Source: an uncultured bacterium
GTDB taxonomy: Bacteria > JAGOEH01
DNA length: 58,679 nucleotides
Direction of reading: 5' to 3'
Assembly: GCA_964632485.1 (NCBI GenBank)
Contig: CAZWDO010000003.1
Location: 62,001-120,679, forward strand
Below, piece after piece: positions 1 to 58,679 of the stretch; the stretch's first letter is position 1, and each line of letters begins with the position of its first letter. The notes below the pieces were generated by a model. That model was given only the letters and a program-made list of their open reading frames with translations, ran no database searches and had not been told where the DNA came from. A program made the translations under genes and the position numbers.

Positions 1-873
1 AAAAGTGTAATTGCCGATTATATTTCTCAATTTAATGATTTAGTTTTTAACAATCCACTGGGGTACAGCGGGTTTGAAAATTTGATGGCCATATATGGCT
101 ATACATTGCAAATCTATTGTGATTTTTGTGGGTATTCCGATATGGCGATTGGTTTGGGTAAAATGATGGGTTTTGATTTGGGTCAAAATTTTCGCTTCCC
201 GTATCAGGCATTAAATATTACGGATTTCTGGCGTCGCTGGCATATTTCGCTATCCACCTGGTTGAGGGATTATCTTTATATTCCGTTGGGCGGAAATAAA
301 AAAGGGAAAATCCGCACCTATATTAATCTGATGATCACGATGTTATTGGGGGGGCTTTGGCACGGCGCTGCCTGGCGCTTTGTTTTCTGGGGCGGTGTTC
401 ATGGAATGGGCTTAGCGCTCCATAAAGCCCTGTCGCCGCTGTTGGATAAAATTCCCTCAGGACGATGGGTTCGTGGGATTTCCTGGCTGCTTACTTTTCA
501 CTTTGTCATTTTTTTATGGATTTTTTTCCGCGCCGGCGATATTGCGATTTATCCGATTGTGGCAGAACAAGTGGACTTACAACCTCAAATCATCAATGGT
601 TATCGGGTTGCTTGGATGATGATTGACCGGGTATTGAATCAGTTTGATTTTTTCTATATCATCCCTTTCTGGAAAGCCCGTAAATTATGGTTATTTCTAT
701 TAACCATCGGGTTTGCCATGCATTTTACGCCGGAACATCTCTGGAAAAAATGGCAGAAGCGGTTTCCGCGATATTCTTGGGGTGTGAAGTTTTTAGTGTT
801 TTTATTTGTCGCGCAATTAGTGATTCAATTTTCAGGACAGTCGGTTCAACCGTTTATATATTTCCAGTTTTGA
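1..873 (+). CDS. MBOAT family O-acyltransferase (AlgI/DltB-like), 5'-truncated by the window edge
   Basis: Frame open from base 1. Contains QIYCDFCGYSDMAIG, FWRRWHISLSTWLRDYLYIPLGG and GLWHGA (catalytic His), and ends in PFIYFQF. Confidence 0.93.
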   Translation, partial: KSVIADYISQFNDLVFNNPLGYSGFENLMAIYGYTLQIYCDFCGYSDMAIGLGKMMGFDLGQNFRFPYQALNITDFWRRWHISLSTWLRDYLYIPLGGNKKGKIRTYINLMITMLLGGLWHGAAWRFVFWGGVHGMGLALHKALSPLLDKIPSGRWVRGISWLLTFHFVIFLWIFFRAGDIAIYPIVAEQVDLQPQIINGYRVAWMMIDRVLNQFDFFYIIPFWKARKLWLFLLTIGFAMHFTPEHLWKKWQKRFPRYSWGVKFLVFLFVAQLVIQFSGQSVQPFIYFQF

Positions 874-926
874 TCAGTGTTTTCAGGGAACAGGCAATTT
901 GTAATTCAATGGATTTACCCGTTGGA

Positions 927-1688
927 TTATACTACACGTCGTAGGCAAGAGATGTAGATGGGGCCACGCCCTCCGGCCCTGTCCGGCAGAATTTGGCGTC
1001 CCCATTTTGTTTGTTCACTTAAAGGGAGTTCCACCCTCAGATTTTCGACGCAATGTTTTTTTTTATGAAAAATACGGTCAATTACGCCGTCATTTTCCAG
1101 CGGCGAAAGAGAGCACGTGATGTAGAAGACAATTCCTCCGGGTTTAATCATGATCAGGGCCGAGCACAGTAGTGCATAGGCGTTTTGGGCCAAATGGCGC
1201 GTCCGGGCCGGAGACCATTGCCCTAAATGTAATTCTGACTGAATCACATGCCGTTCCGATGAGCAGGGAGCATCCAAGAGTATTTTATCGTAACATGATT
1301 TTTCTATGCGGCATCTCGCTGCCGCATCCCCCTGAGTAACCTCAACTTGCGTTCGTAATTCTGTGGGTAAATGTGTGTCAAGAACTTGCCGTAACCGATG
1401 GACCCGGGCCGGAGAGCGGTCATTCGCTACAATTCTGCCCTCTTTCTTCAATCGGGTCGCCAGCGCCAGGCATTTCCCACCCGGCGCCGCGCACATATCC
1501 AAAATGCGTTCATGTCCTTCGATGGCTAATGCTTCAGCCGCCCAATTCGATGCTTCATCTAAAAAATAGGATTTCAGTAACAATCCCTTTAATTCATAAT
1601 ATACAGATTCCCCCCTGAGAGCTGTTTCCAATTGCGTCCACCGATCTCCCCATACCTGTTGATAATAGTCGTTGAACTGGATTTTCAT
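927..1688 (-). CDS. RsmB/NOP2-family (m5C) RNA methyltransferase
   Basis: ILDMCAAPGGK SAM-binding motif, ILLDAPCSS (motif IV) and YITCSLSPLEND (motif VI). Confidence 0.9.
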   Translation of the reverse strand: MKIQFNDYYQQVWGDRWTQLETALRGESVYYELKGLLLKSYFLDEASNWAAEALAIEGHERILDMCAAPGGKCLALATRLKKEGRIVANDRSPARVHRLRQVLDTHLPTELRTQVEVTQGDAAARCRIEKSCYDKILLDAPCSSERHVIQSELHLGQWSPARTRHLAQNAYALLCSALIMIKPGGIVFYITCSLSPLENDGVIDRIFHKKKHCVENLRVELPLSEQTKWGRQILPDRAGGRGPIYISCLRRVV

Positions 1689-2103
1689 CGAATCCTTTCG
1701 TTTACATAATAGGTTTGTCTTAAGAAAACGTGTGAAGTAACCGATTTCCCTGAAAATTTGTAGCCGTCTTAGTTATAAATCTATGACCCGTCATGGGATG
1801 TTGTGATTTTCCCATCAGAAGACTCTTGCAACCGGGTATTCCCGGGTTAATGGAATTCTCAATAGATTTCTCAGATTACTATAAGTATACTCGTAAAATT
1901 TTTAAAGTCAATAAAAAACTATCGGATATAAAATTTTAATTTTAAGGGGAATAAAATATAAAATATTTGACAATGCCCTGTTTGTTGGTTATCTTTATTT
2001 TATGAGTGTAAGTGATTTGTTTATTATTTGGGAGCGGCATCGATAGAGAATAATAATGAATTTCACTGGGTGTTATTTTAAAATCGTTTAGGAGAAAAAT
2101 GTT

Positions 2104-5100
2104 TTGAATCTGGAAACCATGAATTATCTTTTTGAGAATATGTCGTTGGGGGTTGCGCATCATCGTTTGATTTTCAATGATCGGGAGGAACCCATCGATT
2201 ATGAGTATCTGGACGTGAATGAAGCCTTTGCTGCCATGTTCGGCTTAAAATTGCAGGATATTATTGGGAAACGGGTGCGTGAAGTGTTTCCTGATATTGA
2301 TATGTTCGATTTTGATTGGATAAAATTTTATAGTACGGCAACACGGCAATGCGCGCAGCATTCAATCACTCGTTTTTCAGAATTAACCCGTCGATGGTAT
2401 CACATTAATATAATCTGCCCGACTATAAATGAGTTTATTACGTTTACAATGGATATTACTCATCTGAAGGAATCATATTGGAAACTGGAAACATTGCTGG
2501 GTTCTACTGACGATGTTATTCTTGAAATTACCGACAAGTTAGAAATTCAAGGGATTTGGTCTCGTCGTCATGATTATCCCTTTTCAGGTGAAGACAAGAG
2601 TTTTCCGGTGATGGCGTCAACATTTTTCAGCGCGGAAGTTTTTCCTCAGGTCCGTGAAAAAGTGATTCGGGTAATAGAGGGTGGTGGTGTAGAAAAATTT
2701 GAATTCTTTTGCGGTCTGAGTCAGAGGGATCAATGGTTTTTAGTTAAGATCACCCCGATCTTTCGAGAAGAAAGGATATACTCTTCCGCTTTGTTGGTGA
2801 TTAGTGATATAACAGAGCAGAAGCAACTCACGCTTGAGCTTGAAAAAAATAAAACTGTATTGCAAACGATTTTTGATGTATTGCCCATTGGTTTAACGGT
2901 TACTGACTCAGATGGCCAAATAATTGATGCCAATGCTATGTCGCAAAAAATATTAGAAATTTCGCGTTCAACTCAATTGGGGCGTAGTTTCGATGGTCCC
3001 CAATGGGAAATCTTGCGCCCGGACCTCACACGAATGCCGGCTAATGAATTTGCCAGTGTCCGCGCATTGAGTGAAAATCGGGTGATAAAAAACATTGAAA
3101 TGGGTTTAGTTATCAATGAAAATCAGATTCGTTGGATAGTTGTAAACGCGGCGCCAATCCCCCTTCAGCAATATGGAGTGGCGATTACTTATTTTGAAAC
3201 GACTGAACAGAAAATGATGCTTGAAAAACTGCGGCGTCAGGAAGAGCTTTATCGGAAACTGATAATGAGTATTCCCGATGGAATTACGTTGACGGACGCT
3301 GAGGGGAGAATTGTATTTTGTTCGCCGCAGACATTGTCCATCTACAAGATTTCGGATATGTCCAACGTTTTAGGCAATTCCGTTCTGGAATGGGTTGATC
3401 CTGAATATCGTACGTTTACCCAGGATATTTTAAAAAAAATTATTACCGGAGAAATTGAACAGTTTGGCCGTAATGTTCCTGGCCATGCCCGTCAAATATT
3501 GAAAATGTTAAAATCCGACGGCTCATCCTTTTTAGGGGATATTACTGCTGTTCCTCTAATGGATGATTCCCGTAAGGTTACGGGTATAATCGCCATCACA
3601 CGGGATGTCACGGAACAAGTTCAAATTGAGCATCAAATTGAGGGATATTGGCTTCTCGAACGTCAACTGGCGATTATCTCCAGCATATTACTTTCGAACC
3701 AGCCGGATGCTGTTATCCAAGCGCTGATAGTTCTCCAGAACACTGTGAATCCCTTGAGTGTTTACTTTTTTATTCGTTCCTATTCTGCGGGTTTTGAGAA
3801 GATGTCTATAAAATTTCACACATTTCGTAAGAAAATGGATATTGCCGAAGGTCGATCAAAATCCTTAGATTTTCAGTTGACAAAAAAACAGCTTCACCAG
3901 TTAAACCAGGGAAAAATGATTTTCAGCAATTTAACCCGCCGTCAAACGGCTGATCTCAAGTTTCCTCCCAATATGGATTACCAGGTTCTTCTTATGCCTG
4001 TTTTGGCCGATGATCAACTATGGGGAGCAATCGCTTTAGTGGAATTGAAAGATCAGATTCATCATATTAAAAAGAATAAACTATTTTATCAGACTTTTAA
4101 AAAAATAGTCAATATTGCAATCCAGCGTCAAATAAATGAGACAAAGTGGTTAGAGGCTAAAAAGAAGGCTGAGGAAGCGAATATTGCAAAATCCAGTTTT
4201 TTGGCAAATATGAGTCATGAAATTAGAACTCCCATGAATGGGATTATTGGCATGAGCGAACTGCTTATTATAACACCGTTGACTCCCATTCAAAAAGAGT
4301 ATCTGGATGCAATCCGGAAATCCGCCTATTCGTTGTTGGATATTATTAATGATATCCTTGATTTTTCAAAAATCGAAGCCGGGAAATTCACCCTTAAGTC
4401 GGAACCCTTTGAAATGCTGAATTTATTGGAAGATGCGCTTAACCTTATCAGCCTTAAAGCCGAGGAAAAAAAACTGGAACTTCTATTGGATTATAATCTA
4501 GAAATTCCTCGCATGCTGATCGGTGATTCAATCCGGATTCGGCAGATTGTTTTGAATTTTCTCAGTAATGCGGTAAAGTTCACTCCCCAGGGAACCGTTA
4601 AATTATCATGTGGAATAGAGAGTTCTTTCGATCCTCAGACAGACCATCATATTGAATTGTGTATTTCAGTTCAGGATACAGGAATTGGTATAGCTCAAGA
4701 TACTCAGTCTAAGGTATTTGATAGTTTTACTCAGCTTGACGATTCAACTAGCCGGAAATTTGGCGGTACCGGTCTTGGGCTCGCAATTTCACGTAATCTT
4801 GCTGAATTGATGGGTGGGCATATTGCCCTTGAGAGCCGGGAAAATTCCGGTTCCATTTTTAGCCTTCATCTATGTCTCGATGTTCCTAAATTCTCTTCAG
4901 TATGGGAACAAAATTCGGTAAAAAAAAGAATCCTTATATTAGATAATCGTACACAAGCTATGCGCTTGTTGATTAAAATTCTGGATCAAACGCAACACAC
5001 ACTGCAAATTTATGAGGATATTGAAGGATTAATCAAGGCTTGTTCCGGTGAAATCGATTCTTCAGACTTAGTTATTATAATGGAATATCGACACGATACC

Positions 5101-6099
5101 GCAAATGAAGCGGAGGGTTTGCAAAGGATTCTCAGCATAAACGAACGCATCCCCATAGCGGTTTTGGCGCATAAAATCCAAGCGCTAAACGCGATAATAC
5201 CCTCAATGCCGTCCAACAGTTTGTACACTATTTATAAACCGTTAACTCCCCGTAAATTAATTGATTTTTTTAAGCAGCTTAACGATCCGACTCATAGAGC
5301 AACTGAGGAGAAGCCGCGTCATATTCTTGATTCATCTGTATTTTCAGCGAATAGCTTGAAAGTGCTGGTGGCTGATGACAATGAAATTAATCTGAAAGTA
5401 ATCAACGCCATGTTGACAAAGCTGGGGTGTCGGGTAATATCGGCAGAAAATGGCGAAAAGGCCTGGGAAATCTACCAAAACAATGAGTTAGATTTAATGT
5501 TTTTGGATATACACATGCCGGAGTTATCGGGGATTGAACTTGCGCAACGGATTCGCAGCGTCGAGAGGGATAGCCGACATCTTCCCCTTGTCGCGTTGAC
5601 GGCAGATGCCATGCCTGGTGATCGTGAAAAGTATCTGCAAGCCGGTTTTGACGATTATATATCTAAACCTGTTCAGCCGGAGCAGATTGTGTCGATTATA
5701 TTAAATATGAGCGTTCGGGAGAATCTCCAGGATGCGGGAGATTCTATAAGCGAGGAGGCTGTCTTTTCACTTCCCTCGATATCTTTTAATCATCAGTCAT
5801 TATTGCGTAAAGTCAATAATGACACTCAGGCCTACCAGGAAATTCTGGATCATTTTAAAGAAATTGTTCCAGAATACTTAAAACAGCTTCAAGAGAATTT
5901 TCTGACAAATAATTTTAAGCAAATGCATTTTATCGCTCATAGCATCAAGGGGATAGCTGCTGAATTGGAATGTATTCCACTGGCGAATTCTGCCCGTGAA
6001 TTGGAAGTTTATCTTCATTCTGAAGCTGAACCTCAACGGCGGATCATTGAGACGACCCTGGAGACACTCAGTTCAATTTGGCAGAAGATATTATTTTGA
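2104..6099 (+). CDS. Multi-PAS hybrid sensor histidine kinase (PAS x~4, GAF-like, HisKA, HATPase, REC, Hpt)
   Basis: [16 protein letters not shown]-box, N/G1/F/G2 boxes, receiver motif [11 protein letters not shown] and Hpt motif AHSIKG. TTG start lies 9 nt after AGGAG. Confidence 0.93.
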
Positions 6100-6846
6100 A
6101 TCAATCCGGCGGCACTCGATCAGTTCTTCTGACTGATCGTTCACCAGCAAGAAAGCGCCTGATTCGGCATTGATAACCAGGCCTTCCATTTTATGATCGG
6201 GTAGAGAATACTCAACGCTAATTCCTTCGTGTTCAGACCATCGGAAGAGTAGAGCGCTTTCGTCGCTGATAATCCAAAAGCAATCTAACATTGGATCGTA
6301 AGTGATTCCGGAATAATCTAATGCTTTATCAAGAGCAATTTTCCTGTTAATAGAAAAATCTGAATTCAATTTTACTAATAACCCGGGATTTTTTTCGTTT
6401 AGGACAAAGAAAACTCCATCAGCAGAAATACAGATTCCTTCAAGACCGCTGTTTGCCGCTCCGGTCAAGTCCAAATGAAACCGCGCCAATTCATGCCCGA
6501 TAGTATCCAGTTGAACGATATCGCGCAGCCGTTCTTCCGCGACCCACAGGGTCGTGTCAGAAAGTCGCAATGCAATTCCTTCCAGATCGTCCCCTTGCCA
6601 GTCCAGCATTTTGATCACTTCTCCCTGGCGGGATATCAGATAAACCCGATTTGTCTGGTCACTGACTGTCCACAAGTAATTCTGATCGATATGCCAACAC
6701 AGGTCGGAAGGTTCAGGAACAGCCAGGGAATACCTGGCTGTTACCTGCATTTGATAGGAACTATCTCCGGGTCCTGATTTTGCGCGCGCGCTGCATAATA
6801 CCAGATTCATAACAACAAGAACCGGGATCAGTCGGTTGAATTTCAT
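6091..6846 (-). CDS. Secreted SdiA-regulated/YjiK-like (phytase-like) beta-propeller protein
   Basis: Signal peptide, then repeated propeller blades EPSDL..LWTVSD, DLEGI, GLEGI, DYSGI..IISDES and MEGL. Confidence 0.75.
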
Positions 6847-8069
6847 TGATTAGAGGCTCGGGGAGTGGGTGTTGTGAATAACTGCCAGGTAGCGGAACCA
6901 TCGGGATAACGTCCATAAGACACATCATCGGTCTGGGCGCCAAAGGTAATTGAATCGATCACAGTCGTGCCGTTGGGAGCAAAAAGGCCAATCGCTTCGC
7001 CACTACCGGAAAGCTTGATATCAACATGTAGAATACCTTCGCTTGTTTCCTTATCCGCCCAAAACAATAAAAACCCGCCCGCAGGAATGGTCGTCGAATC
7101 TGGAGCGCGATCGGGAATCTGCCAGGCTGTGGGTTTGCTAAAATCATCGGTAATGTACATGCCGGCGAGATTCACGGATTGGGGTCCGGGGTTATAGATT
7201 TCAATCCAGTCTTCTTTGTCGCCAAATTCATCCTGGATAATTCCGCTGTTTCCGGCTAAAAATTCGTTGACATAAAGGACAGGAGGAACATACCCGACCT
7301 GAAATGACAATGTGTCGGAATAATCGATGAGTCCACCCTGATCTTCTGCTTTGATGTAAAAGTAGATAACGCTACCATCATTAAAAACACCTAAATTGGC
7401 TTGGTAAAGCGTTTGATTCAATTGAAAGTCGGCTTGATTGGAAAAAGTTTGCGCGGTTCCATAATAGATTGATACGGTTGATAGATTATTATCGGCATCG
7501 GTGACTTCAACCTGGATGACGACTTCAGTCGTTGGAGACAGAGTTTCCGGAGTAACCGATATATTGCCGATCACCGGCGCGCGATTCGCTGGAGCGGTGC
7601 CATTGGCCACTCCCGGGGACGGATTATCGAAAATTATCCAGGAAGCTCCGCCATCAGTCTGCCGTCCATAAGATTTACCCAATTCCATTGCGGGAAGATC
7701 GACCTGGTCGATTCTTTTTTCGTCCTGATCTTCAAACGTAATCTGTTCGCCGGCGCTGGAAAGTTTGAAATTTGTTTGAATGTCGTCGCAATTCCACACC
7801 AGAAACCCTCTTGCGGGAACAGTCGTGCCCTGTGGGAAAATTGTTTTGTTGCTGATCGAGCCGGCATCATAGAGATAGAACCCACTAATATCGACAATTT
7901 GATTGCCGGGATTGTAAATTTCAATCCAGTCCGGGTCTCCGGTTGACAACAGTTCATTGATGTATAAAACAACATCTGAATCCTGGCTTGATACCGGGTC
8001 TTCATCGGTACTGCAAGCCATGCCTAACAGCATAAACGCAATTATTAAGAGTAAAAACAAACGATACAT
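6843..8069 (-). CDS. Lipoprotein with two lamin-tail domains flanking an Ig-like domain
   Basis: Lipobox LLGMAC. Two INE..DWIEIYNPG...FKLS/IKLS..GE...SYGR..DG...W...PSPG/PTPR repeats. Confidence 0.85.
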   Translation of the reverse strand: MYRLFLLLIIAFMLLGMACSTDEDPVSSQDSDVVLYINELLSTGDPDWIEIYNPGNQIVDISGFYLYDAGSISNKTIFPQGTTVPARGFLVWNCDDIQTNFKLSSAGEQITFEDQDEKRIDQVDLPAMELGKSYGRQTDGGASWIIFDNPSPGVANGTAPANRAPVIGNISVTPETLSPTTEVVIQVEVTDADNNLSTVSIYYGTAQTFSNQADFQLNQTLYQANLGVFNDGSVIYFYIKAEDQGGLIDYSDTLSFQVGYVPPVLYVNEFLAGNSGIIQDEFGDKEDWIEIYNPGPQSVNLAGMYITDDFSKPTAWQIPDRAPDSTTIPAGGFLLFWADKETSEGILHVDIKLSGSGEAIGLFAPNGTTVIDSITFGAQTDDVSYGRYPDGSATWQLFTTPTPRASNQ

Positions 8070-8084
8070 GGGAAACCTCCCTGA

Positions 8085-9326
8085 TTAAAAGTTTACAAGA
8101 GTACGCAATGCGATATAACTGAAATCGTCATTGCCGATGTATTTGCCGCCGCCAGTGGCATATTCGGAATGATCGACCCAAACATAGTTTAACATAAAGC
8201 GCACATTGGCATTGGCGTACCAATTGAGCGCCAGTGTATAATTGGCTGCTTTGCCGCCCATGACGGGGGCATCCATATCGGTGAGATTGATAAAGCTGGC
8301 GCGAGTAGCCAGCTCCCAGGCCCCGATCGAGTGAGCAGGCAACGGAGAGCTGAGTTCACCCTCGGTTCCGTCATATTGGCGCGATTCACCGGTCAAAAAC
8401 CAGCTAAAGAACAGGTAACTGCCATTAAATTGAATAGCAGCCAGGTCGTTGGAACGCGTAATATGCGTTCCCATGTATTCTCCCTGCAGGGAGAAGGGGC
8501 CCCAGACAGCAGCTCCCTCAAGGCCATAGATCAAGTAATGGTCAACATTGACAATATTGCCGGATTCGAGAAATTTGACACGGCTGACTTTGGTCTCGGG
8601 TCGGACGCTGAACTCGATAAACTGTTCAACGCCATCTTCTGGAGCTAATGGCGTCAAATAACCGACACTGCCCCCCAGATGGAATAAGCGTTTTTCTTGC
8701 CGGAAGGGAGCCAGGGCAATACGTCCCGCCATCCCATATCCTTCATCTTCGCTTTTTTTATCGAGACCCGAAAGATTTTCACCAAAAATGGCAGTGGACG
8801 CATACCAAAATGAACCCCAGCGTGAAACTCCCAAGCCCATGCGTCGATCCGGCGCAAATTCATTGGGGTAGGCCCTTTCCAAAAAAGTCAACATGCGCGA
8901 GCTGGTTAATTCTTCCAGACTGAAGGGTGGCTTGAATTGGCCAAGTTGAATTTCCATTTGATCAACGCCGCGATAACTCAGCCACATATCTTTAATTTCC
9001 AGTGGTTCATCTTTTTTGTCTTCGTTTTTGATATAGGGTGAAAAATTAAAATCCCATTCGGCTCGCCAATCTTTCCAAAGTTTTACCTTCATTGCGAAGC
9101 GGGCCCGGCGTAAATCAGTTCCACTACTGAGGATATCTTTGTTCTTGTTTTCAAAATATACCGCGCCATCCATAAACATCCGCACATCAAAACGGGTTTG
9201 AAACTGTCCGTCATTCGATTTAAAAATTAAAATCCCATCTTCCCAACCGACTCGACCCTCCTGGGCGAAGGTCATGGTTAACATTAAACCTGAAAACGTA
9301 ATCAGCCATAAAAGTTTTTTCATCAT
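8085..9326 (-). CDS. Phosphate-selective porin, OprO/OprP family
   Basis: Signal peptide, DLRRARF, GQFKPPFSLEELTSS, LTGESR, GAWELATR, ALNWY..N.RFMLNY and a C-terminal Phe. Confidence 0.9.
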   Translation of the reverse strand: MMKKLLWLITFSGLMLTMTFAQEGRVGWEDGILIFKSNDGQFQTRFDVRMFMDGAVYFENKNKDILSSGTDLRRARFAMKVKLWKDWRAEWDFNFSPYIKNEDKKDEPLEIKDMWLSYRGVDQMEIQLGQFKPPFSLEELTSSRMLTFLERAYPNEFAPDRRMGLGVSRWGSFWYASTAIFGENLSGLDKKSEDEGYGMAGRIALAPFRQEKRLFHLGGSVGYLTPLAPEDGVEQFIEFSVRPETKVSRVKFLESGNIVNVDHYLIYGLEGAAVWGPFSLQGEYMGTHITRSNDLAAIQFNGSYLFFSWFLTGESRQYDGTEGELSSPLPAHSIGAWELATRASFINLTDMDAPVMGGKAANYTLALNWYANANVRFMLNYVWVDHSEYATGGGKYIGNDDFSYIALRTLVNF

Positions 9327-10510
9327 TTTTCCTCCTTCAGGATGGAAAGTGTTGCTAAATTGATCGAATCGATATTTCTCCGTGAAATATCGTTGTATAG
9401 CGCGAAAAACTGTTTTTGAGTTTGCATTTTTACAGGATGACCCATAGCCGGAGAAGAGTTTTTTACTGGCTGCATAAAAACATTTTGGATAAAAAAGAGT
9501 AATATAAAGCAGAGTAATCCGGTTATCATTGGAGTGAGCGCCCAGCCAAGGGCAATTTTTCTCAATAAAATGAAATTGATTCCCTTACCGCCCTTCATGA
9601 TGCTCATTCCGATTACGGCACCGATAATCGCTTGTGAGCTTGATACTGGAACTAATGGTAATGTGGGCAATCCCAAAATAGTCAGTATCTGTTTTATGCT
9701 TTGGGATGAAAATAGGAAAAGAACCAGGGATTCCGCCAAAACTGCAACAAGGGCGGTTAGGGGTGTCAGGCGGAATAGTTGGTTGCCAACAATTTTCATG
9801 AGTTGATAGGAATGAGTAAATATTCCAAGCGCGATGGCAATTCCGCCAAAGAGAAAAAGCAGTTGCTCCCCACTTAATGCGAATCCCCAGGGCGTTGATA
9901 TTCCAGTGAAAGGACATGCGGAGACAAATACGCCCATTACATTGCCGATATTATTAGCGCCCAGACTATAGGCTCCAAAGGCTCCGATAATTACCAGCCC
10001 ATATCGCATTAGATAATCCAGAGTTAGTAAATGGATTTTTGTTTTTTTCCACCAATAATTTAGCAGCAAATAGATAATAATAGCCAGAAGGGCCGCTAAT
10101 ATTGGTGATAGTATCCAACTGGAGACAATCCGGATGAGTTGTTCTCCGTCGGTGGGGGATCCGGTAAAGCAATTCCAGCCGACAATTCCGCCGATAATTG
10201 CCTGGGTCGTAGAAACAGGAAATCCTACCTTGTTCATGGCAACAATAACTAAGGCTGACGATAAGGCGACGGTAAATGATCCGGCCAGAGCATTGATAGA
10301 ACCCAGCACGCCCAGACTCTCGCTGACTCCGGCACCGCCGATAACGGCACCAAGGATGACAAATATCCCTGCGACCAGGGCTGCAACGTGGAACCGCACC
10401 ATTCGTGTTCCTACGGCCGTGCCAAAAAGGTTGGCCGCGTCGTTGGCGCCCAAGGACCATCCCAGGAAAAGGCCGCTCAGTAAAAAAAACCAAATAATCA
10501 TATAACGCAT
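9323..10510 (-). CDS. Inorganic phosphate transporter, PiT (PHO4) family
   Basis: Duplicated signature GANDAAN / GANNIGN, plus PVSTTQAIIG and PVSSSQAIIG. Confidence 0.93.
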   Translation of the reverse strand: MRYMIIWFFLLSGLFLGWSLGANDAANLFGTAVGTRMVRFHVAALVAGIFVILGAVIGGAGVSESLGVLGSINALAGSFTVALSSALVIVAMNKVGFPVSTTQAIIGGIVGWNCFTGSPTDGEQLIRIVSSWILSPILAALLAIIIYLLLNYWWKKTKIHLLTLDYLMRYGLVIIGAFGAYSLGANNIGNVMGVFVSACPFTGISTPWGFALSGEQLLFLFGGIAIALGIFTHSYQLMKIVGNQLFRLTPLTALVAVLAESLVLFLFSSQSIKQILTILGLPTLPLVPVSSSQAIIGAVIGMSIMKGGKGINFILLRKIALGWALTPMITGLLCFILLFFIQNVFMQPVKNSSPAMGHPVKMQTQKQFFALYNDISRRNIDSINLATLSILKEEK

Positions 10511-10512
10511 TC

Positions 10513-11157
10513 CTACATAAAACGTTTAATTGCCGCAATGGCTAATCGGTCACACACGTCCTCGGCGGCATCGGCGATCTGCTCAATATGATAGGTAAAG
10601 TATCGCTGATGGATTTTGTAACTCAATCTATCATCCGTGAGAAATAGCTTCCGTTTTATTTTTTCAGCAATACGGTCCGATTCCTTTTCATAAAAAATCA
10701 CTTTAGTGATCGCATCCCTAACCGAGGCCAAATCGTTAAAATAGGCACGATCTGCAGAAACAGTATATTCGACTGCTGAAACAACGGCATCGCACAATTC
10801 TCCGAAATAAAGGGTCAGATCGGCCCGGATACGCGGGCGTTCCACTGAAAATTGCTCTAAGGTCTCATTAAGCATATTGAGGACTTTATCGGTGCTCTCC
10901 AATAATCCCAATACATCTCCCCGATATTCGGGAATCAGGGTCTGTAAATATAAATTCTCTTCGATCAACCGTCGAAGCTCGTCCCCTTTACTTTCAATCT
11001 GGCGCAGAGAATCCAGCCGGCTTTCAAAATCTTCATCCTGACCATCCAGATAGAACCGAAGACCTTGTTTGAATAGCAATCCCCCCTGCACCACTAAATC
11101 AAAATAGCGGTCGATTTCCGCTTCCAGTTTTTTTACTTTTTTAAATAGAATTGGCAT
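10513..11157 (-). CDS. DUF47 / PhoU-like phosphate transport regulator
   Basis: IESKGDELRR, EKESDRI and IADAAEDVCDRL helical repeats; lies directly upstream of the PiT gene. Confidence 0.9.
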   Translation of the reverse strand: MPILFKKVKKLEAEIDRYFDLVVQGGLLFKQGLRFYLDGQDEDFESRLDSLRQIESKGDELRRLIEENLYLQTLIPEYRGDVLGLLESTDKVLNMLNETLEQFSVERPRIRADLTLYFGELCDAVVSAVEYTVSADRAYFNDLASVRDAITKVIFYEKESDRIAEKIKRKLFLTDDRLSYKIHQRYFTYHIEQIADAAEDVCDRLAIAAIKRFM

Positions 11158-11190
11158 TCGGTATTTCCTTTTGATTAGGTATAAAAGCAG

Positions 11191-11928
11191 TTATCCTTTT
11201 AAAACTTTGTCGGGAGAAGGCTGGGAGATCGCAATTAGATCGCGGTAAAATATCAAATATAGTATTGCCATCAAGCCCCCGATAAAGAATGGTAAGCTGG
11301 AACGGGACTTTTTTTTAAGGGATAATGTGATTGATGCGCTGCGTCCGACGGTCAGCGGCCCCGCTTTCAGCTCAACAAAATCCTGATGGGTTTTTCGGGT
11401 AAGACGGAACGGGGCATGAATGCTTTTTTTAGCATTATATTCCGGTACTGTTTTGTTGATGCGGTTGACCTGTAAATCCTTTGGGAAAAAGATCGAGAGC
11501 GTATAAAATTGGATTGTCTCCGCCAAAGAATTGGTGAGGGAATACTCCCAGGTCAGATTGCCAAACGGACGCTGTTGCCAAATTTCATCGGGATTGAATC
11601 TCATTTTAGCCATCAATATAACAGTATCTTCCATGTTGGGAAGTTGGTTGAAAACAATCCGTAATTGGTCGCCGGCTTCTTTTTCTATTCGGCCAATACT
11701 ATCGCATATTTTTGAAGGGCTGGTTATATTTTTGAGCGGCAATTGAGGCGCTGGAAGAAATAATTCTGCCTTGTCCAACTCAGCGACCACGATCCGCGCT
11801 TGCCATGTTACTCCGCCTTGATCATCAAAATCCAGAATTTCCTCCAGGCTAACGATTGCCGACTGACAAGGTATTACGGAAAGAATCGACATTAAAAATC
11901 CAAAAAGCGGGGCCGTGATTTTCATCAT
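11191..11928 (-). CDS. Hypothetical protein with signal peptide and C-terminal membrane anchor
   Basis: 245-aa ORF coupled to the upstream transporter (4-nt overlap), with an N-terminal hydrophobic stretch and a C-terminal TM segment. Confidence 0.7.
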   Translation of the reverse strand: MMKITAPLFGFLMSILSVIPCQSAIVSLEEILDFDDQGGVTWQARIVVAELDKAELFLPAPQLPLKNITSPSKICDSIGRIEKEAGDQLRIVFNQLPNMEDTVILMAKMRFNPDEIWQQRPFGNLTWEYSLTNSLAETIQFYTLSIFFPKDLQVNRINKTVPEYNAKKSIHAPFRLTRKTHQDFVELKAGPLTVGRSASITLSLKKKSRSSLPFFIGGLMAILYLIFYRDLIAISQPSPDKVLKG

Positions 11929-13457
11929 TGGAACCTCGGTGTGATACCCAGAATGCGGAACCAGGTAAATCCGGCGATGATGAGCAAGATGGCGCCAATT
12001 GTTGTCATAATGATACCATATTTTAAATTTTCCAATGTTGAATACTGTCCGGTACTATACATAATTACGTTTGGCTTGGCATTGATGGGTAAACTGATAA
12101 CCCAATCAATCGTAAACGCCGCTGGCAGCGCCAACCAAACCGGATCAAAGCCTAGCTGTTTGGCCATTGCAATAGTGAAAGGGATCATGATTAAGGTTCG
12201 CATCGTTTTACTGGTAAAAAAAAGATGTGAATACATATTAACAACAATTACAATAACATAGACCAGCCAGAAATTAATCCCGGGTTGGATATTTAAAAAA
12301 TCGAATAGACGGCCAACTAACCAGTTGGCCGCGCCGGTATCGTTCAAAGCCAGTCCACCGGCGTAAGCGCCGCAACTGAAAATCATCAAATGCCAGGGAA
12401 TATCGGCTTCGTTCCATTTTAAAATGCCGATTTTCGGGAAAAAAGCGATTAAAACGCCAATAAAAGCGGCCATAACTGCAGAAATATCAAAACCAAACCA
12501 GGATAAATGTTGTTTGTCAGTTACCCAAAGAAAAATTACCATTCCGAAAATCATCAATGATTTGATTTCTCCGATTCCGATTGGACCCATTTTTTTGAGT
12601 TCCAGTCGCATGCGTTCCAAACCTCCTTCCAATTGGGGTACCTTCTCCTCGTTTTTAAGGCGAAAAACCCAACGGGGACCGATAAACCAGCCGATAAGCA
12701 TGGCTGTTACTACTACCGGTAAATTTGCAAATAGCCAATCGCTATAGTAAATGCGGGTGGACCCCATACTGAGGATAAAAGCGATCGCGATAATATTCGC
12801 GTTACTTCCGGTCATGAAGGCAGATGAGCCGAAATCGATGGCTTGCATGTTCTGCAGCAACAAGTTTTTCCCAAAATTATTGCTGTTTTGGTGAGTAGAT
12901 CCGTAGATTGCGGCAATGACCAGCAGAATTGGCAGCAGCATTGCTGCCCGCGCGGCTGTAGCTGGAATCAATCCTGCCAAAAAAAGGTTTAGTAAAAAAA
13001 AAGCGAGGGTGATTTGATATGCATTATGTCCAAAACGGACGATCAGCGCTAAAGCCAGTCGTTTGGCAAGATTAGTCTTGATCATCATGGAGCTGAGGAT
13101 AAAAGCCAGCACATTCAACCAAATCACATCAAACCCTAATACTCCCAATACATTCTTCTCGCTCCACCCGTCGAAAAAAACCAGCATTCCCATTAAAAGC
13201 AGCGATGTCACGTAGGTTGGAACCGGTTCAGCCACCCACCAGATCAGCGCTGTTGTAAAACAAGCAATTACGACCTGCGCAGCGCGTGTCATCCCTTCCG
13301 GCGTTGGTAAATAAAAAAGAACTAAAAATAAACCGATACCGAGAGGGAAACCCAGATATTTCATCCATTGATCTCCCTTACTGCTCGGACGAGTTGGCAA
13401 ATCCGCCAGACGATTTTTACTCAGGTCTAATAAATCCGTTTTGTGCGCTGCCGTCAT
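11925..13457 (-). CDS. DASS/SLC13 family sodium:anion symporter
   Basis: Many TM helices with TNLAKRLAL, IPATAARAA, MTGSNANI and LPINAKPN motifs. Start moved to ATG 13457, behind AAGGA and just after the CYTH stop. Confidence 0.88.
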   Translation of the reverse strand: MTAAHKTDLLDLSKNRLADLPTRPSSKGDQWMKYLGFPLGIGLFLVLFYLPTPEGMTRAAQVVIACFTTALIWWVAEPVPTYVTSLLLMGMLVFFDGWSEKNVLGVLGFDVIWLNVLAFILSSMMIKTNLAKRLALALIVRFGHNAYQITLAFFLLNLFLAGLIPATAARAAMLLPILLVIAAIYGSTHQNSNNFGKNLLLQNMQAIDFGSSAFMTGSNANIIAIAFILSMGSTRIYYSDWLFANLPVVVTAMLIGWFIGPRWVFRLKNEEKVPQLEGGLERMRLELKKMGPIGIGEIKSLMIFGMVIFLWVTDKQHLSWFGFDISAVMAAFIGVLIAFFPKIGILKWNEADIPWHLMIFSCGAYAGGLALNDTGAANWLVGRLFDFLNIQPGINFWLVYVIVIVVNMYSHLFFTSKTMRTLIMIPFTIAMAKQLGFDPVWLALPAAFTIDWVISLPINAKPNVIMYSTGQYSTLENLKYGIIMTTIGAILLIIAGFTWFRILGITPRFQ

Positions 13458-13467
13458 AACCGATTCC

Positions 13468-13932
13468 TTACCATTGAGTATAAGGTTTTTTTGATAGATT
13501 CGAATTGAAATAGCGGGGGTCTTCGGTAACTTCCTCCCCGATCCAATCCGGTTTATCAAATTCCTGATTGATAGTATTTAGTTCAATTTCGGCCACAACC
13601 AGTCCTTTATTTTCACCAAAGAATTCATCGACTTCCCATTTTAAATCACCTTGGGGAATAACATATCGTTTTTTTTCAATTAACGGCCGCTCACATAAAT
13701 TGGATAGCATCTCATCGGCATCTTTACCTGGAATTTTATATTCATATTCCGCACGGCTGCCATTGGTTGTTATCCCTTTGATTGTCAAAAAACCGGTTTC
13801 CCCGATGGTTCGCACTCGTACGACCCGTTCCTTAGTCGAGGATAAATAACCTTGCCGATACGTTTCGCCTTGAGCCAGGGTCTGCCAAACCGAACCTTTG
13901 ACCAAAAATTTGCGTTCAATTTCCTGCGCCAT
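13468..13932 (-). CDS. CYTH (triphosphate tunnel metalloenzyme) domain protein
   Basis: EIERKFLV (ExExK), RVR, LTIKG, EYEY, WEVDEF, AEIEL and EVTEDPRY.N. Confidence 0.93.
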   Translation of the reverse strand: MAQEIERKFLVKGSVWQTLAQGETYRQGYLSSTKERVVRVRTIGETGFLTIKGITTNGSRAEYEYKIPGKDADEMLSNLCERPLIEKKRYVIPQGDLKWEVDEFFGENKGLVVAEIELNTINQEFDKPDWIGEEVTEDPRYFNSNLSKKPYTQW

Positions 13933-14004
13933 AGGTTTACTCCTTATATTTTAAATAGTTTAAAGTTTGTCGAATTCGCGTCGATTGGCGCGAAACTCGA
14001 GCTC

Positions 14005-14592
14005 TCAATAATCCCATCCGACCACTTGTTTCATTGCTTTAATATAATTCACATTCTCATATTGGGTGAGTTTCAGTTCCCGTACAGTCTGCATGACTAA
14101 TTGGGGATCGGTGTGTTCGACCGCGATGGTAGAAACTCCTTGCGTATTGAATTCAACTTGGGCAATTTCAACAATGCAGTTATTAATCGTGAATCCGGTA
14201 CGCCGTTTAAATACATTGACCGGCTTGAGGTCGCGCTGGCTGCCAATGATCTGGTTCATATAAGTATCATAGGAAAATTCATCGCCGTTGAGAAAGGGGA
14301 TTGGGATATTGAAGGCTTTAAAAACGAGCGCCAGATCAGTAATATGAATGGGGAATGCGGCTTTCATGATGGGGGACCATTGTTCGAGTCCATCGGGATT
14401 AACTCGGAGCAGGGTTTTGATATCCATTAGTTCATCGCGGATTTTAGTATTGTCATTGCTATTTGCGGAAAGGATATAGATTTCGCGGCTTTCGCGAGTT
14501 TTATCAGCGGGATGAAGGCGTACTTCAGTTTCGCCGGCTCCCAGATCAATTCCAAAGGTGCGCCATTCCCAGCGGGGGATGATTTTTTCCAT
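14005..14592 (-). CDS. Divergent CYTH-like protein
   Basis: RWEWRTFG in place of ExExK, plus E.Y, KIR, DIK, K.R and AVE motifs of the tunnel fold. AAGGAG RBS. Confidence 0.6.
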   Translation of the reverse strand: MEKIIPRWEWRTFGIDLGAGETEVRLHPADKTRESREIYILSANSNDNTKIRDELMDIKTLLRVNPDGLEQWSPIMKAAFPIHITDLALVFKAFNIPIPFLNGDEFSYDTYMNQIIGSQRDLKPVNVFKRRTGFTINNCIVEIAQVEFNTQGVSTIAVEHTDPQLVMQTVRELKLTQYENVNYIKAMKQVVGWDY

Positions 14593-14625
14593 GGGTTAAC
14601 TCCTTTTGAGTGGTTTGTATTAATT

Positions 14626-14637
14626 TGAAACGTTTCA
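14626..14637. promoter_or_regulatory. LacI-family operator in front of the CYTH/phosphate operon
   Basis: Perfect palindrome TGAAACGTTTCA with a central CG, 34 nt upstream of the first operon ATG; identical core to the site at 15699-15710. Confidence 0.85.
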
Positions 14638-14650
14638 TATTTTAAAAAAA

Positions 14651-15685
14651 TTAAAATGCGCCGCATGATTCGCGGATCAGTATCCGAATCGGCATGATCA
14701 CTTTTTGAAATTCAGCCTGTCCGCCCATCAACTGGGGAATGAGCAGTTCGACTGCTTTCGCGCCAATTTTCTTTTTGGGCAGGGCAATCGTGGTCAGTTT
14801 AGGAGAGGTAAATGATGCCTGGGGAATGTTGTCGTATCCGACAATGGCGATATCTCCCGGGACATTCAATCCTTTTTCTTTGATTAATTCGATCGCGCCG
14901 ATCGCCATCAGATCATTTGTGGCAACTATCGCGCGGGGCAGATCGCCCCGGTCAAAAAAATGCTGCATGGCATTTCGCCCGCCTTCGACGCTGTGTTCGC
15001 CTTCTTCCACCCAGCGCAATTCAAAATCTGCTCCGAACTCTTTGAGCGCGGCCTGAAATCCCAATAGGCGTTCATTACTGCCATACAATCGTTGCCGTCC
15101 CGCGCGGAGGGTTAAATAATCGCTGATCATACCCAGCGGACGATAGCCCAGCGACAACAAATGTCGCGCTGCCAAATAGCCTCCATGTCGGTTGTCGGTG
15201 ATTATTGTATGCACTTGTGAAAAACCGTAATCGCATTCAATTGCAACTATAGGAAGGTCATAACGTTTTAAATAGTTTTCAAGGTTCCGTGGAGGGAGAA
15301 TTTCTCCCAGTAGAATAATACCATCGACTTGACGGCTAAGAAGAAGCTCAAAATTTTCAATTCCCAATTCTACGTCCTCATTGGAATCGCAGAGAATGAC
15401 ATGATAACCATGATCGCGTGCGATCAAGTCGATACTACGGATGATGACGGGGAAAAATGGGTTAGTTATATCGGGAGCAATCACGCCCAGCGTCCAGCTC
15501 CGCCGAACCTTCAGACTGCGGGCGGTTACGTTGGGTCGATAATCCAGTTCTTCAATGATTCGCAATACAAGTTGGCGTGTTTCGTCTTTAACCCAGGGTT
15601 TGTTGTTGATCACTGCGGAAACGGTACCTAAGGAAACATGGCTCCGGCGGGCAATCTCTTTCAAAGTCACACGAGCATCCTTCAT
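14651..15685 (-). CDS. LacI-family transcriptional repressor
   Basis: HTH TLKEIARRSHVSLGTVSAVIN, YRPNVTARSL hinge and a periplasmic-binding-protein-like domain (NDLMAIG, VPGDIAIVGYD, PKLTTI). Start at ATG 15685. Confidence 0.95.
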   Translation of the reverse strand: MKDARVTLKEIARRSHVSLGTVSAVINNKPWVKDETRQLVLRIIEELDYRPNVTARSLKVRRSWTLGVIAPDITNPFFPVIIRSIDLIARDHGYHVILCDSNEDVELGIENFELLLSRQVDGIILLGEILPPRNLENYLKRYDLPIVAIECDYGFSQVHTIITDNRHGGYLAARHLLSLGYRPLGMISDYLTLRAGRQRLYGSNERLLGFQAALKEFGADFELRWVEEGEHSVEGGRNAMQHFFDRGDLPRAIVATNDLMAIGAIELIKEKGLNVPGDIAIVGYDNIPQASFTSPKLTTIALPKKKIGAKAVELLIPQLMGGQAEFQKVIMPIRILIRESCGAF

Positions 15686-15695
15686 GAGAATCCTT

Positions 15696-15713
15696 TTTTG
15701 AAACGTTTCAAAA
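15696..15713. promoter_or_regulatory. LacI-family autoregulatory operator
   Basis: Perfect 18-bp palindrome TTTTGAAACGTTTCAAAA between a minus-strand TTGACA (15737-15742) and the repressor start codon. Confidence 0.85.
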
Positions 15714-15743
15714 TATATAATAATTTTTCTTCGGCTTGTCAAG

Positions 15744-15785
15744 NNNNNNNNNNNNNNNNNNNNNNNNNNNNNNNNNNNNNNNNNN
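15744..15785. other. Assembly gap (run of N)
   Basis: Run of N in the sequence. Confidence 1.
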
Positions 15786-15788
15786 TGT

Positions 15789-16757
15789 TTAGGTCTCTTC
15801 ATGGGCCCGAAGAAAATTTGGTGTTGTTTCTACCTCTTCATATTGGGTGAGTCCTAAGAAAACGACATTGTAAAGATGCTGGACCAGGATATAAAAGACG
15901 ATAGGAATGGCCCCGGCAGAATTAAAAAAAGTTAAAACTACCCACAAAATTAGCGATGTGTTGCGGTAACCCATTACAAACGAAAAAATAATTCCTGTTT
16001 TTAGTTTTTGACCCAGCCAAAAACCACAGGAGTAATTCATGGATACTAACAGGAAAACAGTGACTAACGATAATTCCGGCCAGGGGATTCCGCTTTTTTT
16101 TATATAAGCGGACGCGAGATTGACCGCGACAAATATGATGAATACAATGGCAAATGAATTGAAATAACGGAAAGTGGAACTAAATTTAATCAGGCTGGTT
16201 TTGGGAATTATTTTTTTTAAACTCCAGGCTAATATAAAAGGAATAAACATTATCAGTATTAATCGGGCAAAAAGCTTAACCAGATTGCTTTGTTCCAGGT
16301 TAGTATTTAAAAAGAGACCGCTTATAAGCGGAATCATTACAATCGCCAGCAAATTTTGGATCAAAACGTCCCAAGCAACGAATTCGACATCCCGATCAAT
16401 TTTTTGCGCCAGAAGAACAGCGCCCAAAGCAGTGGGCGCAATTGCTATTAGCAAAAAACCGGGGAATAATTCAGTTGGATACCAGGCTTGAATGAGGGTG
16501 ATACAGATCACAGGCACTACCGCATAACGCCAGATGCTTGAAATGAACGCCCTTTTGAGAAAAATCCGCCAGTTGTTCTCAAACTCAATATTTAGAAAGG
16601 AAAAAAAAAGAGATACGCCTAAAGCGAATGGGAGATAATCTTTCAGCGCATTCATGGATGGCAGTAGATATCCTATCGTCATCGCCGCTAAAATCGATAA
16701 AGATAAAAAATGTTTAGCGAGTACAGTATTGCCGCGCTTAAAATTAAAATTATTCAT
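15789..16757 (-). CDS. Bile acid:sodium symporter (BASS/SBF)-like membrane transporter
   Basis: About 9-10 TM helices, LLIAIAPTALGAV, QNLLAI..IP and MGYRNTSL motifs. Start codon uncertain. Confidence 0.75.
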   Translation of the reverse strand: MNNFNFKRGNTVLAKHFLSLSILAAMTIGYLLPSMNALKDYLPFALGVSLFFSFLNIEFENNWRIFLKRAFISSIWRYAVVPVICITLIQAWYPTELFPGFLLIAIAPTALGAVLLAQKIDRDVEFVAWDVLIQNLLAIVMIPLISGLFLNTNLEQSNLVKLFARLILIMFIPFILAWSLKKIIPKTSLIKFSSTFRYFNSFAIVFIIFVAVNLASAYIKKSGIPWPELSLVTVFLLVSMNYSCGFWLGQKLKTGIIFSFVMGYRNTSLILWVVLTFFNSAGAIPIVFYILVQHLYNVVFLGLTQYEEVETTPNFLRAHEET

Positions 16758-16818
16758 GGAGGTTAATCTATTAAAAAATAAGTTGTTTGTCAAGATGAAA
16801 AAAATGAATTAATAGCTC

Positions 16819-16846
16819 TTGACTTTTTATTTAAAAATGTTATTAT
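16819..16846 (+). promoter_or_regulatory. Putative sigma-70 promoter of Cys-rich precursor cassette A
   Basis: TTGACT-N16-TATTAT with an extended -10 TGn. Confidence 0.5.
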
Positions 16847-16920
16847 ATATGTAAGATGCAAAATAAGGTTATAATGAGATAAGCTGGTTATAAATTCCGA
16901 ACCGGAGGAGAATCGTTTAA

Positions 16921-17091
16921 ATGAAGTTAGTAAAAATTAATATCGAAAATAGGGACATAGTTTATATTACTGAGCATGTTATATTCCCTTAGAAGGATAA
17001 TGGCCTATTATTATTCAATACCAGAAACAACAACCTTATGGCGATCTGTGAAACTGAAAGAGATTTCAAAGAGGGGGTCATTGATGGTTAG
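16921..17091 (+). pseudogene. Interrupted PqqD/RRE-like (RiPP recognition element) gene remnant
   Basis: Strong RBS GGAGGAG, then ATG 16921. Reads MKLVKINIENRDIVYITEHVIFP*KDNGLLLFNTRNNNLMAICETERDFKEGVIDG*, with TAG at 16990 and 17089. This fits the PqqD pattern v.r..dg.lLfn..t.....lnet...iw...DG. Confidence 0.55.
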
Positions 17092-17157
17092 CGGTATTGA
17101 AGAAAAAACGATGATGAAAAAATAACTTAATTATAAATTAAATTAGGAGAAATTAAG

Positions 17158-17955
17158 ATGAGTGTCAAAAAAAGCTACAATCCACCGGAAATATTTAGTT
17201 TTAATATGCTGTCCAGCCAAACCCTCGGTCAGACATCCTGCGCTGACGGCAGCTCAACCGTCAACTGCCTTGCCGGTTATAATACTGCCGGCGCTTGTAA
17301 TACCGGACCTTCTGCCGTTAATGTCTGCAATTCGGGAAATCAGGCATCCGGGTACTGTTATAATGGGGGAAGCGCCGGATTTGATTGCTTGCCCGGTACG
17401 AATGCCGGATTTCGGTGTAATGCCGGAGGTAATCCTGCTGATAGAACTGGATGCCTGGGAGGCAGCAGTACTAGTTCTCCATGTCTTGGAGGATCTTCCC
17501 CTACGAATACTTATCGTTGCAATGCAGGAGGTAATCCCAGTATTCCAACATGCGCCAATGGAAATTTTCCTGATAGTTATGCCTGCGCGGTAGGGGATGA
17601 CGCTGAACGGGAACCGACTTGCACCGGTGGAAACAATCCGGAAAGTGGCCCGTGCAATTCGGGTAACACAGCAACTGGAGCGCTCGGATGTCAAAACGGA
17701 TCTACTCCTGTGGGACAACAGTGCGCCCATGGTGAGGATCTTTGTACGCCCGGAGGCTCTGACTCCAGCGAACATGAATGCAGTAACGGTAATTTTGCGG
17801 GTCCCCAGGAATGCTCCGCAGGGGGTAATCCGGAATCAAACTCATGCATTAACGGTTTTGGAGAAGAAGGCTGTCAAAACGGCTCCTATCCGGCGGATTA
17901 TAATTGTGATAATGGTGGCAGCGATGATGCTTGTATTTCTGGATCTTCAACATAA
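17158..17955 (+). CDS. Cys/Gly-rich repeat protein A, putative giant RiPP precursor (YxxP leader + 23 CxxG repeats)
   Basis: AGGAG RBS. Leader KKSYNPPEIFSF..LS.Q..GQT; all 23 Cys are followed by Gly at +3; no signal peptide. Paralogue at 31289-32086. Confidence 0.8.
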   Translation: MSVKKSYNPPEIFSFNMLSSQTLGQTSCADGSSTVNCLAGYNTAGACNTGPSAVNVCNSGNQASGYCYNGGSAGFDCLPGTNAGFRCNAGGNPADRTGCLGGSSTSSPCLGGSSPTNTYRCNAGGNPSIPTCANGNFPDSYACAVGDDAEREPTCTGGNNPESGPCNSGNTATGALGCQNGSTPVGQQCAHGEDLCTPGGSDSSEHECSNGNFAGPQECSAGGNPESNSCINGFGEEGCQNGSYPADYNCDNGGSDDACISGSST

Positions 17956-17970
17956 TTTTCTCTAAGTCCG

Positions 17971-18987
17971 ATGCTTAATTTTATCAGGCGCTTTTGCGGC
18001 CGATCGCAAACCAGCTCTGTGGTGTTGGATTTTAACGGTTTTAAAATCAAGCTTTGTCTTATTACTAAGCATCAATTAAAACCAAAATATCATTCCTTTA
18101 TCCATCCCTCTGGCATCAGCAGCGATATAGTCATCGATTGCCGTCAATTATCTCCCGGAACTTCTGAGGCATGCCATGATCTACAATTGAATTCCTATCT
18201 TAAAAATTATTATTTCCACTTCCGCGGTTCCTTCGCTGACCATGGAATAGATCAACAGGATATCAATTTGAAACGGATTGTTGATCCGGACTATTACCCC
18301 CTTTATAATCGCTTCTGCTGTCAGTTCCTCCACGGGTTAAACTGGCCGGATGAGTTGGTCATTCTCCCTCTATCCAATTATTGTATTTTATACTATCCTG
18401 CAGAAAAAAAAGGGATATATTCCTGGCGAAACCAATATCAAACTAATTTTATTATTTCAGAAAATCTTTTTTATTTAACGCTATCTCAATATCTGGCGAA
18501 GCAGAATGGCGTTTTTTTTCACGGCAGCGCCGTTTTGTATCGTAACCAGGCCTATTTGTTTCTGGCTGAATCAGGCGGAGGAAAAAGTACTATATTGAAC
18601 CTATGTAAAGAATGCCAATACTTTTCAGATGATGGTGTGGCTCTGATTAACCAGGACAATCAATTTAAGGTCCTGCCTACGCCTTTTAGTCATTTTTCTC
18701 ATTCCTCCTCTTCGCAAGTCACGACCCCCCATTTAATCCAATCAATATTTATTCTGAAAAAAAATACTTTTAACTCGATTGAACCGGTTAGCAGAATGGA
18801 GGCTTTACCGATGATGCTACATCATCTCCATTATTACTTTTTCATGCCTCCCAGCCTATCGCGTAACGTTTTCGAAACGTGTTATCAAATCATTTCCAAG
18901 GTTCCTGTTCATTACCTGAATTTTCATATCCGCGATGATTCTGTTTTTGAAGATATTTACCGTTTTTTGAATACGGTGAATCCATGA
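17971..18987 (+). CDS. HPr-kinase-related P-loop protein (ScmC/lasso-kinase-like)
   Basis: FFHGSAV...LFLAESGGGKST...FSDDG...PTPF: His motif, Walker A and the DD pair of the HprK C-terminal domain. Confidence 0.8.
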   Translation: MLNFIRRFCGRSQTSSVVLDFNGFKIKLCLITKHQLKPKYHSFIHPSGISSDIVIDCRQLSPGTSEACHDLQLNSYLKNYYFHFRGSFADHGIDQQDINLKRIVDPDYYPLYNRFCCQFLHGLNWPDELVILPLSNYCILYYPAEKKGIYSWRNQYQTNFIISENLFYLTLSQYLAKQNGVFFHGSAVLYRNQAYLFLAESGGGKSTILNLCKECQYFSDDGVALINQDNQFKVLPTPFSHFSHSSSSQVTTPHLIQSIFILKKNTFNSIEPVSRMEALPMMLHHLHYYFFMPPSLSRNVFETCYQIISKVPVHYLNFHIRDDSVFEDIYRFLNTVNP

Positions 18988-19026
18988 ATTCAGTATCGCA
19001 TCAAAATCCATCTGTTTATGCGCATC

Positions 19027-21795
19027 CTATTGATGTTTACATACTGCAATCAGATAATCACTCTCAGTATTATTTTTTTTATTTAGCGGTGTGATGTTAC
19101 GATCAATCTGACCATAAAGCGCATAATCAAACCTTCCTTCCAACAGTTGGACAAACTCTTCCAAATTTAATTCTTTGACATGATGGGGATTGCTGCTTGC
19201 GCCTTTTTTTCGGTTTGGGGTCGAAATGATTGCCGTTCCATTCGGCTTGAGTATGTTTTTAATTATCTGTATAAACCATTCCTGATCATATAAATGCTCA
19301 ATTATTTCAAAAGCGATGACTCCATCAAATTGTTCAGAATAAGGGTACTCAAAAACGTCTCCCTGCTCAAACTTCAATATTGAAGTCTGATAGTTTTCAC
19401 GGGCATGATAGACCGCTTCCTTATTTTTATCCAATCCAAATCCGGAAGTAATGGATTTTTGTAACACATATAATCCATAGCCTGATCCAGAGCCAAGATC
19501 GATGAGATTTCCTTTCAGAAATGGTTTAGCAAAAAGATAACGGGCGACATGCTCCTTAATTACTTGACCAAAACAGAATCGATCAAGCTTGGGCGCGATG
19601 CGTTCCGGATAGAACCTGTTGCGATATATCTTCAACAGCCAGTTATCGCTGGTTTCAAAATCAATCACTTCTTTTTTATAAAAATATTTTAGTTTCCAAC
19701 CGTTTTGGTTGATTATATCCGTATCCCAGAACAGATCAAATATTTCCTGCAAGATGACCGGGGATAATTCCGGATTGATAATAGGAAAAAAGTTTCCATT
19801 CAATTCTTCATAATCACAGCTCCGAAAAAAATTTCGGTAATTATTATACTCTTCAGTCTGAGGAATTGGAGTGAAGATCATCAATGTTGCAGTCCCACCC
19901 AGCTTATGAGCAAAAATAATGGAATCGATAATCTCCTCCACAGTCTGTTCAGGAAGTCCGATGATAATATAGAATAAATATCTTAATCGATACTTTTTCA
20001 ATATATTCACCTGTTCGAAAATTTTGGTCATTTTGGCCGGCTTATGAAAGCGGTGATAATAAACATGGTATGAAGCGCTCTCCAAAGGTATAAAAAAACC
20101 TTCCAACTGATTGATCTTGAAAAAATGCTGAAAAAAATCATCGGTAAGCTTATCAATCTGAAACCCGTAAGAGCCATCGATGCTAACCGGATACTGATTA
20201 TCAATTAAATAATGAAGGAATTTCATCAGATTGTTTTTAGCCAGCATCAAATTGCTATCCCAAACCATGAATTCCCTGATCCCTAACTGATAATAGTATT
20301 GAAACTCATTTATAATCTTTTCATAAGAATAGAAGATCAACTGGTTTTCAACTTTTGGCACCGCGCAGTAACTGCACTGATTCGGACAGCCTTTGATAAA
20401 CCTCATAATTGCCCTATCAGGCAGATAGTCTAACAATTGCATCAGCGGATAATAATTATGAGCGTCCTCAAACTCTCCACAATGCGCATGATCGCATTCG
20501 GGGAAGCTGAATCCATCGGGAATCAGGATTGCCGCCGGCCCGCCGATCGTTACCCGGCACTGAGGAAACATCATTTTAATGATCCGGGCAATTTTTTTAA
20601 TATTGTAAATATGATATGTAAATGTAGCCGTTATCATCACTTCATCAGGAATATCATTCCTTGATTTCAAGTCATTCAGCATTTTTCTGAATCCACTGTA
20701 AGGCAATCCGTAATGATAAATCGGTTTTTCTAAATTTTCCAGTTTTTTCTGTCCTAATTTCACAGCGTACCCATAATAGTATGGCATAAAATCATAAAAA
20801 TATACATCATGTCCCTGAATCAATAAATAATGTGCAATTCTAAGCAATCCAGTCGGAATATTTCTTCCAATGGAAGTGGACATATACTTCCAATACTCAG
20901 GCGTATCTCTTACGGGAGGATTAATTAGCAGGTATTTTCGGGGTTCCTTTTTCTGTTTGGATTCAAAGAAAAAATATCCGCTGTTCTTGATCCGCAAATC
21001 GGGAAGATTCAGTTTATGATAGTTCAATTCATCGAAAATTCCTTGCCTGATAGAGGGATGATGACGCCATTTTTCTTTCAGGCGAACTAAATTTTTAATA
21101 CACTGAGAAACCCTTCTCTCGCTTTGAAACGATACCCCATTGATATGAGTGATGTATATATTTTTGCTGATTCCAGTTTCAAATCCGAATTCTTTTGCTC
21201 GCCAGCAGAAATCGACATCCTCAAAGTACCCATACCCAAAATCCGGATCAAATCCACCTATCAAATCCGTCACCTGTTTTCTGATCATCATACAGAAACC
21301 AAATATAAAATCACATTTTTGGATCGCCTGAAGCGTCGGTATCCCGACAATGAATTTGTTGAATGCATTTACATCTTTCTGAGTGATTTTTTCTCCAAGG
21401 TTTACATATCCCGAATAATTAAAAAAAGGGATATTCGTCAATGGACCCAAAACTCCCAGTTTGTCGTCGCTTCTTATGGCATTTAGCATTAATTCCAGCC
21501 ATTGGGGCGCTAATGCAATATCATTATTAAGTATGACTTTATAATCTGCATCGCTAAATTGTAACCCGCGGTTCACGCTGTATATAAACCCGCGATTGAT
21601 GCGATTGGTAATTAATTTAACATGGAGAGTATCCCGCATATCGTTGAATCCGTCAGGAAATGGTACATTACTGCAGTCATTGATCATAATAACCCGATAA
21701 TTCGGGTATTGGGTATATTCTCTTATCTTTTTCAACAAACGCAGTGTCAAAGTCAAATGATTAAAAAAAGGAATAATTATATCTACACTTTCCAT
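19027..21795 (-). CDS. Three-enzyme fusion: GT2 glycosyltransferase + B12-binding radical SAM + class I SAM methyltransferase
   Basis: N-terminus: DIIIPFFN, INDCS, LNND, GFCMMI, YFEDVDFCWRA. Middle: LLINPP..PTGLLRIA..IGGPAA, KGCPNQCSYC, YIIIGLP, FTPIPQT. C-terminus: EHVARY, DLGSGSGYG, FEIIEHL, STPN, NPHH..E. Confidence 0.88.
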   Translation of the reverse strand: MESVDIIIPFFNHLTLTLRLLKKIREYTQYPNYRVIMINDCSNVPFPDGFNDMRDTLHVKLITNRINRGFIYSVNRGLQFSDADYKVILNNDIALAPQWLELMLNAIRSDDKLGVLGPLTNIPFFNYSGYVNLGEKITQKDVNAFNKFIVGIPTLQAIQKCDFIFGFCMMIRKQVTDLIGGFDPDFGYGYFEDVDFCWRAKEFGFETGISKNIYITHINGVSFQSERRVSQCIKNLVRLKEKWRHHPSIRQGIFDELNYHKLNLPDLRIKNSGYFFFESKQKKEPRKYLLINPPVRDTPEYWKYMSTSIGRNIPTGLLRIAHYLLIQGHDVYFYDFMPYYYGYAVKLGQKKLENLEKPIYHYGLPYSGFRKMLNDLKSRNDIPDEVMITATFTYHIYNIKKIARIIKMMFPQCRVTIGGPAAILIPDGFSFPECDHAHCGEFEDAHNYYPLMQLLDYLPDRAIMRFIKGCPNQCSYCAVPKVENQLIFYSYEKIINEFQYYYQLGIREFMVWDSNLMLAKNNLMKFLHYLIDNQYPVSIDGSYGFQIDKLTDDFFQHFFKINQLEGFFIPLESASYHVYYHRFHKPAKMTKIFEQVNILKKYRLRYLFYIIIGLPEQTVEEIIDSIIFAHKLGGTATLMIFTPIPQTEEYNNYRNFFRSCDYEELNGNFFPIINPELSPVILQEIFDLFWDTDIINQNGWKLKYFYKKEVIDFETSDNWLLKIYRNRFYPERIAPKLDRFCFGQVIKEHVARYLFAKPFLKGNLIDLGSGSGYGLYVLQKSITSGFGLDKNKEAVYHARENYQTSILKFEQGDVFEYPYSEQFDGVIAFEIIEHLYDQEWFIQIIKNILKPNGTAIISTPNRKKGASSNPHHVKELNLEEFVQLLEGRFDYALYGQIDRNITPLNKKNNTESDYLIAVCKHQ

Positions 21796-21820
21796 TTAAT
21801 CCTCTTTGGAGTGAATTGGT

Positions 21821-22705
21821 TTATGATCGACTGTTATTCGCCGGGGGCGCTTCTTTTATTACACTCCCGTACGATGGGGAGTTGCAACTGTTAAACCATT
21901 GTTTCAGAAGGTAATTCAATAAAAATGAATAAGGATTGTTCTTTATTTGACTGATCAGTCCGATCACTTTTGACCGGAAAGAATTCTCAACCTTATGCCA
22001 GATGGGAGTATCGCTCAGTAGGTGAAGATGGAAATTAATGATTGGCTTTTTCTCAAGATATAATCCATCATCATGAGAATCGATCCGATTGATCAGGGGA
22101 TATTTCCAGGCTCCGATATTGCAAGTATCAGGGAATACAGTATATTGATACTGGCCGGTATTGAGCACAATCTCCAGTGGTTTTTGATCTACAAAATATT
22201 TGCGTTCGTTTATGATTTTCCCCCAGTCCTCCACAAACTTCATATTCCTGACTAACACCATACCGCTATTATACTTGCCGACATAATCCAATGTTTTAAC
22301 CTTAAGAATGGAGAAATGGCCGGTTTGATCCGAAACCATGACATCATAGTGGCTTGAAAGAAACTCATTAAAAATGGATTGGACCGAATATAAAAACAAC
22401 AGATCGCAGTCAAGTAAAAAAGCATATCCGTTCTGACGGATTGATTCCATGCAAACTGTTATTTTATGCGATACAATCCGGAGGAAGTTATCCTGTTTTT
22501 CGAGTTTAAGGTGATGACCATCCGAGCAATCGATAATTGGGATAGTCCTGATATTTGGACAGAAAGAGAGTCTTTCAGCAGAAAAAAAATCCGTCGCCAC
22601 AATCCATTCGCAGGGCTGGAATAATTCGAGGCTGGTTTTCATCAACATGAACTCATTAACCGTGCGTTGCGTACATACACACGTAAAAACGATGGCTTTA
22701 TGCAT
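21821..22705 (-). CDS. GT-A fold nucleotide-diphospho-sugar transferase (GT77/GT8-like)
   Basis: K...C...I, LLDCDLLF (DxD), YNSGMV, FVDQKPL, CNIGAW and FHLH. Confidence 0.75.
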   Translation of the reverse strand: MHKAIVFTCVCTQRTVNEFMLMKTSLELFQPCEWIVATDFFSAERLSFCPNIRTIPIIDCSDGHHLKLEKQDNFLRIVSHKITVCMESIRQNGYAFLLDCDLLFLYSVQSIFNEFLSSHYDVMVSDQTGHFSILKVKTLDYVGKYNSGMVLVRNMKFVEDWGKIINERKYFVDQKPLEIVLNTGQYQYTVFPDTCNIGAWKYPLINRIDSHDDGLYLEKKPIINFHLHLLSDTPIWHKVENSFRSKVIGLISQIKNNPYSFLLNYLLKQWFNSCNSPSYGSVIKEAPPANNSRS

Positions 22706-23831
22706 CTGAATCCCCAGAAGATTGAACGTGATTGAATAGTACTGAAGTCAATGGATTGAGGAAACAAAGCGCCTGACATTCGAGTTGTTCCAGCTTTTCC
22801 AGTAAAGGAGGAAATACATTGCGATAATCATAACAGCGGGAAACCAAGATGTTTTTTTCACCCATTTCCCGGGCTGGTTCCTGATGATCCATGAACCAAA
22901 CCAGTGATGATACCAGTTCTGCCATATCCACCTCATCGTTCCGAACAGAAACCAAATACCCGTTATCGCCATCCCTGATCAGTTCATTCAAAGCCTGCCA
23001 ATCGGTAGTGATCACAGGTAATCCGGACGCCATGGCTTCGATCACAACACGTCCGAATGTCTCGCCCTCAAAACTTGAGAGATGAACCAGAATATCAGAC
23101 TGTTTAAAAATAGCAAATTTCAATTGCGGTTGATCGATCAAATCGCCCCACCAGCGGACATTTGTCGATACCCCCCGCATCGAAATCAATCGGATAATCG
23201 ACAGATAATATTCTAATTTCTCTGGCAGATTGGAAATAATATGAAGCTGCCATTTTTTATTTTTAAACGCTTGCTGAATAGCCGGAATAATCCGGTGCAG
23301 ATGCCGGTAGTTCTCCAGACGGCTGCAAAAAACAATCTGGAAAACATGTTGATTGCCCCCGGACCAGGGGATAATTTGACGTATCATTTCAGAATCAATC
23401 GGAATCGGGAAATTAATGGATTGAAGTCCGGGAGCAAGCTCAGCCATACGGTCAGCCGTATAATGGCTGAAAGCCAGTAATAAATCTTTATTACAGATCA
23501 ATCCGGCGATTGAAATCCATCGGTGCTTCCAAGGTTCTATAATAAATGGAAAGAGAATGAACCCTATATCCAGATTGGATGCATAACGATAGGAAAAGAA
23601 ATCAAAAAGGATGAACACATCATTAAAAAAAATAAACCGAATTTCCTTTTTGACGACATCGTCAAACCAAATTTTAAGATTGGTTTTTCGTGGACTATAC
23701 TTCAGAGGGATCATTTCTGCATACATGGAAAAATATTGTAACAGTTCGGTAATCGTAATTTTATGGCTGACATTTGAAAAACGCTGGATATCAAAATAAG
23801 CAATTTTCAGTTTGGGTGAAGTCTTAATCAT
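22698..23831 (-). CDS. Glycosyltransferase family 4 (GT-B)
   Basis: ETFGRVVIEAMASGLPVITT...ELIRDGDNGYLV (EX7E motif). Confidence 0.9.
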   Translation of the reverse strand: MIKTSPKLKIAYFDIQRFSNVSHKITITELLQYFSMYAEMIPLKYSPRKTNLKIWFDDVVKKEIRFIFFNDVFILFDFFSYRYASNLDIGFILFPFIIEPWKHRWISIAGLICNKDLLLAFSHYTADRMAELAPGLQSINFPIPIDSEMIRQIIPWSGGNQHVFQIVFCSRLENYRHLHRIIPAIQQAFKNKKWQLHIISNLPEKLEYYLSIIRLISMRGVSTNVRWWGDLIDQPQLKFAIFKQSDILVHLSSFEGETFGRVVIEAMASGLPVITTDWQALNELIRDGDNGYLVSVRNDEVDMAELVSSLVWFMDHQEPAREMGEKNILVSRCYDYRNVFPPLLEKLEQLECQALCFLNPLTSVLFNHVQSSGDSDA

Positions 23832-25006
23832 AACAAACCAACCCGGTGAATAAACGACAGAAAATTCTTTTCAAGTATCCCGCGCCATTTTAACCAGTTC
23901 TGACGGGAGATTTGGCATGATCTCTCATAATACTCCGGTTCATGCAGTAATCGTCGTAACCGAAAAGAATAGGCCTGAATAACCTGTTCGGGGGCGCAGT
24001 TTTGAATATCAACCAGATTCTGATCATCCGGAATAATTTCCGGAATACCGCCAATTCTGTTCGCCAGAATCGGAATTGAATATGACATTGCTTCAAAGAT
24101 GACCCGGGGACATGCATCTTTGACAATGGAAGGAACCAATAAAATCCGGGTTCGAGAATAAATACGATAGATCCTGGGTGTTGAATTGATAAAAACCAGA
24201 TTCGGGTTGAGGGGGCGATTCAGTTTGTTGAAGAATGTTTTTTTTCCTGAAACAGCCACAAATATTTTTTCGCGGAACAAGCAGGACAATAGAAAAAAAA
24301 GATACCCTCCTTTTTGAGGCAAAAAATTGATCAATGTGATCCATTCTTTGGCGCTTGGTAAACAATCAGGAGTTTTGGTATCCACGATTGGATAAAGAAC
24401 AAAAGAATTGATTCCATACGCCTGTTTTAATTCTGTTTGAAGAAAAACGCTGCTGACAGAAACAGGCACTCTTGCGAGCGCCGCTATCAATTCCATTTTA
24501 TATGGAAATGAAAACTGAAACTCAATCGGTTCCATCGATCGGATAAAATGAAAAACCGGATAATCTCTAGCGGCTTCCATGGAAAACAGATCATATTGAG
24601 TTGTAAAAACCAGTCTTGGGACCCATTGATCAATATACCGGCGCATGAAATCCACTAACTCACTCTTGATCTCGGGCGCCTGCTGGGAGTATAGCATACC
24701 AATCGGAAAGGGAGCGCGGATGAACATAAACCACAACCGATTGCGTTGAAATGTCATTATATCTTCCTGAATCAGAAATTCCGAGACATCCGGATCAGCG
24801 GTAATCTGTCTCTCTATTTTATTCCAATTACAATTTTTATCCCAAAAATGCGCAACGGCGCATCGGTCATAATATTGCTGAATTGACTCTAATAGCGAAA
24901 TCAAAGAGAGAGTTCCACCATCGTTAAAATGAATATTAAAGTAACCTGTAGATAAACGAATAGCAGAATGTTTGAAAAGAGGTGAAATAGCGCAGCTTTT
25001 CTTCAA
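23828..25006 (-). CDS. Glycosyltransferase family 4 (GT-B)
   Basis: KGG, TRILLVPSIVKDACPRVIFEAMSYSIPILANRIGGIPE. TTG start after GGAG. Confidence 0.85.
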   Translation of the reverse strand: MKKSCAISPLFKHSAIRLSTGYFNIHFNDGGTLSLISLLESIQQYYDRCAVAHFWDKNCNWNKIERQITADPDVSEFLIQEDIMTFQRNRLWFMFIRAPFPIGMLYSQQAPEIKSELVDFMRRYIDQWVPRLVFTTQYDLFSMEAARDYPVFHFIRSMEPIEFQFSFPYKMELIAALARVPVSVSSVFLQTELKQAYGINSFVLYPIVDTKTPDCLPSAKEWITLINFLPQKGGYLFFLLSCLFREKIFVAVSGKKTFFNKLNRPLNPNLVFINSTPRIYRIYSRTRILLVPSIVKDACPRVIFEAMSYSIPILANRIGGIPEIIPDDQNLVDIQNCAPEQVIQAYSFRLRRLLHEPEYYERSCQISRQNWLKWRGILEKNFLSFIHRVGLL

Positions 25007-25009
25007 GTT

Positions 25010-25480
25010 TCAACTCCCGAATAAGCGCTGGAATTTCTGAAGGAATTTTCCCTTTAAACCACTTTTAAAATTAATTTCTAACCTATTGTTATTGCAATAT
25101 ACTGCTATTATAAACAGGGATAGTGCAGAAAAAAAGGCGCTGACTGTAATTATAAGGAATGTCTGCAAATCGCCCACCTGAAAAAGCCATGAAGAAGATT
25201 TATCATGCGCTGAATTTTCATGTCGTGATAGCAGTAGAGAGTCTTCTTCAAGAAGTAAATACAACATACTATTACCCGGCTCCAATCTTCTAAGACCCCA
25301 GCCATTGTCATTATTTCTATTATGATTGACAATCCTGCTTTGTCCCCCACCTCTGCCACTCCTCCAGATTTCATTAAAAGAAGGTTTACTACAATTATCC
25401 CACACATCTCTATACTCAGCTCGTCCAGTTAATATTGAAAAACTAAGAATACTTATAACTAACAAAAAATTCTTAAACAC
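25010..25480 (-). CDS. Hypothetical exported/membrane protein heading the glycosyltransferase operon
   Basis: GGAGG RBS 7 nt before GTG; signal-peptide-like N-terminus and a C-terminal TM helix. Confidence 0.65.
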   Translation of the reverse strand: MFKNFLLVISILSFSILTGRAEYRDVWDNCSKPSFNEIWRSGRGGGQSRIVNHNRNNDNGWGLRRLEPGNSMLYLLLEEDSLLLSRHENSAHDKSSSWLFQVGDLQTFLIITVSAFFSALSLFIIAVYCNNNRLEINFKSGLKGKFLQKFQRLFGS

Positions 25481-26268
25481 ACATTAACCTCCAATCTACG
25501 CGAAAAAACCACAGATACCATTTTATTATTCACAAGATACTGGTTAATAAAAATAAAGATAGGAAAATTTAATCGCCCTACCGTGAATATAATAGGAATA
25601 ATTTTTATAAATGTCAAGAGGGAAATAAGTATTTAAGACTAGATAGTTTTTAAGATTCCACCGACATTTTTTGTCGAATTTTCCAAATGCGCTCTGAAAT
25701 CAGAAAAATTTGACATGCCAAATTCCATTTTTATATGTTATTTTTATTTCCATGAGGCATCAAGTTGTCTATCACGCTTTAATCATTTGAACGAAGAGTT
25801 CATAAAATTAACTCTTTGTTCAGGCAATTCCATTGAAATTATCTTTGAAGTAAAAGTGAAGCTTGGATCGAATAGGAATAAAATTGAGAAAAACACCCTG
25901 TCGATATGGAATGAGACGGGTTTGAAAGCGATTGACTTCGCGTTATCTTGATACGAATGACGAACCGCGCTCGATATCCGGATTGTGAGCAGGTCCTTAT
26001 CGCGCTTAAGGCGTTGGAGAATTGGCGATACGTCGCGGCAAGTTCTTAGCGTCTCTCATGCTGCCGAATATGTGGTAAAATCGTGGACTGGGTCTTACGT
26101 CAAGAGGATAAATGTCGGCAATGGCTGGATAGCAGCGTTTGAGATTCAGTTCGTCGCTAAATAAATTATGGGTATTGAATTGTCTGGTTTATAAAATACG
26201 CCAATGGAATTAAACCAGAGAAATTAGCGAAGGTTTGATTAGTGAATTCGATATTTGTTTTATTAGCT

Positions 26269-26297
26269 TGACTTTTGAAATTAAATTGATTATAATT
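26269..26297 (+). promoter_or_regulatory. Putative sigma-70 promoter
   Basis: TTGACT-N17-TATAAT upstream of the hybrid kinase. Confidence 0.6.
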
Positions 26298-26451
26298 CAC
26301 TTGACAGATACTCATTTAGTCAATAGTTTAAAATATTGAACTAAATGGAACACAAAAAGTTCTGGAGTATTTGTCAACTTTATATTTTTTTACTTGCAGA
26401 TTTCATGTACTATTATTATATAGAATGAACATTGATTTAAAGGAAATGAAG

Positions 26452-28290
26452 ATGGACATGGTAACGAAACGGTTCCGGGAATTGATGGACCGTTTAGGCA
26501 GTGAAGAACAAACGATCATCTTTCAGCAATTTGAAATTCAAATGCAGGAATACTTGCATGATAATTTGGAAAATATTCGACTGGCAGATCAGTTTTCCAC
26601 CACACTGGCGAATCATAGATATCAAACGTTGGTCGATTTAATCCCCGATATCGTGTATCGTATTGATCCTGAAGGTATTTTTACATTCATATCTGATTCA
26701 ATAGTTTCATTGGGTTATACCCCTGAAGAATTGCTGGGTGAGCATTTTTCCACTATTATTCATCCGGAGGATTACCCTCTTATATCCAGGAAACATGTTC
26801 TTGGGCTATTAAAGGGCAAAGCCACGGGTCCCGAGAAAGCGCCTAAGCTTTTTGATGAGCGCCGGACGGGGCCGCGAATGACTAAATATCTGGAAGTTCG
26901 GCTCATGCCTAAAGGGAGTGGGGAAATCGCTAATATGCAGGAATATATGTTTGGAACGGTCAATTGCTTCGGTGAAGTCGTTTCGACAGGGATATATGAT
27001 CAACAGTCGGGGCAGGAGAAAAAGGTTCTGATAGGGACTGTCGGTGTTGTTCGCGACATTACGGCGCGCAAGAAAGCCGAAGAAGAAAAGAAACGATTGG
27101 AGCAACAACTGTATCAGGCCCAAAAGCTGGAAGCGATCGGTCGTTTAACTGGAGGCATTGCCCATGATTTTAATAATATGCTGGGTGGTATTATGGGTTT
27201 TGCGGATTTATTGAGGCGCCGGATTAGTGAGAAAGACGAAGTCTTAAGGCATTATAGCCAGGTTATATATGATACCAGCCAAAAAGCGGCGGGGTTAACT
27301 TCCAGTTTATTAGCGTTTGTCCGAAAGGAAAAAAGTGAAATACGGGTGATTGATTTTCATGACGCCATTCTGCGAATATTTAAACTTATTGAACATACTT
27401 TGGACAAACGTATCAAAATTAATCTGCAATTGCTGGCGGAATGCGCCAATTTGGAAGGGGATTCAGCCCAACTTCAAAATGTGCTGGTTAATTTGGCGAT
27501 TAATGCCCAGGATGCCATGCCCAACGGCGGTGCAATTATAGTGAAAACTGAAAATATTTCCATTACGTCTTCAGATAATTCCGTACCTCCTCCCGGAGAA
27601 TATTTTCACTTGCAATTCATTGATGAAGGGCAGGGAATTCCGGACGAGTTGAAGGAAAAAATTTTTGAACCTTTTTTTACTACCAAAGATCCGGGACGCG
27701 GTACCGGATTGGGGCTTTCTATTATCCGATCAACCATTGAAAACCACAAGGGATTTATTACCCTCAATAGCGAGTTTAGTAAGGGAACTACTTTCAACCT
27801 TTATTTCCCGCTATCCGGGGCTGTTGTATGTTCGACCGGAGAAGAACTTGAGACAATCCCCCAGGGCAAAGGAACGATTCTTTTTATTGACGATGAAGCT
27901 GTTATCCGTCAGGTTGTTAATGAAATGTTGAAAGATCTCGGTTTTCAGATTGTAATCAAAGAAAACGCCCGGGAAGGCATCGATTTTTTTTCTCGCCATT
28001 ATCAGAATATTGATCTGGTGATCATTGATTTGATCATGCCTGAGATGAATGGTTATGACTGTTATCTGGCATTAAAGGAGATTGATCCAAACATGCATGT
28101 CATTATTGCTTCGGGATATGCGGTTAATGTCGAAACAAAAAAAATGATGCGGGAAAAATGCTTGGAATTTTTACAAAAACCGTTTGAGATAAAACGCTTG
28201 GCCAAGTCGATTCAAAAAGTTCTAAAAAAAAATTGTGTGCCAACCTCGGCTCATAGTGAAATGCCTCCGATGAAACCCTCAGAAAAATAA
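26452..28290 (+). CDS. PAS hybrid sensor histidine kinase/response regulator (CckA-like)
   Basis: PAS domain, QAQKLEAIGRLTGGIAHDFNN, NLAINAQDAM, FFTTK..GRGTGLGL and receiver IDLIMP. Start could be 26425, 26446, 26452 or 26458. Confidence 0.92.
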   Translation: MDMVTKRFRELMDRLGSEEQTIIFQQFEIQMQEYLHDNLENIRLADQFSTTLANHRYQTLVDLIPDIVYRIDPEGIFTFISDSIVSLGYTPEELLGEHFSTIIHPEDYPLISRKHVLGLLKGKATGPEKAPKLFDERRTGPRMTKYLEVRLMPKGSGEIANMQEYMFGTVNCFGEVVSTGIYDQQSGQEKKVLIGTVGVVRDITARKKAEEEKKRLEQQLYQAQKLEAIGRLTGGIAHDFNNMLGGIMGFADLLRRRISEKDEVLRHYSQVIYDTSQKAAGLTSSLLAFVRKEKSEIRVIDFHDAILRIFKLIEHTLDKRIKINLQLLAECANLEGDSAQLQNVLVNLAINAQDAMPNGGAIIVKTENISITSSDNSVPPPGEYFHLQFIDEGQGIPDELKEKIFEPFFTTKDPGRGTGLGLSIIRSTIENHKGFITLNSEFSKGTTFNLYFPLSGAVVCSTGEELETIPQGKGTILFIDDEAVIRQVVNEMLKDLGFQIVIKENAREGIDFFSRHYQNIDLVIIDLIMPEMNGYDCYLALKEIDPNMHVIIASGYAVNVETKKMMREKCLEFLQKPFEIKRLAKSIQKVLKKNCVPTSAHSEMPPMKPSEK

Positions 28291-28456
28291 TCTGAGTTCT
28301 TGTTAAATCTACCCATACGTATTCAGTATTTTGCGCATTAATAATTGAGGAAAACTACGGTTAGGAATAGTATGGGCTGATGGATTGCAGAGTTGCCGGG
28401 TGGATCGAAATTTTATGATAGCTCAGTAAATTTAGTCCGATTAGAAAGAGGATTTT

Positions 28457-30250
28457 ATGAATTTTGGCGATAAAATCGAATTCAGTATTATATGTGCGCT
28501 CATCAATTTATTGATGGCTATCGGCATACCTTCCCATGCGCAGTTTTATCTAAATGAAGTGGAGGTGTGTTCAACCCGAATACTGGAAAACCGCGATCTG
28601 GTTAAAAGTGAAGTCAATGCCACTCCAGCTATGGGCATTTGGACCTCGCATGCGCAGATATTCCAGGCGTTGAGTCTTGCCGGATTGGATTGGACGGCGC
28701 GCGGGAGTGGCCAGGCAGTGAATGATTTTTCAATTAATGGCGCTAACTTTCAGCAAAATCTAGTGCTATTGGATGGAATGCGGCTGGCCAATCCTCAGAC
28801 CGCGCATTTTAATCTTGATTTGCCGGACGCTGTTTTTAATACTAATTTCTGCCAGATTGGAATAATTCCGGGAAATGCTTCGAGTATTTACGGATCCGAC
28901 GCTTTTGGCGGGATACTGCAATTCACCATTCCGGACATTTTGCGCGAACGCCAGTCATTACAAGCGAGCTATGGTTCTCATCAGACCTTCCGGGGAGATT
29001 TTCATATCCAAAAAATTACTGGATATCAGCAATGGCATGGCGCGCTTTCGTTTCAACGGTCAGCAGGATATATGGCCAACAGTGACTACGAAAACGTGGG
29101 TTTCTTTTTAAAGCATCAAACACTCATACAACCGGGATTGAGCGCCCGGAACTATCTGTTTTTTTCAGACAAACGATTCGGCGCTAATAATTTTTATGCG
29201 TTATATCCCTCCCGGGAAGCGACTCGTTCTTTTTTTGCAGCCAACCAAATGGAACTGCGTTTAAGAAAAAATTGGTGGGCAAACAGCAAGATATACGTCA
29301 ACCGCCATACAGACCATTTTGTTTTAATTCGAGACGACCCGTCTGTGATGGACAATCGACACACAACCACAAGTTTAAATGGAGAGTTTCAGTTATCGAA
29401 CGATCGATGGAGCGCGGGAATATTCTCTTCTGTTGAGGAAATAGAGAGTAATCACCTTGGCGATCACCGCCGATGGAATCTGGCTTTTTTCAGCGAGTAT
29501 GGCCGGATTATCAACCAGCGATACTTTTTACATTTCGGATTGCGGGAAGATATTTACCCTAATGAGCAAATCATGAGTCCCCAGCTTGGTTTGGCTTGTT
29601 TTCCAATTCCCCGGCTACGGCTGTTTGTTCATGCTGGCCGTTCGTTTCGTAATGCTTCGTTTACCGAACTCTATTATCATTCGAAATCCAATATAGGCAA
29701 TCCTGATTTGAAATCAGAATCCGCCTGGTCATTTGAGCAGGGTATTGATTGGAAGTCTCCGAGTTTGGAAATTCGTTTCTATTCGTTTCTGCGGCGGGAG
29801 GACCAGTTAATCTCCTGGGCGCAAAGTCCGGAAAACGATACCCAATGGCAGGCCAGGAATATTGAGCGGTTGATAGTTTGGGGTCAGCAGTTCAGTCTGG
29901 ATCTGCAAGTATTCACTTCAGCCCAGTTAGGATGCGGTTTTTGGTGGTATCATTACCGTACAGATCACATCACCGATCTAATCGAAAAATATTTTCGGCC
30001 TCAATATCAATTAGCTTTCAACTTGAATCAGAAACTCACCCCCTTTTGGGGGTACTCCGTGGCATTTTATTATAAAAAAAATTATTCAATGTCAGAATAT
30101 TCGCTGCTCAATTCAGGAATGATTTTTGAAATTGGGGAATGGTGGGTCCAATTGGCTGTCGATAACATTTTGAATACGAACTATGAAAGTATCAGGTACT
30201 TGCCGGCTCCTTCCCGTGAAATGTTGCTAAAAGTGGGTATTGAGCTATAG
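28457..30250 (+). CDS. TonB-dependent outer membrane receptor (BtuB-like size and motifs)
   Basis: Signal peptide, plug motifs SINGANFQQNLVLLDG and PGNASSIYGSDAFGG, GNPDLKSE, and C-terminal VDNILNTNY...PSR. Confidence 0.85.
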   Translation: MNFGDKIEFSIICALINLLMAIGIPSHAQFYLNEVEVCSTRILENRDLVKSEVNATPAMGIWTSHAQIFQALSLAGLDWTARGSGQAVNDFSINGANFQQNLVLLDGMRLANPQTAHFNLDLPDAVFNTNFCQIGIIPGNASSIYGSDAFGGILQFTIPDILRERQSLQASYGSHQTFRGDFHIQKITGYQQWHGALSFQRSAGYMANSDYENVGFFLKHQTLIQPGLSARNYLFFSDKRFGANNFYALYPSREATRSFFAANQMELRLRKNWWANSKIYVNRHTDHFVLIRDDPSVMDNRHTTTSLNGEFQLSNDRWSAGIFSSVEEIESNHLGDHRRWNLAFFSEYGRIINQRYFLHFGLREDIYPNEQIMSPQLGLACFPIPRLRLFVHAGRSFRNASFTELYYHSKSNIGNPDLKSESAWSFEQGIDWKSPSLEIRFYSFLRREDQLISWAQSPENDTQWQARNIERLIVWGQQFSLDLQVFTSAQLGCGFWWYHYRTDHITDLIEKYFRPQYQLAFNLNQKLTPFWGYSVAFYYKKNYSMSEYSLLNSGMIFEIGEWWVQLAVDNILNTNYESIRYLPAPSREMLLKVGIEL

Positions 30251-30327
30251 GCTTATTGCTATGGCAATAGAATTTTTATGCGTTCATTATCGATGGGAAA
30301 CAGCAATTCAAGGATAATGAGAAGGAG

Positions 30328-31278
30328 TTAACGACCACAATAGGAATCAATCTTATCGAAAATAGTAGAATCGGTTTGGGAAAAATAGAGGTTATAAAAA
30401 TTGGTTTCACGGATTAAGTCGAGCAAGGTGTCCAATAATTGCATGGTTAAAGAGGCCGGAAAATAGCGTGAAAAATGATGGTACTCTTTGGCGATTTTTG
30501 GGAGGAGTTGCAAACCAGGTGAAAATTTTTCTATTTTAAGTTCTTTGCTCTGATGAATAAAGAAGAAATGTTTCAGCGGCAAGTCGGGAAGCAAATAATG
30601 GCGGGCTTGATAGCCATACTGATAAAATGGAGATGGTGAAACATAAAAACCATCTTCTTTTTTGATGATAGCGATTGTATCGTCGCTATAGCACTGTTTG
30701 TGTGGATTCAATCGGGTTAGTGTGCTCTTGCCCTGGTTTGAATGTCCAAGGAACGCAACTATTTCTCCGTAATGTTCCAGTCCGGATCCATGGAGCAGTA
30801 ATCCCTTATTACCGATTAAGACGACACTCCATAATAGGATGAACAGATTGATATCCAATACTATTTCTTGTGGGGAATTGGGCTTACAAAACAGAAACGC
30901 GGTCAAATGGTCCGGGAAAATTAGTATGGTATAAGTTACATTTCCATACGAAAATCCGTCAGCGCTATCGAGTTGAAATTGGGGGTGGCTTTTTTGAATA
31001 AAAGAGTTTATGAGCTCTTTTTGGATTTGCAAATTTAACTGTTCCTCCCCGGAATAAAAGGATGGGCTTGAGGAGTTTCTGTTTTCATCAGAGTGCAAAG
31101 TGTCGGCGCCGTTCAAGTCAGCTGTTGGGTACGGGTGGCAGTATAAATTGAACGGGCTACGAGTTTCATCGACTGATGTTATGATATAATCTTTAATTTT
31201 TGCGGGTATTACAATTTTTTTCGCGGTTTCCGCAATGATTTTTAATGGGCGAAAAGGGAGTTGGACATAGATGCGCAT
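30328..31278 (-). CDS. HPr-kinase-related P-loop protein (paralogue of 17971-18987)
   Basis: LLHGSGL...AFLGHSNQGKST...YSDDT...PSPF. Start moved to ATG 31278, 10 nt after the precursor B stop. Confidence 0.8.
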   Translation of the reverse strand: MRIYVQLPFRPLKIIAETAKKIVIPAKIKDYIITSVDETRSPFNLYCHPYPTADLNGADTLHSDENRNSSSPSFYSGEEQLNLQIQKELINSFIQKSHPQFQLDSADGFSYGNVTYTILIFPDHLTAFLFCKPNSPQEIVLDINLFILLWSVVLIGNKGLLLHGSGLEHYGEIVAFLGHSNQGKSTLTRLNPHKQCYSDDTIAIIKKEDGFYVSPSPFYQYGYQARHYLLPDLPLKHFFFIHQSKELKIEKFSPGLQLLPKIAKEYHHFSRYFPASLTMQLLDTLLDLIRETNFYNLYFSQTDSTIFDKIDSYCGR

Positions 31279-31288
31279 TGAAAACGAT

Positions 31289-32086
31289 TTAAAGAGCGTA
31301 GGCGCCGGACGCGCAGTTTTCAATTGGCGCTTGACCCTGCCGGCACCCGGAAAACGAGGGAAAAGCTCCAGTGCCGCAGCCGGAATCGGCATTGCTACCT
31401 AATTCGCAATTGACATTGAGCGCTTGGTTTCCTTCCGCGCAAGCCGACTGGATTTCAAAAATGTCCGGGGATTGCATGAGAAAACCGGCGGTTGTGCCAG
31501 TAGCGCATGTATCATTCGGGACCGTGCCATTATTGCAAGTTCCGGCGCGTGCGCCAATACCGGAATTGCATTGATCCCCACGCGCTAAATTTCCATTATT
31601 GCAATCCGTATTAACATTGCCTCTGGCGGAATTTCCATTGTTGCAGGCCCGATCGGCAGATCCCCCCGATAAACAATCATTATTGTCAGCGACTGACCCA
31701 TTAATACAATCCGCTGCAGGTAGAGAGGTATTGTTGCCTGTAGCGCAACTGGTTGCTGTATAGGATCCGGTCGGATTACAAGCTGCATTGGCGTATCCAC
31801 CTGTACCGCATTCATTTGCTGCATAACTGCCGTATACATGACAGGCATTGCCCGCTTCATTGCCAAAAGTTTCGCAGCGGTTGCCGGCGATGTTGCCTGC
31901 TTCACAACGATTATCGGCAATTCCCCCATTTGGATTGCAACTTCCTGTTCCTGTAGGAATACTGCCATTTGGGCAATCAGCCGTGGCGACATTCCCGGTA
32001 TTGCAATCTCCGGTAGTCTGTCCGTTGACCTGATAACTTAAATAATCAAAACTAAAAATTTCCGGTGAAATATAGTTTCGTTTCAT
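31289..32086 (-). CDS. Cys/Gly-rich repeat protein B, putative giant RiPP precursor (YxxP leader + 21 Cxx(x)G repeats)
   Basis: AGGGGG RBS before ATG 32086. Leader KRNYISPEIFSF..LS.Q..GQT, then 17 CxxG and 4 CxxxG units; no signal peptide. Confidence 0.8.
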   Translation of the reverse strand: MKRNYISPEIFSFDYLSYQVNGQTTGDCNTGNVATADCPNGSIPTGTGSCNPNGGIADNRCEAGNIAGNRCETFGNEAGNACHVYGSYAANECGTGGYANAACNPTGSYTATSCATGNNTSLPAADCINGSVADNNDCLSGGSADRACNNGNSARGNVNTDCNNGNLARGDQCNSGIGARAGTCNNGTVPNDTCATGTTAGFLMQSPDIFEIQSACAEGNQALNVNCELGSNADSGCGTGAFPSFSGCRQGQAPIENCASGAYAL

Positions 32087-32317
32087 TCTCAATGCCCCCT
32101 AAGCGTTAGGTGATTATAGGCTTTTTATAGTATCGCCGCGACTATACTTGAAAATGCGCGGGTGTCTGCATCAAGTGATCAACTCAGAGCTTTTTTTAAT
32201 CTCTGCCATGGTTTATGTTCATTATCCATCGTGTTTCAGCATCTCATAAAAAAACGATGTAGCCTGTGGCGAAACCGTGACTACAGATAGCTGCCCGGCC
32301 TTCGCCTTTGTTTTAAT

Positions 32318-32345
32318 ATAATAATCAAATTTAATTATAAGTCAA
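32318..32345 (-). promoter_or_regulatory. Putative sigma-70 promoter of cassette B
   Basis: Minus-strand TTGACT-N16-TATTAT, the same arrangement as upstream of cassette A. Confidence 0.45.
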
Positions 32346-32517
32346 GTAATATTTTAATGTTTATATATATCATGAAAAATACAAAATCGTTCAGATTTGA
32401 ACACTGATCAAATTGACCCGTCAAATTTAGCAAAAAAATGGCAGCGACACGATGCGATGTTGTTTTTTAATCTATTATATGATAAGATGTTAAAGTCATA
32501 AGTGATTATTTTAATAT

Positions 32518-32535
32518 TTGGCACGAAAAATGCTA
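32518..32535 (+). promoter_or_regulatory. Sigma-54 (-24/-12) promoter
   Basis: TTGGCACGAAAAATGCTA (GG-N10-GC), ~37 nt before the start of the 1662-aa gene. Confidence 0.75.
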
Positions 32536-32571
32536 ATTATATCATAACATTAAAAACGTAAGGAGGCGGTT

Positions 32572-35500
32572 TTGCAGTATTCCCGAAATTATATTCAGCA
32601 AGTTTGCCGAATTTTCGGTATTATCATAATTGCATTTGCTCTTTCAAAAGCTGATCCTGATTGGAATCCGGTCATAACCGATAATAATGGTTCTGTGATT
32701 GTCGAAGGTTCCGGAGCCAAAATTGGGACGGAGTCCATGGAAAACGGTGATTGGGTAGGAATTTTTGCTTATAATCCCGCCACCGGAACCAATGATATTT
32801 GTGCCGGCAAGATCATTATAGGCGAATCACAGAATACGGGGCCGGTTTGGGGGGATGATCCTTATGTGTCCGGGAAGAACGGTTTCAATTCCGGTGAACT
32901 GATGGTCTTTAAAATCTGGGATCGAAGCTCCGATCGCATATATGAAAATGTAACCGTTAGTTATAATGCGGGCATTTTCTACAATGCTACCGGGAATTAT
33001 GCCGCCAATTCCATTTATCATGTTTTGTCTTTGGTAGCGATTGTGGGAACCCAGAATGTAGCTCCATCTGTTCCCGCCGAACCCAATCCCGCCGATTTAG
33101 CTGTGGGGATCTCGATTAACACGAGTTTAAGTTGGAATGCCTCTATTGATGCGGATGGAGATCCTGTGGTGTATGACATATATTTTGGCGAAGGAACCAT
33201 ACCTGCGCTACCAGAGCAGATCGGATTGTCGCTGCCGAATTATACACCGCCCTTGCCCTTGACATTCGGTAAACTTTATCTCTGGCAGGTTAAGGCTCGG
33301 GATAATCGTGGTGGAGTGAGCTCCGGCCCAATTTGGCGATTTACAACTGAAGCGCCGCCTAATCAGCCGCCATATTTTCCCAATAATCCAACGCCAGTGG
33401 ATGGCGCGACAGGTGTCGGCCCGGCCCCGACGCTCTCCTGGTCCGGAGATGACCCGGATGGCGATCCGGTCAGCTATGATATTTATCTTGGCGCCGTAGA
33501 TCCCCCTACGGTTGCTGTAAGTTTGAACCAGACAGCCACAAGCCTTGCCTTGAGTGAGCTGACGGCTGGTTCGATTTATTACTGGATGGTAACGGCTCGG
33601 GATAATCGTGGTGGAGTGAGCTCCGGCCCAATTTGGCGGTTTACTACCGAGACGAGGCCTAATCAACCACCATCTCAACTTACTTTGCCCATTCCAGTTC
33701 ATCAGGCTATCGGGGTTACCATCAATCAAACGCTTTCCTGGAATGCATCCACCGATCCCGAAGGCGGGACCATTACTTATAATCTTTATCTTGGCATGGG
33801 CGCCTTGCCAACGCTTCCCACTGTCAGTGGACTCGCGCAACCCCTATATACTCCACTCACTCCACTCAGTTACGCTACTGAATATTTATGGCGGGTCGTC
33901 GCGATTGATGATCTTGGAGCGAGCAGTTCGAGTGAAATCTGGAGCTTTACAACGGAAAATATCCCGATTACGCCACCCTCGACACCTATTTTAATAGCGC
34001 CGGCGAATGGTGAGAGCGAGCTTGATCCAGATGTACAGTTTCGCTGGTCCATGCCGTCCTCGCGCCAGTCTCTCCCCAACCAGGAACAAATGCTTTTTCA
34101 GTTACAAGTTTCCTCCACGGATGATTTTGCTTGGGGTACCTTACTGGTCGATTACGATAATATTGAACAAAATTCATTGCTTATCCATTCAATTCTTGAT
34201 TATAGCTCACAATATTATTGGCGGGTTCGCGCCCGGAATACTCAGGGCAGCAGCGATTGGACCGCTGGATGGAATTTCAGTACTCGCGCCCCTGATGCTG
34301 AAAACCATCCCCCGTTTGAACCCTTCCAACCCACTCCTTCCGATCAGCAGCTCAATGTCTCTATAGTGACTGATCTGGCTTGGGAAGGAGGCGACCCGGA
34401 TGGTGATCCTGTTCATTATCAGGTACTGATGGGAATTGAGTCCCCCCCAATTACGACGGCGATGAGCCAATCCCTTAACCAGCGGTTCTCACCGGGCGCT
34501 CTGGACTATAATAAAACTTACTATTGGCAAGTGATAGCCGCTGATGATAAAGGATTGCAAACCGTAGGCCCGATCTGGAGCTTTACAACTCAAAACGCGC
34601 CCAATCTTCCTCCCTCCATACCGTCTGGACCGGTTCCTGAAGATTCGGCTCAAGGCGTGGATTTGGCTACTACCTTGTCCTGGATGCCTTCAACCGATCC
34701 GGAAAACGATCCAGTCACCTATGATCTCTATTTCGGAGCGTCTTTGTTTCACATGATTCCAAAGGCGCAGGATTTACCGGAAGCATCCTTTGCAGACGAT
34801 CTTCAGCTTGCAGTTGGAACGCGGTATTATTGGCGGGTAGTTAGCAAGGATGATCATGGAAATACAGCCAATGGTTCCATTTGGAGTTTTAATACGGATA
34901 CACTTGTGTCGAGGAATCGCCCCCCCTATCCGCCTTCTAATCCCAATCCCGCTCATGAAGCGGTATTGGTGGACTTAAATCCACAATTAAAATGGTCGGG
35001 AGGGGACCCGGATGGCGATCAAGTCTATTACGATATCTTTTTCGATACGGTTTCACCGCCAATTAATCGTCGAGCCGCCGCGCAAACTGCGGAATCGTTT
35101 TCAATCGTCAACCTGGAATACAATCGCATCTATTACTGGCGCATTATTTCCGCTGACAGTGAATTCACTGTCAGCGGTCCGATTTGGAAATTCCAGACAT
35201 TGGCGGAGCCGGAGCCGATACCATTAGCGCCAGTATTAATCAATCCCGAAAATGAAGCCGATTCGGTCTCTATAACTCCTGTTTTCACCTGGCACCATTC
35301 CGATTATGTCAGGATGTATCATTTTCAGTTAGCCGTGGATTCTACGTTTCGAGAAATTGTTCGCAGTATCGGGAATCAGGCGGATACCAACCTCACGCTC
35401 AACCAGGAATTGGTACGATCAACCCGATATTATTGGCGCGCGCGCGCTACCAACAATAGTGGCGCTTCCCCCTGGTCCGCGATCTGGAGTTTTCTTACCA

Positions 35501-37560
35501 TTCCAGAACCCCTGACGCTTGATCCCCCGGAATTGATTGCGCCGGCGAATTACTCAACCGAAGTGACCAATAATCCTATTTTTCAATGGAATGAGGTCAT
35601 TAATGCGCAAAAATATGTATTGCAGGTAGCTACTGTATCGGATTTCAGCAATTTTGTGATTGAACTCGCCAATTTGTCTGCAACGACGTGCAAGCTTGAA
35701 GGATTGGCACCGAACACTCGATATTGGTGGCGAGTAAGGGCCAAAAGCGGCACCATTCGCGGCGATTGGTCCGCTGCCTGGGAATTCACTACGACCATGG
35801 GATTCGATCGTCTCTTTGCCTATATTCTACAACCCAGCGCGGATACATCCATTATAGCGGGCGAGTCGGTCAATTTTCAGGGTAAAAGATATGACACGGA
35901 TAAACCCGTTGCTTATCAATGGGATTTCGGGAATGGACAATCTTCGCAGGAACAGGAACCCGGTTTTATTCAATATTCCCAACCGGGCGTCTATCATGTC
36001 CGCTTTTCGTTCGAAATCGAAGGCTTTTCCAGCGATACCGCCAGGCGCATCGTCTATGTACGTCCCGAACCCTTTGTGCGTAATCTTCTCTTTACGGTCT
36101 ATCCTTATCATTTCACGAATGATAAAGTTCTGTTCCGCTGGAAAACAAATGCTGAAGCTCAAGGCGTTGTTCTCATGGGCATTGATAAATCCGACCTTTC
36201 TCTGCGTCAAAGCGCTCCTTTGGAAAAACTCGAACAGATCATTCAAGTTCAACATATAAAACTACACCAACTTTACTATTACCAGATTTTTGCCTTTAAC
36301 CGCGAAGATACCGTTTTCTCCGCAGTCGATTCGTTCATAATTCATGAGTTCGCTCAGGATAACACTCCACCATTTCTACTGGAGCAGGAGCATTATCTGG
36401 ATAACGATGAAGTAATCTTCCGTTTCCGGTTAAATGAACCGGCTATGCTTACGCTACGCTATGGTTCAGCTTCCGACCAGCTCATTTATTCCTATCATGT
36501 TCCAGAGTATCATGATGAGCACTATATTCACCTGCGCAACCTCGATGCCGATAGCGTTTATTATTATCAGTTGGAAATGATTGACTTGGTAAACAATTTG
36601 GGTTATTTCCCGAATCCATCGTCATCAAGGGGATTGTCAAAAAATTCATCGACACTCAATTTCTCAACTTTATCGGTTCCAGATTTGACATCGCCCCGTT
36701 TTATTTCCGGGCCTGAGGTGATCTTGAAGGATAACCACTGGTGTATTCATTGGACAACCAGTAAACCTACAAGTTATCAGCTCAATATCAGCCGGGAAAG
36801 TGAGATTGTATCTAAGTTCAGCGATGCATATACCTTCCGGTGCGATAATTATATCATCATCAGTGGCTTGGGAAATAGCTATCAGGTGGATTTGAATATA
36901 TGGGACGTCAATCAAAATGAGGAAAACAAGACTATTTACTTTTTAACTGACTATAGTTCGCCTGAAGGAGCTATTATCACGACTCCTTTAAATACTCAGG
37001 AAATCAATGATGTGCTGAGCATGGATTGGAAAACGGATGTTCCCGCCGCTACCGCCATTCGCTGGGGATATGCCGCCGAAGAGCTTAACCTGGAAATGCG
37101 TATTAATGATCTGACAAAGGACCATTATATCGCCTTGCCTTCGGTTAAAAGGAATACGCCGGTTTACTATCAGGTCAAGAGCTGTTTAAACATGGACCAG
37201 ATTTGTGATGATTGGAGCGCTATCAACGTTTTTGAATTTCCCGTTGCCATTGAACTGGATAATTCAGACAGCATAAAACCGTCTGTACCGATCGAACTGA
37301 TCAACTATCCCAATCCGTTCACTAAACGCACTGAAATCAGATTTGTTCTAGAGCGGCCGGGGGAAACTAAAATCTCAATCTATAATATGATGGGGGAAAT
37401 GGTGAAACACTGGAATCCCATTTTTTGCCGCAGTGGAGAACACTCTCTGGAATGGAACGGCATGAACGACCATTCAGAGTGGCTTGGAAGCGGTATATAC
37501 TTCTGCCGTATTGAATCTTCATATCATACGGCAATCCGTAAAATGATGTATGTGCGATAA
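32572..37560 (+). CDS. Large secreted modular protein: nine ~100-aa Fn3/Ig-like modules, PKD, further Fn3-like domains, T9SS-A/FlgD-type CTD
   Basis: AAGGAGG RBS with TTG start and a signal peptide. Repeats P.P....L.W...DPDGD...Y..YYW.V...GPIW.F.T, PKD motif YQWDFGNG, and C-terminal NYPNPF...WNG....GSGIYFCRI. Confidence 0.88.
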   Translation: MQYSRNYIQQVCRIFGIIIIAFALSKADPDWNPVITDNNGSVIVEGSGAKIGTESMENGDWVGIFAYNPATGTNDICAGKIIIGESQNTGPVWGDDPYVSGKNGFNSGELMVFKIWDRSSDRIYENVTVSYNAGIFYNATGNYAANSIYHVLSLVAIVGTQNVAPSVPAEPNPADLAVGISINTSLSWNASIDADGDPVVYDIYFGEGTIPALPEQIGLSLPNYTPPLPLTFGKLYLWQVKARDNRGGVSSGPIWRFTTEAPPNQPPYFPNNPTPVDGATGVGPAPTLSWSGDDPDGDPVSYDIYLGAVDPPTVAVSLNQTATSLALSELTAGSIYYWMVTARDNRGGVSSGPIWRFTTETRPNQPPSQLTLPIPVHQAIGVTINQTLSWNASTDPEGGTITYNLYLGMGALPTLPTVSGLAQPLYTPLTPLSYATEYLWRVVAIDDLGASSSSEIWSFTTENIPITPPSTPILIAPANGESELDPDVQFRWSMPSSRQSLPNQEQMLFQLQVSSTDDFAWGTLLVDYDNIEQNSLLIHSILDYSSQYYWRVRARNTQGSSDWTAGWNFSTRAPDAENHPPFEPFQPTPSDQQLNVSIVTDLAWEGGDPDGDPVHYQVLMGIESPPITTAMSQSLNQRFSPGALDYNKTYYWQVIAADDKGLQTVGPIWSFTTQNAPNLPPSIPSGPVPEDSAQGVDLATTLSWMPSTDPENDPVTYDLYFGASLFHMIPKAQDLPEASFADDLQLAVGTRYYWRVVSKDDHGNTANGSIWSFNTDTLVSRNRPPYPPSNPNPAHEAVLVDLNPQLKWSGGDPDGDQVYYDIFFDTVSPPINRRAAAQTAESFSIVNLEYNRIYYWRIISADSEFTVSGPIWKFQTLAEPEPIPLAPVLINPENEADSVSITPVFTWHHSDYVRMYHFQLAVDSTFREIVRSIGNQADTNLTLNQELVRSTRYYWRARATNNSGASPWSAIWSFLTIPEPLTLDPPELIAPANYSTEVTNNPIFQWNEVINAQKYVLQVATVSDFSNFVIELANLSATTCKLEGLAPNTRYWWRVRAKSGTIRGDWSAAWEFTTTMGFDRLFAYILQPSADTSIIAGESVNFQGKRYDTDKPVAYQWDFGNGQSSQEQEPGFIQYSQPGVYHVRFSFEIEGFSSDTARRIVYVRPEPFVRNLLFTVYPYHFTNDKVLFRWKTNAEAQGVVLMGIDKSDLSLRQSAPLEKLEQIIQVQHIKLHQLYYYQIFAFNREDTVFSAVDSFIIHEFAQDNTPPFLLEQEHYLDNDEVIFRFRLNEPAMLTLRYGSASDQLIYSYHVPEYHDEHYIHLRNLDADSVYYYQLEMIDLVNNLGYFPNPSSSRGLSKNSSTLNFSTLSVPDLTSPRFISGPEVILKDNHWCIHWTTSKPTSYQLNISRESEIVSKFSDAYTFRCDNYIIISGLGNSYQVDLNIWDVNQNEENKTIYFLTDYSSPEGAIITTPLNTQEINDVLSMDWKTDVPAATAIRWGYAAEELNLEMRINDLTKDHYIALPSVKRNTPVYYQVKSCLNMDQICDDWSAINVFEFPVAIELDNSDSIKPSVPIELINYPNPFTKRTEIRFVLERPGETKISIYNMMGEMVKHWNPIFCRSGEHSLEWNGMNDHSEWLGSGIYFCRIESSYHTAIRKMMYVR
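33294..33644 (+). repeat. Direct repeat pair (45 nt identical, 50/51 overall), 300 nt apart, at module ends
   Basis: ggctcgggataatcgtggtggagtgagctccggcccaatttggcg at 33294-33338 and 33594-33638. Confidence 0.95.
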
Positions 37561-37578
37561 CGGATACAAGGAGGAATT

Positions 37579-38316
37579 ATGATCAATCTGCAATCCTCCG
37601 GATTAAACAGTGTATCCGGAAACGAAGATTTGACTTATAAAGCGCCTATGGATGTAATAAGTTCCGCTGGAACAATTCATGTTTTTGATTATCAGTTATT
37701 ATATGAAATGGAAAAGCGTATTTATGATTTAGAAGATTTGCTTTCTCGAACCATGGGTGAATTGGAAGAATTAAAAAAAACGACATCAAACCTGGGGAGA
37801 GATGCAAATTCTGATGCGTTGACCGATATTTACAACCGACGGGCTTTCGATCGTAAAATCATCGAGGTCTATGATGTCTACAAACGGTATGGCATTCCTT
37901 TTTCTTTGCTATTCATCGATATCGATCATTTTAAGACAATCAATGATACCTATGGTCATCGCACTGGAGATACAGTACTGGTGCTGGTCGCCAAAACACT
38001 TAAAAATGTCTTGCGTCGAACTGATTTTCTCGTGCGCTACGGTGGCGATGAATTTTCGATAATTTTGTATAACACCCGATTGCAACAGTCGAGTGATGTC
38101 GGTGAGAAAATACGACGTCTAATCGCCTATGAAAATTTATCCAAACGTGAAAACGAGGATTTTCATATCACGCTGAGCATCGGTATCGCCTCTATCCGGA
38201 AAAGCGATTCCGTGGAAAGTTTTATCCATCGTGCGGATGAATGCCTCTATCTCGCCAAAAAAAAAGGACGTAACCTGGTTATTGATGAAAAAAAACTGCC
38301 TAAAAAAATAACTTGA
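37579..38316 (+). CDS. Diguanylate cyclase (coiled coil + GGDEF)
   Basis: DALTDIYNRR, DIDHFKTINDTYGH..GD, I-site RRTD, active-site YGGDEF and LYLAKKKGRN. Confidence 0.95.
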   Translation: MINLQSSGLNSVSGNEDLTYKAPMDVISSAGTIHVFDYQLLYEMEKRIYDLEDLLSRTMGELEELKKTTSNLGRDANSDALTDIYNRRAFDRKIIEVYDVYKRYGIPFSLLFIDIDHFKTINDTYGHRTGDTVLVLVAKTLKNVLRRTDFLVRYGGDEFSIILYNTRLQQSSDVGEKIRRLIAYENLSKRENEDFHITLSIGIASIRKSDSVESFIHRADECLYLAKKKGRNLVIDEKKLPKKIT

Positions 38317-38537
38317 CAAAAAACCAATCATGAACTTATCTTATAATATTCTTAGTGTTTTTTGTGCTTTGATACCGAACGGATAAGTCAGCCAATCAGG
38401 TTTTCTAAAAAAGGAGCGACGATCGATTGAATATGAATATTGGTATGTTTTGCCATCATCCCCAGCTAATGCATCTTGTTATGTTAATTAGTTTAAAATT
38501 AAGTTATATATTATTACAAGCAATAAGTTCAGCAGGC

Positions 38538-40463
38538 ATGCTCCGTCAACTAAAAAATTTTGTGGGTCTTCTTATGCTTTTAACCTTGACAACGGCAGCG
38601 AACCCTGTTTTCAAGCTGTCTGCTGATTACTATCCTCCTTCTTCGTCTTATAGGAATCCATTGAATATTGATCCGCGGCTCCGGTTAATTGGAGGTAGCT
38701 GCTTTGACGGAATGGCCTCATTGTTGGTGGAAGTCCCAGCAGCGACTGAATATGATTATTTTGATATTTATCGGGCATTATTTCCCGCTGGTCCTTATGA
38801 ACGAATTGGAAATACTCAGGGCGCTTATTACCCCCCAACCAGTTTCCTGGACCATTCTGTGGAAAATGACCGGATTTATTACTACAAGGCTGGTTTGGTC
38901 AACGAAAACCAAACCCTGGACACATCTGATTATACAGTCGTGATTCCTTCAAAAATTCATCATTTGTTGCCGTCTCCATTATCAGGATTTTCTCCAGTCA
39001 TTGATGGGCGGCTCGATAGCGCCGAATGGCATGACGCCCAACAATTAGTGATTACTAATCATATGGGCGTCAATGGATTTATGCCGGATTCCCAGGTTTA
39101 CCTATATTTAAAAAACGACAACAATTTTCTTTATATGGGCATTGAGGATTTCAATGATGATTTATCACTATGGTCCGAAATTGGTATCTATCTGGATTAT
39201 AATCATGATAAATCCTGGCCTGTGGATAGTGGCGGCCATGAAGGCAATTTTTATCTGAAATATAATCGAGGTCGCGCTAAAGTTTCTTTCCGACCCTTGT
39301 TCGGGCAATTGCCCAATGTATATTCCGCTTCAATTGATACATTAGTGGAAGGAATTGAGTTCGCGGCATCGGCGCCCAAGGGGCATGCTCATTGGGAGGT
39401 TAAGGTTTCGCTGAATGATGGATATTTTATTGCTAAAGAAGGTGATACGTTGGGTATCAGGCTGTATGTACTGGAAAAAAACAGTAATCTCAATGCCTGC
39501 TTCCCCGCTGCGGCAATTTGGATTGATCCTCGCACCTATGGTGATTTGATAGTCAGCTCACCATTTAATGCCATCCCAGCTCCGGCATTTGCCCCCTATC
39601 CGCATCATAGCTCAATTATTTATCATGATTCGGTAAAATTGGCGTGGAGCGGTTTCGATAGGCAGGGCGATCAATTATATTATGATCTGTTATGGGGAGA
39701 AACTTCGCCTCCCAACCAGTTATTGAGTCATCTGCAAACCGATTCATCATTTTCAATAGCAGGTTTGGTGTATGATCGCTTTTATTATTGGCAGATTAAT
39801 AGTTATGATCAGCAATACATTACTCCTGGACCTATATGGCAATTTCGCGTTGAGCAAGAGCCGAATACGGCTCCGAGCGCGGCGTGGGGGCCGGACCCGT
39901 CCGACGGCGCGACGGAAGTATCTCCGGGGTCGGGTTTGAGCTGGCGGTCGAGCGCGGATATTGACGGGGACCGAGTGTACTACGATTTATATCTGGGAGC
40001 GGTCGAGCTGCCGTCCGTCGCGACGGTAAGGGATTGGGGGGATACTCTGTGGACGCCGCCGTCGGCGTTATCGTGGTCAACTCTCTATCGGTGGCGAGTG
40101 GTGAGCCGGGACGGACGGGGTGGCGAGATGGCGAGCGACATTTGGAGTTTTACAATCCGTGATACTATCAGGGATCCAGTTGAAGAGGATTCTGAATGTT
40201 TCGCGCACCCCATTCCTTTTACTCCAAATGATGATGGTATCAATGATCGCGTGTTTTTTAAATATCCAGCCGACAGAAATGGCGCTTCTGTTAAGATTTT
40301 TATATTCGATATGTTTAATCACAAAATCAAAGAAATTAAACAAGCGGATTTTTGGGACGGCCGGGACGATAATGGTAAAAAAATGAATAGCAATCCCTAT
40401 TATTATCTTTTGGAATTGGATGGAAAAATTGTATGCAAAGGTTTAATCTATATAGCGCGGTAA
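38538..40463 (+). CDS. Secreted protein with Fn3, CBM9/DOMON-like sugar-binding-like domain, two Fn3-like modules and a type-B (CHU_C-like) T9SS CTD
   Basis: Signal peptide from ATG 38538, PVIDGRLDSAEW..A and C-terminal PIPFTPNDDGIND...IFD....WDG......PYYY. Confidence 0.8.
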   Translation: MLRQLKNFVGLLMLLTLTTAANPVFKLSADYYPPSSSYRNPLNIDPRLRLIGGSCFDGMASLLVEVPAATEYDYFDIYRALFPAGPYERIGNTQGAYYPPTSFLDHSVENDRIYYYKAGLVNENQTLDTSDYTVVIPSKIHHLLPSPLSGFSPVIDGRLDSAEWHDAQQLVITNHMGVNGFMPDSQVYLYLKNDNNFLYMGIEDFNDDLSLWSEIGIYLDYNHDKSWPVDSGGHEGNFYLKYNRGRAKVSFRPLFGQLPNVYSASIDTLVEGIEFAASAPKGHAHWEVKVSLNDGYFIAKEGDTLGIRLYVLEKNSNLNACFPAAAIWIDPRTYGDLIVSSPFNAIPAPAFAPYPHHSSIIYHDSVKLAWSGFDRQGDQLYYDLLWGETSPPNQLLSHLQTDSSFSIAGLVYDRFYYWQINSYDQQYITPGPIWQFRVEQEPNTAPSAAWGPDPSDGATEVSPGSGLSWRSSADIDGDRVYYDLYLGAVELPSVATVRDWGDTLWTPPSALSWSTLYRWRVVSRDGRGGEMASDIWSFTIRDTIRDPVEEDSECFAHPIPFTPNDDGINDRVFFKYPADRNGASVKIFIFDMFNHKIKEIKQADFWDGRDDNGKKMNSNPYYYLLELDGKIVCKGLIYIAR

Positions 40464-42670
40464 TCATTTCATTTCTGTTTTCGATATTGGCCGTTCAGGC
40501 CCAATTGTCTCCTGATTTAGGCATAGCTTCCAAGGTCAACAATAACGGTCCCTACTACAATCCCGCGTTGATTCCAATGTTTGAGGGCACATATATCAAT
40601 TTGCAATATATGTCTTACAATTTAGGTTTTATCAATTCCGGAATTAATAGCGGGCATCTCCTAATTTTCCATTCACGAGCAGGTTTAGGTTTCAGCTTGC
40701 ATTATCGCAGCTTTTCAACTTCAGTGCTGAATAAGTCCGTCTATTCCTTCGCGCTTTCCAGACAGGTGTTGTCCAGGCTGAGTCTTTTTTTGAAACCCAA
40801 TTATTATTATAACGCTTTTCAAAAACAAAATTTTGTTTATAGCGAAGGCGATAACCCCAATGACCCAGTTTTTTTCAACGGTTATGCAACCAGTAGTTTT
40901 GGGTTGGATTTCGGTTGCTATTCTCAACTTGGTCCGCGGCTGGGTTTGGGTATCAGCGCCTGTAATCTAATCAAAGGTAGTACAGGTTTTATTGATAAAT
41001 CAGGTTCATTCGAGGATGGTTATTTGTTGACAGGCGCGGAATTGCATATAGGATATGGCATTGATGCCTGGCTTGATAGCCGTTATTATATTCAAACCGA
41101 CCAGCGAAGTTTTTTATCTTTCGGCGGCGGGTTGCGTAAATCCCTGTATGAAGGCCAATTTTATTTACAGTCCGGTTTTTTCTCCGAGCAAATTGCCTTG
41201 GGAGGTGGCGCTTTTTTTTCTATCGGTATTCCTGTTCGATTTGATTATAGTTATACCTGTTCAATCAATGAATTGGGGCGCGAAACTGCTGGAACCCATG
41301 GTCTGGCAATATCATTTCAACTGGGTAGTGAAAAACTGCTATCGACTTCCAGTGAACATGATCGGGAAGTATTTGCCAAGCCCGAGCGAGTAATACTGGA
41401 ATATAAAGGTGAGCCGTTGAGGTTCACCAGGGTCGCTTGTCGAGAAGCATGGCGCTTGCTTCCAACTTGCGTGTATTACATTAATGACCAGATAATACCC
41501 GATTCGAAACGTTACCGTCAATTCAATTCTTCTGAGTTTTCCCGTTTTCAGTTGAGCGATATATCAACATTGGATATGGCAACGGAACTTTCTGAGTTGA
41601 ATATTCTGAATCTGTGGGGAAGTCAATTGGCAAATCATCCCGAAACTGAGTTGACAATTAGCAGTTATTATTTAGAATATCCGCGGGTTATTGTCAATGC
41701 CAGCGGCCCTGACGATTCGGTTGCGGTCAATACCAGCGACAGTGTTATGCTTATCGATCCCATCTCGATTTATAGTAACTCGACTCGCGAGAATCCGCGC
41801 ACAAAAGCTGGCCGCGAACAGCTTACTAAACGGCTTGAATGGTTACGGCGCTATTGGAGTCAAACCTGCGGGATCGACATTTCTCGAATAAAAACTGAGT
41901 TATTGTCCATCTCGGCGCAAAATATATCCCAGGCGCGTCGGCTTACCGAACGTGTTACTATCCAATCTCAAAAGCCGCGTTGGAATTGGCTGAATATTTC
42001 CACGGGGGATACCAGCGCCCGCATTGATCAATCCTTGATATTCAGTTTTTCCCATCTGGATTCCCTGGGGCGGCAAATATCTCATGAAAAATTGAAAGGC
42101 TTGGACTGGGAATTAATACCCATATTGGAAACTGGCGACACCTTGCCGGGGACATTTTACCTCGATTCGCTTCCCGGTTACTGTATTTTCACTCCGGATA
42201 GCGGCTATGCACTGGATTTGGAAAACGGATCCACTATATCCGCGCAATTAATAACGCGATTTAAAGATGGCGCCTTGTCCAGCAACATAGTACCAGTCGT
42301 TTGGGACTTATCCCGTATAACCGAAACTCTTACTATACTCAGTCTAAGCGGCGGTCTTGAGCGGGACCCGAATGATGATCTCGAACAAATTTGTCGTTCA
42401 ATCATTGCCTATTTGAATACTCTTCAACCTTTTACATTATCACAGATATCCTTGGATGGCATTTACAGCGTCAATGCCGAACGCGACAGGGTTGAAGATG
42501 CTCTGAAACATATACAGGGTTGTTTGGAATCTCAAGGGATTGCAACCTCGGCCTATCGCTTGCATACGTTTATCGATTATGGGCATGACAGATCGGGAAG
42601 TCGGCAGATAGTTGCGGCGCCTTCCTCCGGGTGGGTGATCGAATTGCAATTAAAACGCATCAAGCCCTGA
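40433..42670 (+). CDS. PorP/SprF-like beta-barrel fused to a large C-terminal region (partly OmpA-like)
   Basis: YNPA near the N-terminus and RFDYSY...LG...GTHGLAISFQLG at the barrel end; directly follows a type-B CTD gene. Confidence 0.7.
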   Translation: MQRFNLYSAVIISFLFSILAVQAQLSPDLGIASKVNNNGPYYNPALIPMFEGTYINLQYMSYNLGFINSGINSGHLLIFHSRAGLGFSLHYRSFSTSVLNKSVYSFALSRQVLSRLSLFLKPNYYYNAFQKQNFVYSEGDNPNDPVFFNGYATSSFGLDFGCYSQLGPRLGLGISACNLIKGSTGFIDKSGSFEDGYLLTGAELHIGYGIDAWLDSRYYIQTDQRSFLSFGGGLRKSLYEGQFYLQSGFFSEQIALGGGAFFSIGIPVRFDYSYTCSINELGRETAGTHGLAISFQLGSEKLLSTSSEHDREVFAKPERVILEYKGEPLRFTRVACREAWRLLPTCVYYINDQIIPDSKRYRQFNSSEFSRFQLSDISTLDMATELSELNILNLWGSQLANHPETELTISSYYLEYPRVIVNASGPDDSVAVNTSDSVMLIDPISIYSNSTRENPRTKAGREQLTKRLEWLRRYWSQTCGIDISRIKTELLSISAQNISQARRLTERVTIQSQKPRWNWLNISTGDTSARIDQSLIFSFSHLDSLGRQISHEKLKGLDWELIPILETGDTLPGTFYLDSLPGYCIFTPDSGYALDLENGSTISAQLITRFKDGALSSNIVPVVWDLSRITETLTILSLSGGLERDPNDDLEQICRSIIAYLNTLQPFTLSQISLDGIYSVNAERDRVEDALKHIQGCLESQGIATSAYRLHTFIDYGHDRSGSRQIVAAPSSGWVIELQLKRIKP

Positions 42671-43265
42671 TAGTGATATCCGACACTTCATTCTGATGAA
42701 TCTGTATTGAAGCCTGGCGCCCGCTGATCAGTTCTCAAAGTTGGCCCCTGAACCAATACATTAATTTTTGTGAGTTCCAGCTATTTGAACTAACTAAAAA
42801 AATCTCTTGCATTTGGGGAAAAGATTTCTTATAATAATTAAACCTGAAGTATTCGTTTATAGATGAACATGATTTTAGCCGATATCCGAACTGAATATTT
42901 TTATCAATGATTTCGGAAATTGGAAGCAATATTTGAAGTGGCGGTTCAATGTTTGGCGTGGAAAAATTGGAATGTCCAAGGCTTTTCAGAATAAAATGGA
43001 TTGAGATTCAAAGATTGAAGTTTATGGATATTGATAGTAAGATTATACAGATTAATGACATATTTTATGAAACAGGCCATAAAAAAAACAAATTAGATTG
43101 GTTCTACCGCTCACGAGCTATGTAGGTTGTATCGGTTTAAAGGTTTGCGGGTTCAAGTATGATTTTGAGATGACATTGGGAAAGCATCGCTGCCGGCCAT
43201 GAATGGACGAAATTTTTTAAAGGAATTTTATTTGTAAATTTTAGTTAAAGTTATTGGAGGAGTGA

Positions 43266-45266
43266 ATGGTACAAGTGGACATCTTTCCTTTGCCCGCTAT
43301 CAGAATTATTAGGGAGAATGGGCAGTATGTACTGGATGATTATAATCGACTGATGGAAGAGTTGACTCGGGGGCGGATTGGAAAATTTTCAAAGCGCCCG
43401 ATTGAGGATATCTATGGAAATATACCCGAAATCGCCCATCACTTCAAACAATTGAATACTAATAATCGACAGATTGATTTTACCCTCTATTACTGCAATC
43501 GCGATATGGCCATCCATGATTGGGTTCGCTTTCACATGCGCTTTATCAAAGATGATTGTGTGGTCATTTTTCTCGAGATCATAACTGATTCAGTAAATAA
43601 TAATATTGAACTTCGAAGCCGTCAGAATTATTTCGAGGCAATTCAGGATACCCAAACTGAATATGTTTGCTATTATCTTCCCGATGGAACAATTACTTAT
43701 GCTAATCCGGCTTTTTGTGGATTTGTCAACCGTTCGTTGACGAATATTGTAGGTGAAAGCATTTTTTTAATTTTAGCCGAAGATCAAGTTGAGAAAGCCG
43801 ATAGTTTCAAGAACGCCGTAAATCGCATGGATACCTATAATGTCAGCATACATGAATTCAAGACTACCAACCATGCCGTACATTATGTACGATGGACCGA
43901 TCGCAAGATTTTTGAACTGGAAGGGTTGGTGGTTGTTTATAAAGGTATTGGGATTGATGTGACATTGGAATATGAAATGGCATTGGAACTGGAAGTTAAA
44001 AACCGCAAGCTGGAAGCCATCAACCATTATAACAATCTTCTGATCGATGTGTCTGGACGTTTTTTAGAAGCACATGAATTTCCATTTTTGCTGGATGAGG
44101 TATGCAGACGCGTGATAGTTGAAGTTGACATCGATTATATAGTCCTTTACAATTATCAACCTGCCGAGAAGCAGTTTCTGCGTTTGGATTTCTGGTCGGC
44201 TAATCAAAATCAAGATTATTTCCCACCATACCGATTGGAAGGTGTTGATGAGAATGCTGGTCGCTGGGTAGACAGTGTTCGAAACGATAATTATAGCCGA
44301 GCAATGTCAGCTAGTAATGCGAACAGTAGTTTTTCCAATTATTTCAGGGATTTTGAAATAGTTTCCAGTCCGGTATTCTTCCAGGGTAATTCTTCAGTAT
44401 TTTTTCTGTTTTTACGCGCTAAGCCTAAAATTTGGACTGAAGAAGAAATTTCCATGATCGCCACTTTGGCCAATATCGTATCATCGGCTTGGAATCGTCA
44501 TAATGCAACCGTTTTACTGATCGAGACCCAAAAAAAACAGATGGAAAGCGTCAAATTACTAGATGAATCAAACCGCCTTTCTTCAATAGGTATCATCACA
44601 GCCGGCATTACGCATGAAATTAACCAACCATTGAACAATATCCGTTTGGCCGCTGAAAACCTGATTTTCATGCTCAACCAGAAATCGGATGAGTTGGAGA
44701 ATTATTTGCCCGAAAAACTGCATCGCATTATTCACAATATGGGGCGGATTGATCAAATTATTCGACATCTGCGTTCATTTATAGTTGATGAGCATAGTCA
44801 AAGCCAGCGTATAGATTTAAATCAGTCCGTATTAGACGCCGTGCAACTTGTCGAAAAGCAACTGGTGATTCATTATGTTACCAAGACCCTGGTACTTGAA
44901 CAGTCCTTTCCCCTTATCATTAAAGCCAATCCGATCAATATCGAACAGATTGTCATCAATCTGGTCAATAATGCATTGCAAGCGCTGAACAAATCTAATA
45001 CCCTGGTACGACGGATTGCGATCGTCACTCGTATCGAAAAACAACAGGCGATATTGGAAATCGCCGATAACGGTGGTGGAATCTTACCCAAGCTGAGTGA
45101 AAAAATCTTTAAACCATTTTTTTCCACCAATTCAAAAAATAAGAATATGGGGTTGGGACTGGCGATCGTCAAACAGTATGTGGACAGATATGACGGAATG
45201 ATTTCAATTCATAACAATGATCAAGGTGGCGCCACTTTTACCATACGTTTTCCATTGGCAAAATAA
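43266..45266 (+). CDS. PAS/GAF sensor histidine kinase (NtrB-like)
   Basis: GITHEINQPL H-box, NLVNNA, DNGGG and FFST....MGLGL. Confidence 0.92.
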   Translation: MVQVDIFPLPAIRIIRENGQYVLDDYNRLMEELTRGRIGKFSKRPIEDIYGNIPEIAHHFKQLNTNNRQIDFTLYYCNRDMAIHDWVRFHMRFIKDDCVVIFLEIITDSVNNNIELRSRQNYFEAIQDTQTEYVCYYLPDGTITYANPAFCGFVNRSLTNIVGESIFLILAEDQVEKADSFKNAVNRMDTYNVSIHEFKTTNHAVHYVRWTDRKIFELEGLVVVYKGIGIDVTLEYEMALELEVKNRKLEAINHYNNLLIDVSGRFLEAHEFPFLLDEVCRRVIVEVDIDYIVLYNYQPAEKQFLRLDFWSANQNQDYFPPYRLEGVDENAGRWVDSVRNDNYSRAMSASNANSSFSNYFRDFEIVSSPVFFQGNSSVFFLFLRAKPKIWTEEEISMIATLANIVSSAWNRHNATVLLIETQKKQMESVKLLDESNRLSSIGIITAGITHEINQPLNNIRLAAENLIFMLNQKSDELENYLPEKLHRIIHNMGRIDQIIRHLRSFIVDEHSQSQRIDLNQSVLDAVQLVEKQLVIHYVTKTLVLEQSFPLIIKANPINIEQIVINLVNNALQALNKSNTLVRRIAIVTRIEKQQAILEIADNGGGILPKLSEKIFKPFFSTNSKNKNMGLGLAIVKQYVDRYDGMISIHNNDQGGATFTIRFPLAK

Positions 45267-45288
45267 TTTTATTTAATTTGGGAGGAAT

Positions 45289-46770
45289 ATGAAGATATTG
45301 ATTGTCGAAGATGAGTACGAAAGCCGACGTGAACTGATACAGTTTATAGTTAATCATACTGGCCATGAGGTTTCCGAAGCCGGTAACGGAGTTGAAGCTT
45401 TACAACTTCTTAAGCAACAATCCTTCCAAATGATGTTGACTGATATTCGCATGCCGGAAATGAATGGCTTGCAGTTGCTGGAAACGATTCAGCGTAATCC
45501 ATTGGGATCGGATATGGATATTGTCATGATGACCAGCTATGCGGACATTGATACTTCGATTAAATCAATGCGGCTTGGGGCTCGGGATTACCTGATCAAG
45601 CCTATAAGTCTCAGTGAATTGGAAGTTTTAATTTATCAGGTGGCCGAACGGCATAGCCTTTTGACCGAAAATCGTGAACTAAAACAGCATTTGGATGAAA
45701 AAGTTGAAGAAGTGATCGGCGAAACCCGACAGCGTTATAAGGAACTTCAACGCGCCTATGCGGAAGTAGTAGGAATTGGGCAGATTGTTGTCCAAAGTCG
45801 GCGGATGCGGGATATCATTCAACAAGTGGAACAATATCACACGGATCGCGCGATTCCGGTGCTGATCGAGGGCGAGACAGGGACCGGTAAGGAAATTATC
45901 GCCCGTTTGATCCATTATGGTAAAGAATGTGTTTCCACTCCTTTTATTAGTCTGAATTGTTCAGCTATCGCTCCTACTCTTTTTGAAAGTGAATTGTTCG
46001 GCTATGAGGGAGGCGCCTTCACCGGATCTTCCCAAAAAGGGCAGAGAGGCAAATTGGAATTGGCGGAACGAGGAACGGTTTTTTTGGATGAAATCGGTGA
46101 ATTGCCTTTGGAGATGCAACCCAAATTACTGCGTGTGCTTCAAGAAAAAGAATTCTATCGGGTCGGAGGGCTTAAACAGATCAAGTTGAATGTTAGATTG
46201 ATCTTCGCCACTAATCAGAACCTGCCTGAATTGGTAAGAAGCCATAAATTCCGCAAGGATTTGTTCTATCGTTTGAATGTCGGCCGCATAATCCTCCCGC
46301 CTCTCCGGGAACGGAAGGAAGAAATCGTGCCCATGGCCCACCTCTTTCTTCATGAATTTACTACGCAAAAAAAACGACAGTTCATCGATTTCACGCCCGA
46401 GGCCGAACAGATGTTGGAGCGCTATAACTGGCCCGGTAATGTCCGCGAATTAAGACACGCCATTGAGCGCGTTGTTGTTCTTCACAATCGTCCCAAGGTG
46501 CAAGCCGATGACCTGCAATTCATTCTCGAAAATGATATTTTCCTGCCCCAGGAAAACCCAAGCGCCCCTCTTGCGGATACTGATAAACCTCCAATGAAAA
46601 TCGACCTTTCCCGCAATATCGATATCAAATTGCCGGAAGACGAATTGAATTTGGATCTGCTTGAAAAATTCATTGTCGCTAAAACCCTGGATAAATTTAA
46701 TGGAAACAAGACGAAAGCTGCGGAATATCTGGGACTAACCCGCAGCGCTTTGCGCAGTCGTATGGAGTGA
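45289..46770 (+). CDS. Sigma-54-dependent response regulator (NtrC/AtoC family: REC, AAA+, Fis HTH)
   Basis: DIRMP, GETGTGKE, ESELFG..GAFTGS, FLDEIGE, DLFYRL, WPGNVREL and NKTKAAEYLG. Confidence 0.95.
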   Translation: MKILIVEDEYESRRELIQFIVNHTGHEVSEAGNGVEALQLLKQQSFQMMLTDIRMPEMNGLQLLETIQRNPLGSDMDIVMMTSYADIDTSIKSMRLGARDYLIKPISLSELEVLIYQVAERHSLLTENRELKQHLDEKVEEVIGETRQRYKELQRAYAEVVGIGQIVVQSRRMRDIIQQVEQYHTDRAIPVLIEGETGTGKEIIARLIHYGKECVSTPFISLNCSAIAPTLFESELFGYEGGAFTGSSQKGQRGKLELAERGTVFLDEIGELPLEMQPKLLRVLQEKEFYRVGGLKQIKLNVRLIFATNQNLPELVRSHKFRKDLFYRLNVGRIILPPLRERKEEIVPMAHLFLHEFTTQKKRQFIDFTPEAEQMLERYNWPGNVRELRHAIERVVVLHNRPKVQADDLQFILENDIFLPQENPSAPLADTDKPPMKIDLSRNIDIKLPEDELNLDLLEKFIVAKTLDKFNGNKTKAAEYLGLTRSALRSRME

Positions 46771-46780
46771 TACGGTTTTA

Positions 46781-46800
46781 TTTCGCACAAATGCGCGAAA
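46781..46800. promoter_or_regulatory. Candidate enhancer (UAS) for a sigma-54 activator
   Basis: Near-perfect inverted repeat TTTCGCAC-AAAT-GCGCGAAA, ~100 nt upstream of a sigma-54 promoter. Confidence 0.5.
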
Positions 46801-46893
46801 ATGAACGCTCTATTTAGATCAATCTTAGCTACCCCTTCTTTATACATTTTTATAACTAATTGAATCATAACTGATTAATTATAGTACTTAATG

Positions 46894-46911
46894 TTGGCAC
46901 AAATACTGCTA
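46894..46911 (+). promoter_or_regulatory. Sigma-54 (-24/-12) promoter
   Basis: TTGGCACAAATACTGCTA (GG-N10-GC), upstream of the 1763-aa gene. Confidence 0.8.
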
Positions 46912-47053
46912 ATAATATATCAATTGTTTTGTATAAATAAACAGTTATTGGGTTGTCATTGAACCCACAAAGAAAGGAGCGACTAAAGGAGAATGTGGAT
47001 TTGGATTTTCTGTTCGTTAAGGCACGTAAAAAAATCAAAAGGAGTGTATTGCA

Positions 47054-50000
47054 ATGAGGTTTTTTAACAAAACGTTTCTTGTGTCAGTATTCAGCATTTT
47101 GGCTATCGTGTTCAGTTCCGCGATTGCCGAATTAGTAGTGCATGATGTGGATTTGGGACAAATCACCCTACAGCGTAATGGCCAGACTTTCTCCGCAAAA
47201 TCCGGAGCCAAAGGTCAGCCCCTGGCCGCTCAGATGGTCGATGAAGCCTGGGTGGACGATGACTTCGGCCCATTTACGCCGGGTTGGGACACAACCCACT
47301 TCGCTTCTATTCAGACTGCCATCGACAGCCTTAACCCTGGTGGCATCATCCATATAGCCGCCGGCGCCTATTATGAAGATATCAATATCAGAAAACCTTT
47401 GCAACTAAATGGTCCCAATCTGGGCGTCGATCCCAATACCGGTGTTCGTGGGCCGGAAGCCATCATCTTTCCAGCAACCTGCGAGCCTGATCCCTGGGGA
47501 GCAACGGCGCGCTCGATTGTTTATATTGAGGTGTCGGGTGTCACCATTAACGGATTGAGCTTCAATGGCGACAATCCCACTTTAACTAGCGCGTTTGATT
47601 ATAATGGAGCCAATATTGATGCCAGTGAGGGCATCGCCTCCTATGAAAGCGTGAGCAATATCGCAATAACTCACAACATTATCCAGAATATCACCTATTC
47701 CGCAATTGATCTTTATAATTATGAAAATGGCTCGCCGGCCACTTCCAATAATCTGATCGCGCAGAATCTCTTTGAGAAAATCAGCGGTTATTGGTATGGC
47801 ACACCGCCGGCGCTGAATTTTGGTATCGGCATTTTAATCTACAACAATTTTTATGCCGATATCTTGGATAATTACTTTTTTGACGTACGTGTCGGAATCC
47901 AGACTGGTAATTATTCGAAAGCCAATCCAACTCCTGGATTGTCCAACAATATTGCCAACAACCATATCGAATCGATCCGCCGTGGCATTTTCTACAATCT
48001 TCACTATTCCAATGCCACGCCTTTTACTGTGGCGAACAATACTATTACTTCGGCTCCCGGCGCGACTGAAAACTGGGGTATTATGATCAGCTCCCAGCAG
48101 GGCGGGGTATCGGCGGTTTTTCTGAACAATAGTATCACAAACACGTATATCGGTATCAATTGTTGGAATGATCCGACCTCAAACAACATCACGATTCAGG
48201 GCGGCTTCATCACGGGCTGCGAATATGGTATGCGCATTGATAATTTTGATGGTTATAAATCCAACGGCAATTCGACAAATGCCATATTGAACGGAGTTAC
48301 TGTTTCCAACTCGGGCGTCGCGGCTCTCTGGGTCAAGGACAATCCATCAAACGACATCGGCGCGACTGTTTCCGGGGGGATCCTGGCTGGAACTATTTTT
48401 ACGAATAACCCCATCGACGTGCTGATCGATGGAATTGACGCTTCCGCAACCTCTCAAATTAACGGTCTAAAATGGCAGTTCGTCAATCTGGAAGTTACCA
48501 ATCCAATCCAGACGGCGATCAATCGTCTAAGCGCCGGAGATGTATTGCTAATTCCGGCCGGAACATATAACGAGAATATCGATGTCAATAAACAGTTAAC
48601 CATCATAGGCGCGGGTAGCAGCAGTGACCCGACTGTTAGCACTATTCTCACCCAGACATCGGCCGGTGCCGGAGATTCAAAAATCGGCGTGATCCAGCTT
48701 ACCGCTTCCGGAACTCCCGGGGCGTTTGTGGGGATCAAGAATCTGCGTGTGCTGCCAGTGAATCTGGCCGGTATCAGTGTCGGCCGCTTCTGTGAATCGA
48801 CGGGCGCGAGCATTGAGTATGTAGAGTTGCGCAATGTCCATGTGATCGGCTCCTATCATACCGAACCCTGCGGAGAACAGGAACGCGGATTGTATGTCGA
48901 TCTTACGTCGAGCCTGTCCCATTTATTGCTTGATCAGTGCGCATTCAATGGGCTGGATTATGGCTGGTATATACAAAAAGCCGTTAGCGCGGACCCCAGC
49001 ACGGTCTCTGATGTGCGCGTCTCCAATACTGAGTTTAGGGATAATATTGCTAAGGGGTTTTATGCTGAGAAGCTCGATAATGCTCAGTTTATCGGCTGCA
49101 ATGTAGTTAACAACGGCGATGCGACCTGGGGAAATACCTGTACCTATTTCAAACCTTGGTTGTGTGGGATCGATATCAATTTGAAGGCCGGAGCCTATCA
49201 GAATCTGGTGTTCGATAACTGCGTATTCAGCGGCAACGGTATCGGTGAAGCCAAGGAAGGTTGCGGTTTGGCAATCAAGGCGCGAGATGACGGAGCAACG
49301 TATGGCGTGTTTCCGGCATCTTTGAGTAATGTGACAATCCAAAACTGCCTTTTTGATGGAAACGAACGCGGCATTCGCTTTGGCGAGCCCGGCAAGAATA
49401 ATCAGGGACCGGTCAATGTGGTGGTTAGCCAAACACGGATTATGAACAACGCCCAGAGTTATAGCGGAACGGATGGATCAGCCTATGGTGGCCTGATCAA
49501 CCACACTCAGTCGCTGGTCAATGGTCAGTCAAATTATTGGGGTGGTAGCCTGACCAATAGTACGGGTCCGGAGGGCGATGGCGACGATGCTTTCGGCAAT
49601 TTGGCCTTCGAACCCTATTATATCGATTATGCCATGACGACGCTGAGCGAAGGCGGGCAGACCTGTCTGGGACATTTTTGTTATGTTCCGAGCGGCGCTT
49701 CCGCCAATATTCTCCTCTGGAACGACCTGACCGTGGATGGGATTCTGCTGGAAACGGGCGACGAGATTGGTGTCTTTAGCAGCGATCCCGCGAATCCGGA
49801 CGGCGTTTTCTGCGTGGGCGCGGTAATATGGAACGGCGCTAATACCCAGATTACCGTATATGGCCGGGTCAATGAATACGGCATCATTGAAAAAGGTTTG
49901 CTTGCGGGCGAACAAATGGCCTTTCGGGTATGGAAACAGGCAACCAATGCTGAATTCAACTCGGTCAATTCCACTTATAATCCAAATCCGCCCTATACTA

Positions 50001-52345
50001 TCACTACTGGGGCTTATCAAACCAACGGTCTGGGCAGATTGACTCAATTGAGTGTAAGCGGCAAGCGGGTACACAATGTTACGCAGAATTTGTATTATCT
50101 CGATATCCAACCGGCGGTGAATGCCGCAACCGCAGGCGATCTGATCGAGGTGTTTGCCGGTACCTACCCCGAAAATGTTCTTATCGATAAATCACTAACT
50201 CTGTGCTCGAATCCTGCTGACAATGCGGCCAATACCTTTGTCCCCGGGAACGCTGGCTCAGCGGTTTTCACCATTGATGCCGATAACGTGACGATTAGTG
50301 GATTGACCATCAGCAACCCTACGGGGAAAATGGGGGTCTATTCCCAAAATCATTCCGGGATTACGATTGTAAACAATACCTTCACTGACATTGGCAGCGC
50401 GGATGGCACTACCTCCGGCAGTGTGTTCGCGATTGGCATTGTTAGTACTAATGCGGCCGTGAACAATATCACGATTATTAATAATATTATCAATAACATT
50501 TACGGTGGCGATTTTAAAAGCGCCAACGGTATCGCCATTGGCTGGTCAACGGGCGTTTCAGACATCACTAATCTGCGGATTCAGTTTAATGCAATCTCCC
50601 ATATCACGAGTTCGACGAAAGAGTACCCGGCTGGTGGCAGGGGAGCGTATGGCATCATTTTGAATCATGCCCGAGGAACGGCTGGAAATACTGGCCGCAC
50701 CGTCAGTCCTCTGATTTTAAACAATGCGATAACTGATCTGGAAGGCTTGTGGTCGCATGCCATTGGTCTGGAAGGCAATACGCCGGATGCCAGGGTCAAG
50801 GGTAATGTAATCACCAACCTTATCAGCCACAAAACGCCATCTGATGCTGTAGGCGTAATGGTGGAAGATAATCTATCCGCCGCAACGATAACAGTCGATT
50901 CGAACAAGTTTATCAATACGGCTATCGGTATTGCCAATGTGACTGGGATAGGACCTGTGGTTGCAATTCACAACTGGTGGGGATATGAAGGAACCGCGCC
51001 GAATTACGCAGGTGGCGGCCCTCTGCATGTACCATTTAATCCATCCGATCAAAGTCTTAACCCTACCGGTCAGGGTGCGGCTGCGACTGATTTCGTAAGT
51101 TTTATCCCTTGGTGGGAAGATGAAGCCATGACTATCGAAGGCCCCCAACGTCAAAAAAACTTTGTGCTTCGCCGCGGTTGGAATCTGATATCCTCCTATG
51201 TTATACCGAATGCCAAGCGCATGAAGGAAGATATCTTCACCGGCAAAAACTATTTGATCATCAAAGATGACCAGGGAAAAATCATATTCAATCCCTTGAA
51301 TATTGATCAAATTGACGATTGGGATTACAAAGAGGGTTACATGGTTTATATGAACCAGGCTCAACCCCTGGAGATTCAGGGACAGGCGGTCTATCCGGAA
51401 CTAAGCTCCCATCGGATCAATGTGCCCACCGGCGTCTGGTCCTATATTCCTTATTTTCATACTACCGAGGTGAATCTGCCGGATGCTCTGGCGAATTTGG
51501 ATTTAACTACGGTATTACTGGTCAAGGATCAGGATGGTAATATTTATTTCAGCGATGGAACAACGACCATCAATACCATTGGAAATATGAAGCCGGGGCA
51601 GGGGTACCAGATCCGTCTTAAAAGCGGGGAGAGCGATCGTTCGTTCAATTATCCCGCCAATACAGTATTGCCGAAGTCCTGCCAACCCTTGACTTCAAAT
51701 CAGCATCCCAGTCATTTTGTTGTTCCCTTCGTGAATACGGGTAATAATGCAATTCTTTTAGTACATAGTTCATCCTTTTCTGATGGTGATGAAATCGGAG
51801 TGAAGACCGCTGCCGGACGACTGGTTGGCGGCGGAGTATTCCAACAGGGGACAGCCGTCGTGACAGTTTGGGGGGATGATGTGTATTCGGATGAACTCGA
51901 TGGAGCTCAATTGAATGACGATTTGTCATTCTGCTATTGGCAAGCGTCATCGCGAGAAGAACAGCCCCTTGAATTGGTGTCGCTATTCGATATGCTCGCC
52001 AACCATTCAAGCGAATCAGAACTCTATTACCAACAAGATGGATTCTGGACTGTATGGTTGGAGAAGAAAAATGTAAAGCCGGGGTGTTTCGAGTTGGGTC
52101 AGAATGCTCCCAATCCTTTCAATCCAAGCTCGGTGATCAGCTACACTCTTGCCGAAGCGGGACTGGTTAAGTTAGAAGTGTTTAATATCACTGGCCAGAA
52201 AGTAAGCACTTTGGTTAATCAGGTTCAAGATGCCGGACATTATGAAGTAATTTTTCATCAACCGGGACTGGAAAGCGGCCTCTATTTTTACAGATTGAGC
52301 TGTGGTTCTTTTGTGGAAACTAAAAAAATGACTATTTTGAAATAA
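47054..52345 (+). CDS. Large secreted right-handed parallel beta-helix (pectin-lyase-like) protein with T9SS-A CTD
   Basis: Signal peptide and three IQ.A(I/V).....G..I....G.Y.E beta-helix starts, Asn-rich repeats, and C-terminal QNAPNPFNP...SGLYFYRL...KKMTILK. Confidence 0.88.
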   Translation: MRFFNKTFLVSVFSILAIVFSSAIAELVVHDVDLGQITLQRNGQTFSAKSGAKGQPLAAQMVDEAWVDDDFGPFTPGWDTTHFASIQTAIDSLNPGGIIHIAAGAYYEDINIRKPLQLNGPNLGVDPNTGVRGPEAIIFPATCEPDPWGATARSIVYIEVSGVTINGLSFNGDNPTLTSAFDYNGANIDASEGIASYESVSNIAITHNIIQNITYSAIDLYNYENGSPATSNNLIAQNLFEKISGYWYGTPPALNFGIGILIYNNFYADILDNYFFDVRVGIQTGNYSKANPTPGLSNNIANNHIESIRRGIFYNLHYSNATPFTVANNTITSAPGATENWGIMISSQQGGVSAVFLNNSITNTYIGINCWNDPTSNNITIQGGFITGCEYGMRIDNFDGYKSNGNSTNAILNGVTVSNSGVAALWVKDNPSNDIGATVSGGILAGTIFTNNPIDVLIDGIDASATSQINGLKWQFVNLEVTNPIQTAINRLSAGDVLLIPAGTYNENIDVNKQLTIIGAGSSSDPTVSTILTQTSAGAGDSKIGVIQLTASGTPGAFVGIKNLRVLPVNLAGISVGRFCESTGASIEYVELRNVHVIGSYHTEPCGEQERGLYVDLTSSLSHLLLDQCAFNGLDYGWYIQKAVSADPSTVSDVRVSNTEFRDNIAKGFYAEKLDNAQFIGCNVVNNGDATWGNTCTYFKPWLCGIDINLKAGAYQNLVFDNCVFSGNGIGEAKEGCGLAIKARDDGATYGVFPASLSNVTIQNCLFDGNERGIRFGEPGKNNQGPVNVVVSQTRIMNNAQSYSGTDGSAYGGLINHTQSLVNGQSNYWGGSLTNSTGPEGDGDDAFGNLAFEPYYIDYAMTTLSEGGQTCLGHFCYVPSGASANILLWNDLTVDGILLETGDEIGVFSSDPANPDGVFCVGAVIWNGANTQITVYGRVNEYGIIEKGLLAGEQMAFRVWKQATNAEFNSVNSTYNPNPPYTITTGAYQTNGLGRLTQLSVSGKRVHNVTQNLYYLDIQPAVNAATAGDLIEVFAGTYPENVLIDKSLTLCSNPADNAANTFVPGNAGSAVFTIDADNVTISGLTISNPTGKMGVYSQNHSGITIVNNTFTDIGSADGTTSGSVFAIGIVSTNAAVNNITIINNIINNIYGGDFKSANGIAIGWSTGVSDITNLRIQFNAISHITSSTKEYPAGGRGAYGIILNHARGTAGNTGRTVSPLILNNAITDLEGLWSHAIGLEGNTPDARVKGNVITNLISHKTPSDAVGVMVEDNLSAATITVDSNKFINTAIGIANVTGIGPVVAIHNWWGYEGTAPNYAGGGPLHVPFNPSDQSLNPTGQGAAATDFVSFIPWWEDEAMTIEGPQRQKNFVLRRGWNLISSYVIPNAKRMKEDIFTGKNYLIIKDDQGKIIFNPLNIDQIDDWDYKEGYMVYMNQAQPLEIQGQAVYPELSSHRINVPTGVWSYIPYFHTTEVNLPDALANLDLTTVLLVKDQDGNIYFSDGTTTINTIGNMKPGQGYQIRLKSGESDRSFNYPANTVLPKSCQPLTSNQHPSHFVVPFVNTGNNAILLVHSSSFSDGDEIGVKTAAGRLVGGGVFQQGTAVVTVWGDDVYSDELDGAQLNDDLSFCYWQASSREEQPLELVSLFDMLANHSSESELYYQQDGFWTVWLEKKNVKPGCFELGQNAPNPFNPSSVISYTLAEAGLVKLEVFNITGQKVSTLVNQVQDAGHYEVIFHQPGLESGLYFYRLSCGSFVETKKMTILK

Positions 52346-52366
52346 TCGCTCCAATTCTGTAATGTC

Positions 52367-52398
52367 AGCGGGAGAGTTAGGCTCTCCCGCTTTTTTTT
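52367..52398 (+). terminator. Rho-independent terminator
   Basis: Hairpin AGCGGGAGAG-TTAGG-CTCTCCCGCT followed by a T run. Confidence 0.9.
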
Positions 52399-52535
52399 GT
52401 CGATTTAAAAAAATATCGTGAATTATCGCCCAGGCCTAATAATATTTTCATACGAAGGACTCGCTAAAACTTTTTTTATATATGATTGAAATTTTTGTAT
52501 AGATAGATTCAGTATGATACCAATGGAATTTTATC

Positions 52536-52564
52536 TTGACAAAGATGTAAAAAGTTGTTAAAAT
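52536..52564 (+). promoter_or_regulatory. Putative sigma-70 promoter with no intact downstream gene
   Basis: TTGACA-N17-TAAAAT with TGn. Confidence 0.55.
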
Positions 52565-52596
52565 GAATGCATGAGTGCGCAAATTTTTCAGAAAAA

Positions 52597-52681
52597 ACCC
52601 CTCTGGAGCTTATAAAACAATCGGATGATACTTTACACGGCGAAAGAAAATGGACGCAACCAGGTTGTTGTGATGCGCTGA
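52597..52681 (+). pseudogene. Frameshifted remnant of a GGDEF-domain C-terminus
   Basis: TPLELIKQSDD, then a frameshift at ~52630, then LYTAKENGRNQVVVMR*. Confidence 0.7.
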
Positions 52682-52718
52682 TGGGCGTGAAGGCTTATGC
52701 TCTCCAGCGAGTAGAATA

Positions 52719-52748
52719 GAAAAAGGGCGGTCTGTGCAGGCCGCCCCT
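52719..52748 (-). terminator. Rho-independent terminator of the TonB receptor operon
   Basis: Hairpin GGGCGGCCTG-CA-CAGACCGCCC followed by TTTTT on the minus strand, just past the stop at 52781. Confidence 0.7.
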
Positions 52749-52780
52749 GGAGTGTGGGAGGGAATATGAGAAAAGCAGGG

Positions 52781-53536
52781 TTAGAAACTGCCGAATTTAA
52801 CCGCCATGTTCAGAGATGGACCGCTGAGATCGCTGTTTTCCGTATTAGGCAGATCAAGGCCGGCTACTACCCGGTAAGCGGCGCCGAAATCAATACGCAT
52901 AAATTTAAACACATTTAATTCAATCCAAATTCCGGGTTCGAAAACAAAAAACGCGCTGCTTTCATAGATTTCGTGTTTTTTATCATCATCCCAATCACGT
53001 GGATTGGTATAAACCAGGCCCCCGGCGCCAATGAGAGCCGAGGCGGCTAAATGAATCCGTTTGTGGGGGTGGTTGATATATTCCATATAGAGGCCACCCC
53101 AACCGCCTTCCAGGCAGGCGACTGAATCCCGCGCCTTAAAGGGTTCAATTCCGCTCCAATCGTAACCATCGACTTTGTGGCTTGTTACAATGCCGTAACC
53201 CGCGCCACCGATTACAAAAGAATGGTTGAGCAGCAGACCGCCTTTGCCGCCGACCAGCATGGCATCTTCACCCTGGATGCGGGTATAACGAACTTCGGGT
53301 CCGCCGAATCCTCCCAGTTTGATATCGCCGCTGAAAAAAGTTTCCATCGGGTCTGTCTGATTATTAGTGGGCGCCGTATATTCCTTTACGTAGAACTTGT
53401 CGATCGGCTCTTGGCCGGTTTGGAGATTGCTGTCAATTTTACTTACTGAATCCCCCGGGATAGCCGGTACTATGGGATCAGCTACAATCATGGCGGTTGT
53501 CATTAAAACCAGTAATGCGAATGTGTACCATTTCAT
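52781..53536 (-). CDS. Outer-membrane beta-barrel protein, function unknown
   Basis: Signal peptide, Gly/aromatic amphipathic strands (GGFGGP, YGI, WGGLY.EY) and C-terminal VKFGSF. Confidence 0.75.
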   Translation of the reverse strand: MKWYTFALLVLMTTAMIVADPIVPAIPGDSVSKIDSNLQTGQEPIDKFYVKEYTAPTNNQTDPMETFFSGDIKLGGFGGPEVRYTRIQGEDAMLVGGKGGLLLNHSFVIGGAGYGIVTSHKVDGYDWSGIEPFKARDSVACLEGGWGGLYMEYINHPHKRIHLAASALIGAGGLVYTNPRDWDDDKKHEIYESSAFFVFEPGIWIELNVFKFMRIDFGAAYRVVAGLDLPNTENSDLSGPSLNMAVKFGSF

Positions 53537-53561
53537 AATATTCTCCTCTTGTGAATTGAAG

Positions 53562-54497
53562 TTATTTGGTGATTGTTGTATAAAGTTGAACGCCGCTTAC
53601 TGAACCGAAATACCCGATTCCGTTTTGAATCCCTGATTTGCGGTATCCCTCAGTCTGATACATGTAATTATAATAGTTCTGGTCGATGCTGAAAAGCGTC
53701 AGTCGATAGCGTCCATAAAAGACGAACATGCTGGAATAAGCATCTTCGATAATTTTTCCGTTGGAATCAGGCAAAAAGGACATAAAGAAATTAATTTTAC
53801 GCGGTTGTTGGCTGATAGGATCTTCATATTCATCTTTATCTTCGGGTTTCTCATGGCCGAAAAAGACATTGACATATTCGGCATCCTGCCAGGATTCCAT
53901 GCAGAAGGTTTCATAGTAGCAAATGATGTTTTTTTCGCCGGGTAAAATTTCTGCATGGGCGACTATTGGATACTTTTTGTCAATAGAATCATAAACCATG
54001 GTTGGGAATTGAGTAGTCGAATCGGTTGAATACCCGGAATTGGGTTCAACTGTAAGTTTCTTAGGGATTGTTGTTTCCGCTTGGATGGTTGTGATAAGAC
54101 TATCTCCGGAATCGGTATAAATATCGACCCATAATGTGTAGGCTTTTCCTTCTTCAGGTTTAAAAGCCCGTGATGAGTCGATCATGGTCATCGGATCAAA
54201 GTAAAGGGGGTAGGCCTGTCCTTCATAAGCTGCTTGTGTCAGGGAATAAAATTTATCATGACTGGGGTCATATATTTTCACATCCGCTTTAACGAGCATG
54301 GATAGCAAGTTCATTGTATCGGCATGCTCAATGCTTTTACCGATTTTTATAGCGTTTTCGATTCCGATGGGTTTCCCCTCTTCCAGCAATCCGGCAACGT
54401 AATAAAGATCATTTTCGTAGCGCGCATCAGAAGTGGGCGAACTGCATCCCAGGATCAAAGCTAAGGTGATAAGCGCGGGTATTAATATGATTCGCAT
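53562..54497 (-). CDS. DUF4249-like lipoprotein partner of a TonB-dependent receptor
   Basis: Lipobox LILGC, ETTIP, SIDQNYYNY and SGIQNGIGYFGSVS; lies directly downstream of the receptor. Confidence 0.8.
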   Translation of the reverse strand: MRIILIPALITLALILGCSSPTSDARYENDLYYVAGLLEEGKPIGIENAIKIGKSIEHADTMNLLSMLVKADVKIYDPSHDKFYSLTQAAYEGQAYPLYFDPMTMIDSSRAFKPEEGKAYTLWVDIYTDSGDSLITTIQAETTIPKKLTVEPNSGYSTDSTTQFPTMVYDSIDKKYPIVAHAEILPGEKNIICYYETFCMESWQDAEYVNVFFGHEKPEDKDEYEDPISQQPRKINFFMSFLPDSNGKIIEDAYSSMFVFYGRYRLTLFSIDQNYYNYMYQTEGYRKSGIQNGIGYFGSVSGVQLYTTITK

Positions 54498-54536
54498 GGT
54501 GTTTCCTTTCCTAATTTATGGTTAATAAACGCTTAT

Positions 54537-56864
54537 TTAGAAAACAATATTCACGCCGACGAAGGGAATCCGTGGGAACATGGTAGCATCATCGTTTTTA
54601 ATAGTAAAAAGCATTGGATTCTCCGGATTTATTTGCGGGGTGTAAGTGCGGAACCAGACGTTTTCAGAATTGAAAACATTAATAATTTGGAGATAAGGCT
54701 CAATCGCCCAGGACTTATGATCCCAACGCATATTCAGATTGACATCAAAACGGGAATAATTGGGGAGCCGAAAACGGTCAGAGTAGCTGTAAATCGGGTT
54801 GAGTTGATAATCGTTGTTGACATACCAACGCTCCGGCTGGTAGTAGGGTTGGCCGGTGTAATAGGCATAGGAAAGCCCGATTTTCCAATCGGCGCCCCAA
54901 ATCTTTGAGGGTAAAGAATAGGTTTCGACGACATTAATCTGGTGTGTCCGGTCATATTTCGGATAATAGTATTCCGTAACGCCATTATTCGGATTCATAT
55001 TCATGTTTTCGACTTTGCGGCGTGTAATCCCGAAAGCATATCCCACAAAACCTTCAAAGTTTTTCCAGTTGGTTTTGAACAATATATCGATTCCATAGGA
55101 AAAGCCTTTACCCATGTTGAAAATATCGCCCAGCTTGCCCGTACTGTTGTTCCATTCCCAATCGGTTTCCATTCGGTATTCAACCAGATGGTCGTAGTCT
55201 TTGTAATAGGTTTCTATATCAAAGTCGATTCCATCCCAAAGTGTCGTTTTGTACCCGACAGTGAAGTGATTGGAAACTCCGGGTTTCACCGATTTGTCCA
55301 GGGGAAACCAAAGATCGAAAGGACTAGCTTCACCCATATTGACGGAAGTCAGGAATTGTGAATAATGGCCATAACTGAAGAAAAGAGCGGATTCGAGGCT
55401 TAGTTTGCGGCGGATTGAAAAGCGGGGTTCAATAAAAATATCGTTTCGTCCGCTTGCGCCAGGCAGATTTGATGAAGTATGATTGAATGCGCTCCGCACG
55501 CCTAACTGCAGCGTCCAAACCGGAGATATTTTCCAGCTTTCCTGCGCATATAAGGCTGTATTATAATTTTTGGTATCTACATTGGGCATGTGACTGGTAT
55601 CGGCATTATCATCTTTGCTTGTGAATCTGAAATTGATATCGAGTTGTTTCATTTCAAAACCGAAATCGATCGCATGGTCTTCATTGGGTTTATAATTCAT
55701 AATTCCCTTGATGGAAAGATCGGTTAAATTGTTTTCGCGTTTCATAAACTCCTTTTCACTATCGGTATCAATAATAAAATCTGAACCGTAATGACTGCCG
55801 GCGAGGATGAAGTGGGAAAAAAATTGGGGGCTGAATATATGTATCCATTGGGAACTGAAGGTTTCGTTTCCCCAGACAAACCGCAGGGTTGAACCAAAAT
55901 CGAATTTTAAATTGTCTTTTCCGAGATAAGTGCTGAAACTCAATTTGTCCTGATCGGACAGGTCTATATTGAATTTAGCGTGGCCATCATAGAAATAATA
56001 ATTGGGCAAATCGGCGGAGAGAAACATGTCGACAATATCAAGATAGGTTCGTCGTCCCGAGACCATGTAGGAACCCTGATGGCCATCGATTTGCCAGGGT
56101 CCTTCAACCGTTGCGCTTGTGCTGAGAATGCTCAAGCGCGCGATACCATCGAATTCCTTGCGGTTGCCGTCTTTGTTGGATACATTTAATACTGAGGATA
56201 AGCGGCCGCCGTATTGAGCGGGATAACTGCTTTTCAATAATTCAACGTCCCGAATCGCGTCCGTGTTGAATGTACTGAAGACCCCGCCAAAATGAGTAGG
56301 ATTGTAGACATCAATTCCGTCGATCAAAATCAGATTTTGATCCTGGCTGCCACCACGTACATAGAGACCGCTGGAATAGTCGGATATGGCTGAGACTCCG
56401 GGCATGGCCTGTACCGCGCGAAAAACGTCGGCTTCAGCGATCTGCGCCGCCTGCTTGATCTCACGCGTTGTCGCATGCAAATTCCCGGTGGTGATGAAAT
56501 GTCCGTTGACCGCATCGGCGGAGTCTTCAACAACAATCTCCTGCATGGCAATTTCACCCGAATTCAGTTCCAGATTCACGACCATCTGCTCATCTATTCC
56601 ATTAATGGACAGCTTGCGACTTTGGGATTGATAACTGATATGGTCAAAGAGAAGCTCGACTACTCCGGGCTTAATGCCTGTAATGACATAGTAACCTTTA
56701 TAATTTGAAACTGACCCAATATGCTGATTTTTTACAATCACATTGACATAGCCGATCGGTTCGCCGCTATTGGCTTCGGTAATAAAACCGGTAATGGTTG
56801 CAGCTTGAGCCTGGATCAACAGCGCTGTCAGCAGCGCGAAAATCCTGCATACTCGAAAAAACAT
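54537..56864 (-). CDS. TonB-dependent receptor with an N-terminal carboxypeptidase-regulatory-like domain
   Basis: ITGFI.E..SGEPI, EADVFRAVQAMPGV, LYVRGGSQDQNL, YGGRLSSV, RLPNYSRFD and a C-terminal Phe. Start ATG 56864 behind AGGAGG. Confidence 0.92.
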   Translation of the reverse strand: MFFRVCRIFALLTALLIQAQAATITGFITEANSGEPIGYVNVIVKNQHIGSVSNYKGYYVITGIKPGVVELLFDHISYQSQSRKLSINGIDEQMVVNLELNSGEIAMQEIVVEDSADAVNGHFITTGNLHATTREIKQAAQIAEADVFRAVQAMPGVSAISDYSSGLYVRGGSQDQNLILIDGIDVYNPTHFGGVFSTFNTDAIRDVELLKSSYPAQYGGRLSSVLNVSNKDGNRKEFDGIARLSILSTSATVEGPWQIDGHQGSYMVSGRRTYLDIVDMFLSADLPNYYFYDGHAKFNIDLSDQDKLSFSTYLGKDNLKFDFGSTLRFVWGNETFSSQWIHIFSPQFFSHFILAGSHYGSDFIIDTDSEKEFMKRENNLTDLSIKGIMNYKPNEDHAIDFGFEMKQLDINFRFTSKDDNADTSHMPNVDTKNYNTALYAQESWKISPVWTLQLGVRSAFNHTSSNLPGASGRNDIFIEPRFSIRRKLSLESALFFSYGHYSQFLTSVNMGEASPFDLWFPLDKSVKPGVSNHFTVGYKTTLWDGIDFDIETYYKDYDHLVEYRMETDWEWNNSTGKLGDIFNMGKGFSYGIDILFKTNWKNFEGFVGYAFGITRRKVENMNMNPNNGVTEYYYPKYDRTHQINVVETYSLPSKIWGADWKIGLSYAYYTGQPYYQPERWYVNNDYQLNPIYSYSDRFRLPNYSRFDVNLNMRWDHKSWAIEPYLQIINVFNSENVWFRTYTPQINPENPMLFTIKNDDATMFPRIPFVGVNIVF

Positions 56865-56919
56865 GGTTCCTCCTTGTAAATTTAAAACTTGATTCGCAAT
56901 TTCACATGTCATTTTATAA

Positions 56920-56937
56920 TTGCATCATTCGTGCCAA
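56920..56937 (-). promoter_or_regulatory. Sigma-54 (-24/-12) promoter
   Basis: Minus-strand TTGGCACGAATGATGCAA (GG-N10-GC). Confidence 0.8.
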
Positions 56938-56964
56938 TTGTATAAATTATTAAAAGTAATCTTG

Positions 56965-56977
56965 TAACATATTGATT
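56965..56977 (-). promoter_or_regulatory. IHF-consensus site
   Basis: AATCAATATGTTA matches WATCAANNNNTTR and lies between the sigma-54 promoter and the upstream palindromes. Confidence 0.5.
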
Positions 56978-57042
56978 TATAACATATTATATTTTATAGC
57001 CGAAAATTTGTTATTTTGAAAAAAAGATTTTATTTGGCTGAA

Positions 57043-57105
57043 TTGCTGATTTTTCAGCAACACTACGTTGTTAAATCAACACTGTTAAAAGTGGGGTGTT
57101 GATTT
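57043..57105. promoter_or_regulatory. Candidate enhancer (UAS) palindromes
   Basis: TTGCTGA-TTTT-TCAGCAA (57043-57060) and AAATCAACAC-N13-GTGTTGATTT (57073-57105). Confidence 0.55.
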
Positions 57106-57397
57106 GAACTGCTTTTTTCATCTCATCCCTTATGATCGAAGGTGTGAAATCGCTTATTAAAGGATGAAAAGGAATGAGTGGCTAGTCAGAATTCTATGTA
57201 TGGACCCGTGCATGGGGGAATAGCCAATCGTCCGGGATGTTCTGATATTCTAGAGTCTATGATTTCCTGAAAGATGTAATGCTAAACGCAATTTTATCGA
57301 TAAATAGACACGCTTCCATAGCGCAAAACAAGCATCCTCATTTCATTAAAAGAATGGAAAAACCTATTAACAAGGGCTGTTCAATTTTCTAAAATAG

Positions 57398-58285
57398 TCA
57401 AGGCTGGTGGAGCAGAAGCGTATCAATGGCGGCGGATAGCTCCCGGTTGAAGGTTTCCGGGGTTTCCAAGGGGAGAAAGTGGCCATATCCTGCAATGATA
57501 CGGGTTTCGAAGAACGGCGCATGTCGTTTTCCTGCTTCCGTATCTGTGGGCCGTCGATCGGTATTGATGCATACGACCGGAAGCTGAACTGAATCCAATC
57601 CTTGCGCAAAAGAATAATGCAATAGATCATTAATAGAGGCAATTGCTACATCCGCTGGCGCCGAGCTCATGTCCGCAATAATTGTATCTACCAGCAGGCT
57701 ATCAGATTTTTTTGAAAAAACTGATCTCATAGACATGCGTGTATTTCCGGCAAAGTCACTTTTCAGAAAGTTGATATATTGTTGAATCCCTTCTTCCTGA
57801 TTGACGTTTTCGACATTCTGCATCATATCCACGGCAATCAGGCCGATCACTTTCCCCTTGAGCAATTTGGCAGCTTCAGTGATTACAGCGCTCCCCATGG
57901 AATGCCCCACTAAAATGAGATTCGATAAATTAAGTTGATTTACAACCGCCGCCACATCTTTACCATAAGCTGATATGCTCCAGTCCCTGCGTTCCAATCC
58001 GGATTGGCCATGCCCTGCCAGATCAAGCGCAACGACATGAAAACGTCCGGCAAAAACCGGCCATTGATAGCGCCAGTAGCTTCGATCGCCACACCAGCAA
58101 TGGACAAAAACAATGGCAGTATCGCCCACGCCTTCAGTTTGGTACACGATTGAGACAGAATCAGCGCTACGGACTGAATCTACTACGAATACTCCGGTAT
58201 TCTCTGCTTTTTTTCCACACACACTCAGCAAAATTATCCACAAACAAAGCATGGATAGAATTAACAGTTTCTTTTGGATTTTCAT
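57398..58285 (-). CDS. Exported alpha/beta-fold hydrolase
   Basis: VFVHCW, LDLAGHGQS, nucleophile motif GHSMG and GHFLPLE; N-terminal signal/lipoprotein-like stretch. AAGGAG RBS. Confidence 0.9.
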   Translation of the reverse strand: MKIQKKLLILSMLCLWIILLSVCGKKAENTGVFVVDSVRSADSVSIVYQTEGVGDTAIVFVHCWCGDRSYWRYQWPVFAGRFHVVALDLAGHGQSGLERRDWSISAYGKDVAAVVNQLNLSNLILVGHSMGSAVITEAAKLLKGKVIGLIAVDMMQNVENVNQEEGIQQYINFLKSDFAGNTRMSMRSVFSKKSDSLLVDTIIADMSSAPADVAIASINDLLHYSFAQGLDSVQLPVVCINTDRRPTDTEAGKRHAPFFETRIIAGYGHFLPLETPETFNRELSAAIDTLLLHQP

Positions 58286-58316
58286 TTTTGACTCCTTGTT
58301 AGTTAATGAAGTTATT

Positions 58317-58679
58317 CTAATGAACCCATAAAATTTTTCGGGCAATGGGAACATTATCGATTTGACCGATCAGCAAATAGATGCCGCTGGCGACTGCCTG
58401 GCCGCTATCCGATAAGCCTTTCCAAAAAAATTTTTGAGAACCGGCGGCGAAGCAGCCGTGTAAGAGATTGGCTACTTGACGTCCATTTAAATCGAATATG
58501 CGTAAATATCCCTGAGCATTTTTTTGGGCAATTACTTCAATAGAGATAAGGTGACTGCCTGGGTTGGGGAAAAGGCGAATGAGGGGTGTTTCTTTCATTC
58601 CGATAGCTGTTTCATCTATTCGTGTTTGTGATTCAGTTTTAAAAGACCAAACCGGACCGGGCATTTGATAGCCATCATT
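58317..58679 (-). CDS. C-terminal part of a secreted protein (end of an Fn3-like module + T9SS/FlgD CTD); 5' end lies outside the window
   Basis: Frame open to the window edge. GPVWSFKT, LFPNPG, IFDLNGRQV, WKG..SG..VASGIYL. Confidence 0.85.
   Translation of the reverse strand, partial: NDGYQMPGPVWSFKTESQTRIDETAIGMKETPLIRLFPNPGSHLISIEVIAQKNAQGYLRIFDLNGRQVANLLHGCFAAGSQKFFWKGLSDSGQAVASGIYLLIGQIDNVPIARKILWVH

Follow-up and report, generated by a model that had tools for sequence, protein, structure and literature searches.

Cysteine-repeat proteins as probable protein-sized substrates of a divergent SynChlorMet-type radical SAM maturation system in an uncultured bacterium

The DNA analyzed here, which we call the window, is a stretch of 58,679 nt from an uncultured bacterium (GCA_964632485.1 CAZWDO010000003.1:62001-120679) in which two cassettes lie on opposite strands, each pairing a gene for a cysteine-repeat protein (the candidate precursors W1 and W2) with a gene for a P-loop protein. 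The features on which the argument draws are the following.

16819-16846, plus strand: promoter-like TTGACT-N16-TATTAT upstream of the PqqD relic and W1, matching the consensus at 10 of 12 positions, with TG before the second hexamer
16921-17091, plus strand: PqqD-family pseudogene relic, truncated, with one in-frame TAG, just upstream of W1
17158-17955, plus strand: precursor W1, a reading frame of 798 nt (265 aa) with leader MSVKKSYNPPEIFSFNMLSSQTLGQTS and 23 Cys
17971-18987, plus strand: ScmC/HprK-like P-loop protein of the W1 cassette, 338 aa, with Walker A GGGKST and an SDD motif
19027-21795, minus strand: fusion of GT2, B12-binding radical SAM and SAM methyltransferase domains (Pfam), 922 aa
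21821-25480, minus strand: four genes, for a 294-aa protein matching no family, two GT1-type glycosyltransferases and a 156-aa protein matching no family, in the same order as at the sister-genus locus L029
30328-31278, minus strand: ScmC/HprK-like P-loop protein of the W2 cassette, 316 aa (ATG at 31278), with Walker A NQGKST and an SDD motif
31289-32086, minus strand: precursor W2, a reading frame of 798 nt (265 aa) with leader MKRNYISPEIFSFDYLSYQVNGQTTGD and 21 Cys repeats
32345-32318, minus strand: promoter-like TTGACT-N16-TATTAT about 230 nt upstream of W2

An earlier reading of the sequence alone (the sequence-only reading) had described W1 and W2 as twin reading frames of equal length with a common leader and cores of 21-23 cysteine units, and this description holds: both frames were located, 14 of 23 residues of the leader stretch are identical within a shared N-terminal tag of 27 residues, and the two proteins contain 23 and 21 repeat cysteines. 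The 27-residue leader of W1, whose ATG follows an AGGAG at a distance of 8 nt, is succeeded by C-x-x-G-x-x-A/P repeats of 9-12 residues; W2 could alternatively start at an upstream TTG (32092), which would give 267 aa. The two proteins share 34% identity over 206 columns (BLASTP, 58.9 bits, E 7e-15), and W1 is 61% identical to its ortholog in a genome of a sister genus. W1 left a trace in an RNA library, a single 168-nt contig matching 17639-17771 exactly, but because a contig of this kind may derive from DNA, transcription of the gene is only putative.

The search for further leader-bearing proteins that had been proposed for this genome and its relatives yielded a family of ten members in all three of the phylum genomes examined (six here, one in the sister genus and three in a genome of the same order), and the family was not found outside this lineage. 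The leader, which in W1 and W2 takes the form K-K-x-Y-x-x-P-E-I-F-x-F-x-x-L-S-x-Q-x-x-G-Q-T, is conserved in every aligned member and is always followed by a core of Cys repeats, which is the leader and variable-core pattern that had been claimed; the columns invariant across the alignment are K4, Y7, P10, F15, L18 and T26, together with the C/G columns, and the first Cys falls at residue 27-29 throughout. Of the 205 gaps between successive cysteines 138 have a spacing of 10 or 11 residues, and of the 215 Cys in the ten members 95% have Gly at +3 and 75% have Ala or Pro at +6. W1 and W2 carry 21-23 tandem units, each about 10 residues long, C-x-x-G-x-x-A/P-x-x-x. Family members range from 198 to 377 aa with 16-31 repeats, their cores occupying 170-350 residues. 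The subject genome contains six dispersed pairs of precursor and kinase-like genes, of which W1 and W2 belong to two, and the sister genus has no W2 at the corresponding place; the treatment of the two inward-facing cassettes as a unit is thus not upheld.

The P-loop genes begin 15 nt (17971, W1) and 10 nt (31278, W2) after the stop codons of their precursors, and the expectation that they are paralogous genes of HprK type is borne out by their relationship to one another (27% identity over 198 columns, E 2e-19) and by structure comparison. The AlphaFold2 model of the W1 partner (pLDDT 88.7, pTM 0.87) retrieves PEPCK (E 3.1e-7, TMq 0.50) and HprK/P chains (E 1.8e-5 to 9e-5, TMt 0.49-0.54) in Foldseek, and a profile of the family searched against PDB sequences likewise retrieves PEPCK (E 1.3e-4) and HprK/P (E 4.4e-4). 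The partners are, in a confident model, proteins of the HPr-kinase/PEP-carboxykinase fold, and putatively kinases. The Walker A criterion applied, G-x-x-G-x-G-K-[ST] plus a downstream acidic motif, identifies them as P-loop proteins; a His, the GK[ST] and an Asp are invariant over 60 aligned relatives, and GK[ST] and one Asp over the six paralogs of the subject genome, the downstream Asp presumably having the role that it has in kinases of the HprK/PEPCK fold. Their NCBIfam matches, to ScmC and to HprK-related kinase A, are weak: against ScmC (TIGR04249, cut-off 125) the W1 partner scores 16.3 bits, the W2 partner 22.9 bits (E 4.5e-5) and the sister-genus protein 37.5 bits, while 32 of the 40 nearest representatives match weakly (best E 5.3e-13) and none exceeds the cut-off. 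HPr(Ser) kinase/phosphorylase (TIGR00679) is absent among the matches of the window proteins and appears, weakly, in only 3 of the 40 relatives. A kinase-like gene adjoins nine of the ten precursors in the three genomes, the exception being a precursor of the same-order genome on contig C57. In a Mantel test the distances among precursors are correlated with those among kinases (r 0.70), but the coefficient falls to 0.095 without the ortholog pair (3517 of 10000 permutations as high), and because it depends on this single pair co-evolution is not established.

The neighbours of the precursors, whose linkage to PqqD and radical SAM genes was to be tabulated, point to a set of maturation enzymes encoded elsewhere. 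At L029 five genes follow one another on one strand: PqqD (397-717), an ScmE-like gene (710-1813), an ScmF-like gene (1855-2961), the W1 ortholog (3026-3736) and the kinase-like gene (3752-4777), so that the precursor stands directly behind PqqD and two radical SAM/SPASM genes. In the subject genome an intact operon on contig C2 (171972-174964) encodes two PqqD proteins (138 and 99 aa), one of which carries an N-terminal RRxFL stretch, followed by ScmE-like and ScmF-like enzymes, and this four-gene operon recurs in the same-order genome, where it likewise stands apart from the precursors. There is one maturase operon per genome in all three, and in two of them it lies on a separate contig from any precursor; only L029 unites all parts in a single cassette. 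For the subject genome this agrees with the earlier suggestion that maturases act in trans. The earlier statement that the window shows no SPASM enzyme or peptidase is in line with the scans, which found none among the 20 window proteins examined with Pfam (9 + 1 + 10) and no place in the window matched by an ScmF-like search of the genome. The window does, however, retain the relic at 16921-17091, which is 47% identical to residues 8-54 of the sister-genus PqqD (E 1.4e-9; tblastn E 7e-11) and which, judged by sequence, is what is left here of the maturase operon found ahead of the W1 ortholog at L029. It implies that linkage is ancestral at the W1 locus; none was seen beside the other five cassettes of the genome. 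Because the operon is unlinked in two of three genomes, the argument from linkage draws on one locus and one relic.

SynChlorMet, which the sequence-only reading had named, proved the right comparison, and the system described here is a divergent variant of that cassette. The models concerned are ScmA (TIGR04252), ScmC, ScmD (TIGR04248), ScmE (TIGR04250) and ScmF (TIGR04251). The two radical SAM enzymes have ScmE (219.4 bits on C2, 225.5 in the sister genus) and ScmF (317.3 and 287.3 bits) as their best-scoring families, both below cut-offs of 400, and the sister-genus PqqD scores 22.8 bits against ScmD (cut-off 100). A discrete PqqD, two radical SAM/SPASM enzymes, a ScmC-like P-loop protein and a Cys-bearing precursor are thus common to both systems, but no component here reaches a curated cut-off, and it is for this reason that we speak of a variant and not a member. 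In the proposed comparison with the ScmA and ScmC models, ScmC is the best family of the kinase-like protein at L029, though the ScmC scores of the family lie at 16-37 bits against 125, and ScmA (49 positions, cut-off 35) gives at most 12.6 bits in the subject genome, where a single giant precursor contains three stretches that match below threshold, and nothing at E <= 1 in the genomes of the two relatives. W1 and W2 themselves match no NCBIfam family at E <= 1. The variant further differs in the size of its precursors relative to the 49-position ScmA model, in having two PqqD genes, and in the multiplication of the precursor and ScmC-like pair (6, 1 and 3 per genome) beside a single, mostly unlinked maturase operon. 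No paper in the literature collection searched contains the word SynChlorMet.

We consider it probable that W1 and W2 are protein-sized substrates ("precursors") of this divergent SynChlorMet-type maturation system. A discrete PqqD-family chaperone encoded by the C2 operon would bind the leader and pass the repeats on to the pair of SPASM enzymes, which would modify the cysteines of one unit after another, most likely by thioether cross-links, to give a multiply stapled protein in place of a small peptide; the HprK/PEPCK-fold protein would spend ATP on its own precursor or on the handling of it, either in phosphorylation or in substrate-specific presentation. Families of heme/NirJ type also match the radical SAM enzymes, at 150-170 bits, so their chemistry is not readable from sequence, and other enzymes may act too, since a further cassette (C8, 143108-144001) has three additional small radical SAM/SPASM genes. 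None of the cassettes examined showed a protease, an exporter or a signal peptide, which weighs against the scheme as far as the product and its location are concerned. Because neither an ScmA match reaching the cut-off nor, in the stretches inspected around the three maturase operons, a free-standing small Cys-rich reading frame was found, no rival substrate of the operon is seen. The first step was approached by the modelling of leader-RRE complexes that had been proposed. The predicted leader-PqqD complex scores 0.54 against 0.01 for the best control (contact agreement at least 94% between runs, partner pLDDT at least 54) and passes a mark that 58 of 80 solved complexes reach, as do 2 of 110 mismatched pairs, although passes at scores of 0.60 or below comprise only 7 of the 80 solved complexes and both of the mismatches. 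Since RRE-leader complexes have already been solved, the pass may reflect likeness to these instead of binding, and it lends weak support to the predicted interaction.

An alternative is that the adjacent P-loop protein alone acts on the Cys-repeat proteins, as its substrates or clients, by phosphorylation or ATP-dependent handling, the sister-genus radical SAM operon serving some other substrate. The pairing of nearly every precursor with a kinase as the multiplied unit, and the separation of the operon from precursors in two genomes, are what this would predict, but it is unlikely given the ancestral linkage marked by the relic, the lack of an alternative small Cys-rich substrate near the three operons, the weakly positive complex test, and a leader of a type in which we know of no role for HprK-type kinases acting alone.

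It is improbable that the enclosed glycosyltransferases and the GT2-B12 radical SAM-methyltransferase fusion are the main maturases, glycosylating or methylating the repeats, which are rich in N-G-S/T and Cys, as the sequence-only reading had allowed. In the sister genus the block accompanies the W1 ortholog in conserved order, with a fusion that is 71% identical and in the same position, and another cassette (C8c) adjoins a GT1-DUF218 gene; but synteny inside one family is weak functional evidence, a glycosyltransferase is lacking among the neighbours examined at four of the six cassettes of the subject genome, and the same-order genome, with three precursors, two kinases and a maturase operon, has no ortholog of the fusion, its best match being 29% identical over part of the length. 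Conservation of the glycosyltransferase/B12-radical-SAM genes that separate the cassettes does not extend to the order, and the fusion is possibly a family-level accessory enzyme outside the conserved core.

A published system supplies both a precedent for the SynChlorMet-type reading and a hint towards another. In Methanococcus voltae the radical SAM/SPASM enzyme CrpC installs ranthionine (thioether) links on CrpA, a 28.8-kDa protein with a leader-like N-terminus and 10 repeats of a 17-residue motif, and there are two substrates with a common N-terminus and differing cores, according to a 2026 report (PMC13692751). SPASM modification of a protein-sized Cys-repeat substrate is thus already in print as a principle, and the label of a candidate new system was overstated, the system being divergent but related to a cassette already catalogued; the likeness extends to the shared N-terminus with a variable core, whereas CrpC belongs to TIGR04463 with a fused RRE (here a separate protein), the CrpA motif is C-x-x-Q/D in place of C-x-x-G-x-x-A/P, and the cluster has no kinase-like partner (PMC13692751). 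The role of CrpA is there suspected to be metal-related (PMC13692751), which, like the composition of the present proteins (high in Cys, Gly, Asn and Ser, with few charged or hydrophobic residues) and the TonB-dependent receptor and sensor kinase encoded between the cassettes, would suit unmodified structural or metal-binding repeat proteins whose N-terminal tag is a targeting or assembly signal and not an RRE-binding leader. This we hold to be very improbable, because the tag on inspection does not look like a signal peptide, no confident fold is predicted for the precursor (pLDDT 40.3, from an alignment of only 10 rows), as expected of a substrate-like chain, and the linkage to PqqD and two SPASM genes together with a constant 27-residue tag before the first Cys in all ten members indicates a leader and core design. 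The Crp-type arrangement of a large Cys-repeat protein that has a shared leader-like N-terminus and adjoins a radical SAM/SPASM gene is found at L029, the window retaining only the PqqD relic. Against TIGR04463 (rSAM_vs_C_rich, cut-off 525) the best score in the genome is 41.8 bits, on contig C12, with 35.2 bits for the ScmF-like and 31.2 bits for the ScmE-like gene.

Lasso-peptide kinase clusters of the paeninodin type also combine an HprK-like kinase with a PqqD-type RRE. The present system resembles them in its HprK-fold partner beside a leader-bearing precursor and in the Y-x-x-P-x-[L/I] motif with Thr two residues before the core, which we take to be akin to the lasso-type leader motif. 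The 138-aa PqqD exceeds the Pfam PqqD cut-off (43.7 bits against 23.4), and the 99-aa PqqD matches a single family at E <= 1e-5, that of the lasso PqqD chaperone (38.2 bits, cut-off 70), which fits such a leader. Unlike lasso precursors, however, these have Cys-repeat cores of 170-350 residues, the cassette neighbours scanned included neither a lasso cyclase nor a leader protease, and the C-terminal Ser that lasso kinases phosphorylate ends only one of the ten proteins, another ending in Ser-Thr. Ranthipeptides and sactipeptides with repeated motifs (PapB/freyrasin; QhpD/QhpC) are similar in that SPASM enzymes make several Cys thioethers in short repeated motifs, but to our knowledge their substrates are below 60 aa with at most six links, compared with 198-377 aa here; the ScmE-like protein scores 70.2 bits against the PapB family (NF047865, cut-off 340), and scores against the StsB and AlbA models are far below cut-off. 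That the precursors are cut into many small modified decapeptides, as their 16-31 tandem units of near-constant length might suggest, has very little probability, since the units differ in sequence and have no conserved flanking cleavage motif (Lys+Arg make up 0.6-5.3% of the cores), and no protease was seen in any cassette examined, the only nearby peptidase being a T9SS-tailed C39-like protein two genes from one of them.

The RiPP-like reading is largely supported, in the leader and core, the HprK-type partner and the PqqD/radical SAM linkage; the enclosed maturases and the paired unit are not supported, and the novelty was overstated. On the SynChlorMet-type reading, a peptide-modification system that is catalogued but unstudied occurs here in an unusually large and multiplied form. 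A bolder form of it, possible though rather doubtful, is a hub-and-spoke scheme of protein stapling in which the single PqqD/ScmE/ScmF-like operon would serve up to six dispersed precursors, each built of 16-31 decapeptide Cys units and each with a fast-diverging HprK-fold kinase of its own to gate or present it, which would act as a substrate-specific adaptor and not as a tailoring enzyme. Its products would be intracellular or envelope proteins with tens of enzymatic thioether rings, which would far exceed any RiPP-like product known to us.

Upstream of the cassettes, a promoter-like motif is present before each, as had been noted, but the region shows no excess of sites of this kind (56 against 48.3 +/- 7.2 expected from shuffles), so both TTGACT motifs carry little weight alone; the untranslated stretch upstream of W2 matches no Rfam family. 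Among the inverted repeats of the region, the one formed by the leader-coding DNA of the two precursors ranks first, with a length of 47 nt and 77% complementarity (17159-17205 and 32045-32091).

The two genes described in the sequence-only reading are real open reading frames which each encode a protein of 265 amino acids, and each is followed by a gene for a P-loop protein of HprK/ScmC-like type (kinase-like) whose distance from the precursor is as first described. The features of the two cassettes, in window coordinates, are:

16819 (+), TTGACT-N16-TATTAT promoter-like motif
17158-17955 (+), precursor W1, 265 aa
17971-18987 (+), P-loop gene after W1, gap to precursor 15 nt
30328-31278 (-), P-loop gene after W2, gap to precursor 10 nt
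31289-32086 (-), precursor W2, 265 aa
32345 (-), TTGACT-N16-TATTAT promoter-like motif

The two precursors align as proteins with an E-value of 7e-15, the DNA that encodes their leaders forms the best inverted repeat of the region (47 nt, 77% complementary), and the P-loop proteins, with 27% identity (E 2e-19), are paralogous to one another. Promoter-like sites are not enriched in the region, where 56 were found compared to 48.3 +/- 7.2 expected from shuffled sequence. The approximately 230 nt that separate the promoter-like motif from the start of W2 (32087-32317, -) contain no relic of a PqqD or radical SAM (rSAM) open reading frame and no Rfam match, and a Rfam search of window positions 15000-34000 at E <= 0.1 likewise gave no match.

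The same genome (4.45 Mb in 66 contigs) contains six precursor/kinase pairs, two of which are those in the window; the others lie on contigs C11 and C8:

C11 53150-54151, kinase-like gene
C11 54253-55239, precursor
C8 1057-1701, precursor adjoined by a kinase-like gene
C8 3951-5084, precursor adjoined by a kinase-like gene
C8 143108-144001, precursor adjoined by a kinase-like gene

The family is present in all three genomes of the phylum that the collection searched contains, with 6, 1 and 3 precursors per genome, and a kinase-like gene is adjacent to 9 of the 10 precursors, the exception being the precursor on contig C57 of the genome from the same order.

The ten precursors share a leader of the form M-K-K-x-Y-x-x-P-E-I-F-x-F-x-x-L-S-x-Q-x-x-G-Q-T, in which K, Y, P, F, L and T are invariant, and in all ten the first Cys falls at residue 27-29. 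The core that follows is built from 16 to 31 units of C-x-x-G-x-x-A/P-x-x-x, with Cys residues spaced 10 or 11 apart in 138 of 205 gaps (9-13 in 180 of 205), Gly at position +3 in 95% of the 215 Cys, and position +6 occupied by Ala or Pro in 75%. Gly, Asn, Ser and Ala abound in the cores, where Lys plus Arg account for 0.6-5.3% and hydrophobic residues for 10-17%; the precursors show no visible hydrophobic stretch of the signal-peptide kind. AlphaFold2 gave no confident fold for a precursor (pLDDT 40.3, from an alignment of 10 rows), and the ESM Atlas offered leads only, with a best feature score of 0.81 and all structure TM values <= 0.30.

The ortholog of W1 in the sister genus, which is 61% identical, belongs to a co-directional cassette with the order PqqD (106 aa), rSAM/SPASM (367 aa), rSAM/SPASM (368 aa), precursor, kinase-like gene, and this cassette is followed, as in the window, by a convergent GT2-B12 rSAM-methyltransferase, an unknown gene, two GT1 genes and a 156-aa gene. 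Among NCBIfam families, ScmE (225.5 bits) and ScmF (287.3 bits) score best for the two SPASM enzymes and ScmC (37.5 bits) for the kinase-like protein, and the PqqD protein matches PqqD-type chaperones, among them ScmD at 22.8 bits. The genome that carries the window has its maturase operon on contig C2:

C2 174548-174964 (-), PqqD (138 aa), Pfam PqqD 43.7 bits
C2 174236-174535 (-), PqqD (99 aa), lasso PqqD chaperone 38.2 bits
C2 173122-174228 (-), ScmE-like, 219.4 bits
C2 171972-173120 (-), ScmF-like, 317.3 bits

The same four genes occur in identical order in the same-order genome, likewise apart from its precursors, and each of the three genomes has one PqqD + ScmE/F-like operon. Between the promoter-like motif and W1, at 16921-17091, lies a PqqD pseudogene, truncated and with an in-frame TAG, which matches residues 8-54 of the sister-genus PqqD at 47% identity. 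Because this pseudogene sits upstream of W1, the linkage of precursor and maturases is ancestral at the W1 locus and was lost in the window's own genome, where no PqqD relic was found beside the other five cassettes. The initial interpretation of the two genes as part of a RiPP-like system of SynChlorMet type was largely right; the cassette of the sister genus strengthens the case for it, as do the PqqD pseudogene and the operon in trans. Searches of the genome and of the surroundings of the three maturase operons turned up neither a canonical small ScmA nor a free-standing small Cys-rich open reading frame, and the giant Cys-repeat proteins are the sole candidates that carry a leader. No bona fide ScmA whose leader could be compared was obtained from 14 genomes of another phylum, in a search whose controls also gave no signal.

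Two further features were observed at or near the operon. The 138-aa PqqD (C2:174548-174964, -), like its counterpart in the same-order genome (L163/L165, 15223-15621, -), has an N-terminal extension in which R-R-x-F-L is followed by a hydrophobic run; by eye this stretch is twin-arginine-like in both genomes, which hints that one RRE protein may be exported or membrane-anchored. At C2:158210-158374 (+), 14 kb from the operon, a 55-residue fragment with two internal TAA codons aligns with the C terminus of the kinase-like proteins (E 5.4e-7) and may be what is left of a seventh cassette.

The structural model of the kinase-like partner of W1 (pLDDT 88.7, pTM 0.87) matches ATP-dependent PEP carboxykinases across its whole length in Foldseek (E 3.1e-7, TMq 0.50) and HprK/P over its C-terminal half (E 1.8e-5, TMt about 0.5), and a sequence profile gives weak PEPCK and HprK/P matches (E 1e-4 to 4e-4). 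An alignment of 60 relatives keeps a His, a Walker A GK[ST] and an Asp without exception, and the protein is likely to be an active ATP-using enzyme; the N-terminal 140 residues are highly divergent among the paralogs. When a profile of the six paralogs was searched against 1.84 billion entries, it matched 12,321 representatives at E <= 0.001, 2,625 at E <= 1e-10 and 22 at E <= 1e-30. The top nine matches comprise six from the own genome, one from the same-order genome and two singletons (P0007 and P0008, on short contigs of 5.8 and 3.0 kb from other samples), while the next 40 relatives match ScmC weakly in 32 cases, HprK-related kinase A in 15 and kinase B in 14, with 0 of 40 above cut-off. 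A mirror-tree test of precursors against kinases gave a signal which was gone once the ortholog pair was removed.

SynChlorMet-type cassettes, which combine PqqD, two SPASM enzymes and an HprK-like protein, are widespread in anaerobes, and to our knowledge their chemistry has never been described. SynChlorMet is the closest catalogued system, since its parts list and the best-match families agree with those of the present system; the present components miss all five of the curated SynChlorMet cut-offs, and the system is therefore a divergent relative rather than a member. In the 8.4 million papers and preprints searched, the word SynChlorMet was absent and no paper was found that brings together HPr kinase, PqqD, radical SAM and a precursor peptide; among the matches listed, ScmC/E/F and the TIGR accessions were unrelated acronyms, and no title or abstract of the listed Delongbacteria papers concerned the present system.

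The closest characterised system, going by the main text of its description, is CrpA/CrpC of Methanococcus voltae, in which the rSAM/SPASM enzyme CrpC installs ranthionine links on the 28.8-kDa CrpA, a protein with a leader-like N-terminus and ten copies of a 17-residue Cys motif (PMC13692751); CrpA was also subjected to reductive desulfurisation in deuterated solvent. The Crp cluster as described in that text has neither a kinase nor a separate PqqD, both of which are found in the present system, and the Crp enzyme family TIGR04463 is absent from the own genome (best 41.8 bits compared to a cut-off of 525). Relatives might be among the CrpA homologues of the paper's supplementary list (PMC13692751). 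Three more distant HprK-like loci, from other phyla (L032-L034), carry rSAM/SPASM and PqqD genes, with an S24/S26-like peptidase in two of the three, and no Cys-repeat protein is among the open reading frames listed there. At L033 (5346-8064) and L034 (7500-8942) the HprK-like genes are accompanied by genes for PqqD and an S24/S26-like peptidase, and at L033 by one for an rSAM/SPASM enzyme too; L033 adjoins polysaccharide-export genes.

In the mechanism that we propose, PqqD would bind the precursor leader. A leader-PqqD complex test scored 0.54 compared to 0.01 for the best control, which is graded as weak support; the contacts agree by at least 94% between runs, with partner pLDDT of at least 54. 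In this test 58 of 80 solved complexes, but just 2 of 110 mismatches, reach the mark applied; at scores <= 0.60 only 7 of the 80 solved complexes do so, together with both passing mismatches. The pass may come from similarity to RRE-leader complexes that are already solved. The SPASM enzymes would then act on the Cys of every unit; the enzymes of ranthi- and sactipeptides, and CrpC, suggest by analogy that thioethers are the most likely product, for which the conserved Gly at +3 and Ala/Pro at +6 are candidate acceptor positions. The ScmE/F-like enzymes match heme/NirJ-type SPASM families at 150-170 bits and PapB at only 70 bits, so the chemistry is not readable from sequence. The kinase-like protein might phosphorylate or present its own precursor. 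No protease, exporter or signal peptide was found with the cassettes read, so the product, like that of Crp, may remain a protein. One RNA-library contig of 168 nt matches window 17639-17771 exactly, which is at most a hint of expression; of the sequencing runs, the probable source run is the only one to span the region, and small-share runs gave short exact pieces.

What is notable about the system is that its substrates are so large and regular, that they are multiplied together with private kinases, and that they lie apart from a single maturase operon. The candidate substrate is clear, long and highly regular, with about 20 near-identical sites per molecule, so a per-Cys mass shift should be easily seen, and the system is a natural setting in which to study how two SPASM enzymes with a single RRE work through many successive sites. 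The six pairs set against one maturase set offer a direct route to the role of ScmC-type kinases and to substrate specificity. Together with archaeal CrpA/CrpC, the modification proposed here by analogy would extend RiPP-style cross-linking from peptides to bacterial proteins.

Only three traces were found beyond the three genomes. L087 encodes the same precursor as the sister genus and is the 1 real case among 80 of the 89 stretches retrieved from genome contigs with a back-translated leader pattern; L146, which encodes the same protein as the precursor on contig C28 of the same-order genome, is the 1 real case of 5 stretches retrieved from metagenome contigs with a looser pattern, where the strict pattern gave 0 stretches; the third trace is the two singleton kinase relatives. 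The leader patterns are exact degenerate patterns, narrow enough that divergent leaders would escape them, and word-indexed protein searches, run with the whole precursor, with the alignment of 10 rows and, against shorter proteins, with residues 1-60, gave no match among a limited set of candidates and did not recover the queries themselves. Absence elsewhere is a weak statement for both of these reasons.

Two elements of the sequence-only reading did not hold. The inward-facing pair had been taken as a meaningful unit, but a second cassette is absent from the matching position in the sister genus, so the arrangement has no special meaning, and the genome has six pairs. The glycosyltransferase and B12 enzymes enclosed between the cassettes had been considered as maturases. 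In the sister genus, the region of the W1 ortholog shows synteny with the GT2-B12 rSAM-methyltransferase fusion, which is 71% identical there, and with the neighbours of the fusion, but the same-order genome has no ortholog of the fusion though the core system is present; a role as conserved maturases is rejected on this basis, and these genes may be family-level accessories. Two other genes lie between the cassettes with no seen link to the system:

26371-28290, hybrid sensor kinase, assigned by eye
28457-30250, TonB-dependent receptor

The fusion itself (922 aa, 19027-21795, -) has an unusual three-part architecture of GT2, B12-binding radical SAM and class I SAM methyltransferase, and the best family for its radical SAM domain is the PhpK-type P-methyltransferase at 66 bits, far below cut-off. 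A masked run in the window appears as X in the open reading frames around 15740-15790. Near the C8 143108-144001 cassette (neighbours at 139421-142087, 144185-146044 and 146235-148175, all -), three small rSAM/SPASM genes (268-303 aa) of another type lie downstream, of which the one scanned against NCBIfam best matches tungsten-cofactor maturase and spiro-SPASM models, and a GT1-DUF218 fusion and a T9SS-tailed C39-like peptidase lie upstream. Very large secreted proteins are encoded in the window at 32572-37560 (+), 38427-40463 (+) and 47054-52345 (+); the first has, by eye, both many repeats of about 90 residues and a T9SS-like C-terminal tail, and the second has a CHU_C T9SS tail domain.

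What the first reader, a model, noticed from the sequence alone, without database searches (positions are those of the whole stretch)
17158..17955. Precursor A: invariant Cys-x-x-Gly register repeated 23 times
Seen: every Cys has Gly at +3, with repeat lengths of 7-12 aa, mostly 10-12 (CADG, CLAG, CNTG, CNSG...CISG). Ala or Pro is often at +6, and RCNAGGNP and CLGGSS each occur twice, indicating growth by internal duplication. The C-terminal half turns acidic. Inference: this is either an iterated enzyme recognition motif (Cys-to-backbone thioether, S-glycosylation or metal-binding modification) or a beta-roll/solenoid with a Cys ladder, like GxxA beta-roll or insect antifreeze repeats. There is no Sec signal, so disulfides are unlikely unless a dedicated exporter is used.
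Basis: partly seen in the sequence, partly recalled or inferred. Interest (0 to 1): 0.75.

Follow-up and report, generated by a model that had tools for sequence, protein, structure and literature searches.

The report
Giant cysteine-repeat radical-SAM precursor protein
This gene encodes a protein-sized version (23 cysteine-glycine units instead of the usual 3 to 9) of a catalogued bacterial peptide precursor of unknown chemistry, which radical-SAM enzymes encoded elsewhere in the genome likely staple unit by unit and a neighbouring kinase likely phosphorylates.

Summary
In detail: a 265-aa ORF with 23 Cys, all with Gly at +3. It is conserved under selection. The orthologue in relative G001 keeps 20 of 20 aligned Cys and 20 of 20 Gly+3 but only 49 of 125 other core residues; dN/dS is about 0.09.

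It is an oversized ScmA-type precursor of the SynChlorMet cassette. In G001 the orthologue lies in an intact PqqD-PqqD-ScmE-ScmF-precursor-ScmC operon. Here only a broken scmD remnant stays upstream, and intact scmD/E/F lie on another contig. The genome holds six such giants, each beside its own ScmC kinase. CxxG precursors occur at 62 of 79 ScmF loci.

The unit C-x-x-G-x-x-A/P is anchored to its own Cys and followed by a variable linker, which favours an enzyme motif over a solenoid. Best guess, not shown: Cys-to-Gly(+3) thioether rings plus phosphorylation near the leader. My paper searches found no study of this cassette; CrpA/CrpC and LPP are the nearest tested systems. The scan has reported this family before (25 notes, four on sibling genes in this genome). 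New variant of a known kind.

The parts
17158..17955 (+). Giant ScmA-type precursor A, 265 aa, 23 C-x-x-G-x-x-(A/P) units
   Evidence: a profile built only from 55 precursors of other ScmF loci hits it at E 2.4e-19
17158..17229 (+). Leader, aa 1-24: Y-x-x-P-x-I-x-x-F-x-x-L ... G; predicted RRE-binding sequence. Cleavage site not determined.
   Evidence: Y, P, F and L invariant in 11 of 11 giants with a complete N-terminus; the YxxP motif binds discrete RREs (PMC13381572, passages)
17233..17235 (+). Thr26 (Y+19), candidate phosphorylation site (inferred)
   Evidence: hydroxyl residue at Y+19 in 11 of 11 giants (10 Thr, 1 Ser); LppK phosphorylates Ser3 of the LPP core
17470..17571 (+). Three extra units (about aa 105-138) missing from the G001 orthologue; likely internal duplication
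17145..17149 (+). AGGAG ribosome-binding site
   Evidence: sequence
16921..17091 (+). Broken remnant of scmD (PqqD/RRE gene): in-frame stops at 16990-16992 and 17089-17091, 3' half missing
   Evidence: 45% identical over 51 aa to G001 ScmD; whole-genome tblastn E 1e-8; one DNA contig of run X1, possibly the source of this DNA, has the same letters
17971..18987 (+). ScmC-type P-loop (HPr-kinase-like) protein, 338 aa, with His184, Lys205, Asp220, Asp221
   Evidence: ESM Atlas feature score 0.96 to PF27840 ScmC clusters, TM 0.68/0.82; TIGR04249 16 bits, under the cut-off of 125; motif
31289..32086 (-). Paralogous giant precursor B, 265 aa, 17 of 21 Cys with Gly at +3
30328..31278 (-). ScmC-type kinase paired with precursor B
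19027..25006 (-). Convergent four-gene sugar block (GT2 + B12-radical-SAM + methyltransferase fusion, unannotated 294-aa protein, two GT4). Same arrangement in G001, but not a core gene set of the cassette; role in this system unproven.

Best explanation
The gene encodes an oversized ScmA-type precursor of a SynChlorMet cassette, whose 23 C-x-x-G-x-x-(A/P) units are likely each modified by the radical-SAM/SPASM enzymes ScmE/ScmF encoded on another contig, most likely as a thioether from each Cys to the Gly three residues on, while the adjacent ScmC kinase is predicted to phosphorylate it near the leader junction. Shown by sequence: the gene, its selection, its family, the adjacent kinase, the intact cassette in a relative and the scmD remnant here. 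Inferred steps: (1) the discrete RRE ScmD binds the YxxP leader and delivers the chain; (2) ScmF and/or ScmE abstract an H atom and close one small Cys-S to Gly-C-alpha (sactionine) ring per unit, giving a string of up to 23 four-residue rings on flexible linkers; (3) ScmC adds phosphate(s), Thr26 being the best candidate; (4) since no cassette peptidase or exporter was found beside any of the six giants, the product may keep its leader and stay in the cytoplasm. The biological role is not established; a metal-binding or scaffold role for the acidic, stapled chain is a guess. Odds: substrate of the Scm enzymes 0.88; Cys is what the radical-SAM enzymes modify 0.7; Cys-to-Gly(+3) thioether specifically 0.45; Thr26 as the phosphosite 0.25.
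For: Synteny: in G001 the 61%-identical orthologue lies directly behind PqqD-like, ScmD, ScmE-like and ScmF-like genes and before a 53%-identical ScmC. The best NCBIfam hits of these enzymes are ScmE and ScmF. In G000 a broken scmD sits 66 nt before the precursor, and one intact PqqD-like/ScmD/ScmE/ScmF block (75% and 68% identical to G001 ScmE and ScmF) lies on contig C2. G002 shows the same split: three giants, enzymes on a fourth contig. Family: a profile of the six giants found 123 short peptides (64-159 aa) of the same build among the best 150 hits. Of 55 hits scanned, 19 matched TIGR04252 ScmA at E up to 0.1, one over the curated cut-off. A profile made only from 55 precursors of other ScmF loci retrieves exactly the six giants from the genome. 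At 79 ScmF loci, 62 hold such a precursor and 62 a ScmC-like gene; among the 53 loci with at least 3 kb downstream, 46 and 47. Motif: Gly at +3 in 274 of 284 Cys of ScmF-locus precursors and 246 of 257 in 12 giants. Where spacing is not 10, Ala/Pro stays at +6 from the preceding Cys (87 of 120) rather than -4 from the next (7 of 120). ScmE and ScmF both keep a seven-Cys SPASM pattern, as does the thioether-forming CrpC, which acts on a 29-kDa protein with C-X-X-Q/D repeats (PMC13692751). Cys-to-Gly sactionines exist, and Gly can accept only at C-alpha (StsA, PMC10288494). The kinase keeps the His-Lys-Asp-Asp set described for lasso-peptide kinases (PMC9266682). The other recurrent genes at ScmF loci (NTP_transf_5 33 of 79, ABC transporter 30, S26 peptidase 25, PqqD 50) are the core set of the LPP family, whose kinase phosphorylates a Ser just after the leader (PMC13381572).
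Against: No chemistry was tested or found in print. The protein does not match TIGR04252 at all, and ScmE/F/C score under their curated cut-offs (219/400, 317/400, 16/125). Action in trans is inferred. The seven-Cys SPASM pattern is not diagnostic for thioether formation (recalled: MftC and PqqE are similar), and WgkB, MftC and AhbD models also score high. By my approximate reading of the six catalytic-proximity positions (ScmF about W,T,E,S,G,I), neither enzyme matches CteB (F,F,T,S,H,Q) or StsB (Y,T,I,S,K,L). Known Cys-Gly sactionines are hairpin-nested, not i to i+3, and the CrpC acceptors were narrowed only to short motifs. Why two radical-SAM enzymes are needed is unexplained. The kinase target is unclear: a C-terminal Ser is not conserved (1 of 55 short precursors), only 17 of 55 short precursors have a [GA]-x-[ST] before the first Cys, and LppK did not accept Thr. 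Kinase and precursor similarities do not correlate across 9 pairs (Spearman -0.23, p 0.85; distances near saturation). One G002 giant has no kinase within the 1.5 kb flanks seen.
Confidence: 0.55

Rival explanations
1. Same cassette and substrate, but different radical chemistry: the thioether goes to another residue (for example the +6 Ala, giving a lanthionine-like link), or the two enzymes do two different things (a crosslink plus epimerisation, backbone cleavage or Cys conversion), with Gly+3 needed only for the turn that fits the active site.
For: Two enzymes are kept together (ScmE at 58 of 79 ScmF loci) with different active-site residues. A second position, +6 Ala/Pro, is conserved at about 67-77%. 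Some units shift Gly to +4 (7 of 257 Cys in giants, 34 of 822 in short hits, often with Pro at +2). The proximity residues match no thioether group I could read.
Against: Gly+3 is far more constant (96%) than any other candidate acceptor, and +6 is often Pro. No invariant Ser, Thr, Asp or aromatic residue exists in the unit.
Confidence: 0.3
2. The giants have left the radical-SAM pathway: they are free-thiol, metallothionein-like metal or sulfur stores that are only phosphorylated by their own kinase, and ScmE/F act on something else.
For: Each of the six giants in G000 keeps a kinase but none keeps radical-SAM Scm genes in cis. scmD at this locus is broken. The chain is acidic, with 23 thiols and no signal peptide.
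Against: The RRE-type leader is the best-conserved part of all giants. G000 and G002 keep intact scmD/E/F, while no short ScmA was found in G000, so the giants are the only candidate substrates seen. In G001 the giant sits inside the intact operon.
Confidence: 0.08
3. A self-folding beta-solenoid with a Cys ladder (antifreeze-like or beta-roll structural protein), with C, G and A/P as the three inward-pointing residues of a ten-residue coil.
For: Period of about 10 with small residues at 0, +3 and +6; low complexity, rich in Gly, Ser and Asn.
Against: The period varies from 7 to 12 within one chain, and whole units come and go between orthologues. AlphaFold2 gave mean pLDDT 34.5 (whole protein, 6 rows) and 53.7 (aa 1-95, 125 rows; repeats under 50) with no strand pattern; the Atlas model has pLDDT 0.42 and no structural match over TM 0.31. 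No signal peptide. Most family members have only 3-9 units. These low-confidence models cannot exclude a fold that forms after modification.
Confidence: 0.04
4. The Cys residues are S-glycosylated by the neighbouring GT2-domain protein, giving a heavily glycosylated protein.
For: A GT2/GT4 block abuts the locus in G000 and G001, and another giant (C8) also lies among glycosyltransferases.
Against: No glycosyltransferase cluster is among the genes shared by most ScmF loci. The GT2 domain's 12 NCBIfam matches include no SunS-type model. LPP clusters also tend to sit in polysaccharide loci. Four of the six G000 giants have no GT2/GT4 beside them in the stretches seen.
Confidence: 0.03

Closest known systems
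SynChlorMet (Scm) cassette, NCBIfam TIGR04248-TIGR04252 (ScmD, ScmC, ScmE, ScmF, precursor ScmA); Pfam PF27840 ScmC
   Same: YxxP leader plus CxxG decamer repeats; adjacent ScmC; ScmD, ScmE and ScmF best hits, contiguous in G001. Model names for ScmA, C, E and F come; the accession TIGR04248 for ScmD and the family's history are recalled or taken from scan notes.
   Different: 23 units and 265 aa, against 3-9 units at other ScmF loci. Under all curated cut-offs. Six dispersed precursor-kinase pairs are served by one enzyme block in trans. No cassette S26 peptidase found in the genome, and no ABC exporter or nucleotidyltransferase beside any of the six. Extra Tat-like PqqD-domain gene in the enzyme block.
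CrpA/CrpC of Methanococcus voltae (TIGR04463; PMC13692751)
   Same: Protein-sized (about 29 kDa) Cys-repeat substrate with a leader-like N-terminus; seven-Cys SPASM radical-SAM enzyme; thioethers in which Cys precedes the acceptor; AlphaFold beta-helix judged unreliable by the authors.
   Different: Motif C-X-X-Q/D in 17-residue repeats, ranthionine links, one enzyme with a fused RRE, no kinase reported. Here the motif is C-x-x-G, with two enzymes, discrete RREs and a kinase.
Linear polyphosphorylated peptides (LPP; LppA/K/B/S/D/N, PMC13381572) and paeninodin/pseudomycoidin kinases (PadeK, ThcoK, PsmK; PMC9266682)
   Same: YxxP leader, discrete RRE, HprK-like kinase with His-Lys-Asp-Asp; at other ScmF loci also SpI/S26 peptidase, NTP transferase and ABC exporter.
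   Different: LPPs have no radical-SAM enzymes or Cys repeats in their core set, and their leader continues VLxHQxIxFETxxS with phospho-Ser3. Lasso kinases need a C-terminal Ser, which is not conserved here.
StsA/StsB and BlaA Cys-Gly sactipeptides (PMC10288494)
   Same: Cys-to-Gly C-alpha thioethers made by an MftC-like SPASM enzyme with a discrete RRE.
   Different: Three (or two) nested hairpin links in a short peptide, not tandem i to i+3 units; StsB's proximity residues differ from those of ScmE/F.

Membership tests
ScmA (TIGR04252) | Score over the curated cut-off of 35 bits | tested here: not met
   no match at E up to 0.01; no match on any of the six giants in the genome-wide search
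ScmA (TIGR04252) | Homology to the precursors found at ScmE/ScmF loci (YxxP leader, CxxG decamers) | tested here: met
   profile of 55 precursors from other ScmF loci hits it at E 2.4e-19 and only the six giants in the genome; a homologue found with the giants' profile, P0037, passes the TIGR04252 cut-off
SynChlorMet cassette | ScmC-family gene linked to the precursor | tested here: met
   adjacent gene, PF27840 ScmC by Atlas features 0.96 and structure; TIGR04249 only 16 of 125 bits
SynChlorMet cassette | Two radical-SAM/SPASM genes (ScmE, ScmF) and a PqqD-like gene in the same cluster | tested here: inconclusive
   met in the orthologous G001 locus; in G000 only a broken scmD in cis, intact block on C2; best hits ScmE/ScmF but under the 400-bit cut-offs
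Sactipeptide | Cys-S to C-alpha thioether | not testable with these tools
   needs mass spectrometry with desulfurisation
Sactipeptide | Maturase with catalytic-proximity residues of a known sacti- or ranthisynthase group | tested here: inconclusive
   approximate positions match neither CteB nor StsB; the paper's full residue table (supplementary figures) could not be read
Crp (TIGR04463) cysteine-rich protein system | C-X-X-Q/D repeats and an RRE-fused single maturase | tested here: not met
   +3 is Gly in 23 of 23; enzymes are 368-382 aa with separate RREs, and TIGR04463 is not among their matches at E up to 1e-20
LPP (linear polyphosphorylated peptides) | Leader YxxPxVLxHQxIxFETxxS with core Ser3 | tested here: not met
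   only YxxPx[IV] shared; Y+18 is Gln here, hydroxyl residue at Y+19
LPP (linear polyphosphorylated peptides) | SpI-type peptidase, HprK kinase, NTP transferase and exporter in the cluster | tested here: not met
   kinase only; no cassette-type S26 found in G000, one LepB-like S26; NTP_transf_5 genes lie on other contigs
Cys-ladder beta-solenoid (insect antifreeze / beta-roll type) | Constant repeat period and secretion signal | tested here: not met
   period 7-12, no signal-like stretch; the defining features are recalled
Cys-ladder beta-solenoid (insect antifreeze / beta-roll type) | Solenoid fold | tested here: inconclusive
   pLDDT 34.5 and 53.7, no strands

The most novel reading that the evidence does not exclude
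In this small lineage a short RiPP precursor has grown into a family of 200-380-residue proteins that are converted into chains of 15-30 tandem four-residue Cys-to-Gly sactionine rings, with a phosphorylated N-terminal region. That would be a ring topology and a number of radical-SAM crosslinks per chain beyond the systems I read about, and a thioether-stapled protein class made without disulfides in anaerobes.
Probability: 0.3. Interest if true: 0.75.

Novelty: new variant of a known kind. Interest (0 to 1): 0.48.

Why it matters
This locus ties the giant CxxG proteins to that cassette directly: intact operon in a relative, scmD remnant here. It also offers a 23-fold repeated substrate whose mass shift would reveal the chemistry in one experiment. 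If the enzymes staple any C-x-x-G-x-x-A/P unit behind a short leader along 240 residues, they would be useful for multiple peptide and protein cyclisation. The family itself is catalogued and this scan has met it many times, which limits surprise.

Tried and rejected
Searches that found nothing:
- Pfam and NCBIfam: no family for the precursor.
- Word-index phmmer: none of 3,738 candidates scored; low complexity defeats it.
- ESM Atlas for the precursor: best feature score 0.81, unnamed 102-119-aa clusters, a lead only.
- AlphaFold2 twice: no confident fold, so no fold search was run.
- Complex prediction of ScmD with the leader: no verdict (0.53 against a control at 0.42); used neither for nor against.
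- Kinase-precursor co-divergence: no signal.
- PDB sequence search with the kinase alignment: only P-loop-level matches, HPr kinases at E about 0.2.
- Metagenome scan with the ScmF alignment: 14 loci, no new giant.

Results I set aside:
- The A5-versus-A2 profile comparison is circular.
- A CxxG-rich frame on C34 reads like a translated DNA repeat array and was dropped.
- Five regex hits at ScmF loci had no leader call and were dropped before profile building.
- 27 of the 150 listed HMM hits (the giants and long or unrelated repeat proteins) were left out of the 123-peptide counts.
- The 62-of-79 count uses a profile built from 50 of these loci, so it is partly circular; 50 of 79 is the regex-plus-leader count. 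The 79 include G001 and G002 and are the best of 587 confirmed stretches.

Expression: metatranscriptome run X4 holds one 133-nt piece identical to 17639-17771, the only piece on 19.9 kb. It is a single short adapter-flanked contig and cannot show level or strand, so it is a weak hint only. Promoter and terminator scans were at chance level.

Literature searches that found nothing: 'SynChlorMet'; TIGR04248-04252 accessions; ScmE/ScmF, only unrelated acronyms among 20 listed of 418; radical SAM + SPASM + Syntrophobacter + Chlorobium; HPr kinase + radical SAM + RiPP + nucleotidyltransferase + S26 + PqqD; CxxG + radical SAM + thioether + RiPP; Delongbacteria terms, 0 occurrences in the 10 listed; supplements of PMC13692751 and PMC10288494. 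Most subscription journals are not in the library, a TIGRFAM paper I tried by a recalled id was not held, and supplementary figures could not be read, so absence from print is not established.

Full report
Observation. The ORF at 17158-17955 (+) encodes 265 aa behind an AGGAG site. All 23 Cys have Gly at +3. The spacings are 7-12, with 18 of 22 at 10-12, and Ala or Pro stands at +6 in 15 of 23 units. The repeated octamer and hexamer, the acidic second half (19 D/E against 1 K/R) and the lack of a signal-like stretch are as described. Shuffling the core 100,000 times never gave more than 14 CxxG. The pattern is real.

It is a functional gene. The orthologue in G001 (same family; its contig also came back as L020, titled Candidatus Delongbacteria) is 61% identical. 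Over the aligned core it keeps 20 of 20 Cys, 20 of 20 Gly+3, 15 of 19 residues at +6, 15 of 19 other Gly and 49 of 125 other residues. Twelve of 20 Cys codons and 14 of 20 Gly+3 codons differ silently; pS is 0.745, pN 0.26 and dN/dS about 0.09, with dS near saturation. The orthologue lacks three units, about aa 105-138, which hold the second copies of both repeated words, so growth by duplication fits. Direct evidence of transcription is weak: one 133-nt identical piece in a metatranscriptome, the only one on 19.9 kb.

Context in this genome. The next gene (17971-18987) is a ScmC-type P-loop protein: ESM Atlas feature score 0.96 and a structural match to PF27840 clusters, with the His-Lys-Asp-Asp set reported for lasso-peptide kinases (PMC9266682, passages seen). 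The genome has six proteins of this build (214-377 aa, 16-30 CxxG) and exactly six such kinase genes, each next to one precursor. A second pair lies in this window at 30328-32086 (-). Just upstream of precursor A, 16921-17091 is a broken scmD: 45% identical over 51 aa to G001 ScmD, with in-frame stops. No scmE or scmF remnant was found between 14600 and 17200. One intact block of PqqD-like, ScmD, ScmE-like and ScmF-like genes lies on contig C2. In G001 the same four genes stand directly before the orthologue and its kinase, followed by the same convergent sugar block. In G002 (same order) three giants, two with a kinase, again lie apart from the enzyme block. The simplest history is an ancestral operon at this locus whose enzyme genes were lost here and kept on C2; this is inferred from two genomes.

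Family. A profile of the six giants run over 1.84 billion representatives gave 155 hits at E up to 0.001. Among the 150 listed, 123 are short peptides (64-159 aa, median 93) with a YxxP leader and 2-11 CxxG units. Of 55 hits scanned, 19 matched TIGR04252 ScmA at E up to 0.1, and one passed the cut-off. The giants themselves do not match that model. For the 53 loci with at least 3 kb downstream the numbers are 46 and 47, and precursor and kinase frames lie within 300 nt in 46 of 57 loci with both. Other recurrent genes are ScmE (58), PqqD (50), NTP_transf_5 (33), an ABC transporter (30) and an S26 peptidase (25). A profile made without the G001 sequence, from 55 such precursors, retrieves exactly the six giants from 76,824 frames of G000, precursor A at E 2.4e-19. 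Outside G001 these precursors have 3-9 units, and 12 further metagenome loci gave none over 170 aa. The giant form is therefore rare: 12 sequences seen, 10 from these three genomes and two of unknown context.

What the motif says. Gly follows at +3 in 274 of 284 Cys at ScmF loci, 758 of 822 in the short hits and 246 of 257 in giants. Where the spacing departs from 10, Ala/Pro stays six residues after the preceding Cys (87 of 120 in giants) and not four before the next (7 of 120). The unit is thus C-x-x-G-x-x-(A/P) plus a free linker, read from its own Cys. A solenoid would want a constant period; AlphaFold2 gave none with 6 or 125 aligned rows (mean pLDDT 34.5 and 53.7), though such models prove little. 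No Ser, Thr, Asp or aromatic position is invariant in the unit, which argues against lanthionine formation by phosphorylation and elimination and against Asp-type ranthionines.

Mechanism. ScmD resembles the discrete lasso-type RREs TbiB1 and TfuB1, which bind YxxP leaders (PMC13381572, passages); Y, P, F and L are invariant in 11 of 11 giant leaders. ScmE and ScmF each keep seven SPASM cysteines. In CrpC this pattern is proposed to leave one iron free for a substrate Cys, and CrpC makes thioethers in a 29-kDa protein with C-X-X-Q/D repeats, Cys preceding the acceptor (PMC13692751: abstract, first part of Results, the crosslink section, Discussion and supplement passages seen). With Gly at +3 the link could only be to C-alpha, as in StsA (PMC10288494: passages and one section seen). 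I therefore commit to one Cys-to-Gly(+3) sactionine per unit, at about 0.45. Against it: the proximity residues of ScmE/F match neither CteB nor StsB by my approximate reading, known Cys-Gly links are nested hairpins, and the second enzyme is unexplained. The kinase most likely works like LppK, which polyphosphorylates Ser3 just behind a YxxP leader in clusters with the same accessory genes (PMC13381572, three Results sections seen). A hydroxyl residue stands at Y+19 in 11 of 11 giants (Thr26 here), one place from the LPP site. No cassette peptidase was found in G000 and no exporter lies beside the six precursors, so the fate and role of the product are open.

Comparison and novelty. It works like an ScmA and is homologous to ScmA, but fails the curated model and differs in size and gene layout; it is neither a Crp nor an LPP member. 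My searches found no paper on the cassette, within the limits of an open-access library and unreadable supplementary figures. The scan's own notes list 25 findings of this family in at least 15 genomes and four on sibling giants in this genome; I had reached the same reading before opening them, and they are not independent support. What this locus adds is the physical link to the enzymes. Verdict: real, a new variant of a catalogued but chemically open system; interest 0.48.

Noticed in passing
window:16921-17091 (+): Broken scmD (PqqD/RRE) gene with two in-frame stops, marking the former enzyme operon.
   Followed up: yes
window:30328-32086 (-): Second giant precursor (17 of 21 CxxG) with its own ScmC kinase, inserted between a TonB-dependent receptor and a large T9SS-type secreted protein gene.
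   Followed up: partly
window:19027-25006 (-): Four-gene sugar block led by a 922-aa fusion of GT2, B12-binding radical SAM and methyltransferase domains, with an unannotated 294-aa protein and two GT4; same order in G001.
   Followed up: partly
L129:2751-3164 (-) (G000:C2:174548-174964): PqqD-domain protein with a twin-arginine-like hydrophobic N-terminus heads the scmD/E/F block in G000, G001 and G002; a possibly membrane-anchored or exported second RRE.
   Followed up: no
P0056 (514 aa): A giant Cys-repeat protein (33 Cys, mix of CxxG and CxxxG) fused behind its own PqqD-like domain: a precursor carrying its RRE in cis.
   Followed up: no
L121, L122, L126, L127: Metagenome ScmF loci with up to seven precursors of 108-170 aa that add CC pairs and extra Cys to the CxxG units.
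   Followed up: no
L002:6493-10088 (-): Three short radical-SAM/SPASM-twitch genes and a glycosyltransferase-like gene follow the C8 precursor-kinase pair; their best models are not ScmE/F.
   Followed up: partly
G000:C4:200673-204138 and C5:133123-135861: Two other PqqD + NTP_transf_5 loci (C5 also with an HPr-kinase-like gene) among glycosyltransferases; their nucleotidyltransferases could act in trans.
   Followed up: no
window:15744-15785: Run of 42 N (assembly gap) between the LacI-type regulator and the bile-acid-symporter-like gene.
   Followed up: no
window:6091-14592 (-): Phosphate/anion uptake-like block: phosphate transporter and regulator-like genes, porin, DASS symporter, CYTH-like and lamin-tail-domain proteins (names partly, partly from sequence by recall).
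   Followed up: no
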